IMG/VR virus record: IMGVR_UViG_3300013121_000016
Coordinates: 39,170 to 103,169 of that record
Strand: one strand, 5' to 3'
DNA from: a virus
Taxonomy: Duplodnaviria; Caudoviricetes
Length of the DNA stretch: 64,000 bases
Shown here: positions 1-64,000 of the stretch, piece after piece
How positions within the stretch are numbered: the stretch's first letter is position 1
Layout: each line of letters opens with the position of its first letter
Made by a program: the position numbers and the translations under genes
Notes under the pieces: generated by a model
The model's input: the letters and a program-made list of their open reading frames with translations, nothing else
What the model was told of the DNA's origin: nothing
Database searches by the model: none

Positions 1-2
1 AG

Positions 3-116
3 GAGGATAAGACTATTATTATTGCGCCTTTTATTAGGCAAGCACTCAATTCTTTTAGGAATAATTCTAACTATGAGTTTATATTTACCTTTTCACTCGA
101 CGGCTCCACTGATTAA
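3..116 (+). CDS. 3' end of a gene truncated by the window edge (hypothetical)
   Basis: Open frame from the window start, EDKTIIIAPFIRQALNSFRNNSNYEFIFTFSLDGSTD, ending TAA 114-116 and overlapping the next start. Confidence 0.5.
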   Translation, partial: EDKTIIIAPFIRQALNSFRNNSNYEFIFTFSLDGSTD

Positions 117-522
117 GCAGACGGCTACTTTAACTGATATTCCGAAGCATATTGTTGAGGATGTAGTATTACATCAGTTTGCGTGGCTCAAGCAGAACCT
201 AGAGTTTCCTACGGCCACTGAGATTAAGCTGCTTCGGTTAGGCACTTTTTCCTTGCATAAAAGGATTACGTATGAAAATATTTCTAAGATAATTTCTCGC
301 TTAAAGAGGAAAGATTCGTATCTTTACACTAATTCTAATGAAGAGAAGTTAACTAAGCTTCTCAATAACTTATTATTACTTCGACACTATGCAAAAAAGT
401 CAAAAAGGTCCCGCGAAGGCTTCTTCGGTCTCCCAAGAAAATCTTCAGCAACTAATTCAATCTCAGATGATTCAGCAGCAGATGCAACATCAGAACCATC
501 AGCTCCATCTGGACACTCTTAA
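73..522 (+). CDS. HU/IHF-like DNA-binding protein
   Basis: ATG at 73; LIKQTATLTDIPKHIVEDVVLHQF...EIKLLRLGTFSL resembles the HU/IHF helix pair plus GxF beta-arm; such genes are common in crAss-like late modules. Confidence 0.55.
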   Translation: MSLYLPFHSTAPLIKQTATLTDIPKHIVEDVVLHQFAWLKQNLEFPTATEIKLLRLGTFSLHKRITYENISKIISRLKRKDSYLYTNSNEEKLTKLLNNLLLLRHYAKKSKRSREGFFGLPRKSSATNSISDDSAADATSEPSAPSGHS

Positions 523-670
523 AACTCTTACGGAGCTCTTCACTGCCACTAAGCCCGCCTCCTCGACTGAGGCAATTTCTCCACTTAATGAGAAGGTAGC
601 GACCGCTCTAGATCATCTCCTCAAACCGTTCCTTCCTCAAGAAAACGAAATCACTGATGACACTATCTAA
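389..670 (+). CDS. hypothetical protein, Gln-rich
   Basis: 93-aa ORF, overlaps both neighbours, TAA stop. Confidence 0.6.
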   Translation: MQKSQKGPAKASSVSQENLQQLIQSQMIQQQMQHQNHQLHLDTLKTLTELFTATKPASSTEAISPLNEKVATALDHLLKPFLPQENEITDDTI

Positions 671-1046
671 TATTACTCTTACTGGAGACAGGGTACTCAT
701 CGCACTAGATGAGCATCCTACTCACACTGTTACTAAAGGGAATATAGTTGTGCCGCGTTTTGAGCAAGGAGTCACAGAAGGAGGTAAGCCTCGATCTGAT
801 TTAGATTCGAGAAAACACCTCTCAGTAGGGACAGTGGTCGCTATTTCGCCCTTAGCGTCCAAGCGAATGTCTGAGGAAGAGACTCCCCTCCGCCCTGGAG
901 ACAGGGTTTACATATCGGCTACGGCTAATAATATCTCATACCAATTTATATCTGATCGTTCGCGCTTAGTCGTGGACTTTGACGGCCTGATCGCCGTGCC
1001 TCATAATTATATTGAGGCAATTGTAAATACACCAACCAATGGCTAA
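657..1046 (+). CDS. groES: GroES/Cpn10-like co-chaperonin
   Basis: LTGDRVLI, TKGNIVVP mobile-loop-like segment, GTVVAI, LRPGDRVY; GroEL lies 2.1 kb downstream. Confidence 0.75.
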   Translation: MTLSNITLTGDRVLIALDEHPTHTVTKGNIVVPRFEQGVTEGGKPRSDLDSRKHLSVGTVVAISPLASKRMSEEETPLRPGDRVYISATANNISYQFISDRSRLVVDFDGLIAVPHNYIEAIVNTPTNG

Positions 1047-1353
1047 TAAAGCTCTCAGTGCTGCACAACTTCAAAAGCAAGTTGCAGACCTTCAGGCAGC
1101 TCTTGCGTCTTCAGAGAAATTGGCTGCCGATCGCGGCCGTCTTCTCGAATACGTTGCTAATCTTTTACTTGAGATTCAAAACAAGTTCTCTAACTCCCCT
1201 GTTCTTACAAATCTGCCCAAGAAAGTTAACTTTTGGTGGCTCCTTACGAACTGGCGTGCAGTCTTAGAGTTCATCGAGTTTGTAGTTCTCAAGATTAAAG
1301 AGTTCATCAAGAATGTAAAAGTTCAGCCTAATCCAGATGCTGCTGCTCAATAA
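1039..1353 (+). CDS. hypothetical protein (N-terminal coiled coil, C-terminal amphipathic/hydrophobic segment)
   Basis: 104-aa ORF coupled to neighbours; FWWLLTNWRAVLEFIEFVVL segment. Confidence 0.7.
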   Translation: MANKALSAAQLQKQVADLQAALASSEKLAADRGRLLEYVANLLLEIQNKFSNSPVLTNLPKKVNFWWLLTNWRAVLEFIEFVVLKIKEFIKNVKVQPNPDAAAQ

Positions 1354-1840
1354 TTTTGATCCGTTCGAAGATTTCTGGGCCACAAACCCGCAGCTAAGAA
1401 TCCTCTTTAAGGAGGAGTACGATGCGAAAGTTCCATCTTCTCAGATGTGGGCTGTGGCTCTCTTCGTCCATCCATCTTCTAAGCTTTTCAATGAATCGCC
1501 GGAGAACCGCAAAAAACTTATTCTAAGTGATTATCTTAATGATCCTTCTTTTGATTTTGATTCGCTTTCTCCAACAATTGATAAGTTTAAAAGACTAGTG
1601 CTCACGAAGGCGGAGCTTCTTCTCTCTAATTGGGAGAAAAGAATGTATGATCGCGAAGCCTTCCTAGACTCGGTTCCTTACTCGCCAGACACTTTCGACA
1701 TGATCGAAAAGATGGTTAAGGAAACTCCTAAACTCTGGCAAAACCTCTTTCAAATTCAGACTGCTCTGTCAAAAGAGCAAGATACTAAGGTTGAAGGAGA
1801 TATTGAGGAGTCACTTTCTGAGAAAGGACTTCTCGACTAA
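1337..1840 (+). CDS. hypothetical helical phage protein
   Basis: 167-aa ORF; its TAA stop immediately abuts the tmRNA 5' end. Confidence 0.7.
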   Translation: MLLLNNFDPFEDFWATNPQLRILFKEEYDAKVPSSQMWAVALFVHPSSKLFNESPENRKKLILSDYLNDPSFDFDSLSPTIDKFKRLVLTKAELLLSNWEKRMYDREAFLDSVPYSPDTFDMIEKMVKETPKLWQNLFQIQTALSKEQDTKVEGDIEESLSEKGLLD

Positions 1841-2085
1841 GGGCCTGATCCTGGACATCTTTGGTTAGTTGTAATCTTTAAATGACGAATCGCTTTCTTT
1901 TGCTGCCTCAATCCCCTCGTGGGCCGTGACTTACATCCAGGCAGCTCCGCTCACCTCTACAGCGGATGACCAAGTAGAGGCACCCGAACTCCTCGAAGTT
2001 TTAGTATAGTCATTACCCTTTACACCTTACTAGCTTAATCGCCCTCTAATCAAACACGCGGGTTCGACTCCCGCCAGGTCCACCA
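1841..2085 (+). ncRNA. ssrA: tmRNA (ssrA-like), compact, 245 nt
   Basis: Acceptor stem GGGCCTG (1841-1847) / CAGGTCC (2075-2081) with G3:U70 Ala identity pair and ACCA 3' end; no D-stem; helix 2 TTTGGTTAG (1860-1868) / CTAATCAAA (2046-2054); T-arm GCGGG-TTCGACT-CCCGC; resume-like TAAAT|GAC at 1879-1886 opening DESLSFAA... Confidence 0.85.
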
Positions 2086-2102
2086 AAAGCTTGCCAGCTA
2101 TA

Positions 2103-2131
2103 GGGGGAGATTGATTAACGATCGCTCCCCC
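2103..2131 (+). other. stem-loop downstream of the tmRNA
   Basis: GGGGGAG...CTCCCCC inverted repeat; may be a processing or termination signal. Confidence 0.4.
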
Positions 2132-2165
2132 AAAGAATAACCGTTCACTTTTAAATTTTTTGCTT

Positions 2166-2267
2166 ATGTCCTACATTCAGGGGGTTTTCAACCACTGTGC
2201 ACCGACGTGTCTGCTCAACGATCATCGCCGCGATGTCCCCCAGCAGCCACCCGGTAGTCGGGTCTAA
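2166..2267 (+). CDS. possible 33-aa small protein
   Basis: ATG after an AT-rich leader (tttaaattttttgctt); MSYIQGVFNHCAPTCLLNDHRRDVPQQPPGSRV-TAA. Confidence 0.3.
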   Translation: MSYIQGVFNHCAPTCLLNDHRRDVPQQPPGSRV

Positions 2268-2354
2268 CCTTTAATCCGCTTCAAGGCTTTGGCAGATCAA
2301 AAAGTTGATCGCTTTACGGGGTAAGGGCGCTGTAATAGTGCCCTGCCCCACTAT

Positions 2355-2428
2355 AGGGTGGTAGTTCAATAGAGTTAGAATGACGGTCTTCAAAACCGTA
2401 GATGAGGGTTCGAGTCCCTACTGCCCTG
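2355..2428 (+). tRNA. opal (UGA) suppressor tRNA-Trp, anticodon UCA
   Basis: Cloverleaf: acceptor AGGGTGG/CTGCCCT, D-arm GTTC..GAAT, anticodon arm ACGGT-CT[TCA]AA-ACCGT (anticodon 2390-2392), short variable loop, T-loop TTCGAGT, discriminator G; body resembles bacterial tRNA-Trp; CCA not encoded. Confidence 0.93.
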
Positions 2429-2445
2429 CTAATTTAAACTTTGCT

Positions 2446-2727
2446 ATGGAAAACACTTGGTACAGATTTCCAATTACTGTCGTTTCTCAACAAGACTACG
2501 AGCTTTATGGTAACCAACCACCGGCTGACGCCTCTATGCGGTCGTACGTAGACTTTAGACTTGACTCAATCGTAGGCCTCAGAGCTTACTTTGAAGATGA
2601 CGGCACGGTCACTGGAACACAAATTTACACGACAGCTGGAACTGATTTTGCTGTCGATCTCAAACCATCCGAGGTACGCAAGATTCTCGGATACACACCT
2701 ATAAATAAAGAAGAACATGGAAACTAA
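2446..2727 (+). CDS. hypothetical protein
   Basis: Start moved to ATG 2446 (MENTWYRF) because the track start at 2380 lies inside the tRNA. Confidence 0.7.
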   Translation: MENTWYRFPITVVSQQDYELYGNQPPADASMRSYVDFRLDSIVGLRAYFEDDGTVTGTQIYTTAGTDFAVDLKPSEVRKILGYTPINKEEHGN

Positions 2728-2962
2728 TTATATTGAAACAGATGGAACCGTCTCAACATCTACAATGCTGAGTCATGCCATCCCTATGGCGGATTGTCCT
2801 TGTAAGAAAGAGTATGTAGAGCGCAAACAGGAACATCGCGTATCTCTATACGCCATATCAGATATGGACCCAATAAAGATTACGCAAGACTTTTCTAAAA
2901 TTATTGAGTACATACAGACACTCGGATTCAAGACGACAGGAGTCGAATTAACTCGTTGGTAA
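2717..2962 (+). CDS. hypothetical protein
   Basis: 81-aa ORF overlapping neighbours in operon fashion. Confidence 0.6.
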   Translation: METNYIETDGTVSTSTMLSHAIPMADCPCKKEYVERKQEHRVSLYAISDMDPIKITQDFSKIIEYIQTLGFKTTGVELTRW

Positions 2963-3204
2963 TGGAAATCACTATTTATTTTGAAGCTATTGATGAGGAC
3001 ACTCTTGGTAATGGGCGCACGATGGTAGCCATCGACGTTCCCTTGGCAAGGAACGTCGAGGACTTCGACAAAGTACTTGACTCTCAATTCTCAAACTTCA
3101 AGATGCGCCTCCTTACCGAGCTCTATAAAAAGTACCCCCACTACTGGCATAAGAATTCACCGATCGAACACGATAAATTAAAATCACTAGAAACGAATGG
3201 CTAG
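2956..3204 (+). CDS. hypothetical protein
   Basis: ORF coupled to groEL; the likely start is ATG 2962 (TAATG overlap). Confidence 0.6.
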   Translation: MVMEITIYFEAIDEDTLGNGRTMVAIDVPLARNVEDFDKVLDSQFSNFKMRLLTELYKKYPHYWHKNSPIEHDKLKSLETNG

Positions 3205-4810
3205 AAAAGTCATATCAGGACAAGAACTACAGGACGGATTATCAAGAGGAGTCGACATCCTTGCCGACGCTGTAGGTTCAACCCTGGGCCCACTGGGCCG
3301 AAACGCTATTATTGAGACTCCTTACGGAGCGACTACCGTGACTAAGGATGGAGTGACAGTGGCTGAGCTTATTGATCTTGAAGATCCTATCGAGAACCTT
3401 GCTGCTCAGATCCTTAAGCAAGCTGCACAGCGAACAGCCAAGGTTGCCGGAGACGGCACGACCTCTGCTACAATTATTGCGCAAACTCTCTATCAAGAAG
3501 CCCGCAAGCTTATTACGTCTGGAGTAGCTCCGATTCACATCAAACAGAGCTTCGAGCGGTTCCTAACCCAAGTTATTCCGCTCATCAGAGATAAGTCTTT
3601 AGAGGTCTCTACCAAAGAGGATATCTATCAGATTGCTCTCATCTCAGCTAATAATGATGCGCATATTGCCAGTCTTATTGCTCAGGCAATGGAATATGTT
3701 GGAAAGGATGGGACTATTACATTAGAGGAGTCAAAGACTGGGACCACTGAAGTTACACTTGTTGATGGTTACGCTTTCGAGCGTCCTTACGCGTCTCCCT
3801 ATTTTGTTACTAATCCTGCGAAAGGCGAAGTAGAATTGGATAACCCACTCATTTTCATTACAGATAAGAAGCTTCGCTACACGCAAGAGATTATTCCTAT
3901 CCTGGAACTTGCTCACGCCAATTCTCGTCCACTGCTGATTATTGCTGATGATATTGAAGGCCAAGTCTTACAGACCTTAGCAATCAACAAGATCTCCGGG
4001 ACTATTAAAGTATCAGCCTGCCGTGCACCTTCGTATGGTGAGAATCGTCTTCAAGTCTTACAGGATATTGCAGCGCACACTTCTGCTACTGTTATCTCAG
4101 AGTCTTCGGGCCAGCGCATTGAAGACACTACTTTTGAACAACTAGGCGAAGCTGCTAAAGTTCGTTCAACTCGTAACGAAACTATTATTATTGATGGAGC
4201 TAAAGATGAAGCACGTACTGAAGAGCGCGCAGAGCAAATCAGACTTGCTCTTAAAGACTACACCGGTGACTCTTATTACCACAAGCAATTACAAACACGC
4301 CTCTCGAAACTCACAGCCAAAGTGGCTATCCTACATGTTGGAGCAGCAACGGAAACTGAACTCAAAGAGAAGAAGGCGCGAGTTGATGATGCACTCCGAG
4401 CTACGACGTGCGCTGTCCAAAAAGGATATGTTGTAGGTGGTGGTACTCTTCTTGCTAAACTTTCAAAACAATTTGCAAATGAAAACGACATCATATCGAC
4501 AGTTTTCGCCAGAGCTCTTTCGGCGCCGCTTCGCAGAATTGCTCAAAACGCTGGCACATCCCCGGATCTCGTCCTTGCGAAAGTACTTGAGGAAAAGAAT
4601 GAGTTTTATGGCTACAACGCGTTAACTAACGAGTATACTGACCTAATTGTTGCCGGGATCATTGATCCTACCCTGGTCGTTGAACAAGCACTACTTAACG
4701 CAGTCTCCGCTGCAAACATGCTAATTCTATCTGCTACTGGTATCTACAACATAGACCGCACGCCGCCCTACTCTCCCGGTAATTTAGGAGACTTTCAGTC
4801 AGAAGAATAA
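3197..4810 (+). CDS. groEL: chaperonin GroEL (Cpn60), phage-encoded
   Basis: TLGPLGRN, VTKDGVTVA, AGDGTTSAT, ISANND, VGAATETELKEKKARVDDAL, GIIDP motifs; no GGM tail. Confidence 0.97.
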   Translation: MARKVISGQELQDGLSRGVDILADAVGSTLGPLGRNAIIETPYGATTVTKDGVTVAELIDLEDPIENLAAQILKQAAQRTAKVAGDGTTSATIIAQTLYQEARKLITSGVAPIHIKQSFERFLTQVIPLIRDKSLEVSTKEDIYQIALISANNDAHIASLIAQAMEYVGKDGTITLEESKTGTTEVTLVDGYAFERPYASPYFVTNPAKGEVELDNPLIFITDKKLRYTQEIIPILELAHANSRPLLIIADDIEGQVLQTLAINKISGTIKVSACRAPSYGENRLQVLQDIAAHTSATVISESSGQRIEDTTFEQLGEAAKVRSTRNETIIIDGAKDEARTEERAEQIRLALKDYTGDSYYHKQLQTRLSKLTAKVAILHVGAATETELKEKKARVDDALRATTCAVQKGYVVGGGTLLAKLSKQFANENDIISTVFARALSAPLRRIAQNAGTSPDLVLAKVLEEKNEFYGYNALTNEYTDLIVAGIIDPTLVVEQALLNAVSAANMLILSATGIYNIDRTPPYSPGNLGDFQSEE

Positions 4811-7050
4811 TGATTTTACCTTCTAATCCTAAAGATTTCTTACTTAAAGAAATTCCAGATTTCCATCCTCTTTCTGCATCTTGGGCTGCTTTCTGAAGAG
4901 AGCAGTATCGATACTGCAAGGAGGGCTATTGGGTGGGTGGCACTTGAATGCCGCCTGCCCTTTACTATTATGCGAACTTTGGAACTATTAAGAAGAACAT
5001 AAAGTTTTCCTCAGCCAAAGTTTACGATCGACCAGACCTTCGAGATCTGGAATGGGACCTCTTCTATCACTACAGTGAAGCAAGAGGTTTTTCTGGTTTT
5101 AAGTATGATGACGTTTATTCGTCACACAGGATACTACTTGATCCTGACGTAACTGACGATTTTTTACTTCTTAATCTTCCTGAGACACTTAATTCTAAGG
5201 GAGAACGTAAGACATATGTGCCTGCGCGAGATTACATGCGCAAGCTACATCCCACCGCTCTTGGCCCACCGCTCTTTGACAACGAGAAGAAGAACCTTAT
5301 GCTTCTCGGCTCTCGTGACTTAGGTAAGTCGTTTGCTGTCGGTGTAGGGATGGTTGGTCACATGTTCCTCTTTCCGCCCGCTGCCAATCACACCAAACGT
5401 ATTCCTACTGAGGTTCTAGTTGGAGCATCTATTTCTGACAAGTCTCGAGATCTTCTAAAGAAGACTAAAGACTCTTTTGACTTCCTTCCGGGTAAGCGCA
5501 CTATCTCTGGTCGCACTTACCCTTCGCCATTTTATAAGCAGTACTCTGGCTCTTGGTCAGTAAACTCGGATATAAAGGCTGAATATAAGAAGAAAGTGGA
5601 TGGTCGTTGGGATACTGTTGGTAGTCGTGCTGTTATTAAACACAGGTCCTTCAACGAGAATCCGTTTGCTGCTCAAGGTACCCGCCCCGACCTTATGGTC
5701 ATTGAAGAAGCAGGTATGGCTCCCGAGCTTAAAGACATTTATGTTCACTCAGTGGATGCTCTTCGTCGCGGTCTTACCAAGACTGGTACTCTCCTTGTAC
5801 TTGGTACTGGTGGTGACATGGCTAAAGGTACACTTCCAGCCTCTGAAATGTTTTACGAGCCTGAGAAGTACGACTTCCTGGCTTTTGAAGACATTTATGA
5901 GCAGCGCGGCAAGATATGTTACTTCATACCAGCCTACTATTCGCTTGATGAATTCCGTAACGCTAATGGATATGTTGATGTAGAGAAGGCGACTAAGAAA
6001 CTTCTCAATGTACGTAAGCTCAAAGGAGGCGACTCGGGTGCGTCTACGGCACTCGATATGGAAATGCAGTATCGTCCTTTGGTGCCGTCAGAGATGTTCC
6101 TATCTAAGACAGCAAACATCTTTCCTTTTGCGGAATTGCGTCGCCGCCTCTCGGAAATACAAGCTACCTCTACTTACGAGAAACTAGAAAAAAAGGTAGA
6201 TCTGTTCTTCGATCCGTCGGCCAAGTCCTACAACGGAGTATCTTACGAGATTAACGATAGACTTAATCCAATTACTACGTTTCCTTATGATGGAGACGAT
6301 AGAGAAGGAGCTGTTGTTATTTACGAGTTCCCACAGCTTATCGACGATAAAGTACCGCAAGACGCCTACATTATTGGTTGTGACCCGTATAAAGATGATA
6401 CACAGGAAGGCCAATCGCTCGCCGCAATTTACGTCGTAAAAACCTCGAAGTACTTCTCCACTATCGGTCACGATGAGATAGTTGCTTCATATATAGGACG
6501 CCCATACATGGGTAAAGTGATTGTGAATGAGATACTTCACAAGCTGTCACTATTTTACGGCAACGCCAAGATTTACTTCGAGAACTCAGTGGGTAATGTC
6601 AAAGATTACTTTGAGCGCGTTACGCGCCTAGACTTACTTGCAACACAGCCCACGACTCTTTTCAACAAGAAGGCTTCCTACAACACTTCTCCGACACTTA
6701 TTTACGGTTATCCCATGCCCAATCAACGAGTTAAGTGGGAGGCGCTCCAGTACTTGCGTACGTGGCTTCTTACCGACCGAGGTGATGGTAAGCGCAATTT
6801 AGATCTCATATCTGACCCAGCGCTTCTTCAAGAGCTAATCTCCTTTAACCTTGACGGCAACTTCGATAGGGTGATGGGCTTGGTGGGTTGCGTTATTGGA
6901 CTGGAGGAAACCTTCAACCACACAAAACGATCACAGGAGCGAGAAGTATACTCTTCAGCTCTTGATTTAGAGATAATATCAAAGCTTACAAATAACAAAG
7001 CTTTATTCTATGAAAACTTTCCCAAAGCAAAGACTTCCATATTCGCATAA
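4810..7050 (+). CDS. terL: terminase large subunit, 746 aa with 2 TGA=Trp
   Basis: ATG 4810 overlaps the groEL TAA; in-frame TGA at 4894 and 4945 give AAF[W]REQ...EGYWVGGT[W]MPP; Walker A-like GSRDLGKS, Walker B MVIEEAG, LGTGG, RNase H-type YIIGCDPY and NFDRV. Confidence 0.92.
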
Positions 7051-9415
7051 GATAGCAAAGGATTACAAGTGGGCTAAGGAAGTGATGAACCATCTACTCG
7101 AGAATTTCACACTAGACTCCACTGCTGTAAACGCTTTCCAGACCGATTACCATAGGAAGCTTTCTAACTACCAACTTTACAATAATCAAATTAATCAAAA
7201 GGACTTCGAGCGTGAATGCAATCCACTAGGACTAGAGGTCGGTCAGATCGCTGACGAAATACAGCCTTATAATAAAGGTAACAACAAGATTCAGGTCATC
7301 CTTGGTGAGGAACTCCGTCGCCCATTCAACTTCCGTACTATCTTAGTTAATTCAGATGGAATTCGCTCTAAGATGATGTATCGCGACACCCTACTTCGCA
7401 AGTTCGTGGAGGATCAAGTTCAACAGGTGTTGTCATCTCTTTCGCAGATGTACGATCAAGAGAGACTTCAAGAAGAGACAGAGAAGATACTTAACCCCAA
7501 AGAAATAGAACGCTACATGTCGACGTCTTATTTAGATGCGCGTGAGCAGCTGGCAGCTAAAATGCTACGTTATCTTCTTCGTTCCCTCGATATACAAGAT
7601 AAGCGCAATGACGCTTTTAAGCACGGGCTCATCTCTGGTGAAGAGGTTGTCTATGTAAGCGTGCAGAATGAGCAGCCTGTGCTCGAGATTATCAATCCTC
7701 TAGGGTTCTTCTATCACAAGTCTGCTGAGACTAAGTGGATTCAAGACGGACTTTACGCGGGCTTCCGTACTTACCTTTCACCTGCTGAGATCATCGATCG
7801 ATACGGTCAATACCTTTCGGAAAAAGAGCTTAAGGACATTGATTCAGCTCTTTCAGCATTCCACGACTCTGATAACGCAATCTCGCGCTCTATGAATTAT
7901 GGACACGATCAGTTGCTTAAAGTACAGCTAGACCTCACCACGCAAGGTTCTTACTCGGATTCCTCTATCGAGGATTATCTCGTTGAGCACATAGAATGGG
8001 TGTCTCAGCGCCGCATCGGTTTTCTAGAGATCACTTCTCCAGACTCCGAGCCAGTGACTGATATGGTGTCAGAAGACTTTCCAATTCCTACTTACGCCAC
8101 ATCTCGCACCGAGACTAAGGAGTACGGCAAAAAGTGTACTTACATCGAGTGGCTTGACGAGTTAGGCAATGCCTACTCGCTTGAGTGGGGATGAATCCCA
8201 GAAGTATGGGAAGGTGTGCGCATTAACCGTAACATCTATTGCTGCATTGGTCCTAAAAAGGAGCAGTTCCGTTCAACGGACGATCCTTATACAGTTAGAC
8301 TCGGCTACCATGGTCTTGTCTATAATGCGATGAATGCTCCATCTATTGCTATGATGGATCGCATGAAGCCTTTCATCTATCTTTACATGATAGTGATGCA
8401 TAAGCTGAAGCGGCTAATTGCCCAAGATCAAGGTAAGGTGTTCCACTTCGATATATCGATGGTAGATCCTAAGATAGGTCTAGAAAAGACGCTCTACTAC
8501 CTTAAGGAGATGAATCTTGACATCTTTAATCCGCTTCAAAATGCTGACCAGCCCGGTCAAATGCAGCGCGGTAAAGTGTCTTCGTCTACGGATATGTCTA
8601 ACACACAACATATTCTTAATTACGTGTCTTTACTTGCTGCTATCGATCAACAGATCGCTGAGGTTGCAGGTGTGACTCGTCAACGCGAAGGACAGATTTC
8701 CCCTAATGAAGCTGTAACTAATGCTCAGTCTAACGCGCAAATGTCATCTGTAATCACTGAGATTTATTTCTACGCGCACGACCGGCTTTGGGAGAAAGTC
8801 CTCACTTCACTTCTGCAAGTTACACAAGCTGCCTGGAAAGGTAAGTCAATAACCAAGCAGTACGTTCTTGATGATCTTTCCCTAGCTACCCTCGAAATAT
8901 CTGCAGATCAAGAGTTCGAAGAGATAGGAGTGTTTGTTACTAACTCTGGACATGAAGTACAGATGTTCGACGCGCTCAAAGGTATATCTGATGGTCTACT
9001 GAACACCAACCGCGCTACCTTCTCTGATCTTATTGCGCTCTATCAAGCAACTTCTGCCGAAGAACTCAAGGACCTTATTAGACAATCCGAGAAAGAATCC
9101 TTCGATCGCGAAATGCAGAAACAACAGCAGCAGACTGAAGCACAAGCACAGATGCAGCAGCAACAACAAGCTTTCGAGCTTGAGAAACAACAGCGTGAAT
9201 TTGAGCACGACGTTCTCATACACGAGATTGATTCTTTTAAATTCCAGAAAGATCAAGACTCTAATGACAATCAGATACCTGATCAGCTTGAAATTGCGAA
9301 GCTAAAACTGGACGCAGCGACAAAGCAAAAGAAACTTCAACTTGAAGAAAGAGCCCTTGATATCAAGGAGAAAGAAGTCAAATTAAGGGCAAAACAGAGC
9401 TCCACAAAGAAATAG
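7010..9415 (+). CDS. portal protein, 801 aa with 1 TGA=Trp
   Basis: Two track ORFs are in one frame, joined by TGA 8192-8194 (EWG[W]IPEVWEGVRI); follows TerL; crAss-like portal motifs (VLGEELRRPF-like, GVTRQREGQI, Q-rich coiled-coil tail). Confidence 0.9.
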
Positions 9416-9472
9416 AGCTATAGCAAATTTTATTTTTTATAATTTCTACTTACCCAAAAGCACAATCTATAA

Positions 9473-9484
9473 ATAATTTTGTAT
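9473..9484 (+). promoter_or_regulatory. ATAATTTTGTAT motif (contains the Bacteroidota TAnnTTTG -7 consensus)
   Basis: An identical 12-mer recurs at 27408-27419; both lie in rare intergenic gaps just before an ATG. Confidence 0.35.
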
Positions 9485-10526
9485 GGAAAATCACATAGAA
9501 GATCCGCTCGAGGAATTTATCGCTGCTGGCATAGTCCAGAAGGATGCCTCTAATAAGGACACACCGTCTCCCGAAGATTTACTTCTCCAAGACGATGACC
9601 CCGAGCCCCCTTCTGAGGATAACGATCCCCCTATTCACGATGATGAAGACTCTGAAGAAGTACAAGCTCAATACGAGTTCCTACTTTCCACTGGGTTCAT
9701 CCAGCCTCCAAGCGAAGACTACGAGTTTGACGGCAAGGCTGAAACTCTTGAAGAACTTATCGGACAATCACGTCGATCCGCAGAGAGCTCAGGCATCAAC
9801 AAACTCTGGGCAGCGCTTTCCCCAGAATTCCAATCCGTAATTGAGTACGCACTCAATGGCGGCCAAGATCTCGAAAGCTTCTACAGAGAATACTCGGCAC
9901 CTGATTTCTCGTCTATTGACATTAAGAAACCTGAGAATCAGCGTAGGGTCATTCGCGAATACTTTAAACAAACTACGCCGTATACGGATGAGCGCATCGA
10001 TAAAATGATCGCGCGTTTAGAAGAAGACGGTGAACTGGAGAGTGAAGCACTCCAGACAATAGAAGACCTTCAAGACTTAAGGGAACAGCGTAAAGCCAAG
10101 TACCTAAAAGAACAACAGGAACAAGAAAGAGAGCTTAGAGCTGAAAATGAACGCAAGACTAACGAGTTAGTTAACGCAATTAACACGTCTAACTTTATTC
10201 ATCAGCAGCGTCGCGACAAAGTGCGCGCTTTCTTTTTTAATCCTATTAAAGTTAATGACCAGGTAACAACTGGTTTCAATGAAGCGCTCCGAGCGATACG
10301 CGCCAACCCGGAACATCAAGCTCAGCTAGCTGACATTTTACTTGATTACGATCCTAGGAACGGTATATCACTCGAACGTATCGAAAAGCGAGTTAAATCT
10401 AAAGCCACATCAGACTTTAAATCAAAGCTCGGACGAGTCACTAACCCTAAGTTAACGACTCCTTCTTCCTCAGGGAAGAACAAACAATCTGACGACAATT
10501 TTTTATCTAAATGACTTTCTGCTTAA
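9483..10526 (+). CDS. acidic scaffold-like protein preceding the MCP (347 aa with TGA=Trp near the C-terminus)
   Basis: D/E-rich N-terminus and coiled coil; TGA 10512 read as W extends by WLSA to TAA 10526, 3 nt before the MCP ATG. Confidence 0.7.
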
Positions 10527-10529
10527 TAA

Positions 10530-12002
10530 ATGGCAACTCCTCAATCCTCCTTTATTATTAAACAGTTGGAAGGCTTTGGTGGCTCCTTTGTAGATTCCGA
10601 TTACTTGGGCGCTTCCTACGAGATAGGTAAACCTCACGTATTCGAAGGTACGCTCATGAAAGTGTACTCTTCACAGTCCATGTTCTTCGGTCTTAAGCCG
10701 CTGATCTCCATGACTGGCGCAAAAGGCGGTACTGTTGAGATCCCTACCGAAATCTACCGTTGGTCACTGCAAGGCGCTGAAGAGCGCACTGCACGTAGCC
10801 TTGAAAACCTGGAATCGTCCAACGACACCCCGGGCTTGAATGGTACGACCTTCCGCATCAAACTTGACATCGACTACTACAAGTATCCGGATGTCCTCTT
10901 CTCGGAAGACAATGAACTTCCGCTTGCTATCCAAGAAGGCCCGATTCCTGACGGAACTGGCTTCATCTACATTGTTCGCATTCAATCGGACAATCCTACT
11001 CTCTACCTGCCTAACACGTACCTGGAACCAGGTCGCCAGTTCAACAAAGTTTGGACTTCGACTCCTTCAGAAAACAATCAATGGTACGGCACACAACAGG
11101 CTCCCAATACCTTCCAGCTCGAAGCTCAAGTTGGCTTCTTCTCTCAAGGTTTGGAAGTAACTGACAAGGCTATGCGTGAAGACGGTCGCCTGCTCATCAA
11201 ATTCCTCCACACGGATGCATCTGGTAACTCCACAGTTATCAACAAATTCATCCCTTACTACGAGGCTAAGATGCAAGACGAACTGTACCGCTCCATGGAG
11301 GTTAACCTCATGTACGGTAAGCGCTCAACCCTGCCGGGCAAAGAGAAGTACTGGACCAAAACTGGTGCTGGTTTGCGCGAGCAACTCCGCGATTCTTGGA
11401 TCGAGACATACTCCTCAGCTCTGACAGCTAACATGCTTCAGGACTACCTGATGAATATTTTCTTCGCTCGTGAAAATGAGCAGAACCGTTCGGTTCGGGC
11501 TATGACCGGTACCTTGGGCTCACTCTTGTTTCACAATGCGCTTGTCGCCATCTCCAACGGTTTCTTAACCGTTGACTCTCACTTCATCTCTTCGGCTCCC
11601 AATGGCTCGGCCGTTCCTGGCTTGGCGTATGGCGCTCAATTCACGCGCTACCGTGGACCAGAAGGTATCATTGTAGACTTGATGAAGAATGGTATGAATG
11701 ACTCTACGCTGTACTGCAAACGTTTCCACCCGCAGTATCCTGATATGCCGATTGACTCAGCTCGTATGACGTTCCTTGATTTTGGAACTTCCGGCGGTCA
11801 AAACAACATCTCGATGCTCAAAGTGAAAAACTCGTTTACTTACGGTGTTGTAGAAGGCATGGTTGGTCCTAACGGTCCTAAGACTTCGGGCACGACTTCT
11901 TCGCTCAAGCATTCCTACGATGTGGGTATGAGTGGCTCGGCTGGTATCTGGGTTAAAGATATCACGCGCTGCGGTGAACTCATCATGGACTTCGAAGGGT
12001 AA
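10530..12002 (+). CDS. major capsid protein
   Basis: 490 aa; position after portal and scaffold; YRWSL and TGAGLREQL motifs typical of crAss-like MCPs; C-ending codon bias suggests high expression; 6 TGG and no TGA. Confidence 0.85.
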   Translation: MATPQSSFIIKQLEGFGGSFVDSDYLGASYEIGKPHVFEGTLMKVYSSQSMFFGLKPLISMTGAKGGTVEIPTEIYRWSLQGAEERTARSLENLESSNDTPGLNGTTFRIKLDIDYYKYPDVLFSEDNELPLAIQEGPIPDGTGFIYIVRIQSDNPTLYLPNTYLEPGRQFNKVWTSTPSENNQWYGTQQAPNTFQLEAQVGFFSQGLEVTDKAMREDGRLLIKFLHTDASGNSTVINKFIPYYEAKMQDELYRSMEVNLMYGKRSTLPGKEKYWTKTGAGLREQLRDSWIETYSSALTANMLQDYLMNIFFARENEQNRSVRAMTGTLGSLLFHNALVAISNGFLTVDSHFISSAPNGSAVPGLAYGAQFTRYRGPEGIIVDLMKNGMNDSTLYCKRFHPQYPDMPIDSARMTFLDFGTSGGQNNISMLKVKNSFTYGVVEGMVGPNGPKTSGTTSSLKHSYDVGMSGSAGIWVKDITRCGELIMDFEG

Positions 12003-12514
12003 TGATAGAAATAGTTTTAACTGGTGTACTCTCTTTTATTTTTGGTGGTAGTTTAATTGGCTATCTTAAGTTTTATCAAGACAAGAGAAAAGATCACCTT
12101 ACATTCATAGAGTCTGATTGGCAAAGAACAAAACATGCTTATGAGACTTTACGTACCGAGGTAGACAAGTTAAAATTAGCTGTTATGCCTTCAGCTGTTC
12201 CTGAATGGAGAAAGGACATCAGAGGCACGTATGTGTACGTTTCACCACAGTATGAGATGTATATTTTACTGCCTCTGTCCCTAACCGTTCTCGATATTCT
12301 CGGGAAAACAGATGACGACGTTTTTGCAGATTATCCGGATTTTGCTGCCGTTCTAAAGGCAATTGACAATGAGGCTAGACTCTCTTACAAGAAATTCGCA
12401 GTCCGCCGTAACGTTCAATTTCCAGGACAAATGGGCACTTCAATGGTAATTAAAGAAATTTCACAGACTGTTGACGGTACTACATATTTTATAGGCCGTT
12501 GTTATCCAGAATAA
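12002..12514 (+). CDS. membrane-anchored PAS-domain protein
   Basis: N-terminal TM helix, short coiled coil, then WRKDIRGTYVYVS...ILGKTDDDVF...A...D, the PAS_4-like KD.EG.Y...GKTD.D.F pattern. Confidence 0.65.
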   Translation: MIEIVLTGVLSFIFGGSLIGYLKFYQDKRKDHLTFIESDWQRTKHAYETLRTEVDKLKLAVMPSAVPEWRKDIRGTYVYVSPQYEMYILLPLSLTVLDILGKTDDDVFADYPDFAAVLKAIDNEARLSYKKFAVRRNVQFPGQMGTSMVIKEISQTVDGTTYFIGRCYPE

Positions 12515-12517
12515 TTT

Positions 12518-12784
12518 ATGCGCAAAAAACTTAAACAGTCATCATCCTCTTCCAACTTCTGGGTTGGTCTAGCCACCCTAGGATCAGCCGCCGTCACAGC
12601 TGTTATAACTGTACTTACCTCTGATCCAGAAGCGATCAAAACAATGACATTGACTACATTCAGTACAACTATACTGATGCAAATGTCAAATATACTTTAT
12701 CATTTAAATAAGAATACTGCGATACCCACACAAGGATTGGCAGGTCCCCATACCCAGGGGGGTACAAATCTGGATACACAATGA
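12518..12784 (+). CDS. small two-TM protein, holin-like
   Basis: Basic N-terminus, SSNFWVGL, two hydrophobic segments; ends in TGA within an ATGA overlap (or TAG 12799 if read through). Confidence 0.5.
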   Translation: MRKKLKQSSSSSNFWVGLATLGSAAVTAVITVLTSDPEAIKTMTLTTFSTTILMQMSNILYHLNKNTAIPTQGLAGPHTQGGTNLDTQ

Positions 12785-13773
12785 ACAACAGAAACTTAGT
12801 ATTTATTTACACAATACCGCGTCCTTCGGCGCTCGGTCTATCTGAATGGACCTCAGACACCTCAGGTGTCAAACTTAAGAAAACTAAGGTTGGTAAGACT
12901 GCCGATTACATAAGAGCACTTTATTCGCCCACTATTGGCGGTCTTGCTAATCACATATCTTACACACCGTGGATGGAAGCAGGTGAGCCTCAGCTCGATG
13001 CAGCCGGCAAGCCACAAATGCTCCAAACAAAGTACGAAGAGAAGTGGAACCTCCCTAAAGGCTTTTTACATAACCGTCCTTTTGGTTTCCATGTTCACTC
13101 AAATAAGGCCCCTGAAGAACTTTCTTTTTTCCAGTCTTATCGCTGGAAACTTGTTGATGGCTGCACAGTCTTAGACAAGTCAAAGATGGAAGATGAAATG
13201 GGATATTTCACGATGTTAGCTTCGTCTAAAGTAGCTAACTCAGAGCGTGAGTATCGCATGCATAAATGGCCCAAAGCTCAATGGTATATTGCGCTTGAGA
13301 ATGAAAGCGAAGAAATTAAGTACGAAAAGTCACTCGCCAAAACGCACGCGTACGCAGCCCTTCACTCAACAGAGTTAACGGACAACTACAAGCGCAAATT
13401 GGTCTCACTCCTAGGCTTAGTAGATTCTACCTCCTCTATCTCACAGCAACTTATCCACAATACGCTCACGGCATTCATCGAAAACTCTTCTGCTGGTCCT
13501 GGCTCAAACATAGAAAAGTTCCAGTATTACGTCAACTTACTTAAAACGCAAGATGGTCGTGAACGCTTCGAAGCTATGTGGACTCTTAAGCAAGCAATTG
13601 ATTTGCGTATTATTGATGAGCGCCAAGATACTTACACTTGGAAACGTCCTTCAGGAACACCGCTACCAATTGCTGATCGATATTCAGAAGCCGTAGATTT
13701 CTTTATCAATCCTAAAAAGTCGGTTGAACAAGAAGAGATCCAAAGCCAAATAGACGCTAAATTACCTCGTTAA
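12781..13773 (+). CDS. conserved crAss-like protein downstream of the MCP (function unknown)
   Basis: 330 aa; KWPKAQWYI and LKQAIDLRII motifs; positional conservation. Confidence 0.65.
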   Translation: MNNRNLVFIYTIPRPSALGLSEWTSDTSGVKLKKTKVGKTADYIRALYSPTIGGLANHISYTPWMEAGEPQLDAAGKPQMLQTKYEEKWNLPKGFLHNRPFGFHVHSNKAPEELSFFQSYRWKLVDGCTVLDKSKMEDEMGYFTMLASSKVANSEREYRMHKWPKAQWYIALENESEEIKYEKSLAKTHAYAALHSTELTDNYKRKLVSLLGLVDSTSSISQQLIHNTLTAFIENSSAGPGSNIEKFQYYVNLLKTQDGRERFEAMWTLKQAIDLRIIDERQDTYTWKRPSGTPLPIADRYSEAVDFFINPKKSVEQEEIQSQIDAKLPR

Positions 13774-14510
13774 TGACTAACGCAGAACTTTATTACGCAA
13801 TAGACATCAATCTAGATCGCATTGCGACACTTGCGAATCCCGATCTAAATGTGGCGGAAAAGGACTGATTATTAACCGAGGCACAGCTGATGCTAATTAA
13901 GCAGCGCTTTTCCGCTCTGTCCAATCCTAAAAGAGCTGGCTTTGAGCATACTGAAAAGCGTATACAGGACTTAAGCTCTTTAGTAATTAAATCGCCAATC
14001 CAACCTCCGATTATTCCGACTGTCCTTGACACAGGTGTAGTCGAAGTTGACCTGGCCCAAACAATCTATCCTTACTTATTTATCATCTCGGCTTTTGCTA
14101 CAGTTGAAATAAGTGAAGATTGTCTTAAAGAAATTCCACTTAAGTTCATACAGCACGACGATTACAGAGAAATCCTAAGGGATCCTTTCAACTCACCTTC
14201 ACAAGAGTTTCTCCCTTATAATCTAGGATTAGCCTCGTCAAGACTAAATCCGTCAATGTTCGTCTATACAGGCAGCATCGACTCAACAGCAGTCAGTTCT
14301 GTGAGCGTAGAGTTCATAAGACGTCCACCAAGAGTATCATCCGGTACTTACACGTATTTGGATGGTATTACTTATCCGCAAACAGGTCTATCGGTACCAG
14401 AGCACTTACAACTTGAAGTTGTAGACTTAGCCTGTCAACTTGCGGCGCTTTCCACTCAGAATCCTGAGTACATACAGCTGCGCAATCAAAAAGTACTGAT
14501 CAACGAATAA
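13773..14510 (+). CDS. head-tail ring/adaptor-type structural protein, 245 aa with 1 TGA=Trp
   Basis: ATG 13773 (TAATG coupling); TGA 13866 gives AEKD[W]LLTEAQ; GFEHTEKRIQDLSSL and PEHLQLEVVDLA motifs. Confidence 0.75.
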
Positions 14511-14539
14511 TTTCATATCTTAATTAATTTTTATACAAC

Positions 14540-15895
14540 ATGACTTCTAATAACAGACGTAGAATGGAGTCGTTCCTCGTGAACCTCGCCGGAGCTACTA
14601 CAATCCCGGTTTCGACCACTACTCTTGTTAACTCCTCCACCGGAGCTGTTAACCTGACGAACGGTCAACTCGGTATCGTTTCTGTTTCGCCCTTTGGCAC
14701 GATTGGTCACAACGTATTCACTGATTCGACCCCAACTGTAGCAGAGAACCCGATCATCCAGATCGTTCAAGGTACTCCGTACTCCGCCTCCCCGGCAACG
14801 GCCTCAGTGAAATACCCTCTGTGGGCTCGTCCTTTTGAGGCGTCCTCCCCTATCGATGGCCGTAACAATTCCCTGATGGTTACTAAGCAAGACTTCCGCT
14901 ATGGCTCACATTCGTTGTGGGTACTTGGCGAACCGTCCGCTACTACAACTGGTCAGATCAACGTTCTTGATGAAACCGAATACGCTCTCCACATCGCCTT
15001 TGCAGGCCGTCGTGTAGAATATCAGTACTCGCTGGAACAAGCAGCTTCGCTGTCCGTCTCCGTAACTACTCCGAACTTCACTGATCTGTCGGCTACTTAC
15101 ACCGAGCCTGTAGACTGGATTGTACAAAAGCTTGGTTACGAGATCAATCGTAACTCACAGTACTTCCAACTCGGCGCCCGCTTCCAAGGTTCCGATCCTA
15201 TTGTCGCCTTCGCAGTGTCTGATGATGCTGGCGGTGACCAGGAAATCGCAGCTCTGACTGTAGGTGCAGTTGTAGACGTATTCGTTTACAATGGTGTTAC
15301 GCGCACCATCACGTTGACCAAAGAGATGGTTGACACTCTTCAAGAGGCCGCTACCGCTTCAGGCTTCACCTACATTACCGCTATCGACCTTTCGACTGCA
15401 GGCACTGCTGGTGCTACAGTGGCGAACTCAGGTCTCTTCATCATGGCTCTGGATTCTAACACTGCCCACATTGACTACATCCCTGAGATCAAAAATCGCA
15501 TCCGTGTGGGTCTTAAGCGCGGTTTTGACTACTCCACGGTAACTCTCGATGAGACTGTTGCTGCTGACGAAGGTCAAGGTTACGCTCGCCAATTGGAACT
15601 GCTGTACCAAAATACAGCCGGCCAGCGCAAGTACGCTCAAAAACACACACTTGATCCGGTAATCAAATTTGATTCGCCGATCGTAAGTGGACAAGAATAT
15701 GTCGTGTATAACATTTTACACGGCCGTTCGGAGCAAATCGATCACGCAAACATCGTTTATTCTCCTTTCCGTGAGATAGTGTGTATTCCACGCTACTCCT
15801 CGGGCACAACAACCAACGCCGTCATCGCGACTTTCGATACGGCAATCAACGCCTTCTTGGCCTCCGCAGGTTCTTCTGCAATCGTGTCGATCTAA
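14540..15895 (+). CDS. abundant virion structural protein (auxiliary capsid/decoration-like)
   Basis: 451 aa, Thr/Ala/Val-rich, MCP-like codon bias, followed by a terminator. Confidence 0.6.
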   Translation: MTSNNRRRMESFLVNLAGATTIPVSTTTLVNSSTGAVNLTNGQLGIVSVSPFGTIGHNVFTDSTPTVAENPIIQIVQGTPYSASPATASVKYPLWARPFEASSPIDGRNNSLMVTKQDFRYGSHSLWVLGEPSATTTGQINVLDETEYALHIAFAGRRVEYQYSLEQAASLSVSVTTPNFTDLSATYTEPVDWIVQKLGYEINRNSQYFQLGARFQGSDPIVAFAVSDDAGGDQEIAALTVGAVVDVFVYNGVTRTITLTKEMVDTLQEAATASGFTYITAIDLSTAGTAGATVANSGLFIMALDSNTAHIDYIPEIKNRIRVGLKRGFDYSTVTLDETVAADEGQGYARQLELLYQNTAGQRKYAQKHTLDPVIKFDSPIVSGQEYVVYNILHGRSEQIDHANIVYSPFREIVCIPRYSSGTTTNAVIATFDTAINAFLASAGSSAIVSI

Positions 15896-15917
15896 TTTTT
15901 CCATTCAAAGTTCTTCC

Positions 15918-15972
15918 AAAAGGGGTCTTAAGGGAGTCGTTTCTACGTCTCACTCTAGACCCTTTTATTTTT
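15918..15972 (+). terminator. intrinsic terminator
   Basis: AAAAGGGGTCT...AGACCCTTTT stem followed by a T-rich run. Confidence 0.6.
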
Positions 15973-15986
15973 TAACAACTTAACAA

Positions 15987-16481
15987 ATGTTAACTACACA
16001 ACAACTTTCTCGCATATTCCTTCCGCTTTCTTTCGGCAAGCGCTCGGGCAATTCTGCCTCCCTTTACGAGATCATCAATTCTTACCTTAAACTGTTCCCT
16101 ACCAATAAGGTAGTTGTAAACTCTTCTGCTCCCGCTGCCACCATAACAATTGGTGATGCGGCTAATAATGGCGATACGGATGGAGCGGTTTCTATCGTCG
16201 GCAATAAGTACGCAGGTCAAATTACTGTTGAAACAGGTGATGCTACCGCGGCTGATGATGTGATCTGCACTGTCAATTTAAATGATAGTAAGTACGACGA
16301 AAGCGTGAACACGTTATTTGTCCAAATTACTCCGGTAAATGCAGACACCGCCCCCTACGCAGTATTTACGCATGTGGAAGATGCCCTCAATCCTGGAGGA
16401 GAGTTCACCCTTAACAACTCTGATACACCGTTGGTCGCCGCCACTACGTACGTTTGGAACTACACAGTCCACTACATATAA
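15987..16481 (+). CDS. small virion fibre/decoration protein
   Basis: N-terminal IFLP motif shared with 16485 and 24150; beta-rich C-terminus. Confidence 0.6.
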   Translation: MLTTQQLSRIFLPLSFGKRSGNSASLYEIINSYLKLFPTNKVVVNSSAPAATITIGDAANNGDTDGAVSIVGNKYAGQITVETGDATAADDVICTVNLNDSKYDESVNTLFVQITPVNADTAPYAVFTHVEDALNPGGEFTLNNSDTPLVAATTYVWNYTVHYI

Positions 16482-16484
16482 ACT

Positions 16485-18221
16485 ATGGCTAAATATTCAC
16501 TAGACACGCTCACCTCTATTTTTCTTCCGAAAAATATACGTAAAAGACGGGATAACTATCCTGAGTCTAGAGTCACTCTAGTGCCACACGCCGATGCCAT
16601 AAGTTTGTACCATGTAGTTAAAGACATAATCGAGTACTTAAATATTACTCCCGGCAGTGGTACTACAGATTTGACTGCGACTCACGCAGCGTCATCCGTA
16701 ATCATTGAATCTTCGTCAGGTGATGACGCAACAATTAATGCAGCTACGACAACACTTGCTGGCGTCATGACTGCATCAGATAAAACAAACTTAAATTCTT
16801 TAGTTACATTAAGTGGTGTCTCAGCAGCATCTACAGACCTAGGTACATTCACAGGTACGACAATCGCCGATTCTTCCACAATTAAACAAGCACTTCAAGC
16901 ACTTGAAACGTCCTTGGAAGCCGGCGGTTCTTATACTGATGAAAATGCTCAGGACGCTATCGGAGGAATTCTCTTAGACTCAGCGACAATCGACTTTACA
17001 TACGTAGACGGAACACCATCAATATCAGCAGCAGTTAAAGATGCTTCGATAACGTACTCGAAAATTGCTAACGTAAATGCTGAAAGGCTTTTGGGTAGAT
17101 ACTCCAATTCAATTGGAGTAGTACAAGAAGTCTCACTTGGTGCAGGGCTTGCATTCTCTGGATCAACACTCACACACTCTGACACATCTTCTGTAGCTAA
17201 CTCCACTAATTCAGGAGCCACTGTCCTTCAATCAATCTCTTTCGACACATTCGGACACGTTCAAACAGTAACAACGAAAACGATTACTGCAGCAGACATT
17301 GGAAGTATCGATGGTTCAGGTGGGGCAAATAGAGTCGCTTACTGGGTAGATGGAGATACGCTGACTTCTGATGCAGACTTTACGTTCAACGGAAGTGGTC
17401 TTGCAATCAACACAACCTTAGCAGCTTCGCACACTCTCACGGTAGGGGGCGCAACAAAGACGGCAACACTTACCGTAGAAGGCGTTGGGGCACTTGGCGG
17501 CTCACTTGCGGCCGCAGAAATACGTCTGAACAACACTACAGCCTTAACAGGCCAAACGTGGTATCTTAACTCGGCTAACGCAGGCAACCTCTACATCGCA
17601 ACGAATTCATTAAATCCAGAATTAACTTTGGATACGAATGGCGATGTGTTAGTTGAAAATAGATTGTCTTTGGGAGATTCTCTCACAGGGACGGCTACCC
17701 GTGTCATAGGCATAACTGCTGACGGTTATCTCAGAGAAATCACGATGGGATCTAACATGATCCTGTCTTCTAATCAGCTTTCTTCTTCGGGAGGCGGTGG
17801 AGGCGGAGGTGGCTACGATGAAATCCAGAAAGATACCACTCCTTTTACGCCTTACTCTATACTTAACTTTGTTGGTGTTGCATTCGATGTTTCAGATAAT
17901 GCTATCAATTCTTCGACCGACGTCGAACTCCATTCCAATCTCGAGACGATTGCCGATATCTCAGGCTTAAGTAGTGGAGACTTTATTTACTATAATTCAT
18001 CGGCTTTCCAGAAACTAACTCCAGTAAAAGATACACAAGACATTTCTTCGGGTACTACTGTAACGCTTCCTTCTTCTCCGGCAGCTAATACGATTGTAGA
18101 TGTTTATCGCAACGGAATACTCCAAGAAGAGAATGAGGATTACACGATCGCGGGGACACTTCTAACTTTTACTAATCCGTTTGTGACTGGAGAAAAGGTA
18201 ACCACAAAATACTTCACATAA
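16485..18221 (+). CDS. fibre protein
   Basis: 578 aa, T/S/G/A-rich; ATTTLAGVMTASDK and YTDENAQDAIG fibre repeats; poly-Gly hinge; C-terminal VYRNG domain. Confidence 0.75.
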   Translation: MAKYSLDTLTSIFLPKNIRKRRDNYPESRVTLVPHADAISLYHVVKDIIEYLNITPGSGTTDLTATHAASSVIIESSSGDDATINAATTTLAGVMTASDKTNLNSLVTLSGVSAASTDLGTFTGTTIADSSTIKQALQALETSLEAGGSYTDENAQDAIGGILLDSATIDFTYVDGTPSISAAVKDASITYSKIANVNAERLLGRYSNSIGVVQEVSLGAGLAFSGSTLTHSDTSSVANSTNSGATVLQSISFDTFGHVQTVTTKTITAADIGSIDGSGGANRVAYWVDGDTLTSDADFTFNGSGLAINTTLAASHTLTVGGATKTATLTVEGVGALGGSLAAAEIRLNNTTALTGQTWYLNSANAGNLYIATNSLNPELTLDTNGDVLVENRLSLGDSLTGTATRVIGITADGYLREITMGSNMILSSNQLSSSGGGGGGGGYDEIQKDTTPFTPYSILNFVGVAFDVSDNAINSSTDVELHSNLETIADISGLSSGDFIYYNSSAFQKLTPVKDTQDISSGTTVTLPSSPAANTIVDVYRNGILQEENEDYTIAGTLLTFTNPFVTGEKVTTKYFT

Positions 18222-18223
18222 AA

Positions 18224-20443
18224 ATGGTAACTAGAACTAGTATAGCCGATCAACTTTATCCTTCGACATCGGCAAGATCAATCATAATTACAGACGCCAG
18301 TAATAAACCGTCATATTTTGCGCCCACCACTGGCGCAGATCGGCTCTTAATGTGGGACGACTCGGCTTCTGCGTGGGCTTCAGCGACTCTTGGCGCTAAC
18401 CTCTCATTTTCCGGCACTACATTGAATGCCGCAGCTTCTTCCGGCTATTCTACAATACAAGAAGAAGGAGTGTTAGTGTCTGCTGCTAATAGCATAATCA
18501 ACTTTGTTGGTAGTGGTATTACTGCTGCGGACGCTGGAGGTGGTGTGACTTCAATCACACTGGACGCCACTTTAAATGCACTTTCGGCACTCGATTCTTC
18601 TACCGGTTATCTAGTTATGACTGGTGGAGACTCCTTTGCTAAACGTGAACTCACAGGTACAGCTAACAGAATTAGCATCACAAATGGCGATGGTACTGCT
18701 GGAGACCCCGTAATAAACATAGACCTTGCATATATAGGTCAAACAACAATTACGACACTTGGCACTATAACAACTGGTACATGGCAGGGAACTGCCGTAG
18801 ACGAGCTTTTTGGCGGCACTGGAATAACAACTTACGCACAAGGTGATACACTCTATGCATCAGCGGCAGATACTCTAGCAAAACTTACTATCGGCGCTAA
18901 CGGCTCAGTTTTACAATCGAACGGAACTACGCCATCGTGGCAAGTGCTCGAGTCCGCTGACCTTTCTGATAACGCTAATATTGCGCACTTAAATGAAAAT
19001 GAGATCATCAGTGGTAACTGGGAATTTGATAACAATATTGTAGTTCCCACCGTTCCAACAGATGGCACACATGCTGCTTCTAAAGATTATGTAGATGCGC
19101 TTTCGTTTGGAACTGTTAAACACTACGCAGATCTTTACGCAGATTCTAACCTCACTTTATCGGGCGAGCAGACCATCGACGGGACACTAACATCAACTTC
19201 TCGAGTACTTCTTAATGCACAATCAGCCCCAGAGGAAAATGGCGTCTATCTTACGGGCGCCGGTGCTTGGTCCAGGGTGACCGACTTAGATGATGAATCT
19301 GAAATCAACGCTGCCTTAGTTGTAATTAAGTTTGGCACGACTTACGCCTCTACTTTTTGGACAACAGTAGAAGACATCGTGACTATCGATACTGATCCGA
19401 TCGATTTTATTCAAATCAATAATCCAGTCACATTAACAGCTGGCGATGGTTTAACCAAAATAGGCGACACTATAGATGTTGTTACGGCTTCTTCTTCTCG
19501 TATTGTAGTTAACGCTAATGACATCGACTTGGCTTCTGGAGTAGTGGGCGGTTCCGGACCTGGTTCTTACGGATCAGCTTCGACCATCCCCGCCATTACT
19601 GTCGATACTTACGGTAGAATTACGTCTACAGCTTCCAATGCTGTAGCAATTACTTCGTCTAATGTATCCGACTTTACGGAGGCTGTCCAGGACGTAGTTG
19701 GCAATCCTTCATTCCTAATAGATACCGGAGCAGTCGTCATTACTTATGATGACGGTCTAAACACCCTTACCATCCACGCTGACAATCTTTATACGGACGA
19801 TGGCACGATTCCTAATTCTACAACACGTACTGTTAGCCTGGGAGACGCTACCTCAACATTGTTATTTCAGAATGCAGCGACTGGAATGCTTCTGCAGATT
19901 GAGGATGATTCAGTATCCTTAATGGACGGCATTGCGGGCTTTACGTCCACAGACATATTCTTTACCACGCCTTCATCTCTTCTAACCATGGATAATTCGG
20001 AGTTCCGACTGAGATTAGATGGTGGATTAGGAATTATTCAAGATGCTCGTGTAACTACATTAGGACTTCAATATGCAGCTGACTACTCAGCTGATTGGAA
20101 CGACCGGTCTATTGTAGACAAGGAATATGTAGATAACGCAATTGCTGGTGTAACGGTAACACCAACCTACACTTGGGGATACATCGAATCATCGACTGCA
20201 ACTACAATCGATCTCGATGCTAACGTGGGTGAGGTTAAAGACCGCAACGGGAATAATATAGCTTTCACTATTCCTTCAGATCCAGACTTATTGGAAGTCT
20301 ATCGCAATGGTATGCTACTCAGTAGAACTGGTACTTCAACAACCAGAGACTACTCACTGAATACAGTTACAAACGAGATTACTTTTGTAGTGGCACTCAC
20401 CTCTACAGATTCAATCCTTTTGAAGAAAATAAATCTCACATAG
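18224..20443 (+). CDS. fibre protein
   Basis: 739 aa; TTLGTITTGTWQGT, HAASKDYVD, LSGEQTIDG...ENGVY...AWSR, ITVDTYGRIT fibre motifs; C-terminal VYRNG domain. Confidence 0.8.
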   Translation: MVTRTSIADQLYPSTSARSIIITDASNKPSYFAPTTGADRLLMWDDSASAWASATLGANLSFSGTTLNAAASSGYSTIQEEGVLVSAANSIINFVGSGITAADAGGGVTSITLDATLNALSALDSSTGYLVMTGGDSFAKRELTGTANRISITNGDGTAGDPVINIDLAYIGQTTITTLGTITTGTWQGTAVDELFGGTGITTYAQGDTLYASAADTLAKLTIGANGSVLQSNGTTPSWQVLESADLSDNANIAHLNENEIISGNWEFDNNIVVPTVPTDGTHAASKDYVDALSFGTVKHYADLYADSNLTLSGEQTIDGTLTSTSRVLLNAQSAPEENGVYLTGAGAWSRVTDLDDESEINAALVVIKFGTTYASTFWTTVEDIVTIDTDPIDFIQINNPVTLTAGDGLTKIGDTIDVVTASSSRIVVNANDIDLASGVVGGSGPGSYGSASTIPAITVDTYGRITSTASNAVAITSSNVSDFTEAVQDVVGNPSFLIDTGAVVITYDDGLNTLTIHADNLYTDDGTIPNSTTRTVSLGDATSTLLFQNAATGMLLQIEDDSVSLMDGIAGFTSTDIFFTTPSSLLTMDNSEFRLRLDGGLGIIQDARVTTLGLQYAADYSADWNDRSIVDKEYVDNAIAGVTVTPTYTWGYIESSTATTIDLDANVGEVKDRNGNNIAFTIPSDPDLLEVYRNGMLLSRTGTSTTRDYSLNTVTNEITFVVALTSTDSILLKKINLT

Positions 20444-20444
20444 G

Positions 20445-22646
20445 ATGACTAAATTAGATCTAGACCAACTTAAACAGGAAGGTGCCTCTATAGGTGACGT
20501 CTTAAGTTGGGGCGCAAGCGGATGAGAACCGACTACTCTCACATTTTCCGGTGGTATATATTCAGGTAGTGGTACTGTTCCCGGTACTACGGTTGTATCA
20601 CTTACCAACAATTTAGACATACAATTTGCGTCAACAGCTCCCGCAATACAAATTTTTGGCGGTGTTACAACTGGAGTTTATTTAGCATCTGCTGATGGTT
20701 CTACTAATGCTTATGTAGAAGATAATGGAAGATTTGAGATGTTTGGTACAGGTTTGGGTAGTATTGCGGCGGATTCTTTAAACCTAACTGGTACTACTGA
20801 TCTTACTATCGATATAGCAGGCGCAACAGGTACGGCAGGTCAAGTTATCACAGCCGTTGGAGATGGTACAGCTATATGGGACGACAACCCCTCAGGTGGT
20901 ATATACGGGGGTTCTGGTAATATCGCGTCGAATGTTGACGCACATTTAACAGCCGCTAATTCATTTACTATTACGTATGCCGATTCTGCCATATCTGCAG
21001 CATTTAATGATGATACAGGATCTGTCTATATAGGTTCGAAAGATACAGGAACTAACCTTACGCTACAAAATGGTTTATTCAGTTTGTCTACAGATACCGA
21101 TGGTTCTATTTTAGCAGATGCTCTAACCTTAGGAGGTGCGACATTTGGATTAACTATAGGGGCATCTTCTGGGACAGCTGGACAAGTCTTGACAGCCATA
21201 GGAGACGGAACTGCTGTATGGGATGATCCCACAGGTGGTATTTATTCAGGAAGTGGAACTATAGCTTCTGGTGCGGCAGCAACTGTTACAGCGTCGTCGT
21301 TATTTAAAATAAATTACTCTACAGCTAATCCGGCTTTCCAAGTAGATGATACAGACAACTCGACCACAATTTTCTCTGATAGTGGATCTGTTTATGTTTA
21401 CGTGAATGATTCGACTATAGATTTAGGCACAACAATAATTAATGTTGGTGGTGGAGCAACCGCAGCACAACTTAGATTCTTAGAGCCTTCAGGTTCTGGA
21501 ACTAACTATTTTAGTTTGCAAGCTCCCGCTCTAGCTGCAAATACAGCCTACACACTTCCTAACGCTTTTCCTGCAGGATCTGACTACGCACTAGTTTCTG
21601 ATGCTTCGGGTAATATGAGTTGGTTAGACACCTCTACTTTAGGAAGTAGCCCATCAGTTATATCTCCCTCTCAATTGACAGCTGACCAAGACGACTATAG
21701 TCCTACAGGCTGGTCTACAGCTACTATTGTTAGATTAGATGGTGATTCAGGCATGCGGGCTATAACTAGTATGGCTGCTGGATCTTCTGGAGAAATTAAA
21801 CAATTAGTTAATATAGGATCATACACTATTTATTTTCCAGGTGAGCACCCCGATGGAACAGCAGCTAACAGAATTTCTGTTGGTTCTGACTACAAATTAT
21901 ATCCTGGCGCTTCAGCTAGAATTATGTATGACGGTACTAGCTCGCGTTGGAGATTCTTAGATCCAGAAGTATCTTCAGCTAGAGTAGCAGGTAACCACTA
22001 TGAATTGAGTGCGGCTAGTATCTCTGCTGGAGATCATGCTGCTTTAGCTTTTACCGCCGTCAATTCTGGCAGTGTTGGCTTATCAGGGGGAGGGACTACA
22101 GGTTTACCTTCTTTGTTTGGTGTGTCCACATTGACTACTACTAATGGTGGAGGTTACTACTACTTTCTTAAAAGTAACGTTACATATGGATATTTTGGTA
22201 GCTCTCATATAGCAGCACGTTATCTTACTTCAATTCCAACTTTATCTGACGGAACTGACACTTTCCAAGTAGATTATCAGATAACCGCGTCACCAACTTC
22301 AACTAGTAGTACACCTAATAATAGTGTTGGTATACGTTACTCACACGGTATTAATGGTGGTAACTTTCAAGGTTACTCCAGAGATAATGCTGGAAGTGAG
22401 GCAAGCGGTACTGTTGATTTAGGAATAGCTCCAACAGCTGGTACAATGTACGATCTAGTTATTGAGATCGATAAAAGCAACACGGAAGCACGATTCTATA
22501 TAGATGGAGTATTTCGTGGTAGAGTAACTGGAAATTTACCAAACACTGTTGCGGCTGGATCCAGAGCAATCTTATTAAAATCAGCTGGTACAAATGCTAG
22601 AACTCTCAATCTTCACGCATTATCAGCAACTTCAATTTATAAATAA
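20445..22646 (+). CDS. fibre/receptor-binding protein, 733 aa with 1 TGA=Trp
   Basis: ATG 20445, 1 nt after the previous TAG; TGA 20523 gives GDVLSWGASG[W]EP; internal GTAGQV..GDGTA.WDD..GGIYSGSG repeats; C-terminal lectin-like beta-sandwich (RFYIDG). Confidence 0.8.
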
Positions 22647-22666
22647 AATACTAAATTTTAAACACA

Positions 22667-23158
22667 ATGCCAAAAATTTCAAATTTAGATTCCGTTCCAG
22701 GTACATTAACTGGTACTGAGCAACTTGCATTGAATCAAAACGGAGTTACTTATCAAGCAGGGCTACAAGATTTACCTATGCTTCGTTATAGTGATATAGA
22801 GTTTAATGACGATGGAGAAAACAACGCTAATAGGCCTAACGGGGCAATATATGTAGGAACAGATGGTTCGTTTACAGTACGTTCTACTAATGATAATGTA
22901 GCGCTTACTGTATATGATGACGGAGGTGATAACTATGCAATAAATATTGCAAACTCTAATAGTACAATCTTAACAGTTGAATCAACACAAGCTTATTTAG
23001 AATCTTCTTTGGTAAACTTTAAACTTTATACACCTACAGGTTTTGATGATGCAGCAGGAGTAGTAGGAGCTATTACTTGGGATGAAGATTACATTTACGT
23101 AAAAACCATTGCTGGTTGAGCTCGCACCGCATTAGCACTCATGAATCCAACTCCTTAA
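22667..23158 (+). CDS. short fibre-like protein, 163 aa with 1 TGA=Trp
   Basis: TGA 23117 gives ITWDEDYIYVKTIAG[W]ARTAL, a common fibre C-terminal motif; TAA at 23158. Confidence 0.8.
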
Positions 23159-23162
23159 TATT

Positions 23163-24134
23163 ATGCAAATAGAACACGGTGAAAATAGACTGATTAGAGT
23201 TGAAGAGCCACTTACTCAAGTCTATCACGATAATACTTTAATAGGTAAAGGAACAAAAGGCTCTAGATTAAGAACTAATGGGAGCGGTATTCATGACTCT
23301 ACATTATTTGGTGACGGCACCGCTTCTCAACCTTTGACTACCTATACTGCTGATGATATCTTACTTGATGAAAATGGTAAAGGACTTTTAACTGAGAGTG
23401 GTGAATATATTCTAGTAGAGTCGGCCATTATAAATCATGGTATCTATGATGGCAGTGGTTCGCTAGCTGATAATGTAACTGTTGATCTAAATGGTAAGAC
23501 GCTACTATTTTCTTATACGAATGGTACAGCAGCTCTTACATTAGACGATAGCAGTGGAACTATTGGCATGAGCTCTCCAAATAACGCTACTTACATACAA
23601 ATATCAGATAACACGTTCCTGTTAGGCATAGGTGAAGACGCTAGTGCTATTCTTACTGATGCTAGAGTTTCCCTATCGGATAGAGTTGGTCTTCAATATG
23701 ATAACACTATAAATTTTGTTAACAGTTCTTTAATTAGTAGAGATTATGCAGATGGTTTAGCAATTGGCACACCTAACGTCACTATACATGGTTCCACCGT
23801 AGTAGGTAGATATAGAGCGTTATTATCACAAAGTGGAACAAATGATCCTGTTGCGTTCGTAACACTTAATACATTAGATGGAGATATTGTCTGAACAAGA
23901 AGCGCATTAGGGCTTTACCACGGAACACTTGCTGGAGCATTCGCTACACAATATGTATATTGTTTAGCTAACTACACTCCTCTTCGTGGAGGAGTAGCAA
24001 ATGTGTCACTTGGTAAGATTGATGGTGATACTGTAGGACTTTACGCCTTACATGCCGCCACAGGTAATCCTGAGGAAATAGATTGTGGAACAAACTATGA
24101 TGTCTCAATTGATATTACTGTTTATAACGATTAA
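23163..24134 (+). CDS. fibre-like protein, 323 aa with 1 TGA=Trp
   Basis: TGA 23892 gives DGDIV[W]TRSALGLYHGTLAGAF; 79 further sense codons to TAA 24134. Confidence 0.8.
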
Positions 24135-24149
24135 AAACAACTAAAAATT

Positions 24150-25148
24150 ATGTTAAAAACTTTTTTACCTAAAGCGTTTAGATCTGAGAAGACTCCCTCT
24201 AATAAAGGCTACTTTAATTTAGAGAATTGGATTCAGGCCCGGATACAAGACGGGACGATTGAATTAGGAACTGCTGGCGTAGATGCAACTATCTACACTG
24301 CAGATGGTACATTTACTGAAAGTAGAAATATATCTCTAGCTCCTGACACGGGCATCACTTGAACTATTAACCCATCAAACTATATTACTTGGGGAGATGA
24401 TGGTGGAATGTTCTTTAGTATGCTTTCTTCTGATGCTTCTATACTCCGTATGGATGGTAGTAGTATTATAATGGGTGAATCAGACGGCATTACTACACTT
24501 ATTGGTAACAATAATGGAGGAGATGATACTCAAACAGTTAGATCTTTTGTTAATGTACAACAAGATTCTATTGAAATTGGTGTGAACGATAATGACACCG
24601 TAACAGGATCAATTTTTGTCAATTCAGGGGGTGAGTTTGTAATTAGTAATAATTACAATACTATTTCAATAGGAGCTACTCCCGGCACTTCGGGAGATGC
24701 CAAACACTTTTTTGATATCGCTGCGGCTAACATTTTATTCGGTATGTCTGATGAGGATACTATATATTCATCTTTCGAGATAGCTTCAAATGGCAACATT
24801 ACTTTATCGCAAGGAACGAATGAAAATGGAGTAATCTTATTAGGTGATGCTACTGGACAGACTGCTGGTGGTCCTGGACCTAGAGCGTATGTAACGGTAG
24901 CCACCGATTCTGCATCTCTAGGAGTTTATGACGATGCTACTGAGAATAATGCTTATGTTGCTGTTACTAACGGACATTTAATTCAGTTATCTAGTGATTA
25001 CAATGGCGTTTTATTTCCTAGGATAATCACTGCGCAACGAAATGCACTAACTCCAAGTAATGGGACAGTTATCTATAACATAGATAATGCTAGATTTGAA
25101 TTTTACCAAAACGATGGGTGGGTATTCTTCACCGCTAATGCAGCTTAA
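24150..25148 (+). CDS. fibre-like protein, 332 aa with 1 TGA=Trp
   Basis: Two track ORFs are in frame across TGA 24360; C-terminal GVLFPRITTAQRNAL-like...GTVIYN...FEFY..GW motif as in Bacteroidota surface/fibre proteins. Confidence 0.8.
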
Positions 25149-25150
25149 TT

Positions 25151-25600
25151 ATGACAGCAACTCTATCCGAAGACTGTACTTCAATTACAGTCGATTCCGC
25201 AAACTTTGCCGCAGATAATATATCGGTAGAGTTGACCCTTACGCTAAACGATACTACAGAGTATACCGTAGAAGTTGATGCTAGTAATGTCGACCCTGTC
25301 GTCGTAGATGCTGCGGCCCTAGACATAGATGAACTTTCAGAGGGTGTCTACTATGTAGAATTAGTAATAACTGACGCCTCAAATGAGATCATCACTGAAG
25401 GACTTTGTGTCGCCTCCATCTGCTCCTTACACTGCGACATGATAGAACTATATGATGATGTAGATAACATTGAAAAGATTCTTGCCTACGAGGCACTGAA
25501 GATCTCATCTGACTGTGTGACTTGCTCTTGCTCGGTCATGCAGAATTTATACAATAAAGTAACTGATTCCGAAGATGATACAAACTGCAACTGCCAATAA
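25151..25600 (+). CDS. acidic Cys-rich structural protein (tail hub-like)
   Basis: 149 aa; LSEGVYYV beta-motif; C-terminal CxC clusters. Confidence 0.55.
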   Translation: MTATLSEDCTSITVDSANFAADNISVELTLTLNDTTEYTVEVDASNVDPVVVDAAALDIDELSEGVYYVELVITDASNEIITEGLCVASICSLHCDMIELYDDVDNIEKILAYEALKISSDCVTCSCSVMQNLYNKVTDSEDDTNCNCQ

Positions 25601-26933
25601 AATTAGGTGTGACTTCGTCAATAAGATGAATGATTACATCGAGTGCCAGACGTACTCACTGGACTGCTGTTTGGATAACGTAAAAGTTGCTTTTCTTAAT
25701 ACAAAGCTCGCGCTCTTCGAAGACTGTGATTTACCTTATTCACAAGAATGCAGACTTAACAGCTTAAAACTAACAGACTACTATGGAGATTGTTCAATCG
25801 AAAGTCCAGCAACCCCATGCAGCGAACAAGCGACCGTGTCCTTGTCGCAAGAATCGGAAGAAGTCACTTTCAACCACTTCCTCTTTAACCCAGTAAATGG
25901 TAGTTCTTACGTGTGGATTGATTATCAAAATGACGCAACTGAGTTCATTGGTTATATCAATGTCTACACTACAGACGCGCCTTCGCTCACATGGGACCCC
26001 ATCGGACTCACCGCAGTCACGCCTTCGCCTAATTATACGATAACAGATATTGATACATTCAATACTGGCTATCGCCTTATAGGTGGCGTTCCTACTGTCC
26101 GTAATCCCTTCAAGTATTTTACATCCATGACACTTGCCGGTGTGGCGACGCTTAGCACTTCGTATGTGACGTCTATCAGACTTTACTATACCAATGCTGG
26201 TGGGGACTTTGCTGGGGATTACGTAGACGTTGACGTCTCGCCATTTACATCCCCCTACTTAGTTTGCGGCGGTTGTACAGCCATCAATCCTACAGATCTT
26301 TATTTCACAAACGCAAATTTTGCAACATCTCTTGCAGATACCATCAGAAATGCGGTACTTATTTTATCCGGCGACGCTGCCAATATTGAGGTAAACGTTT
26401 CAAAGAACTCTTCTACTGGAGACGTCAAAATTGATACGACGGTAAAACATAACCCAGATTCTTATTGGTATGGAATTCGCCGTGGAAATGGGAACTTAGG
26501 AAAGATAACTTACTGGAATAATCCTGCAGGGGTGACATCTACGGTTTCACTAGTGAACGGCGGGTTTCTTCTTGCTGATATGTACGATACAGCTACTGCG
26601 ACAACTTATTGCGGGGCGGTCAACTTAACGATACCTAACCACCAACTTTACTCATCCACAGGTTTCGACTTTAATAGCGTAAATACAGTCAATCCATACA
26701 CACTCCAATCCGTATCTCTTTCACCTTATGTTCCAACATCATGTACTAAGCTCACGCTAACAGCTACGGTCACCTCTTCGCACTCTCACACGATCTCATG
26801 GTTAGATCCATCAGATGTAGAAATAGGCACGACTGACGCGCTCATCATTTATGCGCCAGCCCCTGGAACTTATAAAGCGAATATCACACTTCCATCAGGT
26901 TGTGTAATACAAGAAACCATAGAAGTTACATAA
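25575..26933 (+). CDS. structural protein with Cys-rich N-terminus and C-terminal Ig/PKD-like domain
   Basis: 452 aa; ends ISW...APGTYKANITLPSGC. Confidence 0.6.
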   Translation: MIQTATANKIRCDFVNKMNDYIECQTYSLDCCLDNVKVAFLNTKLALFEDCDLPYSQECRLNSLKLTDYYGDCSIESPATPCSEQATVSLSQESEEVTFNHFLFNPVNGSSYVWIDYQNDATEFIGYINVYTTDAPSLTWDPIGLTAVTPSPNYTITDIDTFNTGYRLIGGVPTVRNPFKYFTSMTLAGVATLSTSYVTSIRLYYTNAGGDFAGDYVDVDVSPFTSPYLVCGGCTAINPTDLYFTNANFATSLADTIRNAVLILSGDAANIEVNVSKNSSTGDVKIDTTVKHNPDSYWYGIRRGNGNLGKITYWNNPAGVTSTVSLVNGGFLLADMYDTATATTYCGAVNLTIPNHQLYSSTGFDFNSVNTVNPYTLQSVSLSPYVPTSCTKLTLTATVTSSHSHTISWLDPSDVEIGTTDALIIYAPAPGTYKANITLPSGCVIQETIEVT

Positions 26934-27361
26934 TGGAAATCAAAGTAAAACGATACATCTTTACCGATAAGTCCACGATCTCTGATATCCTTATAGACGG
27001 ACACTACTTTAGTAAAGTACTTGAAGATACTGACAGAGGGCTTACTTCAGAAATGTCACTCGATGAGATAAAGAAGATCAAGATTCATTCGCAGACAGCC
27101 ATTCCAAAAGGACGATATGAGATTGTCCTTAGCTATTCCAATAAGTTCAAAGCTCTTCTTCCAGAAATTGTCAATGTTCCTGGGTATAGTGGAGTACGAA
27201 TTCATCCAGGAAATTATCCTGCTGATACAGAAGGGTGCCTTCTTCCTGGTAACTGGTTTTATCAAGACACCGTGATAAACTCCCGAGCGACATTTAATCT
27301 ACTGTTCTCGATAATAAAAGCAAGGATAGCAAAAGAGAAAATTTACATAACAATTGAATAA
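26933..27361 (+). CDS. DUF5675 family protein (L,D-transpeptidase-like; candidate lysis enzyme)
   Basis: Start at TAATG 26933; TAIPKGRY and GVRIHPGNYPADTEGCLLPG motifs with catalytic-type His/Cys. Confidence 0.8.
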   Translation: MEIKVKRYIFTDKSTISDILIDGHYFSKVLEDTDRGLTSEMSLDEIKKIKIHSQTAIPKGRYEIVLSYSNKFKALLPEIVNVPGYSGVRIHPGNYPADTEGCLLPGNWFYQDTVINSRATFNLLFSIIKARIAKEKIYITIE

Positions 27362-27371
27362 AACTAAGAGG

Positions 27372-27404
27372 GCCCGTATACAAGTTTTCAGTATACGGGC
27401 TTTT
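27372..27404 (+). terminator. intrinsic terminator
   Basis: Perfect 10-bp stem GCCCGTATAC/GTATACGGGC followed by TTTT. Confidence 0.75.
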
Positions 27405-27407
27405 AAC

Positions 27408-27419
27408 ATAATTTTGTAT
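27408..27419 (+). promoter_or_regulatory. ATAATTTTGTAT motif, second copy
   Basis: Between the terminator and ATG 27421; matches TAnnTTTG. Confidence 0.35.
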
Positions 27420-27420
27420 C

Positions 27421-28095
27421 ATGACTCTGATAACACATGTTTATGCTGTTAGAAATCTTCTTTCAAAGGGCATCTCCTCCGACGATTCGGCGTACCCTTT
27501 GAGACTTATCGCGCATTTCCTGCGCGTTGCCAGAGGATTGTTGATAGAGCAGAAAGCAAACAAATACCACAATATCTCCGAGCAGTCTTATCAATCTCTT
27601 TGCCTTAATTTGGTTGAAGCTAACTTTCACAATTGCTGTGATGGGCCTAATACTAAGTGCAAACTCCTTAGATCGACTATTCAAATACCTAGGTTCTTGA
27701 CGACTCGCTGGGGAGACTTAACTAAGGTTATGACGCTAGACGGGCGAGTTCTTGCAAAGACTTCTGTCACGGCAAACAAGTACGCACAGTACTCGGTTAC
27801 CAACGCTGATCCTAAACCAGGTTGGTTTATCCACGATCAGTATCTGTATGTAATAAATAACAAAACACTAGAGAAAATTTTACTTAATTCTCTCTTTGAC
27901 GATCCTGAACAGATCTCCCAAATAAATTGCAACACGAGTGGAGAAACTTGCGCGGACTATATGGACACCGAGTTCCCGGTTGATTCAGAACTAGTTTCAC
28001 CTATGTACGAATTGACAATGAAGTTCTTAGTGAATTCTCTTAGTCTGCCGCCAAAAGACAACGAGAATAATGCAAAAGACGATCAAGCTGGTTAA
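27421..28095 (+). CDS. tail ring-type structural protein
   Basis: 224 aa; Cys pattern (QSLCLNL..CC...C.LLRS) and C-terminal NNAKDD typical of crAss-like ring proteins; position before IHF-like/tail tube genes. Confidence 0.6.
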   Translation: MTLITHVYAVRNLLSKGISSDDSAYPLRLIAHFLRVARGLLIEQKANKYHNISEQSYQSLCLNLVEANFHNCCDGPNTKCKLLRSTIQIPRFLTTRWGDLTKVMTLDGRVLAKTSVTANKYAQYSVTNADPKPGWFIHDQYLYVINNKTLEKILLNSLFDDPEQISQINCNTSGETCADYMDTEFPVDSELVSPMYELTMKFLVNSLSLPPKDNENNAKDDQAG

Positions 28096-28510
28096 AAACT
28101 ACTCAGACACTTTTAATGATTACGAGAACAAATACGACATTTCCAAAGCGGACTTTAAGAAAATCCTTTATGCTTTCAATACCCTCTTAGCTGCCTCTAC
28201 AGTTACAGAGGGTAAAGTCTATAAAATGCCGTACACCTTAGGTTTCCTAGGTGTATTTAAAAAGCCACTTGTTGGAAAAGGAATATTTGATTATCAATTA
28301 TGGAAAGAGACAGGCATAAAGAGGTTCAAGAAGAATCCACATTCAGCAAATTTGGTAGCCCAAGTCCTTTGAAGGATTCAATTTCCAATCTGCGATTTGT
28401 TTCTTTACTCGCGAAATCTTTTCAAGTTTAAAGCCGTCAGATACTATAACCGCTTCTTGGCCCAAAAAATAAAAGAAGACAACACCATAAACCTATATTA
28501 TGACAAGTAA
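28070..28510 (+). CDS. crAss-type IHF-like protein, 146 aa with 1 TGA=Trp
   Basis: YKMPYTLGFL; TGA 28370 read as W restores QVL[W]RI...FKFKAVRYYNRFLAQKIKE ending TAA 28510 and closes the gap to the next gene. Confidence 0.7.
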
Positions 28511-29300
28511 CTACGTTTCAATAAAATCCGTCTTACACGAGCTAGCTATCACCATTGATGATCGCTACTGGAACGAGACAACTATCTTGGAATGGGCTAC
28601 CCGTGCATTGCGTCAGACTAACTTAGAACTTAAGCTCGAACAGGTTCCAGTAATCTTGGAGGTGTGTGAGCACAAAGCAACACTTCCTAGCGATCTAAAG
28701 TATCTTGTTCAAGTAGTATACAAGGTCACTTCCTTAGACTCAAATGCAGCTGAGGCTGTAATAGAAGATCTACAGTTGCCCGAGAACTCAGAACTCTTAA
28801 CGTCAACGACAATCATTCCGCCATTCAAGTGGGCAGCAATGAGGCAAGCCACAAACCCATTTCATAACTCAATCTGCCTAGATGAAAGGCTTACCCACTG
28901 TGCGGACTGTAAATACGAATTCTCGGTTTCCCCTTCACTTGTTCTGACAACTAATATGCGCAATGGTACCATCATGGTCTCCTACCTACGCTATCCCTTA
29001 GATGAGGAAGGGAACGCACTCATGCCGGATGACGAGACGCTCAAAGAAGCCATTTTCCACTATGTACTTTACCGCTACTGGGTATCGAAATATCAAATGA
29101 AAGAAGAAGGTGCCGAGTCCCGCGTTAAGTTCCATTTAGATATGTGGAGCACACTTTCGAAGAAAGCTCGGAACATCGACTTACCGGATACTTCTACGAT
29201 GGAGAATCTGATGAATATTCGCAATAGATTGGTACACAGGTCCAGACGATTTGATCAGGCCTTTACAACATTAGCAAATCAAGAATATGTTAGCCACTAA
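28500..29300 (+). CDS. tail tubular/ring protein (P22 gp4-like position)
   Basis: YVSIKSVL, ILEWA..AL, HKATLPSDL, SYL.YPLDEEGNALMPD motifs; directly precedes the stabilisation protein. Confidence 0.75.
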   Translation: MTSNYVSIKSVLHELAITIDDRYWNETTILEWATRALRQTNLELKLEQVPVILEVCEHKATLPSDLKYLVQVVYKVTSLDSNAAEAVIEDLQLPENSELLTSTTIIPPFKWAAMRQATNPFHNSICLDERLTHCADCKYEFSVSPSLVLTTNMRNGTIMVSYLRYPLDEEGNALMPDDETLKEAIFHYVLYRYWVSKYQMKEEGAESRVKFHLDMWSTLSKKARNIDLPDTSTMENLMNIRNRLVHRSRRFDQAFTTLANQEYVSH

Positions 29301-32300
29301 TACATTTACACGCGGCATTAACCAAGATACGCTTCCTAAGTTTCAACCTGAAGGAACATATCGGTATGCGCTCAATGCAGTGTTAGAAACTGAGAATGGA
29401 GACACGCCAACGGTAAGTAGCGAGTTAGGGACTACGTATTGTGCAATCGACTGGCCTACGGATAAAACACTCATAGGGCACACATTAACTGATTCAGACG
29501 ATATTGTTCTTTTCTTTTACGACCCTACGCCCTTCAGACCTGAGCACGAAATTGGAATCTATAACCCAAACACTTGTAGGTATACGACACTTGTAGTTGA
29601 CCAGTTCCTTAACTTCTCAGACAAATACCCTGTAAATGCCTTATTTCGCGTTCGTAACGGCTGTGATGGTTTTGTATACTTCACCGATAACTACAATCCT
29701 TACAGGGTCATCAACATCTCTGATACCTCAGACTGGGTAAACGGTTTTGGAATGCTCACCTCACCCTCAAAGATCCTACTGTCCCGCCCTTATACACTGC
29801 CCACAATTGCGGCACCAACTAGTCCAGTCAAGTACGTAATTGATTCTGGAGGCCAGCTTGAGTATGGAGCATACTCCTTCTATATCCGCTACCTGGACAT
29901 CGATTCTAATCCAACGAATGAATGGATTCCTCTTACTAATTATATACCTATTGGTAAAGGTCTGCAAGTAAACCAGAGCAATACTTTGTTGGGGGGAGCT
30001 TCTAATAATATTGCTTCGGCTTTATACGCAAACAAAACAAATAAGTCGATAAGATTCTCGATAGATAATCTTGATACCAACTTCAAATACTATCAGTTGG
30101 CGGTGGTTAAACGTACGTCAGATTCAGGAGCAATCTCTGGAGTAGATGTGCTATTTCCTGCACCAATCACAACAACGACGGAGCAATATACTTATACCGG
30201 ATTTAACTCTCAAGTTCTGTCTGCTGCATCAATCGAGGAGATACTAGTACCACGCCAACGCATAGAAAAAGCAGTAGCTCACGTGATCCAAGATAGGCGA
30301 CTTTATTTTGGGAATAATTCTTTTACAACGCGTGATTACTCTACTTATCAAAGGTATGCCTCTAAGATTAAATTAACTTACAAGGCGACAGCTGCTGGCG
30401 ATAGAGATGCAAAGAATCCGCAGAACTACATATATGGACACACGCTTTGCCACGATGAGATTTATGCTCTAGCTATAGTCTATGTACATGATGATGGCTC
30501 GCTCTCACCAGCCTTCCACATCCCGGGCCGCCCGGCCAATTTGGACTTTACAGGGCACACTAATCCGTACATAACATCATACACTATATGGGACCGAGAT
30601 GATATTACAGGAGATCCTAACATATTTAATCCGGCAAAAACAGAACGCTGGCAGGTCTTTTCAACGGCAACTATTGATACTGCTAACTCAAATGCTCTGG
30701 AGCACGTTGGATACTTGGGGTTTCACGAGAATCCACAAACGTACCCTATAATTGAGACCTGTGATGGTGGAGACTACTGGGGGCTAGACTGGTATGGTAA
30801 TCCGCTAGATGGAGATAAAATTCGTCACCACAGGATGCCTGCACAGTGAATGTATGTTGGAGCAGGTAACGCCTCTTACGGACAATATAGGATCACACTC
30901 GAATTAGATAATCTTGAATTTCCGGACTCATCAATTGTAGGTTACTATATTGTCTATGGAGACCGTACGGAAGATCGCACAGTCCTCGATCGCGGATTTA
31001 TTAAACCTCTATCATGGGATCCCACTGATGAAGTGTACTATTATGATTATCCTGATTGGGATATAATGTACTTGCGCTATGATGCAGAAAATAACAAGAA
31101 CTATTCTTTCGTAAGTCCTAACACATTATTTAGGTCAGCCTCTTTAGGAGGTGATTACATTTCCATAGAGAAGCGTTTGATAGCAACTCCAACAGATAAG
31201 ACGGACACTAATGTAGTTGACGCTGTTGAGTGGGATGAGACACTAACCGTCGATTCTAATATATACGAGTATAATGAATACACACGACCGACTAGAATTA
31301 ACTATAAGGTCGTTAATACTGACACTGTAACAAAGCATACAGGAACAGTTGGTAATGACGCTACGATCCAGACAGGTAACTCAACCTTCCTGCAGTCTAC
31401 GACTGGAGACCGCATGGAGAATCGTTCACGCTCCTCTAGCATAGGTATTTACGAGTTAGAGGATTACATGGAAGAGCTCGATGAAATACCTTTCGCAGAT
31501 GATGTGGACCACGTCACCGACTATACTGAGTTCGAATTCGAAGCTTTCATTGCTGCAGCTAAATCAGACAGAGACGTATTTACAAATCTATACACGATTA
31601 ACTATAAGCGTTTATCACCATATGTACATCTAGGTAATACTACACCCATACAAATTGTAGGCGGTGACATGTTTATGCCTTGGCTAGAAGTACTAGAGAA
31701 TTACTGGAACTCAACACAGACGTACACTCACTTAGTGAGCGCTCAGATAGTGTCTGATATTAACACCGAGTTCAGATATTACTCTCAAATAGATAGAGGC
31801 TTATATACGCACTACAGATATCCAGGTGGATATGACCATAAATTACTTTCTAACTATATATCCACTAAGTATTATCAGCCGACAGTAGATATCCATTCAT
31901 TCTATTCTGAGTACTACGAGGTCAATCCTAGCTATTCTTACCAGAATGTTGATAATGTGTACACGCCTATTCCTTACGACTACCAGTTCTGTAACGACTG
32001 TATAGAAAACTTTCCGTATAGAATTTACTATTCAGAGTTGGACAACGAGGAGGAAGCGCAAGATAACTTTAGAGTCATCCTTCCCAATAACTATTCTAAT
32101 ATAGAAGGGGATTCAGGACCGATTACAGACTTGTTTACGGCATTTGACCAGATATATGTTACTACAACAAATGCAATCAAACGTGTGCCAACTAAGGCAC
32201 AAACCCTTAAGTCAAACGAGAACACGATCTATATTGGAACAGCAGAAGTCCTATCCTTACCTTTAATAGATTTAGTCTCTACAGACTATGCAATGGGCGG

Positions 32301-33405
32301 CATGCCTAACTTTAAGCACAGAATCCTTACAGAGTTTGGAGTTGTTTATGCAGATCCATACTCCTCTAAACTTTTCCTACTGTCTAACCAGCTTAATGAT
32401 CTGACACAAGCCGGTATGCGTAACTTCTGGCAAGAGAATGGTAAGCTTACTTTAGCAGATCAGTTCAAGTCTATTACTGGACAGGACTATCCTTTATTGC
32501 ATACCACTTCAGCTTCTGGAGTTGGATATATTATGTCCTATGATCCAAGATACAAGCGAGCGATAATCCATAAAAGAGACTTCGAGATACTCCCCCAGTA
32601 TGCTAACACTTTGGTGTACTCAACATCTACAGATCCGTTGGTGATGTGGTTTGATGGTAGTGATTTCTACTTTAATGATGCTGCCGCTACTCCTGTTCTT
32701 TTAAGTCTTAATGATTCTAATTACTTCATGAATCGCTCATTTACCATTAGCTACTCATTCATAACGAGTGCCTTTGCGTCCTTCCACTCTTACTTCCCCA
32801 CGTACTTCTTCAATACGTACAAGACGTTTTACTCTAATGGACCCAACAAGCATAACTTCGGACCTTTCCAAACGTATTATGATATAAAGCAGCCGCACAT
32901 TATTGACTTAGTGGCTAGACAGGATAACCTTGATGGTAAGATCTCGACTAACGTTTTCTATACTTCTAACTGCGAAGAGTACGATTTTAACACTAAACAA
33001 TACAGGCCGGTAGATGCTACGTACTCAGCGATGGTCGCTTACAATAGTTACCAGACAACTGGGCTGCAGCTACTGAACTTCGTTGATACTATGTTCGGCG
33101 CACAAGATACATCTAACAGTGCTAGTGTCACTAAAGTAGATTCTAAATACAGAATTAATAATCTGCGAGATTTAACCACTTCACATACAGCACCAATTTG
33201 GTCTTCTGATTGGTCAGATCTCTCGGGCACACCTTACTTAGATAAGGTTGTGAACTTTGCGAACATAGACTACAGTAAATCTTTATTTAACACTCAAAGA
33301 CTTCGCGACCATTATCTTGGTGTTCGTTTCTTCTTTCAACCACAAGAGAACTACAGAATATCTACTGATATAGTCGCAACACAATTTGCAAATAGAAATA
33401 GATAA
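29287..33405 (+). CDS. tail stabilisation / muzzle protein (P22 gp10-like), 1372 aa with 1 TGA=Trp
   Basis: Two track ORFs abut in frame at TGA 30847-30849; FTRGINQD, YRYALNAV, VYFTDNYNP.R.IN, IRHHRMP, RIYYS, SFHSY motifs. Confidence 0.85.
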
Positions 33406-36400
33406 TGAGTAAGATTTCCCCCAAAAAAGCTAGAGAGATCCTACAAGACGGTTCAGTTAGAGGTCGCAAGCTTACGGACAAGCAACGCAAGTTCTTTGGT
33501 GCGATGGCGGCTTATGCCGAAGGTGGCCCAATCGATCCATTTGATCCTATGTACGTTAAGCCGCCTAAACCTTCTATACAGAAATTAGGCAATATAGAAT
33601 TTGATTCTAATGCAGCACGGCCAACAGGAAGTCATCCAAATAGATTTGTAGTAAAGGATATAAAGACTGGTAAAGACTATGGAGTAAAAAGATGAAATGA
33701 TGGGACTTATGATTTTTGGAATAAGGATGAACAACAATCAGAGAAAAGCTGAAGTTACTTAAAAGACGTTTACCGCGATGATGTAGACTGACTAAAGAAG
33801 AACTTACCGGAACATTCAGTAACCGTGCGTCCTGGGGTAAGGGCAAATTATAAACCGGCTTTTAATAACATGACCATAGGAAGAGATATAAGCGATTATA
33901 TCAATGAAGCTGCACATGTTTTGCAACATAGAAGCGAGCTAAAAAATTCTAATGGTTGAGGCTGAGGTTATGATCTCGGAGAAGTAGAGTACAATATTCC
34001 AGGAACAGAGGAATTCACGGCACACAAAGAACTTGCACCGTTAATAAATGATCGCTTAACTAATAAGATGCCTCTACCAAATATAGGTAAGCTTATAACT
34101 AGCAATCCAGACTCTATGCACTATGCTAATACAGATGCTTCTATAAGACTACCTAACGGCCACTTATTAGTTTCTGATGCAACGAATCCGTATAATCCTT
34201 ACACGGACTACACACCAGCAAAGCGATATAGAGAAATTGAAAGGCAGAAAGACGGCTCGTACAGACAAGTTAAGTCTTATAAATTTGAGGACTTAGATCC
34301 TGAAACTAGATATAATCTTGATAAACTGTATATAGCGAATCCTACAGCTTTAGATAATAGTATTTATGATAGTCGCAAATATAGAGATTGAAAACGTCGT
34401 ACTGGACCAATTAATATTAAAGAGGAATACGCTAATGGCGGTCCAATTGATCCACCAAACATTCAGACCTTAGGGAACATCAAGTTTGACTCCAATAAAG
34501 CTAAAAATTTTAACGGTGTCCTGTCAGTGACAGATATAAGTACGGGAAAGGATTATGGGGTAGTGCGGAATTCAGATGGGTCATACAGATGGTTCAATCC
34601 AGAAAAGGAGAAACTTCCGTCTCAAGTAGATTATTCTAAAAACTACTATAAAGATTTTATTAATTCTCCCCAATATCCTAAAATTAATTCCGTTAAAAGC
34701 TTAGTCGATCTTGAAAAACAGCTGCGGGTAGACTACCCTGATATTGACACATATCCAGCAGATATAGCAGCATATTTTAGGGAAGGCATGGCTTGAGATA
34801 AAGCTAGGGAATTCGAAGAATGGAAAGCTTCTGAATTGGAGGTAATTAAAAATGCGGATGTTAGAATTCAAAAAAGTCCCAAAGGAGGTTCCTACTCTAG
34901 GAATTCAGATGGAGTGATCTTTATCGATCCTACTGTTAAAGAAGAGCGCGTATACGATCGCCAAGATATAATTACACATGAACTAAGTCATAACAAATCT
35001 AGGGACAGTAGAAGTAAGAGTAACCCAGCTGGAAATCTGTTTAATACACATTTCAGGGGACCGTACGAGTTCAACGCAGACTTCGATCCCTTTATTGAAA
35101 GAAGTAGAATTCAGGATTACCACGACGCAAATCCAGATGAGTATAAAGCAGATGTAAACGCACTAAGGTTTAGATTTATGCGTGATGGAATATATGATCC
35201 GATGAATCAAGACTTTACAAAAGAACATCTTGAAAAAGCCAGGTCTAACAAAAAACTTTCTAAAGATCCAATTTTTCAGAGGTTTTTAAGATTAAGTAAA
35301 GATGATGATGCAGCAATCAAGGCTTTAAACAGCATTACGAGTATAGAAGATAAAACTGATGTTTCCTCGGCCGCTTACGGTGGTGAATTAGCTAACAATC
35401 AAATGAAAAGAAAAAAGAAATATGCTTATGGTGGTACTTACCAACCTGTTGGATTACCCGTCGATCCAGCTGACATCAGAGCACAGAAGGCACAACAAAG
35501 AAAAGAAGAGGGTAACTTCTGGACGGGACTAGGTAGATTTGCTACCGATTATGCATTACCCATGATTGCTTCCGCAGTAGGCGGACCTGGTGCAGGTGTG
35601 ATAGCCAGAGGTATCTCCTCAAGACTAGGCAATAACTCCCAAGGTAATTTTGCGCCTGTTACGAGTCTGCCCGACTCGCCGACTATTGATTATGTGGATC
35701 CTTCGTTCGAGCTTGATAACGGGATCAGGACAAGTGCCTACGGAGGCCCAGTCCTGCCGCCAATGTATAGTGACACTATCCCCGCCCCGAATTATTTTCC
35801 AGCAGTAATGTGGAATACACCAGCGCCCACGCGCGACACAAGCTACGACAGAGAATACCAAAGGGCTCAAATGCGCCAGGATTCTATGTTGAAGTACCGC
35901 AACACGCGCCGCTCAATGTCAAATGCTACAGGTATCGATTACGGTTCACCAATGAATACTTCCTACCTACCAGATCGAGATTATAGGGGCGGTGAAATGA
36001 ATCGCAAGTCTAAATCAAGAGATCGTTTCAGGGAGTATGATAGTGGTGGTAGGACTTCACGGTTCCCGCACGACTCTACTGTATCTCAGTTTGATTGGGT
36101 AAATCAAGGAGTACCTTCGGCTAACTCGACATCGAAAAGAGGACTCGAGGAATCTAACAGACGTGTACTTGCTGAAGGCGATACAGGAGAAGAAGTAGCA
36201 CAGCTTCAAAATTTCTTAAAAGCTAAAGGATTTTATAAAGGAGATGTTGATTCTAAGTTTGGCAAGAGAACAAAGAAAGCTGTAAAAGATTATCAGCAAT
36301 GGTTTAATGATAATGCTAAATACCCTGTAAACTATGTACAGAATGGTAACATTGTACTTTCTGGTCCAGGCCATAAGAAAGTCGATGTGGATGGTGTTGT

Positions 36401-38240
36401 AGGAGATGAAACACGTGCAGCACTGATGTATCGTGAGATGCCTGAACCTAAGTATACTCCTAAACGTGAGCCTGCTCCTTCCCCTGCTCCTAGTACCTCT
36501 CGTCAATATACAACTACAGATAACAACGCTAATGCGGGTCCTGTTATCATGGACTATCTTTACGGGCCACTATTGGGAGCTGCTGGAGCGGCAGCCGGCT
36601 ATGGAATTGCTTCTGCCGCGTCAGCAATTGGTGCTGAAGCCACGGCGACAGGAATTGCTTCTACGATAGCTAGATTGGGCCGTAGACCAGAGGGCGCTAT
36701 CAGACCTCCGTTAAATCCTAACGTTCCTACAGCTCCTACTGCACCAGGTAATCCTGGCCCAAGGGCTTTTCCTCCTAAAACACCTTCCTCTTACGGTACA
36801 CGAGTTCAGTATGCTGATGGTGGTGACATTGATCTATCAAATGATTCATTCCAGGTAAAAGGTAACCCAAATGTTACAGACTCTGAGCTGTACGATACTC
36901 CACAAGGTCCAATTAAACTTGACCATGATGAAGTGATCAAAGGGACATTTGCATTCTCTAATAAATTGCGCAACCCTCTTACAAACAAGACCTTTGCTGC
37001 AGAGGCTGCCCCAATACAACGCGGCATAGGCAAGGCCGAAAAACGCATCACTAGAGTAGGCAAAGATAAGTTTTCAGATGCTACTATTAAGTATGCTACT
37101 CAACGCTCAGAGTCTCTAGCTACAGCGCAAGAGATAGTTGCGACGCTTAAGGGTAAACGCAACCCTGATGGCTCTACTGTACAACGCTATGCTTGGGGCG
37201 GTGGTCCAGATGACCCACCGCAAGATACAATACCGCCATATCCTTACCCGCGCAGAATGATGTCTACACAGGATATGCAGTGGTTTAATACTAAGCAAGG
37301 ACTAACCACTCCATGGGATTGGGAATACCTTCAGACAGGACAGATAGGCAGAGATCCAGTTCCAACAAAGGCTACTACACCGGTAGCAAACAAAGGAAAG
37401 GCTAGATCCAAAGCCATGTCTACCGAGGAGTTCTACAATAAGTACCCTGGGTCCAGGCCTTACCCGAATTGGCCGGTACAATCGACGTACGAGAACCCAT
37501 TCTCTACTGCCCCACTCCAGCCACTGCCCACAGCCAACCCGGCCCTACAAGTTCCGTATACAGGGGTCGTGTCCCAAAAGGGTTCGTTCGAAGATCGTTA
37601 TTCTCAATTACCGCCTGATCTTAAGAAGAGTTTGACCACTAGTCCTGCTGCAGCGACACCAGGCACCACCAATACAGGTGCAACTGGTAACTACGGCAAT
37701 ACTGTAGGAGATCTGCTCCAATTGATGGAAGTAGGTTCAAAGTTTGGTCAATTGATTGGCGGCCCTGAAAAAGAACCTACCTACCAAGATAACACTCCAA
37801 TTACTCAACAAGCCTACGACGTATCTCCAGTCCTTCAACAGAACCAGGCTAACTATCAGAACGCTCTAAACTCTGTTGACACGTCTTCTTTGAATCTACG
37901 CAGAGCTCTAGGTGCTCAATTCTACGCTAATAAAATTGATGCAGATTCTAGAGTCTTGTCGCAGTATCAAGAGATGAACAATCAAAGCAAAACTCAATTC
38001 CAAGATAGAACTTCAGCCCAACGCAGATCTAACATAGGTCTTAAGATGGCAGCAGATCAGATGAACGCTCAGAATCGTGGACGTTATAATGATGCTGTTC
38101 AAAATGCATTTACATCTTTGGGTAACTATGGTCAAGCAATGAATCAACGACAGCAGTCTATGGAGGCCCTGAATATCCTACGTGCCATTTACCCAGATGT
38201 ATATGCACGCATAATGTCTCAAGCAAATGGCACTAAATAG
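33405..38240 (+). CDS. modular cargo/ejection protein, 1611 aa with 7 TGA=Trp
   Basis: Four track ORFs lie in one frame with only TGA between them (33693, 33750, 33789, 33957, 33963, 34389, 34794); zincin-like HELSH, PG_binding_1-like domain about 36165-36430, eight YAxGG-like motifs, Q/N/A-rich helical tail. Confidence 0.8.
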
Positions 38241-40161
38241 ATTTTTTAACCCAGTACCATACGAGGGGGAGCTTTATGCTCCTCCAGTGGACTTTATTGC
38301 AAAAGCCTTAGATGCAACGCAAAGGCGTTTTGACGCTAACTTTGTTGAGGCTAACGCACTGAAGAATAAGTATATTAATGCTAGACCTCAGGATCGTCCT
38401 CGTGCTGATGAAATCCAGAATGAGATCTCATCTAAGATTGACGGTATAGTGCAAAAGTACTCAGGCGACTACTCACAAGCTACAAAGGATCTCTACCTTC
38501 TGAAGTCAGATATCGAGAAGAAGCTCGCACCTGGGACAGAAGGGTACACAATCTCGGAGAACTATCGACTTTACAACGAGGCTCTAAAGAACGAAAGAGA
38601 TCGCCTTGCAAAAGGAGAAATCACTCAACAACAGTTCGAAGCATTAAAGAATCATATAGATACTACGTATAAAGGAGTAGCCGCTGATCCTGTTACTGGA
38701 GCATACAATCCTACACAGATCGAGCCCCTTGCCACCTATGTAGATTCTAACAAGATCGTATCTGAAGCTCTAGACAAGCTTAAGCCTAGGGAACAGACAC
38801 GCGTAACTCCTAAGACAAATCCTGCAACAGGACAGATTGAACTATACAAGGAGACTGTCTCGGCTATCGATCCCATGGAGGGCTATCAAGCCATTCAAGA
38901 TGCCCTTATGCAGGATGATAAGTTCCAAGCGTATTGGGATCAGATTAACCGCCTTACAGGAACAGATCCTAAAGCAGCTATGCAGGAAGTTCTTTACGGA
39001 TACGCCACTTCTACAATCCCCGCACGTACCGGTATCTTCAAGCAAGCTCAAGATTTAGAGCTGCATACTAATCCACTTCAGCTTGAGGAACTCCGTTTCC
39101 GTAATCGTGTTAGATTTGATCAGTACAAGCGCAAGCAGGATCAAGCCGAGATGTATGATGGTACCGAGCTCTCTGTTCTGGGTACTGCCGCCACCGGTCC
39201 TAACATGTTTAAGCCTATTAGCTTAGAAGGTAGTTTGACTACTGGAGCACTCCCATTCATTATGGGTAGGACAGGTAAACCTAACGTAGATCAGATCCTG
39301 TCTAGCCGTTCTCGTGGGGACGTTAATTACCCACTCCTTAAGTCTATTAGAGCAGCTAATCCTAACATGCAATCTGATGACGTGCTTCGTATCTATAATG
39401 AGAATGTAGTGAAGGGTGACAAGTACGGTACAGATATATACTATACTAAATATGCTACGACCAAAGCGCAGAACGAAGAGGCTGATAGATTAATTCCTTC
39501 TCTACTTACTGGCCAAGTTCCTCTCTATGAGTACGATACTCGTACTGGACGCATCAGAAAGATTGAAGAAGCTAGCGAACGAATCAAGTTGGCCACCTCA
39601 TGGTACGATAAAGATACTCGCAAAGCTAACATCAAAGCTTTAGGCAAGTCAACCATCCAGTCTGGACATTTACCCTTCGGTACAATTCTTGCTCCAACTG
39701 GAGAAAAGGGTGGTTACTTTAGTAGCGGTACTGGCGGTAAATACTATGTTGCCGCTGACCCAGGTGTGAAAATGAATCAGTTAAACTTTGGCTTAGACGG
39801 ACATGGAGGTATTCGCAAAAAAGCATTCGGCTTTATTCAAGATCCCACACAAGACTTTGGTGATACATTCGATATCCAATTTGCAGATGGTTCCAAAGTA
39901 GAAGTCATGGGCGCCAAAGAGTACATTTACGAACCTTCGTCCAGACAAGCAATTCCTCAGGTAAGATACTATACTGTCAAGCGTAACGGTATAGGTGGTT
40001 GGGTCCCCAATTATGATGACCCTCTTACCGAAAATGGCCGCTATCTCACTCCTTATGATATAGAAATGCTCCTCATTCCTCCGTCAGAAGTAGTTAAACG
40101 TTTTCCAAGAAATCCAATTAGTCCATCTAAAGAATCAGATGTTCCATTAGAATCATATTAA
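38227..40161 (+). CDS. putative ejected/cargo protein
   Basis: 644 aa; NRF..P..Y...YAPP N-terminus; lies between the cargo and RNAP genes. Confidence 0.6.
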   Translation: MALNRFFNPVPYEGELYAPPVDFIAKALDATQRRFDANFVEANALKNKYINARPQDRPRADEIQNEISSKIDGIVQKYSGDYSQATKDLYLLKSDIEKKLAPGTEGYTISENYRLYNEALKNERDRLAKGEITQQQFEALKNHIDTTYKGVAADPVTGAYNPTQIEPLATYVDSNKIVSEALDKLKPREQTRVTPKTNPATGQIELYKETVSAIDPMEGYQAIQDALMQDDKFQAYWDQINRLTGTDPKAAMQEVLYGYATSTIPARTGIFKQAQDLELHTNPLQLEELRFRNRVRFDQYKRKQDQAEMYDGTELSVLGTAATGPNMFKPISLEGSLTTGALPFIMGRTGKPNVDQILSSRSRGDVNYPLLKSIRAANPNMQSDDVLRIYNENVVKGDKYGTDIYYTKYATTKAQNEEADRLIPSLLTGQVPLYEYDTRTGRIRKIEEASERIKLATSWYDKDTRKANIKALGKSTIQSGHLPFGTILAPTGEKGGYFSSGTGGKYYVAADPGVKMNQLNFGLDGHGGIRKKAFGFIQDPTQDFGDTFDIQFADGSKVEVMGAKEYIYEPSSRQAIPQVRYYTVKRNGIGGWVPNYDDPLTENGRYLTPYDIEMLLIPPSEVVKRFPRNPISPSKESDVPLESY

Positions 40162-40162
40162 T

Positions 40163-43100
40163 ATGCCAGATATTTCAAGTAAAAAAGTAGTTTCGCCTCT
40201 CGAAGGTTCAGTTAGACCTGACTATGGGGCTTTTCACAGATACGAACCACTAGGTTCTAAAGACACTGCACTCGGCAGATTTACAGGTAACTACTATGAC
40301 AGGGCATTCATTCCAGAATTCTCACAAGCAAATCAACGTTACTACAATCAAGACTGGTTAAACGCCACCGGCGATTTCTTTGCTGGCTTAGGTGTGAAGA
40401 CAGCCTCAGGCTTACCTAGCCTTGTAGGTGGGATTACCTCCTTAGCAGCTTCTCCCTTAGCCTTGAGAGACGATGTAGCCTTTCAGGATGTGTTCGAGAT
40501 GAACCCGTTGAATATGCTAGCCAGATCAATTTCGAAGACAGCAGACGAAGCATTCCCGACATTCCAACGAGAAGACTTCAACGATCTAAGATTGTTTGAT
40601 CAGATATTAAGACCAGGCGAAGCTTTTACATCCAATCTAGACACACTATCATTCCTTGCACAGTCTTTCCTTGGTGGCGGCTTGCTAGGTAAAATTGGTG
40701 CTGGTGCTAAATTAGCTGGCCGTCTGTCGGGTGCTGCTGCCGATGTCTCACCGGTGCTCACTCCACTAGTTGGACCTAACCTAGCTCGCACAGCTAAGAT
40801 CGCTGATTGGTTGATTTCTGATACAGTACTCACTACTAATGAAGCTGCAGCTGAAGGCAAAGACGCTGCAGAGCAGATCCGTAATCAATTACACAGTGAT
40901 CGTCTTGCCGGATTAAACTATTTCTCTGATGATGAAATAGAGAAGAAAGCAAACGATGCAGCCTATAATGTCTTCTGGACAAACTTTCTTACACTCTCCG
41001 TTACAAACGGAGCTTTTGTTAAATTACTTTCGCCGCTCTATAAGACTAAGGATGTTCTTACAAGAATGAATCCTTATGCTCTTAAGTTAGCTGAAAAAGG
41101 TTTAGCTGAAAAGCGTGTGTATACAGGGTTTGACAAGTGGCTATTTGACAAAGGTTACGGACCGGGAATGCTTACTAAGGAACTCCTTCTCCAACTTGGA
41201 ACGGAAGGTCTTGAAGAGGATCTACAATATTCTATCCAGAAAGTAAACAACGTAGACAATCTAAAATCTTCGTACTGGGAGTCTTTGAAAGAATACGGTA
41301 AGAACTTCCTTACGGAAGGTCTAGACTTCTCGGATAAAGATCGGGAGAAAGCAGTTGGACTTGGCGCTATTCTTGGTGCTGGGTCTGTAGGTGTCTCGGA
41401 AGCTTTAGGATTTGGTCCCCGCAAAGAAGCCAAGAATTACAGGGAAACCCGCGATGAACTCATTAAAAGCTTAAACGAAGGCTACACTAATCTAGTGAGT
41501 TCTTCAGTGGCTAAAAAGACTGAACCCATCAATGGACGGCTTTACGAGTCTGACGGTAAGTACTACCACGAGGTAAATGGTAAGGCCGAAGAGATTAACC
41601 AGACTGCGTTTGATTCACTTCAACAGCAGCTCCCACTAGACAATAAAGGTTCTTACACGATTCCTTCACGCTACGAGATAGATGTAGATGGTAATGTTGT
41701 CATTGACGAGGTTAAAGCTAAGGAGTTTGCAGCACAAGCTAAAGTTCAGGCTGAGCTCGATGACCTGATTGCCCAGGAGCTTTCTAAGGTTAATCCCGAT
41801 GAACTTAAACTGAAACTTTATCAAAGAGAGAAACTCAACGACTTAGCTAAGACTGCTTTTAAAGCTGGAGCAACCGACTTACTTCTTAATAAGATTGACT
41901 CCCTTCGTCGCATAGGTCCAGAGGGTTTGGCTGAACTTGGAATAACTGATGAGACTCAAGTAGAGAATGAGATTCAAGGAATGAAGGATCACATCTCAAG
42001 ATTTGAGGAGCTCTATAAAACAACGTACAACTCTACGATCATCGGCAGCACATCAGCTGAAGCAGCGCGTATTAATAAGGAACGCCAAGACATGATCCTC
42101 TCACTTGGTGGACGCATTATAGCACTTGATGATTTGGTTGCTAGCAACAGAATAAAGTACGATGAGAAACTTGCAGATACTTCCTACGATCAGGAAATCT
42201 TGAAGACTACGCTAGACAAACTGGCTAAGAAATCAATCGTATCTACAGAATTGCAAGACCTCTACGCCGAACGCAACCGTATCAATAGTCTTCTTCCCTA
42301 TGCCGTAGAGCGCGGAAAGCTCAAAGACATTAACGATAAGATTGATGGTAAGATCTCTGAGATCAAGACTTTAGAAACGGACTTGAAAGAAGCCGAGAAG
42401 TTTATTCCTCTCGCATCAGATTCTAAGATACAAGAGCTTGCAGCAATGCAGATCAATGAGGACTACATGACCAAGGCTCGTGAAGAGGCTGGTCGGGTTT
42501 TCAATAAGCTCATTGATCCACGTAAAGGCTACAAGAATTTTGCAGCTCATAAAACTGACAGATCTTTACTTACTCCTTACGAGCGTGCCAGACTCCCATT
42601 CTCTTTACATAAAGACGTGACGCGTAACGAGTATGAAGCTTATGAAGATCGTAAAACTAAACAGCTCGGTTACAACCAAACGCTCAAGGTTGCTCAACAT
42701 GAGCACTACTCCGAGTTAATAAATGAGTTCCTCAGGTGGGCAGCACGTGCCGACACAATTAACTTAGAAACCGCCGAGTCATTAAAAGCTTTGGTTGGAG
42801 AGATACTCGATAATAATCTTCGTGTGTATCCAGAAGAAGGTAACAAACTCATCGGATACATGCAACAGCAGGTAGCTCAGATCGAGGAAAATCTTAATCA
42901 GATTATAGACGAGGCTGAGAATATCGGTTTCGATATTGTTAACCTCCCTGCGCAGACCCCTGAAGAAGAAACTCTCCAAGAAGAGTTTGATAACCTCCAG
43001 CAAATACACACAGCGCTTGGATTTATAGCTGACGACATACAAGGGACCACAGATAGGCTTCGACAGTTATTTGACTACCAAGTCCCTGTTGCTTCTCAAG

Positions 43101-46100
43101 ACGAGCTGCGCACTAATGCTGCCGAAGAACTAGTTCAGAGCAGTGAGACACTCGTTAATATGGCCATCAAAGATGGAGAATTTAACGACGACTTTGACGA
43201 GTTAGATCGTGTCCTTCTTGAGGAGGAGCTTCTGGAAAAGTATGCCAAAGATGTCATCGAGCCTAAATCGTATGAAGAGCCAAGAGTATATGGTAAGCTT
43301 TCTTCAAGAATCAAAGACCTGCTTGCTTCTCTTAAAAGAATTAAAGAGCAGATCATAAAGAATCGCGCCGACAAGGAGCTTAAGGCACGTGAAGAGATTA
43401 TGATGCGCCTTGAAGGACTCAAGAATCTTGTGGGGCTAAACGACGATAACTCCCCTATAGTCCAAGACCTTGGCGAAGAGCTCACAGCAAAACTCCGGAT
43501 ACTGGCAGAACAACAACCACTTGACGCGTACTATGTTTTGATGGACGCAGTATCTGATCCTAAGATGCTTGCCGTGCTTTCAGAATTTAAGAGGGAAGTT
43601 AAAGACACTATTAGTAGTCTAGCCATATGAGGAACGGACTCTCCAATGGCTGTGCGTCTAAGTGAAGCTGAGCTTGAAACCTTTGTGACCAATCCCGTAC
43701 GCGGTCTTCAAATCTTGTTACGCGCCATTCACATTAATGAGAACCAGATAGGTGCAACGAATCAGGACGTACTTACGGCCTATCTTCGTGATTACGATAT
43801 CGTAAATCTCAAGAAGAGACTTAATGGTTATTCTGGAACCTTGACAACTCCTGCGCAGATAGAGAACATCATTAAGCTCTACATGAAAGCGCTAGCTTAT
43901 CAAGATATGACTTTAAGTCGCTCGAATGAGAGTTATCGTAAACTTGTGAATACGTATCTAGCTTTTGTAAAGAAAAGTCAGGAAGACAAGAAGAACAATC
44001 TTCCAGCAGTTCCGCCCCCGAGCGAAACACAGATGAAAGCTGTGTCCGAGCTCGCTAGATTTTTAATGTCTCCGATAAATGAAAGGCATTATGTATTCGA
44101 TAATGTTGCTGCTATCAAGGCTCCAGCAGGAGCAGGTAAAACCACTGTCGTATTTAGACTACTTAAGGAAGTCCTCGGTTATGGGCCAGATACTATCATG
44201 AGTGGTTCCACGACACAGGCCTCGGCACAGTTAATTGCCGAACAAGTCTCTTCCACCTACGGCGCTAATGAAGCCACTAAGATCACAGAGTTACTAGAGG
44301 AAGGTAAGTTACCGCCTGCCGTTAGGTTGCTTGTACTAGATGAAATTGGTGCTCTAGGCGTACGCGAAATGCAGCGCTTAGCCGCGGCCATTGTATCTCA
44401 TAACCTGTCTAAACCTAAGCAGCAGATTAAGGTGCTGTTCATGTACGACTCTAACCAGCTAACTGCTGGCAATCGTGGGGATGCAGTTATCGACATCAAT
44501 CCTTTCTATGAAGTACCTGAGAATATCACAGAGTACCACAATGGGGACGAAGTATCTAAGCGCAAGTACAAACAAGGACTACATACAGTAAACGGGCAGT
44601 ACGATCCGCGTTTTGCAAGTGGCGTAAACTTTCCGCACCATATCTTTGATGTGTCTCCTCTTATTGCTACCTACCGTTCTCCGCTCTCTGAGATCATAGA
44701 TGCACAAAATGCGTTTAAGTCGACACAGGTAGTTGAGTCTATTCAGACTGCAGCAAACGTGGACACTACTGGATCCATGGTAGGAGCTATGGGTACAATG
44801 GCATCTAAGACAAACGGCCAGCTTCTTACAAAGCTTGTAAGTTCTTACAACTCTAACCCTGGTAGAACTAGAATGGTCGTAGTGGGAACAGATGAGAAGA
44901 AGGCTAGATACATGACTGATTTAGCAACCGCCGGAGCTGCGGATGTGCAAGTCTTAACTGCGGCAGAATGCAGAGGCTTAAAGGCGCAGGAAGTGTACGT
45001 AGATATTGAGAACACAGATTCACATTATTACTCAGAACCAGTTGCTTACAACCAGGCGATGTATACGGCAACTTCAAGGGCCGAAACATTCTTGTACATA
45101 AGTGGAATAGCTAGTAGTCGTCATACAGTCGATGCTTCGCTTCCGACCAAAGTAAATGAAGTTCTTAAGAGTAAAGATATTAAGTACGATACAGTTATCG
45201 ACGCTCTCACACAGCGCTCAAAAGCTTTTGAGATCTTGGGAGCCGAAGAACCTGTCACTCCTCCGAAGCCACAAGAGCCGCAGGCTCCACCAGTAACACC
45301 TGAGGAAGCTCCTGAGATTCTTAACGGCGGAACTCCTATTGAAGAGGATGAGCCCCCTATTGAAGAGTCGCCAGCTCCGCCCGTAGGCGGAGACGCCCCA
45401 CTCCTTGACCCGACAAGTTCCAATTGGCATAAAATATCCGCCCCGCAATCTGAAGCGTTTAATGACGCTCGCCTCGGTAGCATTAGACCAGAAGAAAAGG
45501 TATTCTACGCAAGGGAGGTGGATAATGGAATGTCTCGTATACGTGTCTTTGTCGCAGGTCCAACAGAAGGAACTTTCAGACAGATAGGTATTCTCATGGA
45601 TCACGAAGTTGGCTCAGTGTCTAAAGTTCTCGGCGCAGACTTAACGGCCTTACCGCCGACAAAGTTCTCGCCTGACCTTCTTAATGATACTACTGGTAGA
45701 AATATATTCAGAGCAATTGGTCCACAGCCTGTCAACATTGCCGACGCGAGAGTGTCGAGTGCGTCCACCGATATAGAGTACAAGTATGATTCCCCATTAC
45801 CGACCTTTACATTCAAAGGCACACCTGATGATCCTAACGGCTTAAAAGAGATCGCCAAGTATATGACTGACGCTCTGTTTGGAACGCAAGCAGGTCAGAT
45901 TGTGAACTTAGATGATTTCAATTCTCGCCCAGAGGAATTTATGCGTTTAATTGTTTACGAAAACGAAGCTGACAGAAATGCAGACTTCCCTAACGTAATA
46001 AACAAGCCACGTCTAAATATCCCATACCTTATAGTCCACGGACTTAAGACGAATAAGGGTAAGACAATGGCTCGCCAGTTTATTCAGCTTAACGCTACTG

Positions 46101-49100
46101 TACTTGATAGCAACACAGAAGCCGCCGATAGACTTAACTTAAAAGCGATGCAAGAGTTAAGTTTTGTCTTAGGTGCAATGGATGATTTACTCCGAACACT
46201 CAACTTACCGGCTAGTTATAACAAGATTAGGATGGGAGAAGCCATCGTGACAGGTAACGACATCTTTTACCCCTACCATGCTTTTATTGTAGAGCTATCA
46301 AATATATATCGCAAGCAACGCGCTGGAGAGAATCCCACCACACTCGAGATGGTGCGCCAGAAGAACTCTGCGATCTACCAATTGTTACCGGATATTCCCG
46401 TTAGTTCTCTACCAAAGGAACTACTCGAAGTCGCATATAAGATCGACGTCTATATGCACGGCAATGCTATAGGATCACCTAAAGAAAAATCACGCCGTAC
46501 TTATTCAGGTCCTGCACAACAGGCGTTCTCCAGAATCGCGAAGCAGAACTTAATCATCACACTTCCGGACGGCACTAATAAAATCTTACGCGACTTCTAC
46601 GCAACAGAAGATCGTTCCGGTAGAGATATTGAAGTATCTACGGGTGCGTCTATTTTAGGACCTATTAAGTTTGTTAGAGATGGAGGGCGCTCCTATAACC
46701 CTTCTTTGAAAGCGTCGTTGGTTAGACGTCTTAAAGACTACAAAGATTCACTTGAAAGGAGAGGACATACTAACTCTCCACGTTACGAGTTAGTTGACAA
46801 GCTTGTTCAGCAGCCTGAATACAGCCACATCAAACCGTTTACGTTACCACAATTCATGTCGTTCATTGGCGCTAAAGATGCGTCAGGAAAGTATACTGGG
46901 ATTTCCGAAGGGTTTGGATTAAGGATGCCGTTGCCTAAAACTGCTAATAATAAATTCTACCTCACGAACAATATTAATGACATTAAACTTTCAGACTACG
47001 TTGAAACTAATCTCACACAGATCAACCCAACAAGAATAATAATTGAAGTCAGAGAAGGTGGGTTAGTTAAGACTGAAGAAGGTCAAGCATTTGCTGCAGC
47101 GATATCTGCACCAGTTCAAATCGGGCAGTTCATTCGACAGAGCACTGCAGATTCGATGGTATTGGCTAAAGAGATTTTAGATAAGTTCAGTGAAGACGCA
47201 GTCGAAGCCTTCATTGATAGGATGACTGGTGAGGGCACGACTGGTTTCATGCCGCTGGCAAGAGCCATTGAGGAGTACAGAGAGAATGCCAAAGAACAGA
47301 TTGGGTACGAGCAAAAGTCACACTCGATCTTTACAGCCATTCAGTCTTTGCGCCGCTCTCAAACTAGCACCTCTATGGTTGATCGCGCTCTCACTGCCAT
47401 TAAGCAATCTCATGCGGTTGTTGATGTGGGCAAAAATCAAGGTAATTATGCTGCCAGAGACTTCATTCGTGCAGCGATCTACATGGAGCTCCTACCTAAC
47501 TTAGACAAGAAAGATATCTACGATCTCTTAGACTTCGCAAGATCATACTATAGAGACAAAGCTGGAATTGCACACCAACTTGATCTTAGTTATCTGCTTA
47601 GTGCTTATGGTCCAGTGGACGCCGCTAAACACGCAGAGGCCGTCTTCTACGCTTACATGGAAGCTTTCGATCAGCTGGGTGTAAGACTAGAACCAATGCT
47701 CGTAAATAAGTCGCAAGAGTTTCTAGACATCCTTACTCACGTAGAAACCCTTGTTAAAGCGTCAACCACATATCGTGAGTCTGAACGTTCAGGCGCGGCT
47801 CCCATAGACGTAAGTGCACAATTTAGATCGTGGCTTTCTGCTATGAACTCCGCATCCAAGATGGAAAGCACTGATGCTTTAGAAATGCTCGTAGAAGATC
47901 CCACGACAGCGCATCACGTTAAACAGTTCAACGATTTTGTAGGGGATAAAGAATTTAACTGGGCAAATCTGACTGCGAATCTTGCTAAGGTAAATGCACT
48001 TTTGGACATAGAGCGCTCGATGATTTTAATTACTGAGGAAGACAATATAGGTGAGTTAATCACGGAAGATGAGGCCTCAGATTTAGCTTACCAGTTTAAT
48101 CCGCCGAACTTAGTTCAACAGCTAAAGGCTTTATTCACCGGACAGATAGATCATCCTCAAGCTCTCCGCTTTGTAGATTGGAATTTACGTCAAAAGCAAT
48201 TAGGTGATAAACTCTGGGGACAATACAAGAATGGAATTACTAGCATGGTTAAACATGCGTCAGGCAAGGTTGGTACTCGAGTGGTACGACACGAATTGTT
48301 TCACAAGATCTTCTGGGAGTTTATGACGCCCGAAGAAAGGTTCCGTGCGCTAGATTTAGCACAAGCGCAGTGGGGTCCTGCAGATGCTGTTAAACAAGAA
48401 GAGAGGCTCGCTGAAGCATTCTCTGATTTCCAAAGACCAGACCCCTCGTGGCTTATGTCTCTTTGGGAGATGCTGAGAAACCTATGGAGGCTAATAGGCT
48501 TTACTTACAATAACATGTCTTCTATTGACGACCTATTCAAGTCTATCGAGGCTGGTTACTATAAAGGTAAAGGTAAGCCTGCTAATGTTGAACGCTCTAT
48601 GCTTTACATAGGTACGCAGTTTGATTCTGTCGATCACTTTACATTTGCCAAGCAAGCACTTTTTGAAGCATTTAACAAGCTGTTCTATGAGAGAAATCTA
48701 GATACTAGAGTCCTGTCTTATGAGGAAGCTGTTAATGGTGCTTTCGAAATGCTCAACAACTACACTTACAGTGGGGTTGCGGCTTCAGATATTGAGTTTC
48801 AAAAAAGCGCAATCGATTCCCTTACAAAGAACGAGAAAGTCAAGCGTGCTTTTATTGAGTACTACTTTGGTGCTTCTAATGTAGCTGATGCTCAACGGGT
48901 AGCGCGATATAAAGAAAAAGGTGCTGAACTCGAAACACTCCGCTCAGAGATCGAACGTCTTACAGAGATCATGGAGACTGATCCAGAGAGTTTTACTGTA
49001 GATGATGAGGAAGCTTTGATTGATGCTGAAACACAAGAGGCTAATATTGCTGATTACATCTTTGATTCTGAACTTCAGGACCCTGAGGATTCTGTAACAG

Positions 49101-52100
49101 GGCGTGTTAAGCAGCGCTTTGTCGGTATTAAGTACGATAAAGGTGATCGTAAAGAGTACGCAGATTTTGGCTCTGTCTACAATCTTGTCATTAACGTCTT
49201 TAAACAAATACCTGTTGACTCACTCGATAATTTACTTAGCGGGCTTCTGCAAAGACTTCGTCCTTTCTCCGGTAACCGCATGTATAAGACCGTTCGCACG
49301 GCTACTGGTCAACATCTGTTAAAGATCATTCAGAACATCTACGACGATTACAAAGGGCTGAACGAAAAGTATAACCCTACTCGGCAAGTTTCTTTTAGAA
49401 AGGACGTGAACGTACCTCTCTTGTACGCCATTACGTCTGACGATGAAAGTAGTCAAGATGTTTCTTATGAGTTAGCTAAAGCAAATCCAACCAAGTATAA
49501 GATATTTGAACTTACTACAGAAGATAGCTTCCAAGATCTACTCGACAGAATACATGCGGAAACGGGCATTGAAAAGCAAGTTCTTGCGAAGACTTACTAC
49601 CACTTCGAAGACATTAACTTCTTACGCGCACTTATAACGGCCGCCGGCTCTTTAAGAGAGGCCAAACCCTTTGTAGGAGTACAAGAGTGGTACTACGGAC
49701 AATACAAGACTAGGTACATCGCTAACCGGGCTTCATCTACTACGCAGGTGGTTGAATCGCGTTTAACGTCTTCTTTTATAGCCTACGCACTTAAGCGTGA
49801 GAATACACTCTTTACTAAAGAGTTTATTGAGGAGACGCGCGCAGCTAACACCATTGATGCTAAAAAAGCAGTAATTAACAAGTTCATTTCTTTAATAGAA
49901 CTCTCGGGACTTGGTAGAGCGCTTAAGGAATCTCCAGACGAACTGATAGAAGAAATACACGATTCGATGAAGTTTGCGATCCCGCAAATGCAAGAGAACT
50001 TTCTTAAGTATCACATTGATACTAGTGAAAGTGATGAGACGTACATGTCTCTATATGACATTATTGCTGACCAAGGTTCGTTCATTTCGGCACTCATCCA
50101 ATCACTTAGCAACTCATCTTCTCTTATTGAGAACGCCTCTTATATCCGAGGTGATGGCAAGAAGTCTTTCCTCTTTCAGGATGCGTCCTGACAATCATCT
50201 TTACTTGCCACTCTTGCACCTGGTGTAGGCCGGCAAGTACACGAACACATGGAGATACTGCCACACGGGAAAGTCCTTGCTAATGATCCATTCTCGAAGC
50301 TTAATATCTTCCACATGGATTCTAAGACGCCCTCGACTATCCAAGGCTACTATGACCATGATTCACTTAAGACTAGGAACAAGGATGAGTTTGCACTTTA
50401 CTTGCGTAAAGAGAAGACCAAGGATTATCACCGGCGTAACTTTATGCACGGTTTCTTAGATACTCTTTATTCTTCGAGTGGCCGTGGGTATGTGCAATTT
50501 CTCCCGAATCCTTCTAACCGTCGTTCTATCCAAGGTGTAAAGGTGACAGCTTTAAACATGCAAAACTTACATCAGGCGGTTAAGCAGATCCTTAATGCTC
50601 AGCGCCGACGGCCAGATCCCTCAAAGGATACGCGTTTCGCTAACGTCGCTAACTACAGCAAGAACTGGCAAAAGTTCAAGTTCCCAGGCCTTACTGGCAT
50701 CAAGACAACTACCAACTTAACAGAGGGAGAACTTCTCAAAAAGGTACTCCAACACAACAAGGAAAAGGTCGCTAAGCTTCTTGATCAATTCCTTACTGGC
50801 AGTAAGAAGACTGAGGTCAAGATTGACTTTAGGAAAATGGAGTACGCAATGTCCATTTTCGATATTAGAGTTGAAGGTTATGTACCAAACTATCTTTACG
50901 TTAAACAATTAAGAGCTGCGCGGAAGGAAGGTAAGGATGTATCCGCCATGGAAACGCTGCGAGAAAAGCAAGTACGAGAAGCTCTTCGCCAAGTACTCGA
51001 AATCTTTTACCTTAACCATTCGGTTAACCAGTACTCGCTCTCACAATTGCTTTATGGTGACGAGGCTTTCTTTGCTTCCAAAGAAGACCAAACCAAACGG
51101 ATTCAGGTAGTGACTGCTACCGGTAAAATTCTTTTGGTTGATGAAAAGTACGGACTTCCGCCGGCATCAAGAATTGGGGTCCTTGCGGACCATGTGATGG
51201 AAGTTCCGTCCGACTTAGAATTTGTTCGTAACGATACTATAGGCGAGACATTTAAACCAACAGATGCTGAGGGTTTTATGACTCCTGAGTTCTACGCCAA
51301 AGTAGCAGCCACCGCAGGTATTGAATCACAGACAGACATAGTGATGAAACCTGTATACTACGCTATTAAAGACGGAATACCCGTTGCTATCAAATACTCT
51401 GTCAAAGTTCTTACTGATGCGCTTGTTTCTAAGTTCCCTCACCTTGGAGCTCTCCGAGAGATGATGCGAGCTAATAAACTTGACCAAGCTGTCTTCAAGT
51501 CTGCTGTTAAGGTAGGGACACCAGGCAAACTCATACAAACTAATCAGTACGGTCTAGTCGACAATGACTCTGTAGTACCTGAATCTATCATCGAGATTGA
51601 TAACAGATACTTGAGATTTCAGCTGAATCCAGCTAAAGAAGTGGAGGTGACTACACTCAATCCTTCTCAAGGAACATCAGTCATTAATACTAATGGCAAG
51701 AACGAAGCAGAGACACACGATCTTTATGAGCTTAACTCTCTAGTGATCGAGATTGGTCTGCGGAAGCTCACTCGCCAACTTAGACTGACGAGAAAAGGTG
51801 GACTGACACGTCGTTCACTTGCTGAGATTCGTAAGTCTTTGATCGAAAATGCTGAAGCAATTCCAGGCAACCGAGATTTATACTACTTACTTACGCACAA
51901 AGATACTAACGGTAAGTACGACGTATCTCTCTCACTTCCACTGATTGCGTCTAAAGTCATCGCTAATCTTTCCTCAGTGTTTTCTAAAGGCACTACCGCA
52001 TTCCGGTTCAAAGGTTCCAAGCTGGTTCTGCAGGCTGATTTTGCTACACAGGATTTCGTGAATGACCGTGGCGAAGTTATGCATGAGCCTCTTAAGTTTA

Positions 52101-55100
52101 AAGATGCAGAAGGTTACACCGAAGTTTATGTGCCAGCACATTACCGCCAGTTCTTAAGAGAAGGCGATAAGTTTGTGCTTGGTGGAAAAGATGGTATAGT
52201 TGCTTTCCGTATTCCGTCCTCTAACTACCACTCGTTACTAGCTCTTAAAGTCAAAGGATTCTACCCAGCACCGCAGTCTTCTGACTCAAACATTATCATC
52301 GCTCCGGGCCCTATAGTATACTACCATGGTTCTGATAACGACGTAGATACGCTTTTCATTATTCGCAAGAGCGCCTGGAATAAAGATGAAGATCTTAACG
52401 GGGTCGTAAATAAATACTTACCCACTCCAGAAACTGAAGCCTTAGTCTTTAGTCCTGACAAAATGGTGGGATTTACTGATGATAAGCCTGACACCATTGC
52501 CGGCCAACCTCTGCATTACTATTTAGAAAGAGCTCTCATCAAGATGGCACAGCTTTCCGAAGACATTCGCAAGCGTTTGGATCAAAGAAATCTACCACAC
52601 GAGAAAGCCCTCTCCCTACAGGGGGAACTAAAACTTCTTGATAAAGAGATAGCTCTGGTATCAGATATAGCAATGATGTCTGCCAAGAACGCAATTATTC
52701 ATTTGTTTTCTACAAACTTAAGAGATCCTAAGAATCGTCCTGACCTCTTAACACCTATTACCTTCAACGCAGTTTCCAGTTTAAAGTCAGAGACAGGGAA
52801 TACAGAAGGCCCTGATTCGCTTATGGAAACGTGGGCTAAACTGGAAGCTAAACGCAGAGGTGAAGAGGTCTCAGAGTTTCCTTCACAAGAAGAAATTGAT
52901 GAGCTACTCTACCCTGAAGGCGAACTTTCAGACTACGACGTACAAGAACAAATTAAGTCTAATACGGATGCTGGTGGCGCAATGGTAGGTATTGCAGCTA
53001 ACACTCTCAAGATGACTGCCTACTCATTCTCTAGTGAACCGATCTCCAGCATCAGAAATGTAAAGACTGGCGAAGTCTTGGGTACCAGAATGCGCGAGAA
53101 AGAATTCCAAACCTTACTCGAGGAGAATCAAGTTACCACCGTAGAGCAGCTCTTAAGAGTAAATCCTGATTGGAAAGTAGAAACTCGCAGTGCCCCTTAC
53201 CTTAAAGCCCCCTACCAGATTAAGTATGACAATAAGGTGCTCGACAAGTTCCGACGTACAGCAATAGACTTTAACAGTACGACTGAAGATGACACCTTAT
53301 CCTATGGTGGTTACCCAGTAAACATCTTCGAGGTTTATGATACTATTGAGAACCTTGCTATTGACAACGTAAAAGAACAAAAGCTCTTTATTCTCGGTCT
53401 TACGAATGCCAATGCCAATGCATTTCTTTGTGCCATTGCTTACGGTCTTCCGCTGATAGACGTATCGAGAATATTCAAGACTCCACTTCTAAAGGAACTC
53501 TCCCTTGGTCGTAGGCTTGAAAAAGCTCAGTTATTCGTAATGGCAAATGACATCCTTGCAAAGCTCGCCACTCGCTATGAGAACGGAGAAGTAGAGGCAA
53601 TAACGAAAGGCATCGAAGCCTTTACAGATGAACATAGGGCCCAGCGTATAACTAACGCAATCTCTCATGACATCCGTAGAGGTACACCGGTAGCCGAAGC
53701 TATTAAAGAAGTAGTATTATCTAAGCTCTACCTTTCTTCTAAGGTTCTTGATGACATATACGTAGGTGAGGCATCGGAAATAACTAAGGAAATCTCTGAC
53801 GCATTAGCGCTTAACTTTGCTGCTCGTCTACTTGGTGTAGGAGAACAAATGTTTAAGCATGCACAAACAGCCGGGATGCTTAAGCGTTACCCTAACGCTA
53901 AGTGGCGAATGGATCAGGTGAATGAGAACATTCACTCGCTTGTTAAGTTCGCAGGAGAAGATAGCATGCGGCGACAAATCTTTAATGAGCACCGTAGTAC
54001 AGTCAGACAGTATCTAGTTGACACTTCACCTGAATACAAAGAATTGATGGTAAAAGATCCATTTCTTGCAGAGAGCTTTATTTCAACCAAGCTGAGCCAG
54101 TTAGAGGAATCGCCAGTCTATTCTGCACTACCCGACAAGCTGGCCAAGGCTTCGTTTGTTAATAGACTACTGCGCAGAAGTGTGTCAAGAGATATGATTA
54201 CCACAGATGCTAACGTATTCAAATCTAATAATCTATTACTTTTGCCTCACTTATACTCGGCATGGCGTGGGCTAGTGCAATTGATAAACTTAATTGAAAA
54301 TGTCTTCCCAATGCACAATCCTAATGTTAAGGAGTTTGCTAAAGACATCCTAGACAGCACTGGAATGTATATTCTACCTTATCTGGAGAAAAAGAAGCTT
54401 GAAGGCGTACAGAAAGAATTTATTAACTTCCTTGCCTCCAACATGTCTATCGACATTGGCTCAGAAGAGGTTAACTTAAGTGTCCCGGCAGAAGAGACGT
54501 ACAACTCTTCGTTAGGTGCTTACTCTGGCGAGGAGGCTTGGTGCCAGAAGTTTATTGACAAGTTTGTCAAGCTTCAAGAAACTTACCCAGATAACTCTCT
54601 TTTGCAATCAGTAGAAGTATCGACCGATAGAAATAGCACACTCAAAAAATTAGTCCTCACTTCTGATAAAGTGTCTAATGAAGAAACCGTTGAACGTCTT
54701 CGTCAAGACTACAGAGATTTACTACATACGCCAGAGAGAAACGTAGCCAGGGATTTATTTAAGTACTCTCTTTTGACTAAGGGAATGTTCTTTGATAGAA
54801 CTTCTTTCTCGCTCATATTTCCATTTGAGTGGGCTGCGGCTTACGCGAAGGCTTTGGACGTACGGCTTCAATCAGTAATCAGCACAGACTCGCCAGCAAG
54901 AACCAAGCTGTCTTTAATTGCTGTGCGCAATCAGTTCCTTTTCCAGTTTGTAAGGAATAACTCTAACGCGCTTTCTTACGTGCAGTTTAAGCCGATAACA
55001 CAGAAGTATGCCAAGGACAGTAAAGGGTTTGATCAAGAGATATACAGAGGAAAAGAGATATTGAATGGTGCTCCAATTTACTTCGATCTTAAATACGAGC

Positions 55101-56263
55101 ACGGAAGTGACTTAGCGCTCCCAAGATTTATCAAGCGCTTTGATGACACTGTGTACATGAAGATTCCTACAGGCACAGAAAATGCAACATATTACCGGGC
55201 AATTACACGCACCACTCGCCACAAGTTCTACTTCTTATCAGATCCATCTGTAGGATCGAGCTTTGATTTAGATCTCTTGTCAGCACAGCAGACTTTACTC
55301 ATTCCGCTAAGTTCTTTAGTTCCCAATGGCTTTAAGACCACTGATAACCTTGAGGAGGGAGAAATTGCGTACATATACGACAACCTCTCTCCACACCCGC
55401 AATCGCTCAAACGCATAAAAGTCGAGAGATTAGCTTCCTCTCTTGGCGGATACAATACGTACACTTACACCCACATTGGAGAAATCACTCTTACAGATGA
55501 AGCCTCTATTACGGAGCTTAGAGAACAATCATTGTCTATTGACTCATCAGTTGATGCACGTGTTGTCACGGTTTCGACCGCTAGAGAAGCCATTGAGAAT
55601 GCACGGAAACAGCGTAATCGTTCAGCCGTATCCTTAGTCAGAGATGATCAAGCTGGAGTAGGTGATAACGTTTACAAGCTAGATATACAAACTATCAATC
55701 TAGATGCAAGCAGTCAAGAGATTGCAGACTATATTGAGCGCGTAATGAAACAGATTAGAAAGATTCCTAACAATGTAATCGTATATACACCGGCAAATCT
55801 TCTTGATCCGTTAATGGATGCTACACCAGACATAGCTAAGAAATTTGCAGAGGCCATCTATGATCGGACTGGTTTTGCCTTCCCTATACTCAGCGAGGAG
55901 AATCTCGACTCACGCTTACCAGAGGCCGCACAACTGATCATCAAACGCAGAGAAATTCTCAAAGCAGTTCTTAACAATGGTGTGTTAGTACAAGAGTCTG
56001 ACAACACAGCACTTGCACCTTATAGAGTTCTGATAAGCGACATTGCGACAACTAACTCGTTTACGAAAGGTAAGATTCGTCAAGGAAATATAATTTCTAT
56101 AGGTCAAGTAAACGGCCACGAGGTGTATGCATTTGTGGATTACGTCACTGATACTTACCTTTATGTTACACCATTCTCTGAAGATGTCTTTATGCTTCTG
56201 CAAGAAGAGCGGTACAGTAACGAAGACTTTTATAAAATTATCGACAACTTTAATAAGTGCTAA
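40163..56263 (+). CDS. giant virion polyprotein (5366 aa with 2 TGA=Trp): membrane-like N-terminus, SF1 helicase-like, zincin-like and two-barrel virion RNA polymerase domains
   Basis: Three track ORFs are in frame, separated only by TGA 43628 and 50189; Walker A APAGAGKT (44120-44143), LLVLDE, YTATSRA; HELFH (48290-48304) plus EERLAE; RNAP motifs TDAEG, MKP, FRIP, GSDNDVD (52334-52348). Confidence 0.85.
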
Positions 56264-59200
56264 TGAAATGTCCATTAATTAATACGCCACACTGGAGATC
56301 ATTGGTTAACAAGTACGGAGAACGTCGGGCATATCTAATGTACGATTTGGATATGCCTGCCTCCTTTATCACAGACCGTAAAGAGGTCTTAAGTGAACTT
56401 GCTGACCCTCTTTTTCAAAATATCCGAGACAGAGTATACAGCTCTCCTCAGATGTTCCTATCCAAATACGACACATACCTTCGCAACATTATAAAAGGTA
56501 CTCCAACTATTGACAAAGCTGTCGATGTCTTTTACTCTCGTGCTAAAGGCATTGGTGGGACGGTTATTGGAGATGTTATACAGACTCCAGGAAAGAACTT
56601 CCTTTTATTTCCTGAGGCAAGCGGTGATTATAAAGCTGCGCCGTCTGGATCTGTTCCACAGAAGATGCAGAACCTTCTAGAGACGCTCTCATCAAAAAGT
56701 GGAATCCCATTCCAAGTGATCAATGACAAGACTCAGAAATTTAAAGGTCGCTACATATTTGACGGGGACGAAAGGATAGTCTTAATCAATCTAGCATATG
56801 CAGACTTAAGCACACCTCTTCACGAGTATTATCACCCGATTGTAAGGCTGTTACATACTAAGAACGAAAAGCTTTTTGACTCAATCTTACAAGAAGCTCG
56901 CCAGGTTGCCGTGGATGATCGTACTGACTCTGAAGAGTTAGTGACAGAATATCTCGCTAAACTAGCTTCTAGGCCTACTTCCACCTTTACTCGATTCATG
57001 AGCTGGCTCACAAGTTTCCTTCGTCGTACTCTAGGAATTACTAAGCCAATAGACAAGCTCAATTCAATTGGCGATTTGCTTAAGTTCACTGAAGACTCGT
57101 TAAGCGCAGGTCTAGAAGAGTACACACTCTCGAAGGCTGACTCAGATCTTATGCAGATTCTTAATAACATGACTTCTAGTGAACGCACTAACTTCAGAGT
57201 TAAGAAGGATGAATCCGGTTTAGACTACGTTGATGCTTTAGCTAAACTAGCGGTAGAGCAAAACGTGACTACTGATGACACTAGTCAATACTATAAGGAT
57301 GCTTCAGGAACGGATGTTGCCGTCCGTCTAACACAATTCATAGGTGATAGAGACTTAGGGGAATTTTCTGTTAAATACAAGGATAAGCGCTACTCATTTG
57401 CAGAATATGCAGCAAGGGAAACATTTAAGCGTCAAGGCTACGATACTAAAGATCTACCAGTAGATGAAGTTACTGACACAGTAATCTTTGAAGGAAACCC
57501 ACTCACCCTCAAGCAGCTCATCGATAAAATCGAAACCGTATTTGCGCAGCAGCGTATTTACGGTAAGATGGTTCACGCATTTATTCAGTATAAGCTAGAG
57601 CGTGATCCACAAAAGAAAGAGCAGGCCAAGCAACTCGCCACAACCTACGCGCTCCAAGCAGGTACAACCTTCGTGTCCTTAGAAACGCACGGGGACCTCA
57701 TAGAGTACGAGCAGAACTTTGAAAAGGTCTTAGCTGTTGCGGGCATCAGGTTGTCGGGCGCAGTTCCTGACAGGGTCGCACCTGAGGCATCTATAATGTC
57801 TAAGATCGTTAAAGACTCTCAAGGGAAGTTTATCGGTACAACGATTGACTCTTTGATTCAACACTCTAACGCTGACGTATCTTTAGTCGACTGGAAAACT
57901 GGTAACATTCTTAATGATGCACTTAGTACAGCAATCATGGCTTACAGTGGCGAATTAAACTTACCTGATTCTAAGCTCAGCAGAGCCTACTTAGAGATGG
58001 CATACCGTGCAGTCATCTTAAAAGAGCACTTCCCCGACATGCGCTTCAGAAAGATCGGCATAGCTAAACTTTCTAAGTCTGGTAATCACACATTTATGGA
58101 GCTAGATCTCCAACCTTACCTGACCCTAATTGGCAACTACTATAAGAAGGTAAATCCTGAAGTCTATGAAGAACTTAAGAAAGCAAACCTGCTTTCAGTT
58201 AAGTCGTACTTAGGAACTAAAGGAGAGCTAGTGCGCGTACTGCCCTATGGATTGCATCTGGCTCCTATGGAGGATCAGTTAGCTTATTTACAGGCGAAAC
58301 TCGATAAGCTTTCCTACGGCATGACTCCTGACCAGATGTCCAAATATCCGGACTTGCGTGAAGAAATTCGCATGTATACGGAAGCAATTCTAGAAATCAA
58401 GAAACAGCCAGGTATGGATCTTGACGAGAAAACGCCGGACATTCCTGGTGTTACAGGACTCACTAAGAACTTCTCTGATATATCTAATCCTAAAGTTCAA
58501 GTACTCCATAAGGAGATTCTAAAAGCTAAGGCCAAAGCTTCAGCGGACACCAGAGCTTTGGTGGAGCAACACGATAAGCTCGCAGCTGAAGTTGTCAAAG
58601 AGTCTGTCGGGATTACTGCTAAGACATTTAAGAAACTTCTAACTATCCCCCTTGTTTACTCAATTATTACTTTAAATGCAGGAGTCCTCATACCTACAAT
58701 TGCAATCGGTTTAATCTTACGTAGATATGGCAAGACTACAAAGGACGTATTTGGATTCATGTGGAAGAAGTCAGAAGATGCTGGTAGGACAGGTTACTTC
58801 TTAAATACTACAGATTTCCATGAAGGGGTGCCACTCACTGCTGCACAGCGGGCATATCGTGACTACTTTGTTTCATCTATGCGCCAAACGTATTACAGTG
58901 TAATGGACGAGGCTGTCGCTAGCACCCAATACGACAGAGTTATCACTCGTGCTGAGGCATTAAATAAACCTGCCGAGCTTCCTGCGGACTTTATGCCACG
59001 TGTTCCCATCGGTGTGAGTGAGATACGCGAGAACCAACCTTACTGGTCAGGATTCTTCGGCTTACAGACTTCAGCTAAGCACTTCGTACAGTCCCAACTA
59101 ACAGATCACTTAGCCAATGCGTATACTTCCGAGGATGGCAGACAACCTATTCCGCTCAAATACTTCGGACACACGGGCTCGGTTACTGTAGAAGAATCGA

Positions 59201-60849
59201 ATCACTCATTCGATCCGACAAAAGCCTATTCAATGTTCATAGGTAATCTAATTTACAAACAGAACTTTGATCACCTTTACAACTTAGCACATGGTGTAAA
59301 GGTGGCTCTTGACATGGAGACAGATGAAGCGGGTAATGCGCGCTACCAAGGACTGACCAAATGGCTGGATCTAGAGATATATTCCCAAATCTTAAATACA
59401 CATAAGCCGAGCAGTTTCACTACTAGCAAGTGAGTATATACTGTTGGTAAGCTAGGATCCAAGATTCTCGATATGGAGGAAGGCACGCGCATTCAACTTT
59501 CACAGGAGAAGATCGTAAATCTGGCAAGGGTAGGTACAACGTACGTAGTCATGGCATTCAAATTAGCTTCCGCCATTCGTAACGGTCTTTTGATCTCAGT
59601 GCTTAATGTCATGAATGCTACACGGATAGGAATATCTAAACTCCTTGGTGTACCACCAGATGACTACACCCCAACCTCGAAAGGTACGTTTGCAGCATTC
59701 TTAGACGTAGCTAAATACTTTGGTCAGAAGATGCAAGGTAAGGAAGACGACTCTAAACTGTGGCAAATGGCTAAAGAATTCGACTGGCTACCCGATAACT
59801 ATCCTTACTCGACAGATCCAAAGAACTTCTTTTCTGAATCTATCAAGTTTAGTCCTAACTCTTACGCATTCATGTTCCACAACTTCGTTGAAACATATGG
59901 AGCTCTTGCGCACCTTTCAATCCTTATGCGCTCATTAAAACTGAAGAATGCGGCCGGAGAGAGCTTCTCTGCCTGGGAAGCCTACGAAGTTAAGGATGGT
60001 AAGCTACAGTGGACGAAAGGTTCACGCGGTAAGGTAGAAGTCTCCGAAGGAGTCTTTAAGGACTTAGAAGGTCTTGATATTAACGAGATTAAAAACATGC
60101 GCAGGGCCTACGAGAAACTTCAAGGGTCATACCGCAAAGAAGAGATGGCTGCTATTGAATCCACTATTATGGGCGGATTCCTCTATCAGTTCAAAAAGTA
60201 CTTCTTCCAATACATGAAGAATCTGTTCGCTTCTCCATTCAAAGATCAGACTGTCGGACAGTACGTAATAAATAAAGATATTACCAGACCTGACGGTGTA
60301 CCAGTATGGAAATGGGAGTCTGAAGTAATGGAGGGACGCTTAAAAGTCCTTGCAGGAGGTATCATGGCTGGAGGCCTGTCAAAGGCTCGCTGGTCTGCTT
60401 ACCTAGATACAGATGCATATAACGGACCTAACACTAGAATAGCCAGACGTAAACATTTAATGGAGTTAGTCAACACTATGCTCTGGATGGCGTTACTGTT
60501 ATTCTTCTTTATGACGATGTTTCCTGACGATGACGATAAGAAAACGTATGCCGCTCGATACTTCCGCAGGACGATGGAAGACGCATCAATGGGACTTAAC
60601 CCTAAAGATCTATTCCAGACGATGTCTAAGCCTGTAGTAGCGCTTGATCGCATCCCCACTATTGGAGATGCTACCTTCGATCTATTTACCGAAGGTGTTT
60701 GGGGTAAGACAACTAGAGACGGATGGCCTGTTGGTTTGAAAACGCTCTCACGTAATACACCAGGAGCGGCTTCAGCTCTTCAAATAAAAGATATACTCTC
60801 AGATTATGATTGGGAAGATAGTGAATCATTATATGGAGTAATGAAGTAA
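56263..60849 (+). CDS. large ejected protein with zincin-like and PD-(D/E)xK nuclease-like domains, 1528 aa with 1 TGA=Trp
   Basis: ATG 56263 (TAATG); HEYYH (56821-56835) plus EELV; G..VH...TIDSL...VSLVDWKTG; TGA 59431 joins the C-terminal part; hydrophobic segments near the C-terminus. Confidence 0.8.
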
Positions 60850-60869
60850 CTTGACCTGCATCAAGACCT

Positions 60870-60906
60870 AGGCCAGGCCCCCTTTATGGAGACCTGGCCT
60901 TTTTTG
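60870..60906. terminator. terminator at the convergence of the + and - gene blocks
   Basis: AGGCCAGG...CCTGGCCT stem followed by TTTTTG. Confidence 0.75.
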
Positions 60907-60909
60907 TTT

Positions 60910-61263
60910 TTACTTAGCTGCCTCGACTAACGTCGCCGGACTCATTCATTTTTCCGCTTTGTAGAGGTAATCGGATAGGGCGTACTTTACAGTGACTGTT
61001 TCGATCTTCAGGCTTTCAGCGGCGAACTTGATGATCTGCTCCTTAACGTCGAACTTTCTGAGCTGGCCCGTCTGGAAACCTTCACGCATATTCCCGATTT
61101 CAATGGCGATCGCCAGTTGCTTTTTGTCGGAAGCGCGTTTAGTAGTCGTAACTATCTTGCTGACAAGTTCGACTTTCGCTGCTCTGGGCAGGCTGATAAC
61201 TTCGACTAATTCTGCTACCGCTTCTTCGAACGGAGTAAAATAGACTGCTTCTTTTAAGTTCAT
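60910..61263 (-). CDS. hypothetical protein, 117 aa if TGA=Trp
   Basis: TGA at 60946-60948 read through gives KAEK[W]MSPATLVEAAK ending TAA at 60910, right at the terminator. Confidence 0.65.
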
Positions 61264-61304
61264 ATGCTTTAGTTTGTGGTGCCCATTTGAACACCGGTGA
61301 AAAG

Positions 61305-61898
61305 TTACTTGGTCGTCTTTTGTGCCGCTAAGCGCCCTGTGTACTTCAGTACAATATGTGCTGGAGGATAGCTTCGAACGCCTTGCCGAATAATCCAGTC
61401 ACGGTGATTCTGCGGAAGTGGCTTCCAGCTGCCTTCGTGCTCGTCTCTTGAGCGAAGATGTACAGGTACATCTTCATCAGCCATAAAAACGATCACCTCT
61501 TCGGAAGATACCCAAGCGAACATTGAACCTCCCTTCAGATGAAATACGACCTTGGTCCAGCCTGCCTTCAGAATGTCAATCTCATTTTTAGACAAGAAGA
61601 TGGGCGGTTTTGGCTCAATTGGCCGGTCAGTTTGGTCTTCGCCTTTACTGAAAACTCCAAAAAACAATAACGCGAGGAACACCAGCGCTACTACCGCAAG
61701 AATATAAGCGAGGACATTCCATACAATCATTTGAGGCATCTTACCAAGTAAAAAGAAAGCGTCCATCTCGTACCTCAGTTGCGTAGAAACCGAGTCACTA
61801 GGCTTGAGGAACGTCATGTAGATTGCGGTGTAGACACAAGCTACACCGAGTCCGAAGCGGAGAAAATTCTGCCAATTTGTTCTCTGATAGCTGATCAT
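61305..61898 (-). CDS. membrane protein with two TM helices
   Basis: 197 aa; hydrophobic segments FGLGVACVYTAIYMTF and IVWNVLAYILAVVALVFLALLFFGVF. Confidence 0.75.
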   Translation of the reverse strand: MISYQRTNWQNFLRFGLGVACVYTAIYMTFLKPSDSVSTQLRYEMDAFFLLGKMPQMIVWNVLAYILAVVALVFLALLFFGVFSKGEDQTDRPIEPKPPIFLSKNEIDILKAGWTKVVFHLKGGSMFAWVSSEEVIVFMADEDVPVHLRSRDEHEGSWKPLPQNHRDWIIRQGVRSYPPAHIVLKYTGRLAAQKTTK

Positions 61899-62050
61899 GT
61901 GAAAGCGAGTGTTTTGGTGACGCGTTTACGTTTTGCCTTGTGTGAGAGTCTAGCCGGACGATTGTTCGCCTTTCGGGCTTTTCGTGCATTCTGATTTTTG
62001 ATCCGCCTGGATCGTCGTCGGTTAGCTTTGAAAGCTTGTTTGTCTGCCAT
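61895..62050 (-). CDS. small, very basic (Arg/Lys-rich) protein
   Basis: MADKQAFKANRRRSRRIKNQNARKARKANNRPARLSHKAKRKRVTKTLAFT; ends in TGA within an ATGA overlap (or TAG at 61841 if read through); below the track length cutoff. Confidence 0.6.
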   Translation of the reverse strand: MADKQAFKANRRRSRRIKNQNARKARKANNRPARLSHKAKRKRVTKTLAFT

Positions 62051-62093
62051 GATAAAGAAATTGGTTATGTAGTTTTCTATCCATATAAAAAGT

Positions 62094-62127
62094 AAAGGGG
62101 GCCCCCGTCATTGGTGAGCCCCCTTTT
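62094..62127. terminator. likely bidirectional intrinsic terminator
   Basis: AAAGGGGGC...GCCCCCTTTT stem with A/T runs on both sides. Confidence 0.65.
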
Positions 62128-62227
62128 GATTAAAGCGGTTACTGGTTGAATATCTTTCTCGTTCTGGCAGAAGTAACTTTTCGATGTCTCTCTGGCTTTT
62201 CACACCAGCGCTTAGTTAAGCTATGCA

Positions 62228-62629
62228 CTACTTAGTTATCTTCCTGTGAAGGATGTAAGCAAGAATGACGACCATCATGATCCCCTCTTCCCCTAAATCA
62301 GGAGCACTTACAGTCCGACGTAGGGAGCGGAGTATCCCTCGAACTCCCCAACGTTTCCACCCATTACGATTCACTGACTTAAACTTTAAATAAGCGTGCA
62401 CTACTTTCGATTGGAACGAGGCGAACGAGTCATCTGTTTGACTTGCAAGGCGGTAAGCTTGATCAAGTTTCGACATGGTTCGCCGACGCAGCGCCTCCTC
62501 GTACTCTTCTTCTGTAAGATCGAGGGCTATAAGAGCAGCCTGTTGCGCGTCAGTGAGCTGTGGCTGGTCAGGTTGGCTAAAAAGCCATGCTTGGGCCCTT
62601 TGAAAAAGGCTCCGAAAGTTTGTCTCCAT
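62228..62629 (-). CDS. hypothetical protein
   Basis: Likely start ATG 62629 (METNFRSL); TAG stop. Confidence 0.6.
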   Translation of the reverse strand: METNFRSLFQRAQAWLFSQPDQPQLTDAQQAALIALDLTEEEYEEALRRRTMSKLDQAYRLASQTDDSFASFQSKVVHAYLKFKSVNRNGWKRWGVRGILRSLRRTVSAPDLGEEGIMMVVILAYILHRKITK

Positions 62630-63122
62630 AATACGTTTCATTCTGCGGTGTAGGTCTTGACCATACTTCGGCATCCTCCGGTAGTTCTACTCCGATCTTT
62701 TCCTCCCACATCTGCTTAAAAACTTTAGATCTATCGAGGACCAATCGGTTTCCGTACAACTTATGGGATGGTATAGCGGGAAAGTACTTGTCGACATATG
62801 CTCTGTCGATTTGTGAATACTTCCCTTCCATGAAGGGCTTAACAACCTTCTCTCTATCTTCTTCGCTTATCGTAAAGACGTAGACTTGATCCCCTACCAT
62901 CGAGGAATAGGTACGCTCAAAGCTCGGAAGTGATTCGAGATGAGTTTTAAGCTCATCGGGTACTTTAGAGTACACTAAGTAAAGTCGATCTCCTCATTGG
63001 GCAGGTCCTGTTGTTTCGGACTCTGCGCCGAGATAAGTGCCGACGTATTCAGCCGTATACGGATCTAGTTTGAGTTTCAATAAAGGTGTCAGGAAACACG
63101 CAGTTTTTGTGCGTTCTACCAT
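62577..63122 (-). CDS. conserved hypothetical phage protein, 181 aa with 1 TGA=Trp
   Basis: ATG 63122 after an A-rich leader; TGA at 62994-62996 gives PAQ[W]GDRLYLVY, joining the track ORF (EGKYS...WEEKIG..LP.DAEVWS). Confidence 0.75.
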
Positions 63123-63351
63123 CGTCGTTTAAATTTAGTTCAATAATTCGAGACTCTAGAATCTCAGATGAAAGACATATTACGTTCTTCACCCCTCCTA
63201 CCTATGCGACCCACCTGATGTAAACAGTAAGCATCAGTGCCACCACTCATCCGAGACCGGATAAAAGCTGCCGGGTACTTGAGCACATAGGTCCGTGTCG
63301 ACATGTAATCCCTCAACGCGAGGAACCCTACGATATGTCAGGTTTTCTGCC

Positions 63352-64000
63352 CTAGGTTCTTATTTGTATTCAAAGTCGTTCAAATCGCCAACCTTCCTCT
63401 TTAAGTTCCGGGATAAGGCGCTCTAATGCCTTGTAAAGAGCATTAGTTCTGTCGTGCATAAGTATGATAGCACCGGGCTGGACGTGACGTTTAATCTGGT
63501 AGTAGATCGAATCATCTCCGTGTTTCATACTGGAGTACTTCCAGTCCCAGGAGTCGATGTTCCAATGGACAATCTCCTTGTTCTTTCCGATCTTCTTCAG
63601 CATGTTATCGTCCATGTATCCCCACGGAGCTCGGAACAAATCAAAGCTGATGCCGTGTTCTTTGGCAATGGAATCGCATCTCTCCACTTCACTCACGTAA
63701 TTCTTCTCCGTAAGCCTGCTATGAGTCATTGTGTGGTTACCCAGCGTGTGTTCCCTGTACAAAGGCAGCATGCCCGGTTGCTTTGCAATAGCATTACCCG
63801 TGAGAAAGAAGGTCGCCCGAGCAGTGTGTTCTTTGAGCAGATCGAGAAATCGCCCTGTCATGTTTGACGGACCATCATCAAAGGTAAGGAATAGTACGCT
63901 GTCCTCGGTACATACGTGAGTTATGCAGTATTCCGGGTATCGATCTGCCTGGCTTTCAAGCTCGGAGATTGCTGTCTGAGCCTTGCCCGGCGGTTGTGGA
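63352..64000 (-). CDS. polysaccharide deacetylase (CE4/NodB family), 5'-truncated
   Basis: All five CE4 motifs: LTFDDGP, GNHTMTH, FRAPWG, DSWDW, IILMHD; the frame is open to the window edge; ends at TGA 63370 or, if read through, TAG 63352. Confidence 0.92.

Follow-up and report, generated by a model that had tools for sequence, protein, structure and literature searches.

A minimal tmRNA and a tRNA-Trp(UCA) in an ancestral gene block upstream of the terminase gene of a TGA-recoded phage

Results

Gene content of the cluster

The window is a 64,000-nucleotide stretch of a caudovirus record from a crAss-like phage, and near its start a 4.2-kb cluster of protein and RNA genes leads into the gene of the large terminase TerL (Table 1). 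As originally predicted, profile and RNA searches find a GroES-like gene, a tmRNA (below default thresholds), a tRNA(UCA), GroEL, and TerL, with the GroEL stop and the TerL start overlapping in TAATG. The GroES-like ORF matches Pfam Cpn10 at 27.5 bits (cut-off 21.1) and phrog_3188 (co-chaperonin) at 6.8e-5, and a profile of its family matches Cpn20/23 co-chaperonins at 7.6e-4. GroEL matches Pfam Cpn60_TCP1 (2.6e-66) and phrog_5725 (7e-135).

Table 1 Features of the cluster and the first gene behind it, in window coordinates
Feature	Position	Strand	Remarks
GroES-like co-chaperonin gene	657..1046	+	stop TAA; Pfam Cpn10, PHROG phrog_3188
o1039, 104-aa protein	1039..1353	+	3 Trp codons, TGG in 3/3; homologues in relatives of both codes
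o1337, 167-aa all-helical protein, conserved in crAss-like phages	1337..1840	+	4 Trp codons, TGG in 4/4
Minimal one-piece tmRNA, 245 nt	1841..2085	+	ARAGORN -ps; custom tRNA-like-domain scan; covariation
Candidate tmRNA tag reading frame	1884..2009	+	resume codon GAC after UAAAU; 41 codons to TAG, end ...PELLEVLV
tmRNA-tRNA spacer, 269 nt	2086..2354	+	predicted strongly structured
tRNA-Trp-like opal suppressor, anticodon UCA, 75 nt	2355..2429	+	Rfam tRNA 55.7 bits
o2446, 93-aa orphan ORF	2446..2727	+	no Pfam or PHROG match
o2717, 81-aa orphan ORF	2717..2962	+	no Pfam or PHROG match
o2956, 82-aa protein	2956..3204	+	directly 5' of GroEL
GroEL chaperonin gene, 537 aa	3197..4810	+	stop TAA overlaps TerL ATG
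Large terminase TerL	4810..7050	+	first recoded gene after the cluster; phrog_6681 1.2e-98

The AlphaFold model of o1337 (pLDDT 82.8) has its best fold matches in uncharacterised proteins of the crAss-like phages cr85_1 and cr50_1, and homologues of o1337 are present at 25 loci of either code. Homologues of o2956 occur in the sister phage and in one relative clade, which includes the TGA-free relative L002; the Atlas gives no informative match. For o2446 and o2717, no homologue is found in 56 related loci or in five relative genomes, one of which is that of the recoded sister phage with the same tmRNA. The suggestion that one of the small ORFs inhibits RF2 or partners the tmRNA is not borne out, as o1039 and o1337 are present under either code and o2446 and o2717 have no homologue in the five relatives.

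The protein genes form an ancestral block

The gene order GroES-o1039-o1337-[slot]-GroEL-TerL is present at 56 loci of both codes, and the GroES-like gene itself is found in recoded and standard-code relatives. The best named relative of TerL is that of Cellulophaga phage phi14:2 (32.8% identity over 96% of the protein). Phage phi14:2 (Crassvirales) has a genome of ~100 kb in which GroEL is among the small genes that head the TerL-portal-capsid block, with the middle promoters P108 and P110 immediately 5' of this GroEL-headed block (bioRxiv 10.1101/2020.03.07.982082). In contrast to the present phage, phi14:2 uses the standard code, and the annotation of the stretch examined lists no GroES-like gene, tRNA, or tmRNA.

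GroES, o1039, o1337, and GroEL are thus ancestral crAss-like genes, not code-switch parts. The chaperonin had been assigned to the recoding module, but the GroES and GroEL genes precede TerL in standard-code relatives and GroEL is also present in phi14:2, indicating that the chaperonin is unconnected with recoding. Since standard-code relatives have the GroES and GroEL genes at the same place, together with two of the five small genes, the code change is tracked by the two RNAs alone.

TGA encodes tryptophan, and the code differs between gene blocks

TerL is open only when TGA is a sense codon. In-frame TGA is present at codons 29 (4894-4896) and 46 (4945-4947), and at the codon-29 column 17 relatives have W and 12 have TGA. 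When relatives are aligned, TGA falls on columns of conserved Trp in TerL, portal, and o1337; in o1337 the TGA codons are those of the relatives. TGA therefore encodes Trp.

No cluster ORF contains an in-frame TGA, in contrast to the two in TerL. These counts, given in the original prediction, are correct, but the host-code deduction drawn from them fails: Trp codons are missing altogether from GroEL and GroES, a cluster with 10 Trp codons would be TGA-free with P=0.24 at the late-block TGA share of 13%, and the stops are TAA or TAG throughout, as in the recoded blocks. GroEL is poor in Trp in general (0.78 per 1000 codons in 47 homologues), 13 of 27 late genes are TGA-free, and TGA makes up 19% of the Trp codons of o1337 in the relatives, compared with 20% for TerL. 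The lack of TGA from the cluster is no more than chance and carries no evidential weight.

Across the genome, TGA is used differently from block to block. The reading frames of PolA, DnaB, and the SF2 helicase stay intact only if TGA is read as a sense codon. In the early block at 16.7-34.6 kb, TGA is the stop codon of 18 of the 27 minus-strand ORFs, and in nine of these it forms part of an ATGA overlap; the code-11 reading gives better tiling there, and three of these ORFs have domain matches when read under code 11. At 34.6-44.0 kb, TGA is neither stop nor sense in any of 18 genes (Fisher 4e-6 versus the early block). This TGA-free zone covers both sides of a divergent junction and contains the cluster, between the TGA-stop early block and the replication genes with TGA as Trp; therefore, the cluster is translatable under either code, before and after a switch. 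The co-existence of an early block with TGA as stop and blocks with TGA as Trp in one genome calls for a switch during infection.

If the host itself used code 4, no switch would occur and the tRNA would merely boost supply. TGA as Trp in replication as well as virion genes would fit such a host. However, the TGA-ending genes of the early block, their ATGA start/stop overlaps, and the better code-11 tiling all oppose it, as does TGA as stop in late genes of sister lineages. Moreover, the hosts of the nearest named relatives are Bacteroidota, a group with the standard genetic code. We consider a code-4 host extremely improbable.

The suppressor tRNA and the spacer

The tRNA(UCA) has an A1-U72 pair, a G73 discriminator, and a short variable loop, and is 78.5% identical to an annotated phage tRNA-Trp; it lacks the second CCA arm present in most relatives. 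It is a plausible UGA=Trp decoder. SmpB, release factor, and TrpRS genes were looked for in the phage and not found; because the phage has no TrpRS, the tRNA is presumably charged by host TrpRS. The earlier statement that the tRNA unlocks UGA-containing late genes is right about the plausible decoder but too narrow about its targets, since the replication genes contain TGA as well.

The fold of the spacer between the two RNAs has a z-score of -3.09, and none of 200 shuffles is equally stable. Two CTATAGGG motifs are located in the spacer, at 2098 and 2351; 5 such motifs are observed versus 1.44 expected. No homologue of the spacer is found in relatives by nhmmer.

A minimal tmRNA with a candidate tag frame

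The acceptor stem of the tmRNA is formed by 1841-1847 and 2075-2081 and includes G3:U70, and the P2 helix pairs 1861-1868 with 2046-2053. The T arm (2058-2074) is followed by the discriminator A (2082) and an encoded CCA (2083-2085). There are no pseudoknots and no space for any. The molecule is detected by ARAGORN -ps but stays below the ARAGORN default and the Rfam gathering score, Rfam giving only an 18.5-bit local match at the 3' end. Relatives have homologues at this position, of which several pass the ARAGORN defaults and one the Rfam gathering score. RNAalifold shows covariation in the acceptor stem, P2, and the T arm, with G3:U70 invariant. In the sister phage, the homologue (nhmmer 4.7e-9) has a T loop that deviates from the norm, and its gene does not encode the CCA.

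Bacterial tmRNA (ssrA, Rfam RF00023) shares the G3:U70 acceptor stem, the T arm, the ACCA end, the P2 helix, and a U(-5)A(-4) context ahead of the candidate resume codon. The two differ in size (245 nt here, 374 positions in the Rfam consensus model) and in the loss of pseudoknots. The candidate tag is also unlike the short, ...ALAA-type bacterial tags (ARAGORN readings), being 41 aa long and acidic with an LV end. The resume context UAAAU/NNN (UAAUC/GAC in L061; the slash marks the resume point) and a C-terminus E-L/V-x-x-V-x-A/V recur in five lineages, and this context conforms to the U85/A86 rule for E. coli tmRNA (PMC2481249). The frame shows no third-position bias, and its open length is within chance.

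Alternatively, the mini-tmRNA may be a decoy. Its tRNA-like domain would soak up host SmpB (and AlaRS or EF-Tu), so that host trans-translation is blocked and UGA-paused phage proteins escape the degradation tag. Clear conservation confined to the tRNA-like domain and P2, the loss of every pseudoknot, and a tag frame without coding signature are consistent with a decoy, as is the sister copy, which retains the stems and has lost the T-loop consensus and CCA. Mycobacteriophage DS6A has little beyond the tRNA-like domain of tmRNA, and the relevant passages of PMC4131195 describe a similar molecule that strongly inhibits tmRNA, perhaps via SmpB titration. However, a pure decoy needs neither the rule-conforming resume context nor the fixed stop-to-3'-domain distance and similar C-terminal peptide of the five lineages, and the tmRNA of the window retains G3:U70 and the encoded CCA. 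A decoy is therefore possible but unlikely.

The tmRNA is confined to recoded lineages

Nine of the 13 recoded lineages have the tmRNA, as against none of the 8 others (Fisher 0.0046), and the custom scan finds no tRNA-like-domain signature in any standard-code locus. Only three phylogenetically independent contrasts are available; two agree, one shows no difference, and a sign test on this number cannot reach significance. The expected co-occurrence with recoding thus holds for the tmRNA in part, as four recoded lineages (L003, L028, L038, and L048) lack it, and it does not hold for o1039 and o1337. Absence from these four lineages indicates that the tmRNA is dispensable.

Between o1337 and GroEL, the slot spans 0.25-1.6 kb where the relative uses the standard code and 1.4-4.7 kb where it is recoded. 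In L061 and L013, two copies of the tmRNA 3' end flank an insert of ~540 nt that carries a zinc-ribbon ORF; the slot of L038 contains a group I intron, and GroEL of L061 carries an intein-type LAGLIDADG insert. These selfish elements raise the question of whether the tmRNA is a passenger in decay. In that case, mobile DNA would insert at the slot, tRNA and tmRNA genes would accumulate there as homing targets or cargo, and the link to recoding would come from shared descent. The stepwise decrease in tmRNA size (459 to 324 to about 260 to 232-245 nt) points in the same direction, and shared descent is compatible with the small number of independent contrasts. Against a passenger, the tmRNA is retained in at least nine recoded lineages on either side of the tree midpoint (used for display only), compensatory changes preserve its stems, and it never occurs in standard-code relatives that have the same slot. 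On balance, we regard a passenger as doubtful.

Discussion

Borges et al. (bioRxiv 10.1101/2021.08.26.457843) have already described the idea of a code change module written in the standard code. In the TGA-recoded Jade phages of that study, as here, a suppressor tRNA(UCA) lies directly 5' of TGA-containing genes, the adjoining genes are translatable under the standard code, and a standard-code host with a code switch during infection is predicted. The Jade module differs in comprising a tRNA, TrpRS, and RF1 and in lying 5' of a lysis cassette; the present phage has neither TrpRS nor release factor, and a tmRNA instead. Replication genes, recoded in the present phage, are variably recoded in theirs, and tmRNA has 0 occurrences in the text of Borges et al.

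Genes for tmRNA are found in ~2.3% of phage genomes. Those of the mycobacteriophage Bxz1 group, DS6A, Bacillus phage G, and OM43 phage Melnitz resemble the present one in that no phage SmpB accompanies them and their role is putative. The relevant passages of these papers describe no link to stop-codon recoding (PMC4131195; PMC9004378), whereas the present tmRNA adjoins a suppressor tRNA and occurs in recoded members only.

The original prediction joined all four functions into one dedicated module kept deliberately in the host code, in which the tRNA unlocks late genes, the tmRNA clears UGA read-through ribosomes, the chaperonin folds giant virion proteins, and one small ORF either inhibits RF2 or works with the tmRNA. 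Its parts are indeed adjacent and tightly packed (ORF overlaps 1-17 nt), no cluster gene contains TGA, the tmRNA is restricted to recoded relatives, and the published module offers a precedent. However, the Trp-free chaperonins make the lack of TGA uninformative, the o1337 homologues use TGA as often as TerL, four of the protein genes also occur in standard-code relatives, recoding reaches the replication genes, the two orphan ORFs are missing from the recoded sister phage, and the phage has no release factor, TrpRS, or SmpB. Such a module is very unlikely in full; the part that stands is the tRNA as a plausible decoder together with a tmRNA found in recoded relatives only, and the chaperonins, o1039, and o1337 are code-independent.

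We favour, with some confidence, an ancestral gene block plus a variable slot that holds RNA genes. This reading builds on the gene identities, TGA as Trp, the code zones, and the distribution among relatives; expression timing, tRNA charging, and tmRNA activity are its conjectural parts. The first layer is the crAss-like block (GroES-like, o1039, o1337, and GroEL) ahead of TerL under either code, and the second the slot from o1337 to GroEL, which in recoded lineages holds RNA genes, here the minimal tmRNA and tRNA-Trp(UCA). Judged solely by analogy with phi14:2, the cluster is probably the head of a middle-class transcription unit made by host RNA polymerase. The tRNA-Trp(UCA) would be the working code-switch part, turning UGA into Trp in the replication and virion blocks, while the genes of the intervening early block still end in UGA. 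The tmRNA would be an accessory of recoded lineages only that most likely uses host AlaRS and SmpB and targets ribosomes stalled by the UGA conflict. The cluster is a variant of the known phage code-change module, in which the role of the tmRNA is putative.

Gene organization of the cluster

The phage genome is complete (103,169 bp, with direct terminal repeats), and the window is its last 64 kb. The GroES-like ORF, the tmRNA, tRNA(UCA), GroEL, and TerL are found where the original prediction had placed them. In agreement with it, the GroEL stop overlaps the TerL start in TAATG, and TerL, the first gene after the cluster, carries two in-frame TGA codons (codons 29 and 46). The cluster ORFs overlap one another by 1–17 nt and thus form one apparent translation unit. 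The GroES-like ORF scores above the Cpn10 cut-off, but the match is N-terminal only; the PHROG match spans residues 5–106 of the protein, and the family profile matches Cpn20/23 in a PDB profile search. With both Cpn60 and Cpn10 domains detected, the cluster is predicted to encode a chaperonin pair.

Genes and code zones (positions in kb refer to genome G000, the whole 103-kb genome, in which the window begins at 39170; other positions refer to the window)
Feature	Position	Strand	Evidence or content
GroES-like ORF	657-1046	+	Pfam Cpn10 27.5 bits, PHROG co-chaperonin
o1039	1039-1353	+	product unknown
o1337	1337-1840	+	product unknown
RNA zone (tmRNA to tRNA)	1841-2429	+	
o2446	2446-2727	+	
o2717	2717-2962	+	
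o2956	2956-3204	+	
GroEL	3197-4810	+	Cpn60_TCP1 2.6e-66
TerL	4810-7050	+	phrog_6681 1.2e-98; single open frame only with TGA as sense
Replication genes	0.2-16.6 kb	-	PolA, DnaB-like helicase, SF2 helicase intact only with TGA as sense
Early block, TGA = stop	16.7-34.6 kb	-	TGA stop in 18/27 ORFs, with ATGA overlaps in nine of these
TGA-free zone	34.6-44.0 kb	both sides of divergent junction ~38.7-39.2 kb	18 genes, whole cluster included
Virion genes	44-100 kb	+	22 TGA vs 145 TGG

TerL has 142 matches, led by phi14:2 and crAss-like phages of Bacteroides and Flavobacterium. The protein o1337 is predicted to be helical (pLDDT 82.8), and its fold matches solely uncharacterised proteins of gut crAss-like phages. 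By TerL type, gene order, and o1337 fold, the phage is crAss-like (Crassvirales), which is not a formal taxonomic assignment. Identification of o1337 as a small terminase was rejected: the Atlas score is just 0.75, Foldseek gives no significant terminase match, and the PDB profile search finds nothing.

In phi14:2, the nearest studied relative, GroEL likewise heads the TerL-portal-capsid block, and that block is closely preceded by middle promoters of the host RNA polymerase (bioRxiv 10.1101/2020.03.07.982082). In 12 of 14 further crAss-like phages, a tRNA gene is preceded by the same promoter motif (bioRxiv 10.1101/2020.03.07.982082). By analogy, the cluster may belong to the middle class of transcription. 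A scan of window positions 1–5200 for sigma-70 promoters and terminators gives counts not above those of shuffled sequences.

TGA usage along the genome

The genome layout is three-state, with TGA as stop, absent, or as Trp. The code-11 reading tiles the early block better (0.97 vs 0.88 at 24–28 kb), three early-block ORFs have Pfam domain matches under code 11, and read-through of the TGA stops would extend the proteins by just 0–48 residues. A weak Toprim match also lies among the replication genes. In the TGA-free zone, TGA is neither stop nor sense (Fisher 4e-6 versus the early block). Since TGA is stop in one zone and Trp in others, the code must change in the course of infection, and in the host TGA is most likely a stop. 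The suppressor tRNA had been proposed to unlock the late genes. The late genes do need it, but the replication genes are recoded as well; therefore, tRNA(UCA) is needed for both, and the proposal was too narrow.

The cluster ends its genes in TAA or TAG only, like the recoded blocks and unlike the block in which TGA is stop. Lacking TGA of any kind, it is therefore translatable under either code. This absence had been read as a sign that the cluster is kept in the host code, but the codon counts make it uninformative. GroEL and GroES contain no Trp codon and the whole cluster only 10; GroEL has 0.78 Trp per 1000 codons across 47 homologues, vs about 12 for TerL and portal. If 13% of Trp codons are TGA, as in the late block, the 10 cluster Trp codons would include no TGA with probability 0.24, and TGA is missing from 13 of the 27 late genes too. 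In addition, relatives carry TGA within o1337, the only cluster gene that is both Trp-rich and well supplied with homologues; its share of Trp codons there in recoded members is 17/90 vs 94/467 in TerL, no difference (P=0.89). These counts indicate that no family-wide rule holds the block TGA-free. A stop codon missing from Trp-free genes is not to be taken as a signal.

In the late genes (window 4810–60849), TGA lies nearer the 5' end than TGG, with median relative positions of 0.21 vs 0.50 (Mann-Whitney P=0.046 for relative and 0.013 for absolute position). The replication genes have no 5' bias of TGA.

The suppressor tRNA

The tRNA at 2355–2429 is a plain 75-nt cloverleaf with anticodon UCA (ARAGORN tca; Rfam tRNA 55.7 bits), 78.5% identical to an annotated phage tRNA-Trp. 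Its acceptor strands, AGGGUGG and CUGCCCU, are followed by G, giving an A1-U72 pair and a G73 discriminator, which are Trp-type acceptor determinants. When TerL, portal, and o1337 are aligned with 56 related loci, TGA falls mostly at conserved Trp columns, indicating that TGA is read as Trp. In the column of TerL codon 29, for instance, 17 sequences have W and 12 have TGA. By weighted count, the residues aligned with TGA are W in 7.4 of 18 TerL columns and 7.0 of 12 portal columns, the remainder being mostly Y or F. The 103-kb genome contains no tRNA-synt_1b (TrpRS) domain and no RF-1 release factor domain. In the favoured reading, tRNA(UCA) is the switch, its charging with Trp being predicted.

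In most recoded relatives, tRNA(UCA) is 94–100 nt long, and what would be its "variable arm" forms a second, anticodon-like hairpin that presents CCA, the usual Trp anticodon (L004 4526–4623; L006 5626–5719; L027 5561–5654; L037 2115–2208; L048 3368–3467; L051 about 5275–5375; L numbers denote TerL-related loci). The window tRNA lacks this CCA decoy arm; the plain form of 73–75 nt is found in the window and L003. Two loci carry a tRNA-like element of 105–115 nt that ARAGORN does not call, with a 7-bp acceptor stem, a canonical T arm, and an odd middle (L013 about 4860–4970; L027 about 4317–4432). In L061, a recoded sister phage, the slot (the variable stretch between o1337 and GroEL) holds two tRNA genes, at 9117–9200 and 9259–9344: a tRNA-Ser(UGA) and an unusual tRNA of 86 nt. 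No recognisable tRNA(UCA) is found in L061, though its TerL has 4 TGA codons; the slot was searched by ARAGORN and an anticodon-loop scan, and the search of the complete genome used the Rfam tRNA model alone, which does not detect two-armed forms.

A reduced tmRNA next to the suppressor tRNA

ARAGORN with a lowered threshold (-ps) calls a tmRNA exactly at 1841–2085. The RNA is called neither by ARAGORN at default nor at the Rfam RF00023 gathering score (47 bits), the Rfam match being local (18.5 bits) and confined to the 3' end. The acceptor stem of 7 bp pairs GGGCCUG with CAGGUCC, includes G3:U70, and is followed by ACCA; the T arm is GCGGG-UUCGACU-CCCGC, and the discriminator A and CCA end are present. 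The RNA thus possesses the defining tRNA-like domain of ssrA. A P2 helix of 8 pairs (1861–1868 with 2046–2053) links the 5' and 3' halves in place of an anticodon arm.

Relatives, searched with a custom scan for the tRNA-like domain, carry homologues at the equivalent site, directly after the o1337 homologue. Several are called at ARAGORN default; the L051 copy reaches 49.2 bits over its full length, above the Rfam gathering score, the L053 copy has a full-length match below it, and the sister phage copy aligns with that of the window at 4.7e-9. In an RNAalifold alignment of five homologous copies, G3:U70 is invariant, and the acceptor (pairs 4–6), P2, and T stem show compensatory changes. A stretch of ~40 nt found upstream of the tag in other relatives is missing from the copies of the window and L061. 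In the window, only 15 nt separate P2 from the resume codon and ~36 nt the stop from P2; therefore, no pseudoknot (PK1, PK2-4) fits.

Searching viral contigs with the pattern "UAAAUGAC ... T arm" adds no tmRNA to those of the related loci. When bacterial genomes are searched for the 3' end of the tmRNA, matches come from many phyla, with likeness confined to the T arm and no clue to host or donor. No SmpB domain is found anywhere in the 103-kb genome, and alanine charging and trans-translation would therefore need host factors. The tRNA-like domain of the DS6A tmRNA is proposed to titrate SmpB (PMC4131195); that the present RNA is likewise a decoy titrating SmpB seems unlikely.

The spacer between tmRNA and tRNA (2086–2354) folds more stably than shuffled sequences (z = -3.1), with a strong hairpin immediately 5' of the tRNA. 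Two CTATAGGG motifs lie in the spacer, for which neither an Rfam family nor a homologue among the relatives is found. CTATAGGG is similar to a T7-type promoter end, but the likeness is not convincing: 3 of 100 shuffles attain its 5 copies (1.44 expected).

The candidate tag frame

The candidate tag starts at UAAAU|GAC and runs for 41 codons to TAG. The start context agrees with the U85/A86 frame-setting rule, shown for the E. coli tmRNA (PMC2481249). The resume context (UAAUC|GAC in L061) recurs in five lineages, with the stop similarly spaced from the 3' domain and the tag C-termini alike (...ELLEVLV, ...QEVLV, ...ELVYA, ...ELVEVHA). However, substitutions in the frame have no third-position bias, and open runs of 34–59 codons arise in 14–64% of shuffles of these short RNAs. 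A translated long tag is thus unsupported by either test, and the tag is a candidate only. Among the roles ranked for the tmRNA, active rescue and tagging with host SmpB comes first; taken alone, it is possible, if rather doubtful.

Distribution among relatives

The TerL search yields 56 related loci of 46–75% identity. Their conserved order is GroES - (o1039) - o1337 - [slot] - (o2956) - GroEL - TerL - portal. In the TerL and portal trees, recoded and non-recoded members are intermingled, which takes 5 or more state changes; some relatives have true TGA stops. Four loci (L002, L017, L023, and L030) have neither TGA stops nor in-frame TGA across 8–15 kb and could be the stop-depleted intermediate stage towards reassignment proposed by Borges et al.

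GroES, o1039, o1337, and GroEL are present whatever the code. The chaperonins, which the original prediction counted among the parts of the switch, thus occur in standard-code relatives too; the chaperonin genes, o1039, and o1337 are ancestral neighbours. The slot measures 0.25–1.6 kb in standard-code vs 1.4–4.7 kb in recoded members. Among lineages with an intact slot, tmRNA is found in 9 of 13 recoded vs 0 of 8 others (Fisher 0.0046), and tRNA(UCA) in 8 of 13 vs 0 of 8. The co-occurrence with recoding therefore runs in the direction expected, both RNAs being recoded-only, but the test is underpowered: the phylogenetically independent contrasts number just three, of which two agree and one shows no difference. 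Moreover, four recoded lineages (L003, L028, L038, and L048) lack a tmRNA signature in the tRNA-like-domain scan, and the tmRNA is therefore not obligatory.

One of the small ORFs had been suggested to inhibit RF2 or to partner the tmRNA. This suggestion is not supported: o1039 and o1337 are code-independent, and neither o2446 nor o2717 has a homologue among the 56 loci or in five relative genomes (four of them 92–100% complete), among them the recoded sister phage carrying the same tmRNA. o2956 tracks one clade, a TGA-free member included. The latter three show no link to the switch, and nothing ties any small ORF to RF2 or the tmRNA.

Relatives also carry insertions. In L061 (8263–8818) and L013 (1976–2565), two copies of the tmRNA 3' end flank an insert of ~540 nt, which in L061 holds an ORF that is Cys-rich and zinc-ribbon-like. 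The first of the two copies ends ...CTCCAAGCG; in L061, it has GGCAGTG in place of the T loop TTCGANT, and the second copy ends ...CTCCACCA. Group I introns are present in L038 (5545–5786 and 16821–16921) and L051 (15510–15731), one of them within the slot upstream of GroEL. The L061 GroEL (11612–14203) is a single frame of 863 aa with an in-frame insert of ~325 aa. Homing-endonuclease domains (LAGLIDADG and Hom_end) lie in the insert, so that this phage chaperonin probably contains an intein. The duplications around an inserted ORF, the intron, and the intein are evidence that the slot is a hot spot for mobile DNA. That the tmRNA is a passenger decaying there is a role we consider improbable, on a par with that of decoy.

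Discussion

Borges et al. describe in Jade phages a standard-code "code change module" of tRNA, TrpRS, and RF1 (bioRxiv 10.1101/2021.08.26.457843), and model infection as early standard-code genes followed by late recoded genes (bioRxiv 10.1101/2021.08.26.457843). The present case is a variant of that module. The genes just upstream of its recoded genes are free of TGA and fit either code; of the tRNA, matching synthetase, and release factor, only the tRNA is found. In place of the other two it carries a tmRNA, and recoding extends to the replication genes. Borges et al. never mention tmRNA, and our literature search, of incomplete coverage, found no paper that connects tmRNA with phage recoding. 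Other phages are known to carry tmRNAs, which lack an explanation (PMC4131195; PMC9004378).

Most probably, the cluster is an ancestral middle-gene block whose variable slot retains, in recoded lineages, the suppressor tRNA and in many cases a reduced tmRNA. Reading UGA as Trp would cause read-through of UGA-terminated host and early-phage messages, and some ribosomes would reach the end of the mRNA without terminating. Together with host SmpB, the phage tmRNA could rescue these ribosomes and add a long acidic tag with the conserved ending ...E-L/V-x-x-V-x-A/V. That the suppressor tRNA has in the mini-tmRNA a functional partner adapted to the phage, which clears run-off ribosomes and replaces the host degron with its own acidic tag, is as a whole a long shot. 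If true, what becomes of the by-products of the code change would be under phage control, and trans-translation would be a recurring part of natural genetic-code switching. A rescue RNA beside the suppressor tRNA, in recoded members only (of one lineage), is a testable candidate for handling code conflict.

Follow-up and report, generated by a model that had tools for sequence, protein, structure and literature searches.

A phage of the crAss-like type carries a compact one-piece tmRNA in which a canonical proteolysis tag has lost its stop codon, and the reading frame runs on into an acidic tag of 41 codons. The gene lies at positions 1841–2085 (+ strand) of the window, i.e., the whole 64,000-nt stretch of DNA analysed here, and reads as an RNA of 245 nt with the CCA end encoded. 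What is distinctive is the long acidic tag with a new ending that is conserved in related phages. The anatomy of the RNA, its conservation throughout a family of phage tmRNAs and the descent of the tag from a canonical one can be read from the sequences themselves. The explanation that fits them best, at a probability of roughly 0.55, is a working rescue RNA that would use the alanyl-tRNA synthetase (AlaRS), SmpB and EF-Tu of the host and would add Ala plus 41 residues to its substrates.

The phage and its genomic setting

The virus record, a complete genome of 103,169 bp, carries direct terminal repeats, and the window takes up its right-hand 64 kb. The phage terminase has its closest counterparts in Cellulophaga phage phi14:2 (34 %) and in gut crAss-like phages, and the genes for GroEL, terminase, portal, capsid and giant virion proteins follow each other in the same order as in phi14:2, which together identify an environmental crAss-like phage. 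The phage GroEL most resembles that of Chitinophagales from freshwater (e.g., Sediminibacterium and Taibaiella; 44–48 %), a weak pointer to a host among the Bacteroidota.

The tmRNA gene is found between groES (657–1046) and groEL (3197–4810) and begins directly after the stop codon of an ORF of 167 amino acids. Searches of the neighbouring small ORFs against Pfam and PHROG gave no informative match. No genes for SmpB, ClpP, RF-1-domain proteins or PTH2 were found in the phage, and because an SmpB gene is lacking the phage tmRNA must rely on the SmpB of its host.

Anatomy of the RNA and reality of the gene

Both halves of a tRNA-like domain are present (all positions on the + strand). The acceptor stem comprises 7 bp, its 5' strand GGGCCTG (1841–1847) contributing G3 to the alanine identity pair G3:U70 and pairing perfectly with the 3' strand CAGGTCC (2075–2081), which is followed by the discriminator A2082 and CCA 2083–2085. 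The D-loop analogue CCTGGACATC (1850–1859), with a CCTGGA loop read from the sequence, has no D-stem; a GG-containing (T/A)GG...GA motif occupies the equivalent position in all relatives described below. Helix P2a, of 8–9 bp, forms between TTTGGTTAG (1860–1868) and CTAATCAAA (2046–2054), and a CAC linker then leads to the T-arm GCGGG TTCGACT CCCGC (2058–2074, with stem strands at 2058–2062 and 2070–2074). An earlier note on this DNA had claimed a minimal phage tmRNA, and each element that it named (acceptor stem, G3:U70, ACCA, T-arm and missing D-stem) is confirmed in the sequence. Its figure of about 177 nt enclosed by the tRNA-like domain corresponds to the length between the two P2a strands.

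Standard tools do not recognise this form. ARAGORN called only the neighbouring tRNA in the window and no tmRNA at 1841–2085, and Rfam at gathering thresholds gave no match there either. At relaxed thresholds RF00023 matched the T-arm alone (2057–2074) with 18.5 bits (E 1.7e-5), below its gathering threshold of 47 bits. The same note had proposed precisely these two programs as a check, and the outcome was mixed: ARAGORN remained silent and RF00023 saw the T-arm only, while three relatives pass the RF00023 gathering threshold. Two further approaches locate the gene. A search that required a T-arm, a subsequent acceptor strand carrying U70 and a matching 5' strand that begins with GGG found one match in the window versus 0.005 per shuffled window. 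The covariance model R1, built from three relatives with the window left out, matched the full length of 1841–2085 (25.9 bits, E 5.7e-6) and nothing else in the 64 kb. The element is far beyond chance. Since the standard annotation tools miss such a form, phage tmRNAs are probably undercounted.

A family of tmRNAs in related phages

Among 56 viral contigs that encode a related terminase (46–65 % identity), several carry a tmRNA upstream of the terminase gene, at a distance of a few kilobases. ARAGORN itself called a tmRNA of 247 nt with the tag DNSYADALIVPENSTSYVSQEVEILELVYA in contig L121 and four near-identical contigs, and one of 261 nt with the tag DNSYEPALMAPKNSTRFVPQEVELEVVSAVYA in L128; these relatives use the same GAC resume codon as the window. 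Scans and the family model added the tmRNAs of L145 (tag DNSFEPALLVPKNSTRFVPQEVEIEVVSTVYA), L140 (101.7 bits, tag DNAYEPALPVPEMSTLSVEPEVETLEYAYAYV) and L168 (304 nt, with a frame of 54 codons ending in EEMELVEVHA). L153 is a less certain member, with a tag that ends in QHYYA, is not acidic and is uncertain as to frame; it and L166 were retained as uncertain members only. L144 was dropped as a member, its “tRNA-like domain” falling inside a long protein frame.

L128, L121 and L145 pass the RF00023 gathering threshold over the full model (76, 62.9 and 53.4 bits), which anchors the family in bona fide tmRNA, and the window joins these relatives through model R1. Across seven members G1–G3, U70 and the discriminator A are invariant, whereas acceptor positions 4–7, the T-stem and the 8-bp P2a helix show compensatory substitutions; these are numerous in P2a, which is present at the equivalent position in all seven. 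To judge from the alignment, the covariation pattern is that of a structured RNA under selection. An encoded CCA is found in the window alone among the family members.

None of the six related tmRNAs has a stop codon after the position of FAA, where the window reads TCA; the relatives have ATA, ATG, TTA or CCA there, and five of the six encode acidic tags of 30–54 amino acids. The tags of the family end in VLV (window), VHA, VYA (three times), AYV and YYA, never in AA, and terminate at TAA or TAG, never at TGA.

The distribution of the tmRNA is patchy: several relatives with in-frame TGA have none at the syntenic place, and Cellulophaga phage phi14:2, with the same gene order, yet gave no match to the family model. 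TerL searches of viral and metagenome contigs returned no relative above 65 % identity. A scan of viral contigs with the 5' 16-mer gave at least 115 matches, all attributable to chance, and in none of them did ARAGORN call a tmRNA. The gapped pattern AAATGAC...T-arm...TCCA retrieved from viral contigs only those already known and unrelated phage tmRNAs with ordinary tags (e.g., L202), and blastn searches of GenBank phages with the window region and the L128 tmRNA gave no tmRNA match.

The tag frame and its conservation

The resume codon of the window tmRNA is assigned to GAC 1884, directly 3' of the frame-setting context UAAAU (1879–1883), which provides U at –5 and A at –4. This context is kept in L121, L128, L145, L140 and L168 and thus immediately precedes the resume codon in six of the seven family members. 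The equivalent bases in E. coli are U85 and A86, of which A86 at position –4 is the decisive one for frame setting (PMC2481249). GAC falls on the consensus resume codon when L128 is aligned to the Rfam model, and in the window GAC and the rest of the canonical-like first eight codons, DESLSFAA (1884–1907), align with the GGC GAA ... GCT GCC region of Chitinophagales tmRNAs. The frame then passes through TCA 1908–1910 into a 33-codon extension, SIPSW...ELLEVLV (1908–2006, net charge –7), and ends at TAG 2007–2009. The 41-residue acidic frame that had been proposed from TAAAT|GAC through this TCA to TAG therefore stands, with 7 acidic and no basic residues. The Ala-Ala at tag residues 7–8 is internal, and the tag ends in EVLV, with neither (A)LAA nor xAA at its C-terminus; no other ending in the family diverges as far as VLV. 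A frame starting at ATG 1882, which needs read-through of TGA, was also considered and rejected, as the relatives give unrelated peptides of 9–22 residues, rich in basic residues, in that frame.

Against nucleotide shuffles (20,000 for the window) the probability of a tag this acidic is 5e-5 in the window, 1e-4 in L140, 5e-4 in L121 and 6e-3 in L168, i.e., in four lineages, and the other two frames are basic and contain stops. In most pairs of members, similarity is also highest in the tag frame, and most of the family shares a homologous extension. The window tag itself is only weakly similar to the other tags (z about 3). Against L168 it reaches z 3.5 in the tag frame and –0.2 and –0.1 in the other frames; against L121, where the tag frame gives z 3.0, frame +2 does as well (z 3.2), so that the frame specificity of the window is clear against L168 only. 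The comparison of L121 with L128 is far stronger (z 12.5 in the tag frame, 7.2 and 8.0 in the others), and a 6-nt indel between these two leaves the conserved end in frame.

The tag frame also contains a hairpin, CCUCUAC ... GUAGAGG (1954–1980), with homologues in L121, L128 and L145 (UCUACC/GGUAGA), L140 (UCUACU/AGUAGA) and L168 (UCUGAG/CUCAGA); according to the Rfam alignment of L128 it sits on the PK2 stem of the model. One portion of the conserved peptide (S-T ... V-E) coincides with both arms of this hairpin, which shows compensatory change. In the closest pair, L128 and L145, the tag region is 92 % identical at the nucleotide level versus 71 % and 61 % in its flanks, and the differences comprise 1 synonymous and 5 conservative nonsynonymous changes without third-position bias. 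These substitution counts and the overlap with the hairpin place part of the conservation at the level of the RNA and not clearly of the peptide. Selection on the peptide appears from these alignments to be real but modest.

Origin of the long tag and loss of pseudoknots

The tmRNAs of five Chitinophagales genomes are ordinary, about 370 nt in length and with the tags GEYSYAMAA, GETNYAMAA and GEANFAMAA. Positions 1876–1913 of the window align with their resume/tag region (UAAAUG.CGAA ... GCUGCCU) with z 3.0–3.8, and in that alignment the Chitinophagales TAG/TAA stop lands on the window TCA 1908–1910. The suggestion that DESLSFAA is the start of a canonical tag that has lost its stop is thereby upheld. 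In L128 the consensus helix-5 loop UUAAUA, the holder of the stops, reads CUUAUGG. Since no relative has a stop at this place, and since the hairpin and the ending are shared, the stop loss is old and family-wide and does not reflect a private mutation or a sequencing error. The window tmRNA probably derives from a host tmRNA of the Bacteroidota type. In an ancestor of the phage family the helix-5 loop would have lost its stop codon, the frame would then have been extended through the former pseudoknot-2 region up to a new stop, and the branch leading to the window would additionally have lost pseudoknot 1.

A tmRNA usually carries four pseudoknots and most commonly encodes a tag of 10 amino acids (PMC11915505). 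In the window and in L168 the 43–46 nt that precede the resume codon correspond to the 5' half of the tRNA-like domain, P2a and a linker, and the spacing of 14–15 nt from P2a to the resume codon leaves no space for pseudoknot 1, which is therefore gone in both. L121, L128, L145 and L140 retain a 5' part of 83–88 nt with a PK1-like hairpin. Downstream of the tag, 36 nt separate the stop codon from P2a in the window, a distance into which the usual pseudoknot ring cannot fit, and pseudoknots 2–4 are not recognisable. No paper describing a layout without pseudoknot 1 and with 14–15 nt from P2a to the resume codon was found in the literature. If the RNA is indeed active, tmRNA function would not require pseudoknot 1, and a distance of about 15 nt from the tRNA-like domain to the resume codon would suffice, which bears on how the frame is set.

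Proposed function of the extended tag

As a working rescue RNA, the transcript would be cut from a polycistronic precursor and charged with alanine via G3:U70, and SmpB and EF-Tu of the host would bring it to ribosomes that stall where no stop codon is present. Translation would then resume at GAC 1884, with Ala plus 41 residues being added to the nascent chain, and the acidic tag with its nonpolar C-terminus would most likely take over from ALAA in determining the fate of tagged proteins. A nonpolar C-terminus is near-universal among tmRNA tags (PMC4131195). As the C-termini in the phage family are conserved and nonpolar too, a changed signal for degradation or handling would be at least as likely as a masked ClpXP degron. 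Should this be so, a phage whose likely hosts keep ...AMAA may itself decide what becomes of unfinished proteins.

The masked degron had been the proposal of the earlier note: the extension would bury the Ala-Ala, allowing rescue without destruction by ClpXP or a rerouting of the products. The canonical ...AA end is indeed internal in every family member, while the C-terminal ALAA required by ClpXP and ClpAP is kept in nearly all bacteria (PMC3985003) and the tags of the likely host lineage end in ...AMAA; a strongly acidic tag could, moreover, hold tagged fragments soluble. Still, this possibility is considered a minor one. The new C-termini are conserved and nonpolar as in degradation tags generally (PMC4131195), which would be unexpected if avoiding degradation were the sole aim, and the Mycoplasma tag, long and with an ending other than ALAA, is a precedent for an efficient Lon degron (PMC8403727). 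Somewhat more doubtful is a decoy, in which the RNA would titrate SmpB, EF-Tu or ribosomes of the host and block host trans-translation, the open frame being a by-product of RNA constraint that is not translated to its end. The precedent is mycobacteriophage DS6A, whose tmRNA consists of the tRNA-like domain only, a type of molecule that inhibits tmRNA in E. coli (PMC4131195, PMC11915505). The missing pseudoknot 1 of the window, the nucleotide conservation of the L128/L145 tag region without third-position bias and the partial coincidence of the conserved peptide with the hairpin would all suit a decoy. A decoy requires no resume context, yet UAAAU|G is retained in six of seven members, and in all of them the frame stays open for 30–54 codons, with a similar ending and stop and with acidity in this frame only; other phages with apparent decoys no longer have the coding part at all.

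Two further explanations are improbable. Translation might resume at AUU 2012, an unusual resume codon, downstream of UAGUC, and yield the short tag ITLYTLLA before TAA 2036–2038. UAGUC matches the E. coli context base for base, with U in position –5 and A in position –4; the Leu-Leu-Ala ending looks canonical. This frame is, however, not conserved, being reduced to two codons in L128 and L145 (IF* and IS*, the asterisk denoting the stop) and giving a peptide that ends in Lys in L121; Rfam and ARAGORN alignments of the relatives set the resume codon at GAC, and the alignment with the host tags supports 1884. Just as improbable is a functionless, decaying remnant of a host tmRNA, either a pseudogene or an integration-site fragment, even if the failure of the standard tools, the vanished pseudoknots and the absence of the gene from many relatives and from phi14:2 would agree with it. 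An attachment-site fragment would hold the 3' end only, whereas here both ends are present and perfectly paired, and the genome is complete with direct terminal repeats and the layout of a lytic crAss-like phage. Above all, the helices covary in seven diverged members around fixed identity elements, which for practical purposes rules a remnant out.

Relation to known tmRNAs

With the standard one-piece tmRNA (RF00023; Chitinophagales examples L303–L306) the window RNA shares G3:U70, the discriminator A, the T-arm and the P2 helix, and with that of Chitinophagales in particular U(–5)A(–4), a resume codon starting with G, the tag start G/D-E-x-x-aromatic-A-x-A-A and a nonpolar last residue. It differs from the Chitinophagales RNA in its length (245 versus about 370 nt) and in lacking pseudoknot 1 and any recognisable pseudoknots 2–4. 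Unlike the standard form it has a sense codon in place of the helix-5-loop stop and an acidic tag of 41 amino acids, without an Ala-Ala end, instead of the usual 10 (PMC11915505), and it falls below the Rfam gathering threshold and is not called by ARAGORN.

Phage-borne ssrA genes as such are well documented. tmRNA occurs in about 2 % of phage genomes (PMC9004378), also in huge phages (PMC7162821) and in mycobacteriophages and phage G (PMC4131195), and is thought to maintain or redirect the translation machinery of the host (PMC4131195, PMC7162821, PMC9004378). The window resembles the mycobacteriophage Bxz1 group, Bacillus phage G, the huge phages and the OM43 phage Melnitz (two-piece) in carrying such a gene (PMC4131195, PMC7162821, PMC9004378), but the tmRNAs of those phages are, going by their descriptions, full-size or permuted. 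In its extreme reduction it recalls the tRNA-like-domain-only tmRNA of DS6A (PMC4131195, PMC11915505), which has been proposed to titrate SmpB (PMC4131195); unlike that RNA, which has no coding part, it retains a conserved frame together with its resume context and stop codon. No paper on tmRNAs of crAss-like phages, on extended acidic tags or on a one-piece form without pseudoknot 1 was found in the literature.

The closest parallel for the tag is the tmRNA of Mycoplasma, whose 27-amino acid tag, recognised by Lon, is likewise long and does not end in ALAA (PMC8403727, PMC3985003). Mycoplasma provides the precedent for a tag with changed protease specificity. There, unlike in the window, the tag ends in AFA and its owner is a cell without ClpXP rather than a phage; the Mycoplasma tmRNA also keeps its full pseudoknot ring. 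If the phage tag does act as proposed, it would be the second natural wholesale change of a tag after Mycoplasma, brought about here by the loss of a stop codon.

Association with a UGA-suppressor tRNA

A tRNA-Trp-like UGA-suppressor tRNA with the anticodon UCA (2355–2429, + strand; called by ARAGORN, Rfam tRNA 55.7 bits) lies 270 nt downstream of the tmRNA and is likely its functional partner. L121, L145, L140 and L153 likewise have a tRNA(UCA) no more than about 1.4 kb away from the tmRNA, i.e., the two are adjacent in five lineages when the window is included. In-frame TGA codons together with the phage's own tRNA(UCA) indicate that late genes use TGA as a sense codon: the portal gene forms a single frame across TGA 8192–8194, and single TGAs are bridged in four large late frames, one of which has 5,370 codons.

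Suppression of UGA would send ribosomes beyond many stops, and some would reach the ends of messages. In recoded E. coli, tmRNA contributes to resolving stop codons that are unassigned (PMC6207430), and a phage that recodes TGA would plausibly gain from additional rescue capacity. The tmRNA and tRNA(UCA) may thus constitute a translation cassette in which the former supplies this capacity during UGA read-through. Because the tmRNA is patchy among relatives with in-frame TGA, it is their adjacency that carries the link between the two, and its recurrence in several lineages suggests a testable connection between stop-codon recoding and the demand for ribosome rescue. A more far-reaching and quite tentative version is that a lineage among the crAss-like phages has rebuilt its tmRNA, with few or no pseudoknots and an acidic tag that would divert products from ClpXP (for protection, for solubilisation or to another protease), to work together with the suppressor tRNA in a code switch. 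The tRNA(UCA) of the window is 78.5 % identical to a phage tRNA-Trp.

Genomic setting of the tmRNA gene

The cassette formed by the tmRNA and suppressor-tRNA genes separates two chaperonin genes of the phage's own, a GroES-like gene at window positions 657-1046 and a GroEL gene at 3197-4810. In Cellulophaga phage phi14:2, groEL occupies the syntenic place but is not accompanied by a tmRNA. Upstream, the tmRNA gene directly adjoins a 167-aa ORF (1337-1840), whose TAA stop codon abuts G1 of the tmRNA (1838-1841). Should the two be transcribed together and the tmRNA 5' end be released by cleavage, the mRNA left upstream would terminate exactly at the stop codon of this ORF and, ending in this manner, could itself become a ribosome-rescue substrate. 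Downstream, a GC-rich hairpin, GGGGGAG(15 nt)CTCCCCC, starts 18 nt past the tmRNA CCA (2103-2131). Since it is not followed by a T-run, it may act as a processing or stability element rather than as a classical terminator.

In-frame TGA codons and UCA tRNA-like genes

Large late-gene frames of the window are linked across in-frame TGA codons at 8192-8194 and at approximate positions 30847, 43628, 50189 and 56257-60849. They comprise the portal gene (405+407 codons, joined at TGA 8192-8194), a second frame of 524+852 codons, a third of 1159+2187+2024 = 5,370 codons and a fourth of 1058+472 codons; the 5,370-codon frame is the region for giant virion proteins that crAss-like phages typically have. 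These joined frames fit the reading of TGA as tryptophan by the phage's own tRNA(UCA).

Where the window carries its 75-nt Trp-type suppressor, relatives have instead a tRNA-like gene of 94-100 nt with the same UCA anticodon and a long variable arm. It is present in the related-phage contigs L121 (5503-5596), L145 (4412-4509) and L140 (5447-5540), in the uncertain member L153 (1977-2070) and in a further contig, L163 (3368-3467). ARAGORN labels these genes 'SeC', and both the tRNA and the tRNA-Sec models of Rfam score below threshold on them. Phages with the long-arm gene may translate TGA as an amino acid other than that used by the window phage.

A second short frame and tmRNA forms in other contigs

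Within the window tmRNA, a second short frame of canonical appearance (2012-2038; AUU ACC CUU UAC ACC UUA CUA GCU UAA, ITLYTLLA*) follows UAGUC, a pentanucleotide that E. coli tmRNA also has before its resume codon. This frame is not conserved in the relatives.

Related contig L128 contains, ~540 nt downstream of its tmRNA, a second exact copy of the tmRNA T-arm and 3' acceptor strand (2425-2448; AAGGGTTCGACTCCCTTCATCTCCA), which has no matching 5' strand. The L140 tmRNA (3718-4102) carries ~140 nt inserted after the tag frame, and a 455-nt candidate tmRNA in the uncertain member L166 (5639-6097) includes an internal tRNA-like T-arm (GCAGGTTCGAATCCTGC); both may represent inserted elements or a differing architecture. 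Finally, a phage contig retrieved by pattern scan, L202, encodes a 293-nt tmRNA (5522-5817) that shares the UUAAAU|GAC context of the window tmRNA; its tag (DENIISLHADQQLKVAA), however, is of the ordinary kind, 17 aa long with VAA at the C-terminus.

Follow-up and report, generated by a model that had tools for sequence, protein, structure and literature searches.

A putative UGA suppressor tRNA with a tRNA-Trp-like body in a distant, partly recoded crAss-like phage

The 74-nt gene at positions 2355..2428 (+) of the window, i.e., the whole stretch of 64,000 nucleotides analyzed here, specifies a tRNA with the anticodon UCA in a Trp-like body, which very likely serves a virulent crAss-like phage as a functional opal (UGA) suppressor in a standard-code Bacteroidota host. 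Direct reading, ARAGORN, and Rfam all identified the gene and confirmed the preliminary description of a UCA anticodon, a CTTCAAA loop, and a G discriminator. It is the only tRNA that ARAGORN detected, whether in the window or in the genome as a whole. Within 27 curated genes, 38 in-frame TGA codons were found vs 160 TGG codons.

The window corresponds to bases 39170-103169 of a single record of 103,169 bp, the last ~141 bases of which repeat its first; IMG/VR lists this genome as 100% complete, with direct terminal repeats. PHROG profiles identified the terminase, portal, and major head protein. In a tblastn search, the portal was ~30% identical to those of cr53_1, of phiCrAss001-type Bacteroides phages, and of the Flavobacterium FpV21 type, and the phage is thus a distant member of Crassvirales, whose known hosts are Bacteroidota. 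The tRNA had been called phage-encoded, and its location in a complete crAss-like genome with direct terminal repeats bears this out. The nearest relative by PolA was protein P0001 (62% identical), encoded on a 102-kb contig, and an IMG/VR search for PolA relatives found none. Since a domain search of the phage revealed no RF-1-domain or TrpRS-class gene, charging and termination would depend on host factors. Among public sequencing runs, an activated sludge metagenome DNA run had a word share of 0.20, from which neither habitat nor expression is inferred, and no RNA run was listed with this sequence.

The genome is written in two codes, arranged in blocks. When TGA was translated as sense (code 4), the coding density of the replication block (genome 0.2-16.3 kb) increased from 0.855 to 0.916 and its ORFs decreased from 28 to 21, while the density of the late block increased from 0.964 to 0.995. 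The early block on the minus strand (genome 16.7-38.75 kb) gained nothing (0.838 to 0.832), and 18 of its 36 ORFs ended at TGA. Approximately ten TGA-ended genes genome-wide, almost all belonging to the early block, stopped inside an ATGA start/stop overlap, and several early-block TGA stops were followed by TAA or TAG within 0-6 codons. TGA was used as sense in genome 0.2-16.3 kb and in window 4810-60849. Since the early-block genes nearest the divergent control region still stop at TGA, the host is expected to terminate at UGA and probably uses the standard code; the earlier suggestion of a standard-code host is supported by early genes ending at TGA with ATGA overlaps. Affiliation with Crassvirales, the promoters and GroEL described below, and the TGA-ended early genes are indirect pointers to the host's code. 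In-frame TGAs were concentrated near gene starts, with 15/37 lying in the first 15% of the gene (p = 1.5e-4), or 10/30 (p = 0.01) when one gene with seven TGAs was left out, a distribution that would suit a gate by which translation is stopped at little cost as long as the suppressor is absent. A difference in the +4 base (T after 2/37 in-frame vs 5/17 early-block terminal TGAs; Fisher p = 0.026) was too weak to build on.

The in-frame TGAs are real, in that translation with table 11 split several conserved genes or removed their 5' ends, while reading TGA as sense restored them whole. In the terminase large subunit, the PHROG terminase match spans both sites: codon 29 (4894..4896, +), opposite W in both relatives compared (G001 and L004), and codon 46 (4945-4947, +), opposite Y or W. 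The portal profile runs over residues 3-795 in one stretch across the TGA at codon 395 (8192..8194, +), which aligned with W in 26 and Y in 2 of 28 relatives. Codon 32 of the gene at 13773-14510 (TGA at 13866..13868, +) was opposite W in L001 and L in G001. The TGA at 30847..30849 (+) joins 29287-30849 and 30850-33405 into one gene of 1372 aa; in G001, the homologue runs uninterrupted by any stop through residues 1-1372, with E opposite this TGA. The gene at 33405-38240, encoding a 1611-aa tail/lysis-domain protein, holds seven TGAs (33693, 33750, 33789, 33957, 33963, 34389, and 34794; 33693..34796, +) in its first 464 codons, and no homologue covering this N-terminal part was found. The region 40163-56263 (+) consists of three table-11 ORFs (1155, 2181, and 2004 aa) in one frame, split by two TGAs only (43628..43630 and 50189-50191, +; opposite W and Y, respectively, in G001); as the G001 homologue is continuous across residues 1-4204, this region probably encodes one protein of 5366 aa. 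On the opposite strand, TGAs were present in PolA (three), an SF2 helicase (three), DnaB (two), a primase (one), and an exonuclease (three), and profiles or PDB homologues matched straight across them.

The residues aligned with these codons point to an aromatic amino acid, above all Trp. At the nine sites with comparators, W was found in at least one relative at six, only Y at two, and only E at one. The TGA at PolA codon 409 is opposite Y in the Klenow fragment, and, among 35 homologues, the three PolA TGA columns were mostly Y, F, or W, resembling the variable TGG columns of the same protein. Conversely, every in-frame stop found in homologues from the relatives was a TGA: two were opposite Y or F, and the third lay within an insertion. 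In the homologue alignments of the true reading frames, R, G, C, or S was found opposite no in-frame TGA. Trp alone agrees with the tRNA body as well as with the TGA-site columns; the sites with E (one) and L (one) count against it. The proposal that the tRNA decodes in-frame TGAs is thus upheld as far as these codons and their alignment with Trp or aromatic residues are concerned.

All ORFs from window 22 to 4810 were free of TGA and ended at TAA, and the first in-frame TGA lay in the next gene, the terminase. This cassette contains a GroES-like gene (657..1046, +; Pfam Cpn10, 27.5 bits vs a cut-off of 21.1) and, immediately downstream of the tRNA, a GroEL gene (3197..4810, +) identified by a profile match, the product of which was ~45% identical to GroELs of Chitinophagales and other Bacteroidota. 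Two Bacteroidota-type promoters (genome 38086-38117 and 38516-38548, + strand) are located just upstream of the cassette, and the pattern matched four times in 19.4 kb vs 0.41 expected; a scan within the window found no such promoter directly upstream of the tRNA. Scans for sigma-70 promoters and terminators were uninformative, except that they revealed the T arm of a tmRNA-like gene. This 245-nt gene (1841..2085, +), 270 nt upstream of the tRNA, was called by ARAGORN at a relaxed threshold only, with weak and partial Rfam matches. It has a 7-bp acceptor stem (GGGCCUG/CAGGUCC-A-CCA) with G3.U70, an encoded ACCA end, and the T arm GCGGG-UUCGACU-CCCGC. The relaxed-threshold call gave the tag APELLEVLV*, and a longer frame, of 42 codons, starts behind the conserved motif UAAAU|GAC. 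Two relatives have the gene in synteny (L002:3947-4208 and L160:3364-3612); these copies passed the Rfam tmRNA gathering score (62.9 and 53.4 bits, respectively), and their acceptor and T stems differ by compensatory changes.

Relatives with ~60% identical TerL carry a longer UCA tRNA (94-98 nt) after the tmRNA and before GroEL/TerL, at the same locus as the window tRNA (L002:4332-4429, the same phage as G001, and L160:4436-4529). In this two-arm design, another hairpin, with a 5-bp stem and the loop (C/G/U)UCCAAA (NUCCAAA), is inserted between the normal UCA anticodon arm and the T arm. This second, spare CCA hairpin copies the anticodon arm of tRNA-Trp. A pattern scan of IMG/VR yielded 45 two-arm loci (L169-L213) with 26 unique tRNAs of 93-98 nt, the second stems of which co-vary, and our search found no papers describing such phage UCA tRNAs. 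The window tRNA resembles them in locus, CUUCAAA loop, G73, and T loop, and differs in its length of 74 nt and its ordinary 4-nt variable loop without a second hairpin. Because sister phages have the two-arm version at the same locus, the one-arm tRNA is a natural comparator for what the spare hairpin does. In L158, another relative (TerL, 61% identity), GroEL is preceded by a tRNA-like gene of 107 nt (326-432; Rfam tRNA, 37.4 bits) with a large insertion and no clear anticodon. In G001 (L031), the major capsid gene (~14692-18042) is in three pieces with gaps of ~0.8 and 1.0 kb, which suggests introns or other insertions; that of the window (10530-12002) is uninterrupted.

The tmRNA-like gene may be functionally linked to the tRNA. 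In a wider, tentative reading, which we consider possible but rather unlikely, the suppressor and the adjacent mini-tmRNA would form one conserved translation-reprogramming module of this crAss-like clade, in which the tRNA opens UGA to decoding, the tmRNA handles or exploits ribosomes that pass the terminal UGA of a host or early-phage message and reach its 3' end, and the one-arm tRNA is a simplified sister of the two-arm form. If so, the window tRNA would be a natural test of whether charging by TrpRS needs the spare CCA hairpin. The same gene arrangement bears on a different main role, namely damage to host translation, in which read-through of host UGA codons would serve shut-off or counter-defence; such a role was proposed for crAss-like phages by Yutin et al. 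(PMC7886860) and is compatible with suppression of the phage's own TGAs. The tmRNA-like gene beside the tRNA here and in two relatives would be sensible if read-through creates non-stop ribosomes. However, essential phage genes are whole only when UGA is decoded, which makes decoding of phage genes at least a necessary role, and the phage's own TGA-ended early genes would be hit too. We therefore consider damage to the host very unlikely as the main role.

The segments of the tRNA are AGGGUGG-UA-GUUC-AAUAGAGUUA-GAAU-G-ACGGU-CUUCAAA-ACCGU-AGAU-GAGGG-UUCGAGU-CCCUA-CUGCCCU-G, in which the acceptor (AGGGUGG/CUGCCCU), D (GUUC/GAAU), and anticodon (ACGGU/ACCGU) stems, U8 and A9, the CUUCAAA loop with the anticodon UCA, the 4-nt variable loop AGAU, and the T arm GAGGG-UUCGAGU-CCCUA can be assigned. 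The last base is the discriminator G73, and the CCA end is not encoded. In the 64-kb window, RF00005 of Rfam matched with E = 2.6e-9 and 55.7 bits (gathering score, 29), placing the gene far beyond chance, and the match covered all 71 model positions (1-71) with a single non-standard pair flagged, 49:65. A type I cloverleaf of four stems, with U33 in its 7-nt anticodon loop, was thus found above the gathering threshold. On the other hand, the D loop (AAUAGAGUUA) lacks G18G19 and the T stem is not fully paired, 49:65 being G.A; further non-canonical pairs are the wobbles U5.G68 and G6.U67, and G10.U25. The cloverleaf was not recovered as the minimum-energy fold, which is common among tRNAs and was not counted against the gene. 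A table-11 ORF (2380-2727, +) overlaps the tRNA; translation probably starts only at the in-frame ATG at 2446, and the resulting 93-aa product matched no family.

These irregularities (the missing G18G19, the G49.A65 mismatch, several wobbles, and a thermodynamically weak fold) are what would be expected if the gene were a decayed relic, with the TGAs being read by other means, for example, near-cognate decoding by the host's tRNA-Trp(CCA), a suppressor of the host, or an RNA that escaped detection. Other routes may indeed exist, since suppressor tRNAs were found in only ~35% of TGA-recoded phages in published surveys (10.1101/2021.08.26.457843), and the flanks examined of two relatives, L161 and L004, contained no tRNA. 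Nevertheless, every stem and the T loop are intact at 55.7 bits, a UCA tRNA has been kept at the same position in relatives, and the gene is the sole tRNA of a compact genome, with exactly the anticodon that ~38 codons of essential genes need. Decay is therefore highly improbable. Likewise, an attP site or tRNA fragment was rejected, since the gene is complete and no arm is missing.

The A1-U72 pair and G73 constitute the signature of bacterial tRNA-Trp, and both are present in the window tRNA, as in most sampled Bacteroidota tRNA-Trp genes. When the 74 nt were compared by BLAST with 301 whole Bacteroidota genomes, matches were found in 103, and the best 30 loci, typed by ARAGORN, were all tRNA-Trp(CCA) with 54-61 of 74 identical bases; the neighboring Thr, Tyr, Gly, Asp, and Arg genes gave lower scores. 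A separate search of four genomes gave Arg(CCU) or Asp as best matches, with weaker scores. The top match in the GenBank "phage" collection (79.7% identical) is located between tufA and secE-nusG-rplK, and these neighbors indicate that it is in fact a chromosomal Acinetobacter tRNA-Trp. Derivation from tRNA-Trp, as originally proposed, is therefore well founded on A1-U72, G73, and these nearest genes. A blastn search of all complete E. coli genomes gave no match (no shared 11-mer), two pattern scans of IMG/VR for Trp-like UCA tRNAs with one arm yielded three loci only, with different acceptor stems, and an IMG/VR scan for close homologues of the exact D arm plus anticodon arm found none. Since no near-identical bacterial or viral gene was found, the tRNA is probably an old, diverged phage gene rather than a recent capture.

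At position 34, the window tRNA has U in place of C (U34 C35 A36 instead of C34 C35 A36), and this single change is probably what makes it a suppressor. Bacterial TrpRS recognizes C34 as an anticodon base, so that charging could be inefficient with U34 and without the spare CCA hairpin that the sister phages keep. The pair 11:24 is C11:G24 in 19 and U11:A24 in 1 of 20 sampled Bacteroidota tRNA-Trp genes, while U11:A24 occurs in 16 of the 26 two-arm phage UCA tRNAs. The preliminary description had likened A24 to the Hirsh UGA suppressor of E. coli, which is a tRNA-Trp with G24A and a CCA anticodon. The base is present, but the analogy carries little weight because the anticodon is already UCA and A24 simply pairs with U11 in a plain Watson-Crick pair.

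It is extremely improbable that the tRNA decodes UGA with another amino acid, i.e., Arg, Gly (code 25), Cys, or Ser/Sec. Arg has the most to be said for it: one Bacteroidales tRNA-Arg(CCU) is 79% identical between positions 8 and 63, with the D arm, the anticodon stem, and the variable loop AGAU in common, and a Zeta crAss-like TCA suppressor was scored as Trp or Arg by tRNAscan-SE (PMC12386605). Over the full length, however, the match was 61/74 for tRNA-Trp vs 52/74 for tRNA-Arg(CCU), and the A1-U72 pair with G73 is that of Trp. A36 and the absence of A20 presumably misfit the identity set of ArgRS, and we take G73 to misfit Gly and Cys (U73). The single sites opposite E and L would suit another amino acid, whereas W and aromatic residues dominate the TGA sites, among which there is no R, G, C, or S; code 25 was rejected since G aligned with no TGA. 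ARAGORN labeled 2355-2429 as a cloverleaf "tRNA-SeC (tca)" because of the anticodon alone, and the earlier exclusion of tRNA-Sec held: this identity requires an 8/5 layout, a long variable arm, and a D arm with 6 bp in the stem and 4 nt in the loop, none of which is found in the window tRNA, with its 7/5 acceptor/T layout, 4-bp D stem, 10-nt D loop, and 4-nt variable loop.

For the preferred reading, a Trp-inserting UGA suppressor, we propose the following course of infection. The tRNA would be transcribed with the TGA-free cassette (GroES, tmRNA-like RNA, tRNA, and GroEL) at the start of the rightward block, downstream of the two host-type promoters, and the transcript would be processed and given its CCA end by host enzymes. 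Host TrpRS may then charge it with Trp through the retained identity set A1-U72, G73, C35, and A36. The UCA anticodon would read UGA (probably also UGG) in competition with host RF2, allowing full-length synthesis of replication and virion proteins, which together hold ~38 in-frame TGAs. Early TGA-ended genes would be translated before the tRNA accumulates, and genes with TGAs near their 5' ends would be gated until it does. The gene with seven TGAs argues against this scheme, as it demands high per-site read-through with RF2 present, and no RF2 countermeasure was identified.

In comparison with bacterial tRNA-Trp(CCA), the window tRNA shares A1-U72, G73, A9, C35, A36, A37, A38, the short variable loop, the GGUCU/CAAAACC anticodon arm, and the UUCGAGUCC T loop, and reaches 74-82% identity with the Bacteroidota and Acinetobacter genes; it differs in U34 for C34, the lack of G18G19, G49.A65, and U5.G68 for G-C. 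It resembles the Hirsh suppressor in A24 paired with U11, but has a UCA anticodon and needs no D-arm trick. The tRNA-Trp(UCA) of code-4 bacteria (Mycoplasma and Spiroplasma) and the trpT UCA suppressors of E. coli are charged by TrpRS and read UGA and, by wobble, UGG. The window tRNA has the same combination of a Trp body and a UCA anticodon, but, unlike that of code-4 bacteria, would be brought by a virus into an RF2-bearing cell, giving UGA two meanings per infection. The phage may thus provide a complete and compact example of two genetic codes used in one infection via one tRNA, with no synthetase or release factor of its own. For annotation, such a genome should be translated block by block; otherwise, ~20 genes appear as fragments.

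Suppressor tRNAs(UCA) with TGA-to-Trp recoding are already published for crAss-like and other phages, including gut phages (Yutin et al. 2021, PMC7886860; Borges et al., preprint, 10.1101/2021.08.26.457843) and the Zeta crAss-like phage Lera (PMC12386605), and block-wise recoding with a possible regulatory use has also been described (PMC7886860; 10.1101/2021.08.26.457843). Like the published crAss-like cases, the present phage has a UCA tRNA, TGAs in TerL, portal, and other conserved genes aligned with Trp, a predicted standard-code Bacteroidota host, recoding of part of the genome, and no TrpRS of its own. Unlike them, it stops approximately half of its early genes at TGA, has a portal only ~30% identical to the named ones, and carries a single tRNA in its genome, beside tmRNA-like and chaperonin genes. 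In the curated examples of Borges et al., replication genes stay in the standard code (10.1101/2021.08.26.457843), whereas PolA, helicases, primase, and exonuclease are recoded here, which makes this replication module less usual than the published ones. These results extend the published picture to a phage only distantly related to the gut crAss-like phages behind the literature, in which replication genes as well as late genes may be gated by UGA.

Follow-up and report, generated by a model that had tools for sequence, protein, structure and literature searches.

Reassignment of TGA to Trp with the help of suppressor tRNAs has been described in crAss-like phages, mostly in late genes (PMC7886860), and the use of alternative codes varies in replication genes (10.1101/2021.08.26.457843). 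In a published survey of genomes combining codes 11 and 4, a Sup-TCA tRNA was present in only 3 of the 17 complete code 11/4 genomes. The genetic-code switching in the phage analyzed here is real but of a type already described in crAss-like phages, with codes 11 and 4 used block by block, and it opens no new question; we are confident that this phage uses two genetic codes, code 11 and code 4, in blocks.

The window, i.e., the 64,000-nucleotide stretch that was analyzed, is the right 64 kb of a 103,169-bp phage genome, and coordinates refer to the window unless marked as genome. The phage is an environmental crAss-like phage (Crassvirales) with a complete, terminally repeated genome (100% complete according to its IMG/VR virus record; 141-bp direct terminal repeat). 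Crassvirales markers were the terminase (phrog_6681), portal (phrog_6547), major head (capsid) protein (phrog_11589), and muzzle protein (PF25731), along with the genome size of ~100 kb. Portal relatives in the phage collection were Crassvirales records with at most 30% identity, and the one looked up (cr60_1) belonged to the Suoliviridae; the portal homologues closest to the phage (65 to 76% identity) came from ~100-kb contigs. Megablast of 25 kb of sequence against phage records gave no match, and neither the muzzle protein nor a 2181-aa segment had any hit in IMG/VR scans. Family searches returned no families for the minus-strand genes that close the window on the right; these genes are the tail of a replication module, which wraps past the terminal repeat and continues at the genome's left end.

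Scanning frames that stay open when only TAA and TAG count as stops revealed 22 in-frame TGAs on the + strand, between 4894 and 59431 (Table 1), where an earlier note on this DNA had counted 21. Nineteen of these lie deep within genes, and the other three are 3 to 12 codons ahead of a TAA or TAG. Reading TGA as sense yields full-length terminase, portal, and muzzle proteins, the 1611-aa cargo protein, the 5366-aa giant protein, and the 1530-aa protein. Under code 4, all + strand genes from 4810 to 60849 close with TAA or TAG, and the spacing between them ranges from -41 (overlap) to +91 nt (gap). TAATG overlaps, which the earlier note had taken for the usual coupling, occur at four junctions (4810, 12002, 13773, and 33405) but are not the usual junction type. 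The gene re-call it suggested, code 4 versus code 11, raised coding density from 92.1% to 95.0% and lowered the number of ORFs from 127 to 108. Rescued segments were scored with a codon-usage log-odds model against the expectation for coding and for open off-frame sequence, and each scored as true coding sequence: segment 23895-24131 reached +25.5 (expected, +19 for coding and -10.7 for open off-frame), and segment 33696-34067 reached +30.0 (+29.9 expected for coding). Because the rescued segments score as coding and family profiles match across the TGAs, the in-frame TGAs exceed chance.

Table 1. Suppressor tRNA and genes with in-frame TGAs in the window (TGA positions are first bases unless a range is given; scores are codon-usage log-odds)
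Feature	Coordinates	Strand	TGA	Remarks
Suppressor tRNA, anticodon UCA	2355..2429	+		ARAGORN; Rfam tRNA RF00005, 55.7 bits
Terminase large subunit, 746 aa	4810..7050	+	4894, 4945	phrog_6681, E 1e-98, one stretch across TGAs, residues 12-710
Portal protein, 801 aa	7010..9415	+	8192	phrog_6547, E 3.5e-108, one stretch across TGA, residues 3-795
347-aa protein	9483..10526	+	10512	Three codons before TAA; ambiguous, sense or leaky stop
93-aa protein	12518..12799	+	12782	Four codons before TAG, within ATGA overlap with next gene; ambiguous
245-aa protein	13773..14510	+	13866	Sense; N-terminal 39 codons +11.9
733-aa protein	20445..22646	+	20523	Sense; TGG in G001; N-terminal 98 codons +32.0
163-aa protein	22667..23158	+	23117	12 codons before TAA; extension +3.3 (-1.6 expected off-frame)
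323-aa protein	23163..24134	+	23892	Sense; 79-codon extension fills 255-nt gap, +25.5
332-aa protein	24150..25148	+	24360	Sense; N-terminal 86 codons +25.2
146-aa protein	28070..28510	+	28370	Sense; single G001 alignment, residues 2-143, TGG at column
Crassvirus muzzle protein, 1372 aa	29287..33405	+	30847	Sense; PF25731, E 2e-53
Virion or cargo protein, peptidoglycan-binding domain, 1611 aa	33405..38240	+	33693, 33750, 33789, 33957, 33963, 34389, 34794	Seven sense TGAs
Giant protein, 5366 aa	40163..56263	+	43628, 50189	Single ORF; both sense
1530-aa protein	56257..60849	+	59431	Sense
Gene	60910..61263	-	60946-60948	Then 11 codons and TAA; extension +2.7; ambiguous, leaning sense
181-aa protein	62577..63122	-	62996 (minus-strand reading)	Sense; 42 codons upstream +8.6
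Gene	63352..63861	-	63370-63372	Then 5 codons and TAG; extension -1.2; ambiguous, stop or sense

The amino acid at TGA was judged from alignments and from the resemblance of the phage tRNA to tRNA-Trp. At well-aligned TGA columns, relatives mostly have Trp or Tyr/Phe, with W at 4894, 13866, 20523, 28370, and 59431 and Y/F at 4945 and 50189. For the terminase, the codons of relatives are TGG/TGG/TGG at 4894 and TAT/TAT/TGG at 4945, and for the portal, 120 full-length homologues have W (83), Y (36), or F (1) at column 8192. Each of the motifs quoted in the earlier note occurs in the sequence (F[X]REQ at 4894, WG[X]IPEVWEG at 8192, KD[X]LLTEAQ at 13866, and AG[X]ARTAL at 23117); at 13866, within the conserved KD[X]LL.EAQ motif, relatives have TGG, TTG, and TTG. 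Homologous residues that speak against Trp, named there as counterevidence, turned up at a few sites as non-aromatic residues (Asn at residue 97 of the 1611-aa protein, Glu at 30847, and, in one relative, Ile at 59431), but not at the conserved columns. In the 1611-aa protein, TGA makes up 7 of the 10 Trp codons of the first 480 residues, and the gap segments score +30.0, +17.0, and +4.9. Its N-terminal 520 residues have few homologues and align reliably only around residue 97, where ~8 homologues, and likewise an internal repeat of the protein itself, have Asn; the other six TGA columns align poorly, and the sense reading there rests on coding potential.

The minus-strand TGA at 62996 has good support as a sense codon, with an L030 homologue, aligned over residues 7-164, having TGA at the same column. 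The earlier note had counted two or three TGAs on this strand; 62996 is solid, and those at 63372 and 60948 are ambiguous C-terminal cases. Replication genes outside the window also hold sense TGAs: in an exonuclease, a primase, a helicase, and a family-A-type DNA polymerase, the match to one PHROG profile runs unbroken through the in-frame TGAs. Profiles that run across TGAs, W/Y/F columns, and coding scores uphold the central claim of that note and support the decoding of TGA as sense on both strands, with Trp the most likely residue.

The + block has 22 TGA versus 151 TGG codons for Trp. A TGA share of only ~13% would suit an incipient, early-stage reassignment, as the earlier note proposed, in which a suppressor was recently acquired and TGA codons are starting to accumulate, and incipient cases in crAss-like phages have been described by Yutin et al. 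(PMC7886860). We consider this reading unlikely. Relatives at 45 to 60% protein identity (G001/L005, L001, L003, and L030) share the sparse recoding but carry their in-frame TGAs at other positions, which align to W, W, Y, F, F, and Q in the phage, with one column in common with L030. G001/L002 has its own UCA tRNA, and the UCA tRNA of another relative is structurally different; moreover, recoding here covers the 22 + strand sites plus replication genes. Sparse TGAs at other columns and separate UCA tRNAs in relatives thus indicate that sparse recoding is old and has been long-lived at low density in this lineage.

Some TGAs, especially 43628, 50189, 59431, and 30847, could instead be real gene boundaries, with fusions arising only by occasional leaky read-through. 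An in-frame ATG follows each of these four within 0 to 19 codons, and under code 11 the flanking ORFs resemble separate large genes, yet relatives have TAC, TTC, TGG, GAA, CTA, and ATA at the columns in single uninterrupted alignments. The giant protein aligns in one piece across both TGAs with P0124-P0126, L029, L030, and G001; 50189 is Y, Y, Y, Y, and F in relatives, inside the conserved motif RGDGKK..DAS[X]QSSLL, and 43628 is F, L, or an L adjoining W. Single alignments of the 1530-aa protein extend over residues 1-1513 in L030 (TGG at 59431) and 1-1529 in L029 (ATA). Both halves of the muzzle protein match phrog_15100 colinearly (profile positions 12-419 and 1123-1352), and one G001 alignment, with GAA at 30847, spans residues 1-1372. 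We therefore judge such boundaries quite improbable, and the ambiguity is confined to the C-terminal sites 10512, 12782, 23117, 63372, and 60948. The first three of these (3 to 12 codons before TAA/TAG) are indistinguishable from leaky stops. The G001 alignment of the 347-aa protein ends at residue 339, and a homologue search with the 163-aa protein found none; TGA 23117 in the latter is probably sense.

Recoding is not uniform across the genome, a point that the earlier note missed: in a ~18-kb minus-strand block outside the window (genome 16.7-34.6 kb), TGA is a true stop. TGA closes 18 genes here, with ATGA start/stop overlaps in nine cases, and read-through frames past the TGAs score as non-coding (-15.4, -12.5, and -13.3). 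Code boundaries are not limited to the strand switch, as one falls within a strand (genome ~16.3-16.7 kb). When ORFs are called greedily under code 4, genes of the block come out too long, in one case through seven TGAs in 90 codons upstream of a gene, so blocks were assigned gene by gene. Two glucosaminidase (endolysin-like) genes of the block both end in TGA. One encodes a 295-aa protein whose PF01832 domain is complete at residue 290; nearly all matches among the 150 homologues listed stop at query residue 294-295, which for most of them is their own C-terminus or within a few residues of it. These two genes do not fit a simple model in which lysis genes are the recoded ones. The base 3' of the TGA fails to separate the two classes, with T following 2 of 27 sense TGAs versus 5 of 18 stop TGAs.

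The apparent stops of this block would be read through if the host itself used code 4 or 25 (UGA sense, no RF2) and the phage mirrored its host. Read-through would often be harmless, since an in-frame TAA or TAG follows within 6 codons in 10 of the 18 TGA-terminated genes. Eight TGA-terminated genes, however, would extend 15 to 48 codons into the next gene in non-coding frames, and the nine ATGA overlaps and the ends of most listed glucosaminidase homologues at or near the TGA also argue against such a host, as do aligned residues that are W/Y/F and not Gly. Such a host would spare a phage the need for a UCA tRNA, and known Crassvirales hosts are Bacteroidota with the standard code (literature). 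We regard this explanation as very unlikely, and organism-wide NCBI table 4, under which TGA is never a stop, does not describe this genome.

The earlier note overlooked the tRNA(UCA), which is the sole tRNA that the 103-kb genome encodes. It precedes the first gene with an in-frame TGA and lies early in the + strand unit, among TGA-free neighbors (GroES-like and GroEL-like). It is 75 nt long and folds into an ordinary 7/4/5/5 cloverleaf with A1-U72 and G73 and without a long variable arm. In blastn searches against phage records, most matches fell on annotated tRNA-Trp genes (best E, 6e-7), and against E. coli genomes there was no match; we infer that it is charged with Trp, given this resemblance at the sequence level. 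Only weak Rfam tmRNA signals were seen nearby, at 2057-2339. Selenocysteine insertion, sequencing or assembly error, and pseudogenes can be dismissed as extremely improbable: ARAGORN labels any UCA tRNA "tRNA-SeC", but this one is a type I 7/5 cloverleaf with general tRNA as the only model reported for it in the Rfam scan and without the 8/5 or 9/4 stems and long variable arm of tRNA-Sec, Cys is absent from aligned columns (W/Y/F instead), and the interruptions in 14 + strand genes are all TGA, never TAA/TAG or a frameshift.

Under block-wise use of the two codes, the tRNA(UCA), once accumulated, would compete with host RF2 at UGA. An RF-1/RF-2 domain search over the genome found none, and hence no phage release factor. 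Replication, packaging, virion, and cargo genes with in-frame TGAs would give full-length products only after expression of the tRNA, while TGA-free and TGA-terminated proximal genes would be translated by unmodified host machinery; early and late timing is here deduced from gene content and position. The TGA share of ~13% suffices to gate most large late genes. A more speculative extension, which we hold to be possible but doubtful, is that the codes act as a gate graded by distance from a single divergent control region (genome ~38.7-39.2 kb). Proximal genes on both strands, including the suppressor tRNA, the + strand GroES/GroEL-like genes, and, on the minus strand, the block at genome 16.7-34.6 kb, are TGA-free or TGA-terminated, and distal genes, for replication on the minus strand and for packaging, virion, and cargo on the + strand, need UGA read-through. 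Backup stops appear to buffer proximal TGA stops against the suppressor: TAA or TAG follows within 6 codons in 10 of 18 such genes, versus 3 of 17 TAA/TAG-terminated genes (Mann-Whitney p = 0.005). If so, late or lysis functions would not be alone in depending on the suppressor; it would license genome replication too, which would make the arrangement a variant of the late-gene timer model already published.

For annotation, this genome requires block-wise gene calling with codes 4 and 11, because under the standard code 14 + strand genes of the window are called in pieces or cut short, including those for the terminase, portal, muzzle, and 5366-aa giant protein. The phages known to pair a Trp-type UGA suppressor with sparse TGA codons thereby gain a deeply branching Crassvirales lineage from the environment. 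Like the phages of Yutin et al. 2021 (PMC7886860), this phage has a ~100-kb Crassvirales genome that encodes a UCA tRNA, carries in-frame TGAs in late genes such as those for the terminase and portal, and is recoded only in parts; unlike them, it has ~30% portal identity to named Crassvirales, recoded replication genes besides late genes, and a code boundary inside a strand. With organism-wide code 4 (Mycoplasmatota and some mitochondria) it shares the reading of UGA by a tRNA-Trp with anticodon UCA, but there TGA is never a stop and makes up most Trp codons, whereas here it makes up ~13% of them and is a true stop in 18 genes. As in published code 11/4 block genomes, in-frame TGAs stand against TGG or TGA in relatives, and some of the standard-code block is in effect dual-coded, as the TGA is soon followed, within a few codons, by a backup TAA/TAG. 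In contrast to most of the 17 code 11/4 genomes, this phage has a Sup-TCA-type tRNA, and whereas dual-coded blocks in that survey were enriched for replication/transcription genes, its replication genes need read-through. As in the lytic-cycle timer of Borges et al. (10.1101/2021.08.26.457843), the recoded structural genes lie downstream of the suppressor tRNA, which is itself in a standard-code region, and the most heavily recoded gene has a peptidoglycan-binding domain. Unlike that system, this genome gave no RF1 gene in an RF-1 domain search, and it keeps its two glucosaminidase genes in the standard-code block, ending in TGA. Gated replication genes together with endolysin-like genes in the standard code bear on whether recoding acts as a timer of late and lytic functions, as has been proposed.

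Bases 39170-103169 of one 103,169-bp contig make up the window; IMG/VR lists this contig as a virus genome of 100% completeness, and a direct terminal repeat of 141 bp was measured on it. It carries crAss-type terminase, portal, major head and muzzle protein genes. The nearest portals in the phage collection were from Crassvirales records at ≤30% identity (the one portal relative looked up, cr60_1, belongs to the Suoliviridae), and full-length metagenomic portals were 50-76% identical to that of the phage. Taken together, the completeness rating, terminal repeat, gene content and distant portal relatives identify a complete, deeply branching, crAss-like phage.

Scanning frames kept open under TAA/TAG-only stops revealed 22 + strand TGAs in frame, the first at 4894 and the last at 59431, one more than the 21 of the earlier note, whose four quoted motifs were all located in the sequence. 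When TGA was read as Trp (code 4), the block at 4810-60849 became a tight array of + strand genes that all ended in TAA or TAG, with junctions ranging from a 41-nt overlap to a 91-nt gap, four of them TAATG overlaps. Across the whole genome, the change from code 11, in which TGA is a stop, to code 4 raised coding density from 92.1% to 95.0% and reduced the ORF count from 127 to 108. At 10512, 12782 and 23117 (+), only 3-12 codons upstream of a TAA/TAG, a leaky stop and a sense codon cannot be distinguished. The sole ATGA start/stop overlap of the + strand block, 12781-12784, contains one of these, and its TGA could still serve as stop or coupling signal.

Three lines of evidence, from family profiles, relatives and coding potential, indicate that the TGAs are translated. 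The portal matched phrog_6547 in one stretch over residues 3-795, spanning 8192; the terminase matched phrog_6681 over residues 12-710, spanning 4894 and 4945; and the muzzle protein matched the phrog_15100 profile in two halves, at profile positions 12-419 and 1123-1352. Relatives, comprising a syntenic 53.9-kb IMG/VR contig (G001), two metagenome loci (L029 and L030) and three proteins (P0124-P0126), aligned in single pieces across 30847, 43628, 50189 and 59431. Given these unbroken alignments, 40163-56263, three large ORFs under code 11, is one 5,366-aa gene, and 56257-60849 one 1,530-aa gene. Coding potential was scored as codon-usage log-odds, with stop codons neutral and calibration on off-frames that lack TAA/TAG by chance; all segments rescued by read-through scored like coding sequence.

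Near residue 1300 the 5,366-aa ORF encodes an SF1-helicase-like AAA_30 domain. It is continuous in relatives, where single tblastn alignments covered residues 1-4211 (L030), 8-4593 (L029) and 1-4204 (G001); its predicted product is probably the giant virion cargo or RNA-polymerase-type protein of the lineage. The 1,611-aa protein contains a peptidoglycan-binding domain, and its N-terminal part (33405-34840) holds an internal duplication, GGPIDP...TGKDYGV.R.xDGxY; G001 lacks the N-terminal ~1,100 residues. The major head protein of G001 (~14692-18042) aligned as three pieces separated by gaps of ~0.8 and 1.0 kb, which suggests that the capsid gene of this relative contains introns or inteins.

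Locations, strands and properties of the features and in-frame TGAs (window coordinates unless marked genome; sites give the first base of the TGA)
Feature	Position	Strand	Observation
GroES-like gene	657-1046		phrog_3188
tRNA(UCA)	2355-2429	+	
GroEL-like gene	3197-4810		phrog_5725, E 7e-135
crAss-type terminase	4810-7050	+	PHROG/Pfam match
Portal	7010-9415	+	PHROG/Pfam match
Major head protein	10530-12002		PHROG/Pfam match
Rescued segment	20445-20738	+	log-odds +32.0
Rescued segment	23895-24131	+	log-odds +25.5
Rescued segment	24150-24407	+	log-odds +25.2
Crassvirus muzzle protein	29287-33405	+	PHROG/Pfam match
1,611-aa protein	33405-38240	+	seven TGAs
Gaps in 1,611-aa gene		+	log-odds +30.0 and +17.0
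Exonuclease	genome 238-1200	-	one PHROG profile, single stretch across in-frame TGA
Primase	genome 3968-4954	-	one PHROG profile, single stretch across in-frame TGA
Helicase	genome 10208-11269	-	one PHROG profile, single stretch across in-frame TGA
DNA polymerase	genome 13498-15177	-	one PHROG profile, single stretch across in-frame TGA
Glucosaminidase-domain (PF01832), endolysin-like	genome 21829-22341 (L034:2829-3341)	-	TGA-terminated
Glucosaminidase-domain (PF01832), endolysin-like	genome 27319-28206 (L034:8319-9206)	-	TGA-terminated
TGA	4894		relatives' codons TGG, TGG, TGG
TGA	4945		relatives' codons TAT, TAT, TGG
TGA (portal)	8192		relatives' residues 83 W, 36 Y, 1 F (n = 120)
TGA	13866		relatives' codons TGG, TTG, TTG
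TGA	20523		relative's codon TGG
TGA	28370		relative's codon TGG
TGA	43628		relatives' residues F, L, or L next to W
TGA	50189		relatives' residues Y, Y, Y, Y, F
TGA	59431		relatives' codons TGG, ATA

In well-aligned columns, to which the residues in the table are restricted, the overall pattern points to Trp as the amino acid inserted. Reciprocally, in-frame TGAs of relatives faced W twice, F twice, Y once and Q once in the phage, and on one occasion its own TGA. Exceptions occur at residue 97 of the 1,611-aa protein, which faces Asn both in ~8 homologues and in the internal duplication of the protein itself, and at 30847, where the relative has Glu. Gly, Cys or Sec did not match the overall residue pattern.

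The genome encodes a single tRNA gene, an ordinary 75-nt cloverleaf with anticodon UCA, A1-U72 and G73 that scored 55.7 bits with the general tRNA model; the majority of its blastn matches among phage records lay on annotated tRNA-Trp genes. It is flanked by the GroES-like and GroEL-like genes, and all + strand genes upstream of the terminase are TGA-free. No release-factor domain was found across the 103-kb genome. Between the two chaperonin-like genes (1841-2339), Rfam gave no more than weak tmRNA signals (RF00023 3' end, 2057-2074, 18.5 bits; RF04321, 21 bits).

Recoding extends to the opposite strand, as had been claimed. The four replication genes in the table, which lie on the minus strand outside the window, need TGA read-through. 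In L030, a homologue of 62577-63122 is followed by one of the left-end exonuclease, and the minus-strand genes of the window belong to this replication module. At 62996 (-), L030 has a TGA in the identical column and protein similarity extends upstream of it; this TGA is a sense codon.

Genome 16.7-34.6 kb is a standard-code block, with 18 TGA-terminated minus-strand genes, nine of which have ATGA start/stop overlaps. Frames beyond the block's TGAs scored -15.4, -12.5 and -13.3, and that of the downstream gene was positive; read-through here would be non-coding. In the larger glucosaminidase, PF01832 is complete by residue 290 of 295; nearly all matches to the 150 homologues listed end at query residue 294-295, which for most is the homologue's own C-terminus or a position a few residues from it; the gene end at this TGA is conserved. 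Given sense TGAs in the replication and + strand genes and true TGA stops here, TGA is both stop and sense codon in one genome, its uses separated by block. A TAA/TAG followed in frame within six codons of the stop in 10/18 TGA-terminated versus 3/17 TAA/TAG-terminated genes of the block (Mann-Whitney p = 0.005). The second stop may serve as a backup where the phage's own suppressor reads through the first, and the pattern fits the "dual-coded" blocks of Mgcod. The block also encodes a MoxR-like AAA/VWA pair and an EAD11-domain protein.

Genes adjoining the divergent region around genome 38.7-39.2 kb, the tRNA included, would be translatable by an unmodified host. The Trp-type UCA tRNA could then accumulate and compete with RF2, whereupon full-length replication, packaging, virion and cargo proteins would become possible. 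Of the Trp codons, TGA makes up ~13% across the + block (22 TGA versus 151 TGG) and 7/10 over the first 480 residues of the 1,611-aa protein (only 3 TGG).

The decoding proposed in the earlier note was right, but its "early-stage reassignment" is not supported: sparse TGAs are shared by relatives at 45-60% identity, and the IMG/VR relative G001/L002 has a different, tRNA-Sec-like UCA tRNA. The latter (L002:4332-4429, same as in L005) is 98 nt in length, and its variable arm is long and its D stem 6 bp. It scores 34.7 bits with RF01852 (tRNA-Sec), below the gathering score, and is structurally unrelated to the phage's suppressor and differently positioned. The clade thus seems to have acquired UGA decoders on more than one occasion.

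Among crAss-like phages, 243 that read TAG as Gln or TGA as Trp have been reported, with recoding mostly in late genes, TGAs even in a PolB gene, and suppressor tRNAs (Yutin et al., PMC7886860). Structural and lysis genes are reported to be alternatively coded, replication genes variably so, with suppressor tRNAs located in standard-code regions (Borges et al., 10.1101/2021.08.26.457843). In published code 11/4 block genomes, TGA aligns with TGG or itself, dual-coded blocks are possible, and a Sup-TCA tRNA was detected in only 3/17 complete genomes. The phage fits this block-wise code 11/code 4 class; its particulars within it are a clear Trp-type suppressor, gated replication genes, a code boundary inside one strand, and glucosaminidase genes kept in standard code.

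Follow-up and report, generated by a model that had tools for sequence, protein, structure and literature searches.

The closest described counterpart of the protein analysed here is the cargo protein C1 (gp45; PDB 7QOG and related entries; Pfam crAss_CARG1, PF25725) of Bacteroides phage crAss001 (Bayfield et al. 2023, PMC10172136). Also related in design are the polyvalent proteins, large multi-domain proteins presumably delivered with the DNA, in which a zincin-like metallopeptidase is the hub, cell-wall-directed domains occur and modules are shuffled among relatives; such proteins have been proposed to be processed by their zincin, and the paper mentions no peptide at junctions and does not use the word 'linker' (Iyer, Burroughs, Anand, de Souza and Aravind 2017, PMC5512222).

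The protein P0001, encoded in a 64,000-nucleotide stretch of viral DNA (the window), shares features with both. Like gp45 it follows ring 1 and the muzzle and has a basic leader, hydrophobic helices and an Asn/Gln-rich C-terminal domain, but at 1611 aa it is twice as long as gp45 (842 aa), is translated with TGA as Trp, and has in addition the N-terminal cassettes A, B1 and B2 (zincin-like) and a peptidoglycan-binding module. From the polyvalent proteins it differs in having a conserved peptide tag that marks each joint and also gene starts, and in that the carrier is a portal-bound structural component.

A C1-type cargo gene in a TGA-recoded phage

The reading frame of P0001 is closed unless TGA is a sense codon; seven in-frame TGA codons occur, all within the first 464 codons, and translation of 33405-38237 with TGA as Trp gives a single protein. 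The ATG of the gene overlaps the TAA stop codon of the muzzle gene, and the order ring 1, muzzle, P0001, C2-position gene and large RNA-polymerase (RNAP)-type genes is also found in crAss001 and six related IMG/VR loci. The Pfam CARG1 model had no match in P0001 even at E = 10. Module F is nevertheless the gp45 portal-binding domain by fold and, weakly, by sequence: its best Foldseek match is 7qog_M (E 3.6e-3, probability 1.00), VIA-align superposes 105 residues on the gp45 domain (Z 6.6), and BLASTP finds gp45 residues 464-566 (E 1e-3). The gene encodes a C1-type cargo (ejection) protein of a TGA-recoded crAss-like phage, in line with the sequence-only reading, which had called it a cargo protein, and the protein is most likely carried in the particle and injected.

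Table 1. Features of the P0001 locus (window coordinates; residues refer to P0001).
Feature	Position	Strand	Remarks
tRNA, anticodon TCA	2355..2429	+	reads UGA; required for translation of the P0001 gene
Tail ring protein 1 (CrAss_Ring_1)	28500..29300	+	synteny anchor
Muzzle protein (crAss_MUZ)	29287..33405	+	one ORF, one TGA read through; synteny anchor; single YAMGG at 32287
C1-type cargo (ejection) protein gene P0001	33405..38240	+	1611 aa, TGA as Trp
Module A, residues 1-36	33405..33512	+	basic leader module KKAREILQDGSVRGRKLTDKQRKFF
Tag 1	33513..33527	+	YAEGG, then PIDP
Module B1, residues 37-341	33513..34427	+	head of ~100 residues as in B2, divergent tail
Tag 2	34428..34442	+	YANGG, then PIDP
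Module B2, residues 342-655	34428..35369	+	head domain and zincin-like metallopeptidase fold; HELSH (residue 525) 34977-34991; EYKAD 35139-35153
Composite junction AAYGG-ELANNQ-M667-KRKKK-YAYGG	35370..35435	+	trailing tag (AAYGG 35370), embedded start-like leader, leading tag (YAYGG 35421)
Module C, residues 673-776	35421..35732	+	TYQPVGLPVDP module; Gly-rich hydrophobic helix at 715-738
Tag 5	35733..35747	+	SAYGG, then PVLPP
Module D, residues 777-877	35733..36035	+	Pro-rich, basic linker; extra copy DYRGG 35979-35993
Tag 6	36036..36050	+	YDSGG; embedded M865-NRKSKSRDRFRE leader just before
Module E, residues 878-1135	36036..36809	+	in order: PG_binding_1 (927-968, 36183-36308), Gly/Ala-rich hydrophobic helices (1046-1089, 36540-36671), Pro-rich linker
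Tag 7	36810..36824	+	YADGG; opens portal-binding domain
Module F, residues 1136-1261	36810..37187	+	CARG1-like portal-binding domain
Tag 8	37188..37202	+	YAWGG, then GPDDPP; aligns with crAss001 gp45 FAYGG 559-563
Module G, residues 1262-1611	37188..38237	+	Pro-rich linker and Asn/Gln-rich helical C-terminal domain

Modules joined by a recurrent Gly-Gly tag

P0001 is organised like beads on a string, from at least seven independently evolving modules with a tag at every joint (Table 1). The eight motifs listed by the sequence-only reading proved exact in position, and DYRGG, which it had overlooked, was added as a ninth copy; the PIDP or PDDP that it saw after several motifs corresponds to GGPIDP twice and GGGPDDP once. 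Strict YAxGG occurs five times in P0001 against 0.038 expected, a count reached by none of 20,000 shuffles. A six-frame translation of the whole window holds six copies of YAxGG, five of them in the P0001 gene, and three of AYGG, all in this gene. Tyr lies within three residues before Gly-Gly at 9 of the 12 Gly-Gly sites of P0001. The motif codons vary synonymously (TAT/TAC, GCC/GCT/GCA, GGT/GGC/GGA), which indicates that the peptide, not the DNA, is under selection.

The consensus tag has eight residues, K-[YF]-[AQ]-x-G-G-[PD]-[ILVM], with all eight positions conserved, and proteins contain from 2 to about 10 copies. Two positions before Gly-Gly, the residues of one protein resemble each other more (0.287) than by chance (0.203; reached by 8 of 5000 permutations). 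Tags lie in disordered linkers at homology-block boundaries; AF2 pLDDT is under 50 within the tags and exceeds 90 from residues just past Gly-Gly. In 140 local alignments to relatives, 66 starts and 65 ends fall within 12 residues of a motif (expected 11.9%), which bears out the earlier placement of the motifs between unrelated segments. The motif scan in relatives, named beforehand as a check, had the same outcome: the motif is kept both inside proteins, where modules meet, and 5-17 residues from the start of separate proteins that open with the same modules. These stand-alone relatives open as M-(K/R)n-tag-module (for example MKKKKYNNGG and MKKCAPKKKYATGG), their N-termini are genuine gene starts that in related loci abut the muzzle stop codon, and the modules that follow are those found after internal P0001 tags. 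Because relatives' genes open in this way, the tag belongs to the module after it. Modules of every kind, not hydrophobic ones alone, are preceded by tags, and some stand-alone modules also have a trailing tag near the C-terminus.

Tags also occur in gp45 (FDTGG 17, SAYGG 206, FAEGG 260, KAFGG 329, AYCGG 388, NAFGG 424 and FAYGG 559), two of them bracketing its Pfam domain (424-555), and those on either side of the portal-binding domain occupy alignment columns that stay conserved between the P0001 phage and crAss001; the Gly-Gly-Asp of Tag 7 is invariant or nearly so across alignments of relatives. The tag is real and widespread. It is not mentioned in the crAss001 structure paper (PMC10172136), a literature search found no paper describing it, and it is apparently unpublished.

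Individual modules recur in different contexts. Module A is found in relatives P0012, P0136, P0086 and P0132, always with a tag next; P0037, P0067, P0081 and P0023 open with M-(K/R)n-tag followed by B2; Module C is N-terminal in P0114, P0124, P0128, P0034 and P0066; P0003 opens with a leader, a tag and Module E; and the C-terminal domain of Module G is conserved and common to all C1-like relatives. B2 is the sole P0001 cassette with HExxH (HELSH), its EYKAD is a candidate ExxxD-type third metal ligand, and it matches phrog_24249. In a VIA-align comparison of its AF2 model (pTM 0.79) the best 50 entries are all zincins (neprilysin, Z 8.9). B1 contains six of the seven in-frame TGA codons, has no HExxH and shares only the ~100-residue head with B2, so that of the zincin-like cassettes claimed from the sequence B2 stands and B1 does not. 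The other segments were as described: a PG_binding_1 domain, two Gly/Ala-rich hydrophobic stretches and Pro-rich linkers.

GC content changes from 0.35-0.39 to 0.49-0.53 at residues ~650-690, and of the 9 Trp codons before codon 465, 7 are TGA, against none of the 10 that come later (Fisher p = 7e-4); both switch at the junction with M667-KRKKK-YAYGG. Composite junctions of the form tag-x(1-6)-M(K/R)4-5-tag are found in seven representatives with differing downstream modules, and embedded Met-(K/R)n leaders precede tags at residues 667 and 865 of P0001 and in six other representatives. Residues 1-666 appear to be a foreign block of recent acquisition, joined in frame to what had been the start of the resident gene.

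Cleavage sites, fossil gene starts or a common handle

The internal proteins of phage T4 are packed in the head and injected, and their capsid targeting sequence, an N-terminal leader of ~10 residues ending in Leu/Ile-x-Glu, is removed by the prohead protease gp21, a Peptidase_S77 (T4-type) enzyme. Gly-Gly sites are cut in adenovirus (adenain) and ASFV (pS273R) polyproteins, and double-glycine leaders by C39 peptidases. The tag resembles the T4 sequence as a short N-terminal leader, but it is also internal and near C-termini and its cleavage is only putative. With the Gly-Gly systems it shares Gly-Gly after a hydrophobic residue in a virion protein or leader, although that residue lies one position more distant from Gly-Gly than the adenain consensus places it; it differs in often having Pro after Gly-Gly (4 of 9 P0001 sites; 15% of 452 sites in relatives). 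Searches of the genome found no C39, C48, HK97-type prohead protease (Peptidase_S78) or JAB family, and those for adenain (C5) and Peptidase_S77 gave nothing, as did their controls.

That the chain is a polyprotein from which a packaged zincin releases separate effectors by cutting at the tags is, in our judgement, unlikely. The cutter would be B2, acting in cis, or the zincin domain carried by the RNAP-associated cargo, acting in trans, at maturation or, more probably, after ejection, and stand-alone M-(K/R)n-tag leaders would be removed like the T4 sequence. Every joint has a tag, and the tags are exposed and disordered; a leader ending in a tag, with some trailing tags, is the layout expected of removable propeptides; and P0001 itself contains a zincin-like fold with HELSH and EYKAD, which leaves room for cutting after ejection. 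Zincins usually prefer a hydrophobic residue just past the cut, which the hydrophobic position two after Gly-Gly would suit. In MALDI bands of crAss001 virions (70-300 kDa) the portal was detected and gp45 was not above decoy level, so fragmentation of gp45 is weakly allowed. Processing by zincins has been proposed for fused crAss RNAP polyproteins as well as polyvalent proteins (PMC5512222; bioRxiv 10.1101/2020.03.07.982082), although the N4 virion RNAP, with such a domain, is packaged unprocessed (PMC5512222).

There is, however, no evidence that the tag is a cutting site, as the sequence-only reading had supposed in proposing maturation-protease sites. In the crAss001 virion structure the gp45 chain is continuous over 425-551, which holds AFGG (425-428), GG (434-435) and then the domain, and the counterpart of the Gly-Gly that opens the portal-binding domain is thus intact (PMC10172136). 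This is the single homologous site known to be uncut, and the rest may be cut. The frequent Pro, the protease searches of the genome and the fact that most tag-bearing relatives, gp45 included, have no zincin in the same protein also argue against cutting, as do the untagged joints of a 5366-aa RNAP fusion, the likeliest true polyprotein. This fusion, the C2-position gene and a 1530-aa gene all lack the tag, which points to another loading route for these presumed cargo proteins; the tag cannot be the general cargo signal that had also been suggested, and the earlier interpretation as a whole is partly supported.

Tags without any reader, as fossil gene starts and flexible hinges, seem distinctly improbable. 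The basic leader and Tyr-x-x-Gly-Gly would be an N-terminal feature of once-separate genes, for example for membrane insertion of the next hydrophobic helix, and internal copies would be leftovers of head-to-tail fusion, tolerated because Gly-Gly makes a good linker. The embedded leaders and the composition, which points to recent fusion, fit this account, and in minimal C1 proteins a hydrophobic helix directly follows leader and tag. Most internal tags, however, have no Met or basic leader (upstream Met 2-8% vs 2.5% background) and nevertheless retain Tyr/Phe, Ala/Gln and Gly-Gly, with the hydrophobic residue two positions later; the occurrence before all kinds of module, the conservation in columns down to crAss001 and the homogeneity two before Gly-Gly also speak against it. 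Hardly any credence is due to chance or low-complexity composition in a protein rich in Gly (7.4%), Pro and Tyr, which is refuted by the shuffles, the concentration of copies in one gene and the conservation in relatives.

The reading we favour, and consider about an even call, is a C1 cargo of swappable modules in which the tags are a reusable seam and handle read by one putative reader, the chain staying mostly uncut in the virion. The tag would be a short, exposed linear motif that selection maintains for its recognition by a conserved reader in the particle or assembly pathway; candidates are the portal, tail-barrel or muzzle lumen and a loading factor. The eight conserved positions and the within-protein homogeneity two before Gly-Gly favour a specific reader over a passive hinge. 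A tag number that differs between proteins sits oddly with docking to fixed symmetric sites, and SAYGG 206-210 of gp45, before the tail-barrel-bound helix, is not resolved in the structure, so the tag is not rigidly docked there. The C1 chain would be stored partly unfolded and threaded out N-terminus first, the packaged zincin may cut some tags after ejection, and a cassette inserted between two tags would travel within the C1 chain.

Reading frame and identity of the gene

Translation table 11 breaks the gene at 33405-38240 into a 1134-aa ORF that starts at 34836 and a set of fragments before it. All seven in-frame stops are TGA and fall within the first 464 codons, and when TGA is read as Trp a single protein of 1611 aa (P0001) is obtained. 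A tRNA with anticodon TCA is encoded in the window, and two other genes are whole only if TGA is sense: that for the portal, whose halves match positions 8-370 and 384-793 of one PHROG profile, and that for the muzzle, whose halves both match one PHROG and one Pfam family. The alternative of an untranslated pseudogene over the first 477 codons was rejected because these codons have homologues at 38-70% identity; it is also countered by the portal and muzzle genes and by an alignment in which relatives carry Trp opposite some of the TGA positions.

The source genome is a complete 103,169-bp IMG/VR record with terminal repeats, and the phage is known as a metagenomic record only. The capsid protein shares 30% identity with those of Flavobacterium phage FpV4, with crAssphage records among the weaker matches. 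Close relatives of the whole of P0001 were not found in IMG/VR, and a word-indexed search at near-full length returned only P0001 of the window itself.

Downstream, at 40163-56263, reading TGA as sense joins three table 11 ORFs (1155, 2181 and 2004 aa) into a 5366-aa frame whose two TGA codons lie where the separate ORFs ended. It may be a fused RNAP polyprotein or may contain true TGA stops inside a recoded block. This frame has HELFH at residue 2710 (about 48290) and none of the consensus tags described below. At 56257-60849, ORFs of 1058 and 458 aa form one 1530-aa frame across a single TGA, and all four large TGA-terminated ORFs of the 40163-60849 block continue in frame into the next ORF.

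With the ring 1 and muzzle genes directly upstream, the P0001 gene occupies the position of gp45, the cargo protein C1 of Bacteroides phage crAss001, and it precedes the C2 and virion RNAP genes. The order is identical in crAss001 (gp43-gp44-gp45-gp46-gp47), and six related IMG/VR loci keep the succession muzzle, C1-like, C2-like and giant RNAP gene. An AlphaFold2 model of residues 1120-1300 is folded from Gly-Gly-Asp (1139-1141) to about residue 1258, and its best PDB match by Foldseek is the portal-bound domain of gp45 (7qog_M, E 3.6e-3, probability 1.00). The top match by VIA-align is likewise 7QOG chain M 425-551, with a moderate Z of 6.6 and an rmsd of 3.6 A over 105 of 126 residues, and the predicted model of this segment (module F) thus has the portal-binding-domain fold of gp45 residues 425-552. 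BLASTP aligns P0001 1166-1301 with gp45 464-591 (E 1e-3), placing YAWGG opposite FAYGG. The Pfam model crAss_CARG1 (PF25725), which scores its control crAss001 gp45 at 2.3e-66, gave no match to residues 1126-1611 or 1126-1265 even at E = 10; P0001 is too divergent in sequence for it. A phmmer search of PDB sequences with the whole of P0001 also missed gp45, so a fold search was needed to link the two. The sequence-only reading had called the product a cargo protein, and this is upheld: on synteny and predicted fold, P0001 is a divergent, enlarged C1-type cargo protein. By homology to C1 of crAss001, it would be delivered into the host with the DNA.

A Gly-Gly tag at module joints and gene starts

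Translation with TGA as Trp confirmed eight Gly-Gly motifs picked out by that reading, YAEGG (33513), YANGG (34428), AAYGG (35370), YAYGG (35421), SAYGG (35733), YDSGG (36036), YADGG (36810) and YAWGG (37188), and revealed a ninth, DYRGG (35979). YAxGG occurs five times in P0001 against 0.038 expected; none of 20,000 shuffles reached five, by which chance recurrence was rejected. When the window is translated in all six frames, YAxGG turns up six times, five of them in this gene, which also holds all three AYGG. The motif codons vary synonymously, and a DNA-level cause (repeat, recombination site or ribosome-binding site) was rejected for this reason.

Residues 1-1200 found 1677 matches in a full HMMER search. 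Relatives other than plain peptidoglycan-binding repeat proteins carry the motif many times each, and its conservation, which the sequence-only reading had proposed to scan for, is evident in the logo drawn from 452 Gly-Gly sites in 56 of these proteins: K(-4) Y/F(-3) A/Q(-2) T/S/N(-1) G G P/D(+1) I/L/V/M(+2). We call this eight-residue motif, K-[YF]-[AQ]-x-G-G-[PD]-[ILVM], the tag. The same reading had placed the motifs at boundaries between unrelated segments, and the ends of local alignments between P0001 and its relatives agree: 66 of 140 starts and 65 of 140 ends lie within 12 residues of a motif where 11.9% would be expected, the p-value being nominal only because the matches are not independent. 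The tags have pLDDT below 50 in two AlphaFold2 models, and folded parts start a few residues after the Gly-Gly. The segments between tags are treated here as modules A to G.

Upstream genes (window coordinates) and modules of P0001 (residues)
Feature	Coordinates	Description
CrAss_Ring_1	28500-29297	upstream of the P0001 gene
crAss_MUZ	29287-33402	upstream of the P0001 gene
Module A	1-36	basic; recurs in relatives, tag always next
Module B1	37-341	head of ~100 residues in common with B2 (phmmer 1e-15); tail without HExxH
Module B2	342-655	B1-type head and zincin-like fold
Module C	673-776	Gly-rich hydrophobic helix
Module D	777-877	Pro-rich
Module E	878-1135	PG_binding_1, Gly/Ala-rich hydrophobic helices, Pro-rich linker
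Module F	1136-1261	portal-binding domain (fold match)
Module G	1262-1611	linker and helical C-terminal domain common to all C1-like relatives

Many relatives open with Met, a run of Lys or Arg and a tag (M-(K/R)n-tag), followed by a module that in P0001 follows an internal tag. The relatives' starts MKKKKYNNGGPIEPNIQTLGNIKFDSN and MKKCAPKKKYATGGTYQPVGLPVDP match the modules at 342 and 673, the start of P0003 matches that at 878, and the starts of P0012 and P0136 match module A. In six related loci the C1 gene opens with such a leader directly at the muzzle stop, so that the leader ends are true N-termini. The gp45 protein has a leader and tag, MAKKKIKRRGKMPPNIFDTGG, as well as six internal tags, and its Pfam CARG1 domain (424-555) is flanked by NAFGG and FAYGG; the two tags that flank the portal-binding domain also hold their columns when 15 C1-like proteins are aligned. 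At the C-terminus of gp45 (L003:7988-10513, crAss001) stands EYTGG-TKKAKGGKVRTKKKKGLTYG, a tag and then a Lys-rich tail, mirroring the Lys-rich leader and tag at its start.

The tag is also present in the MS-verified virion proteins gp040 and gp041 of Cellulophaga phage phi4:1 (L014 4234-9140). These carry FQAGG, YQNGG, FQIGG and FQSGG; there are two HExxH domains in gp041, and gp040 has KWGGKKR at its C-terminus. As phi4:1 is a non-crass phage of 146 kb, the tag reaches beyond Crassvirales. As a conserved motif it marks junctions and leaders in the C1 family and in related virion proteins of Bacteroidota phages, and a literature search found no paper describing it.

Similar elements were seen in neighbouring proteins. 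Around residue 1000-1050, every one of the muzzle proteins of the window phage and of four relatives (L006, L007, L010, L011) contains a single Y-x-[FM]-G-G, which is YAMGG in the window (32287, residue 1001) and YSFGG, YHFGG, YAFGG and YSFGG in the relatives; this could be a tag-like element or merely a conserved turn of the fold. The C2-like proteins of the same four loci have [YF]-[GN]-[PA]-G-G near residue 100, a motif not found in the protein at the C2 position of the window (38227-40161).

Module content and a probable fusion junction

Module A, a segment of about 35 residues (KAREILxDG...LTxKQRxFF; 33405-33512), is found both at the N-termini of and inside P0012, P0136, P0086 and P0132, and matched no Pfam family. 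The peptidoglycan-binding domain, Gly-rich hydrophobic helices and Pro-rich linkers reported from the sequence alone were all located, in modules C to E, where PG_binding_1 (PF01471) at residues 927-968 scores 47.7 bits against a gathering cut-off of 23 and has SleB and an endolysin among its PDB relatives. Of the zincin-like cassettes reported with them, B2 stands and B1, judged by its tail, does not. B2 has HELSH at residue 525 and EYKAD at 579, the Glu of which is a candidate third metal ligand, and both are present in the consensus of aligned relatives. Its AlphaFold2 model (pTM 0.79) retrieved zincins as all of the top 50 VIA-align entries (neprilysin Z 8.9, Zmp1 8.4, lethal factor ~7, PPEP ~5), with weak Foldseek E-values of at least 0.08. 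By HExxH, the downstream Glu and the predicted fold, B2 is zincin-like (gluzincin), and it is probably active within the P0001 chain. Polyvalent proteins (Iyer et al. 2017) likewise combine several unrelated effector-type domains with a zincin-like peptidase, and P0001 has zincin-like B2, PG_binding_1, hydrophobic modules and a virion-binding domain in one chain.

Residues 656-677 (35370-35435) form a composite junction made up of AAYGG, ELANNQ, a Met (M667), KRKKK and YAYGG, that is, a trailing tag, a start-like leader and a leading tag. The GC content jumps here from 0.35-0.39 (33405-35400) to 0.49-0.53 (35440-38240), and TGA encodes 7 of the 9 Trp residues before codon 465 and none of the 10 after it (Fisher p = 7e-4); in other virion genes of the window phage, TGA makes up 0-22% of Trp codons. 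Six other representatives have the same composite junction with the Met retained and different modules downstream. We infer that a phage of lower GC content and heavier recoding was the recent source of residues 1-666. They would have arrived as a block and been joined head-to-tail to what was once the start of the resident gene (M667-KRKKK), and the P0001 gene would then be a fusion of foreign sequence at a tag, caught in the act.

Readings of the tag

We give about even chances to the tag being an uncut seam and handle whose reader is a conserved component of the virion or of its assembly. Cutting at the tags, most plausibly by a packaged zincin after ejection, appears rather unlikely. The tags are exposed, stand-alone modules have short leaders that end in a tag and sometimes a trailing tag too, and the predicted and probably active zincin B2 lies within the same chain; zincin processing of phage polyvalent proteins and of fused crAss RNAP polyproteins has been proposed before (PMC5512222; bioRxiv 10.1101/2020.03.07.982082). 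Against this, the solved gp45 chain is continuous in the crAss001 virion from 425 to 551, through AFGG (425-428) and GG (434-435) and on into the domain (PMC10172136, 'Cargo protein storage zones'). Whichever of the two is the homologue of Gly-Gly 1139-1140 in P0001 is therefore intact, and at this one site the proposal that the motifs are maturation-protease sites is not supported. Up to 12 gp45 copies are estimated per virion, the portal being a 12-mer, and the structure paper mentions no protease or scaffold (PMC10172136).

No Gly-Gly-type or prohead protease family was found in the complete genome: Peptidase_C39, Peptidase_C48, Peptidase_S78 (HK97-type prohead protease) and Prok-JAB gave no match with working controls, and neither did Peptidase_C5 or Peptidase_S77 (T4-type prohead protease), for both of which the controls were silent. 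This differs from adenain, ASFV pS273R, Ulp1-type or C39 systems, which have a virus-encoded clan CE or C39 protease, and from T4 capsid-targeting-sequence or HK97-type systems, which have a prohead protease gene; none was found here, with the C5 and S77 controls silent. Most endopeptidases disfavour Pro immediately after the cut site, and Pro follows the Gly-Gly at 15% of the relatives' sites and at four of nine in P0001. Tags are absent from three other presumed cargo genes, the 644-aa gene at the C2 position, the 5366-aa RNAP fusion and the 1530-aa gene. The tag is thus neither a general cargo address, as had been suggested in proposing that any flanked cassette becomes virion cargo, nor the route by which the likeliest polyprotein would be cut.

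Fingerprinting of the MALDI peak lists published for bands 1-10 of crAss001 virions (PMC6235969, supplement 14) assigned the bands to gp44, gp50/gp47, gp49, gp20, gp26, gp22, gp25 and gp23. The portal matched in 70-300 kDa bands, and gp45 (90.8 kDa) never rose above shuffled decoys, which at most weakly allows for a fragmented gp45. There were no tag-spanning peptides in these bands, and two semi-tryptic masses matched at chance level only.

That the tags have no reader, being fossil gene starts and hinges, is quite unlikely, as eight tag positions are conserved and the residue two before the Gly-Gly is more alike within a protein than chance allows (0.287 vs 0.203, reached by 8 of 5000 permutations), a likeness that hints at one reader per genome.

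A broader proposal is tentative and on balance unlikely: Bacteroidota phages would deliver injected proteins through a cassette system in which the tag serves as universal address. Any module with a K-[YF]-x-x-G-G-[PD]-[ILVM] tag on either side would enter the particle within the C1 chain. A co-packaged zincin would cut the tags after ejection and so free separate effectors in periplasm, membrane and cytoplasm. The embedded Met-(K/R)n leaders might double as internal starts and thereby govern how much of the long and of the short forms is made.

No phages of the human gut are more abundant than the Crassvirales, which are common in other habitats as well. The crAss001 structure raised the question of how their protein cargo, amounting to megadaltons, is loaded, stored and ejected, and the C1 family, with a conserved and portable tag of eight residues at every joint and gene start, offers a concrete handle on it. 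The tag predicts sites at which modules can be swapped and supplies peptides to seek in cryo-EM maps and in virion N-terminomics. A role as loading signal or cutting site, if it has one, would account for the diversification of the proteins that these phages inject, wall-degrading and peptidase modules included.
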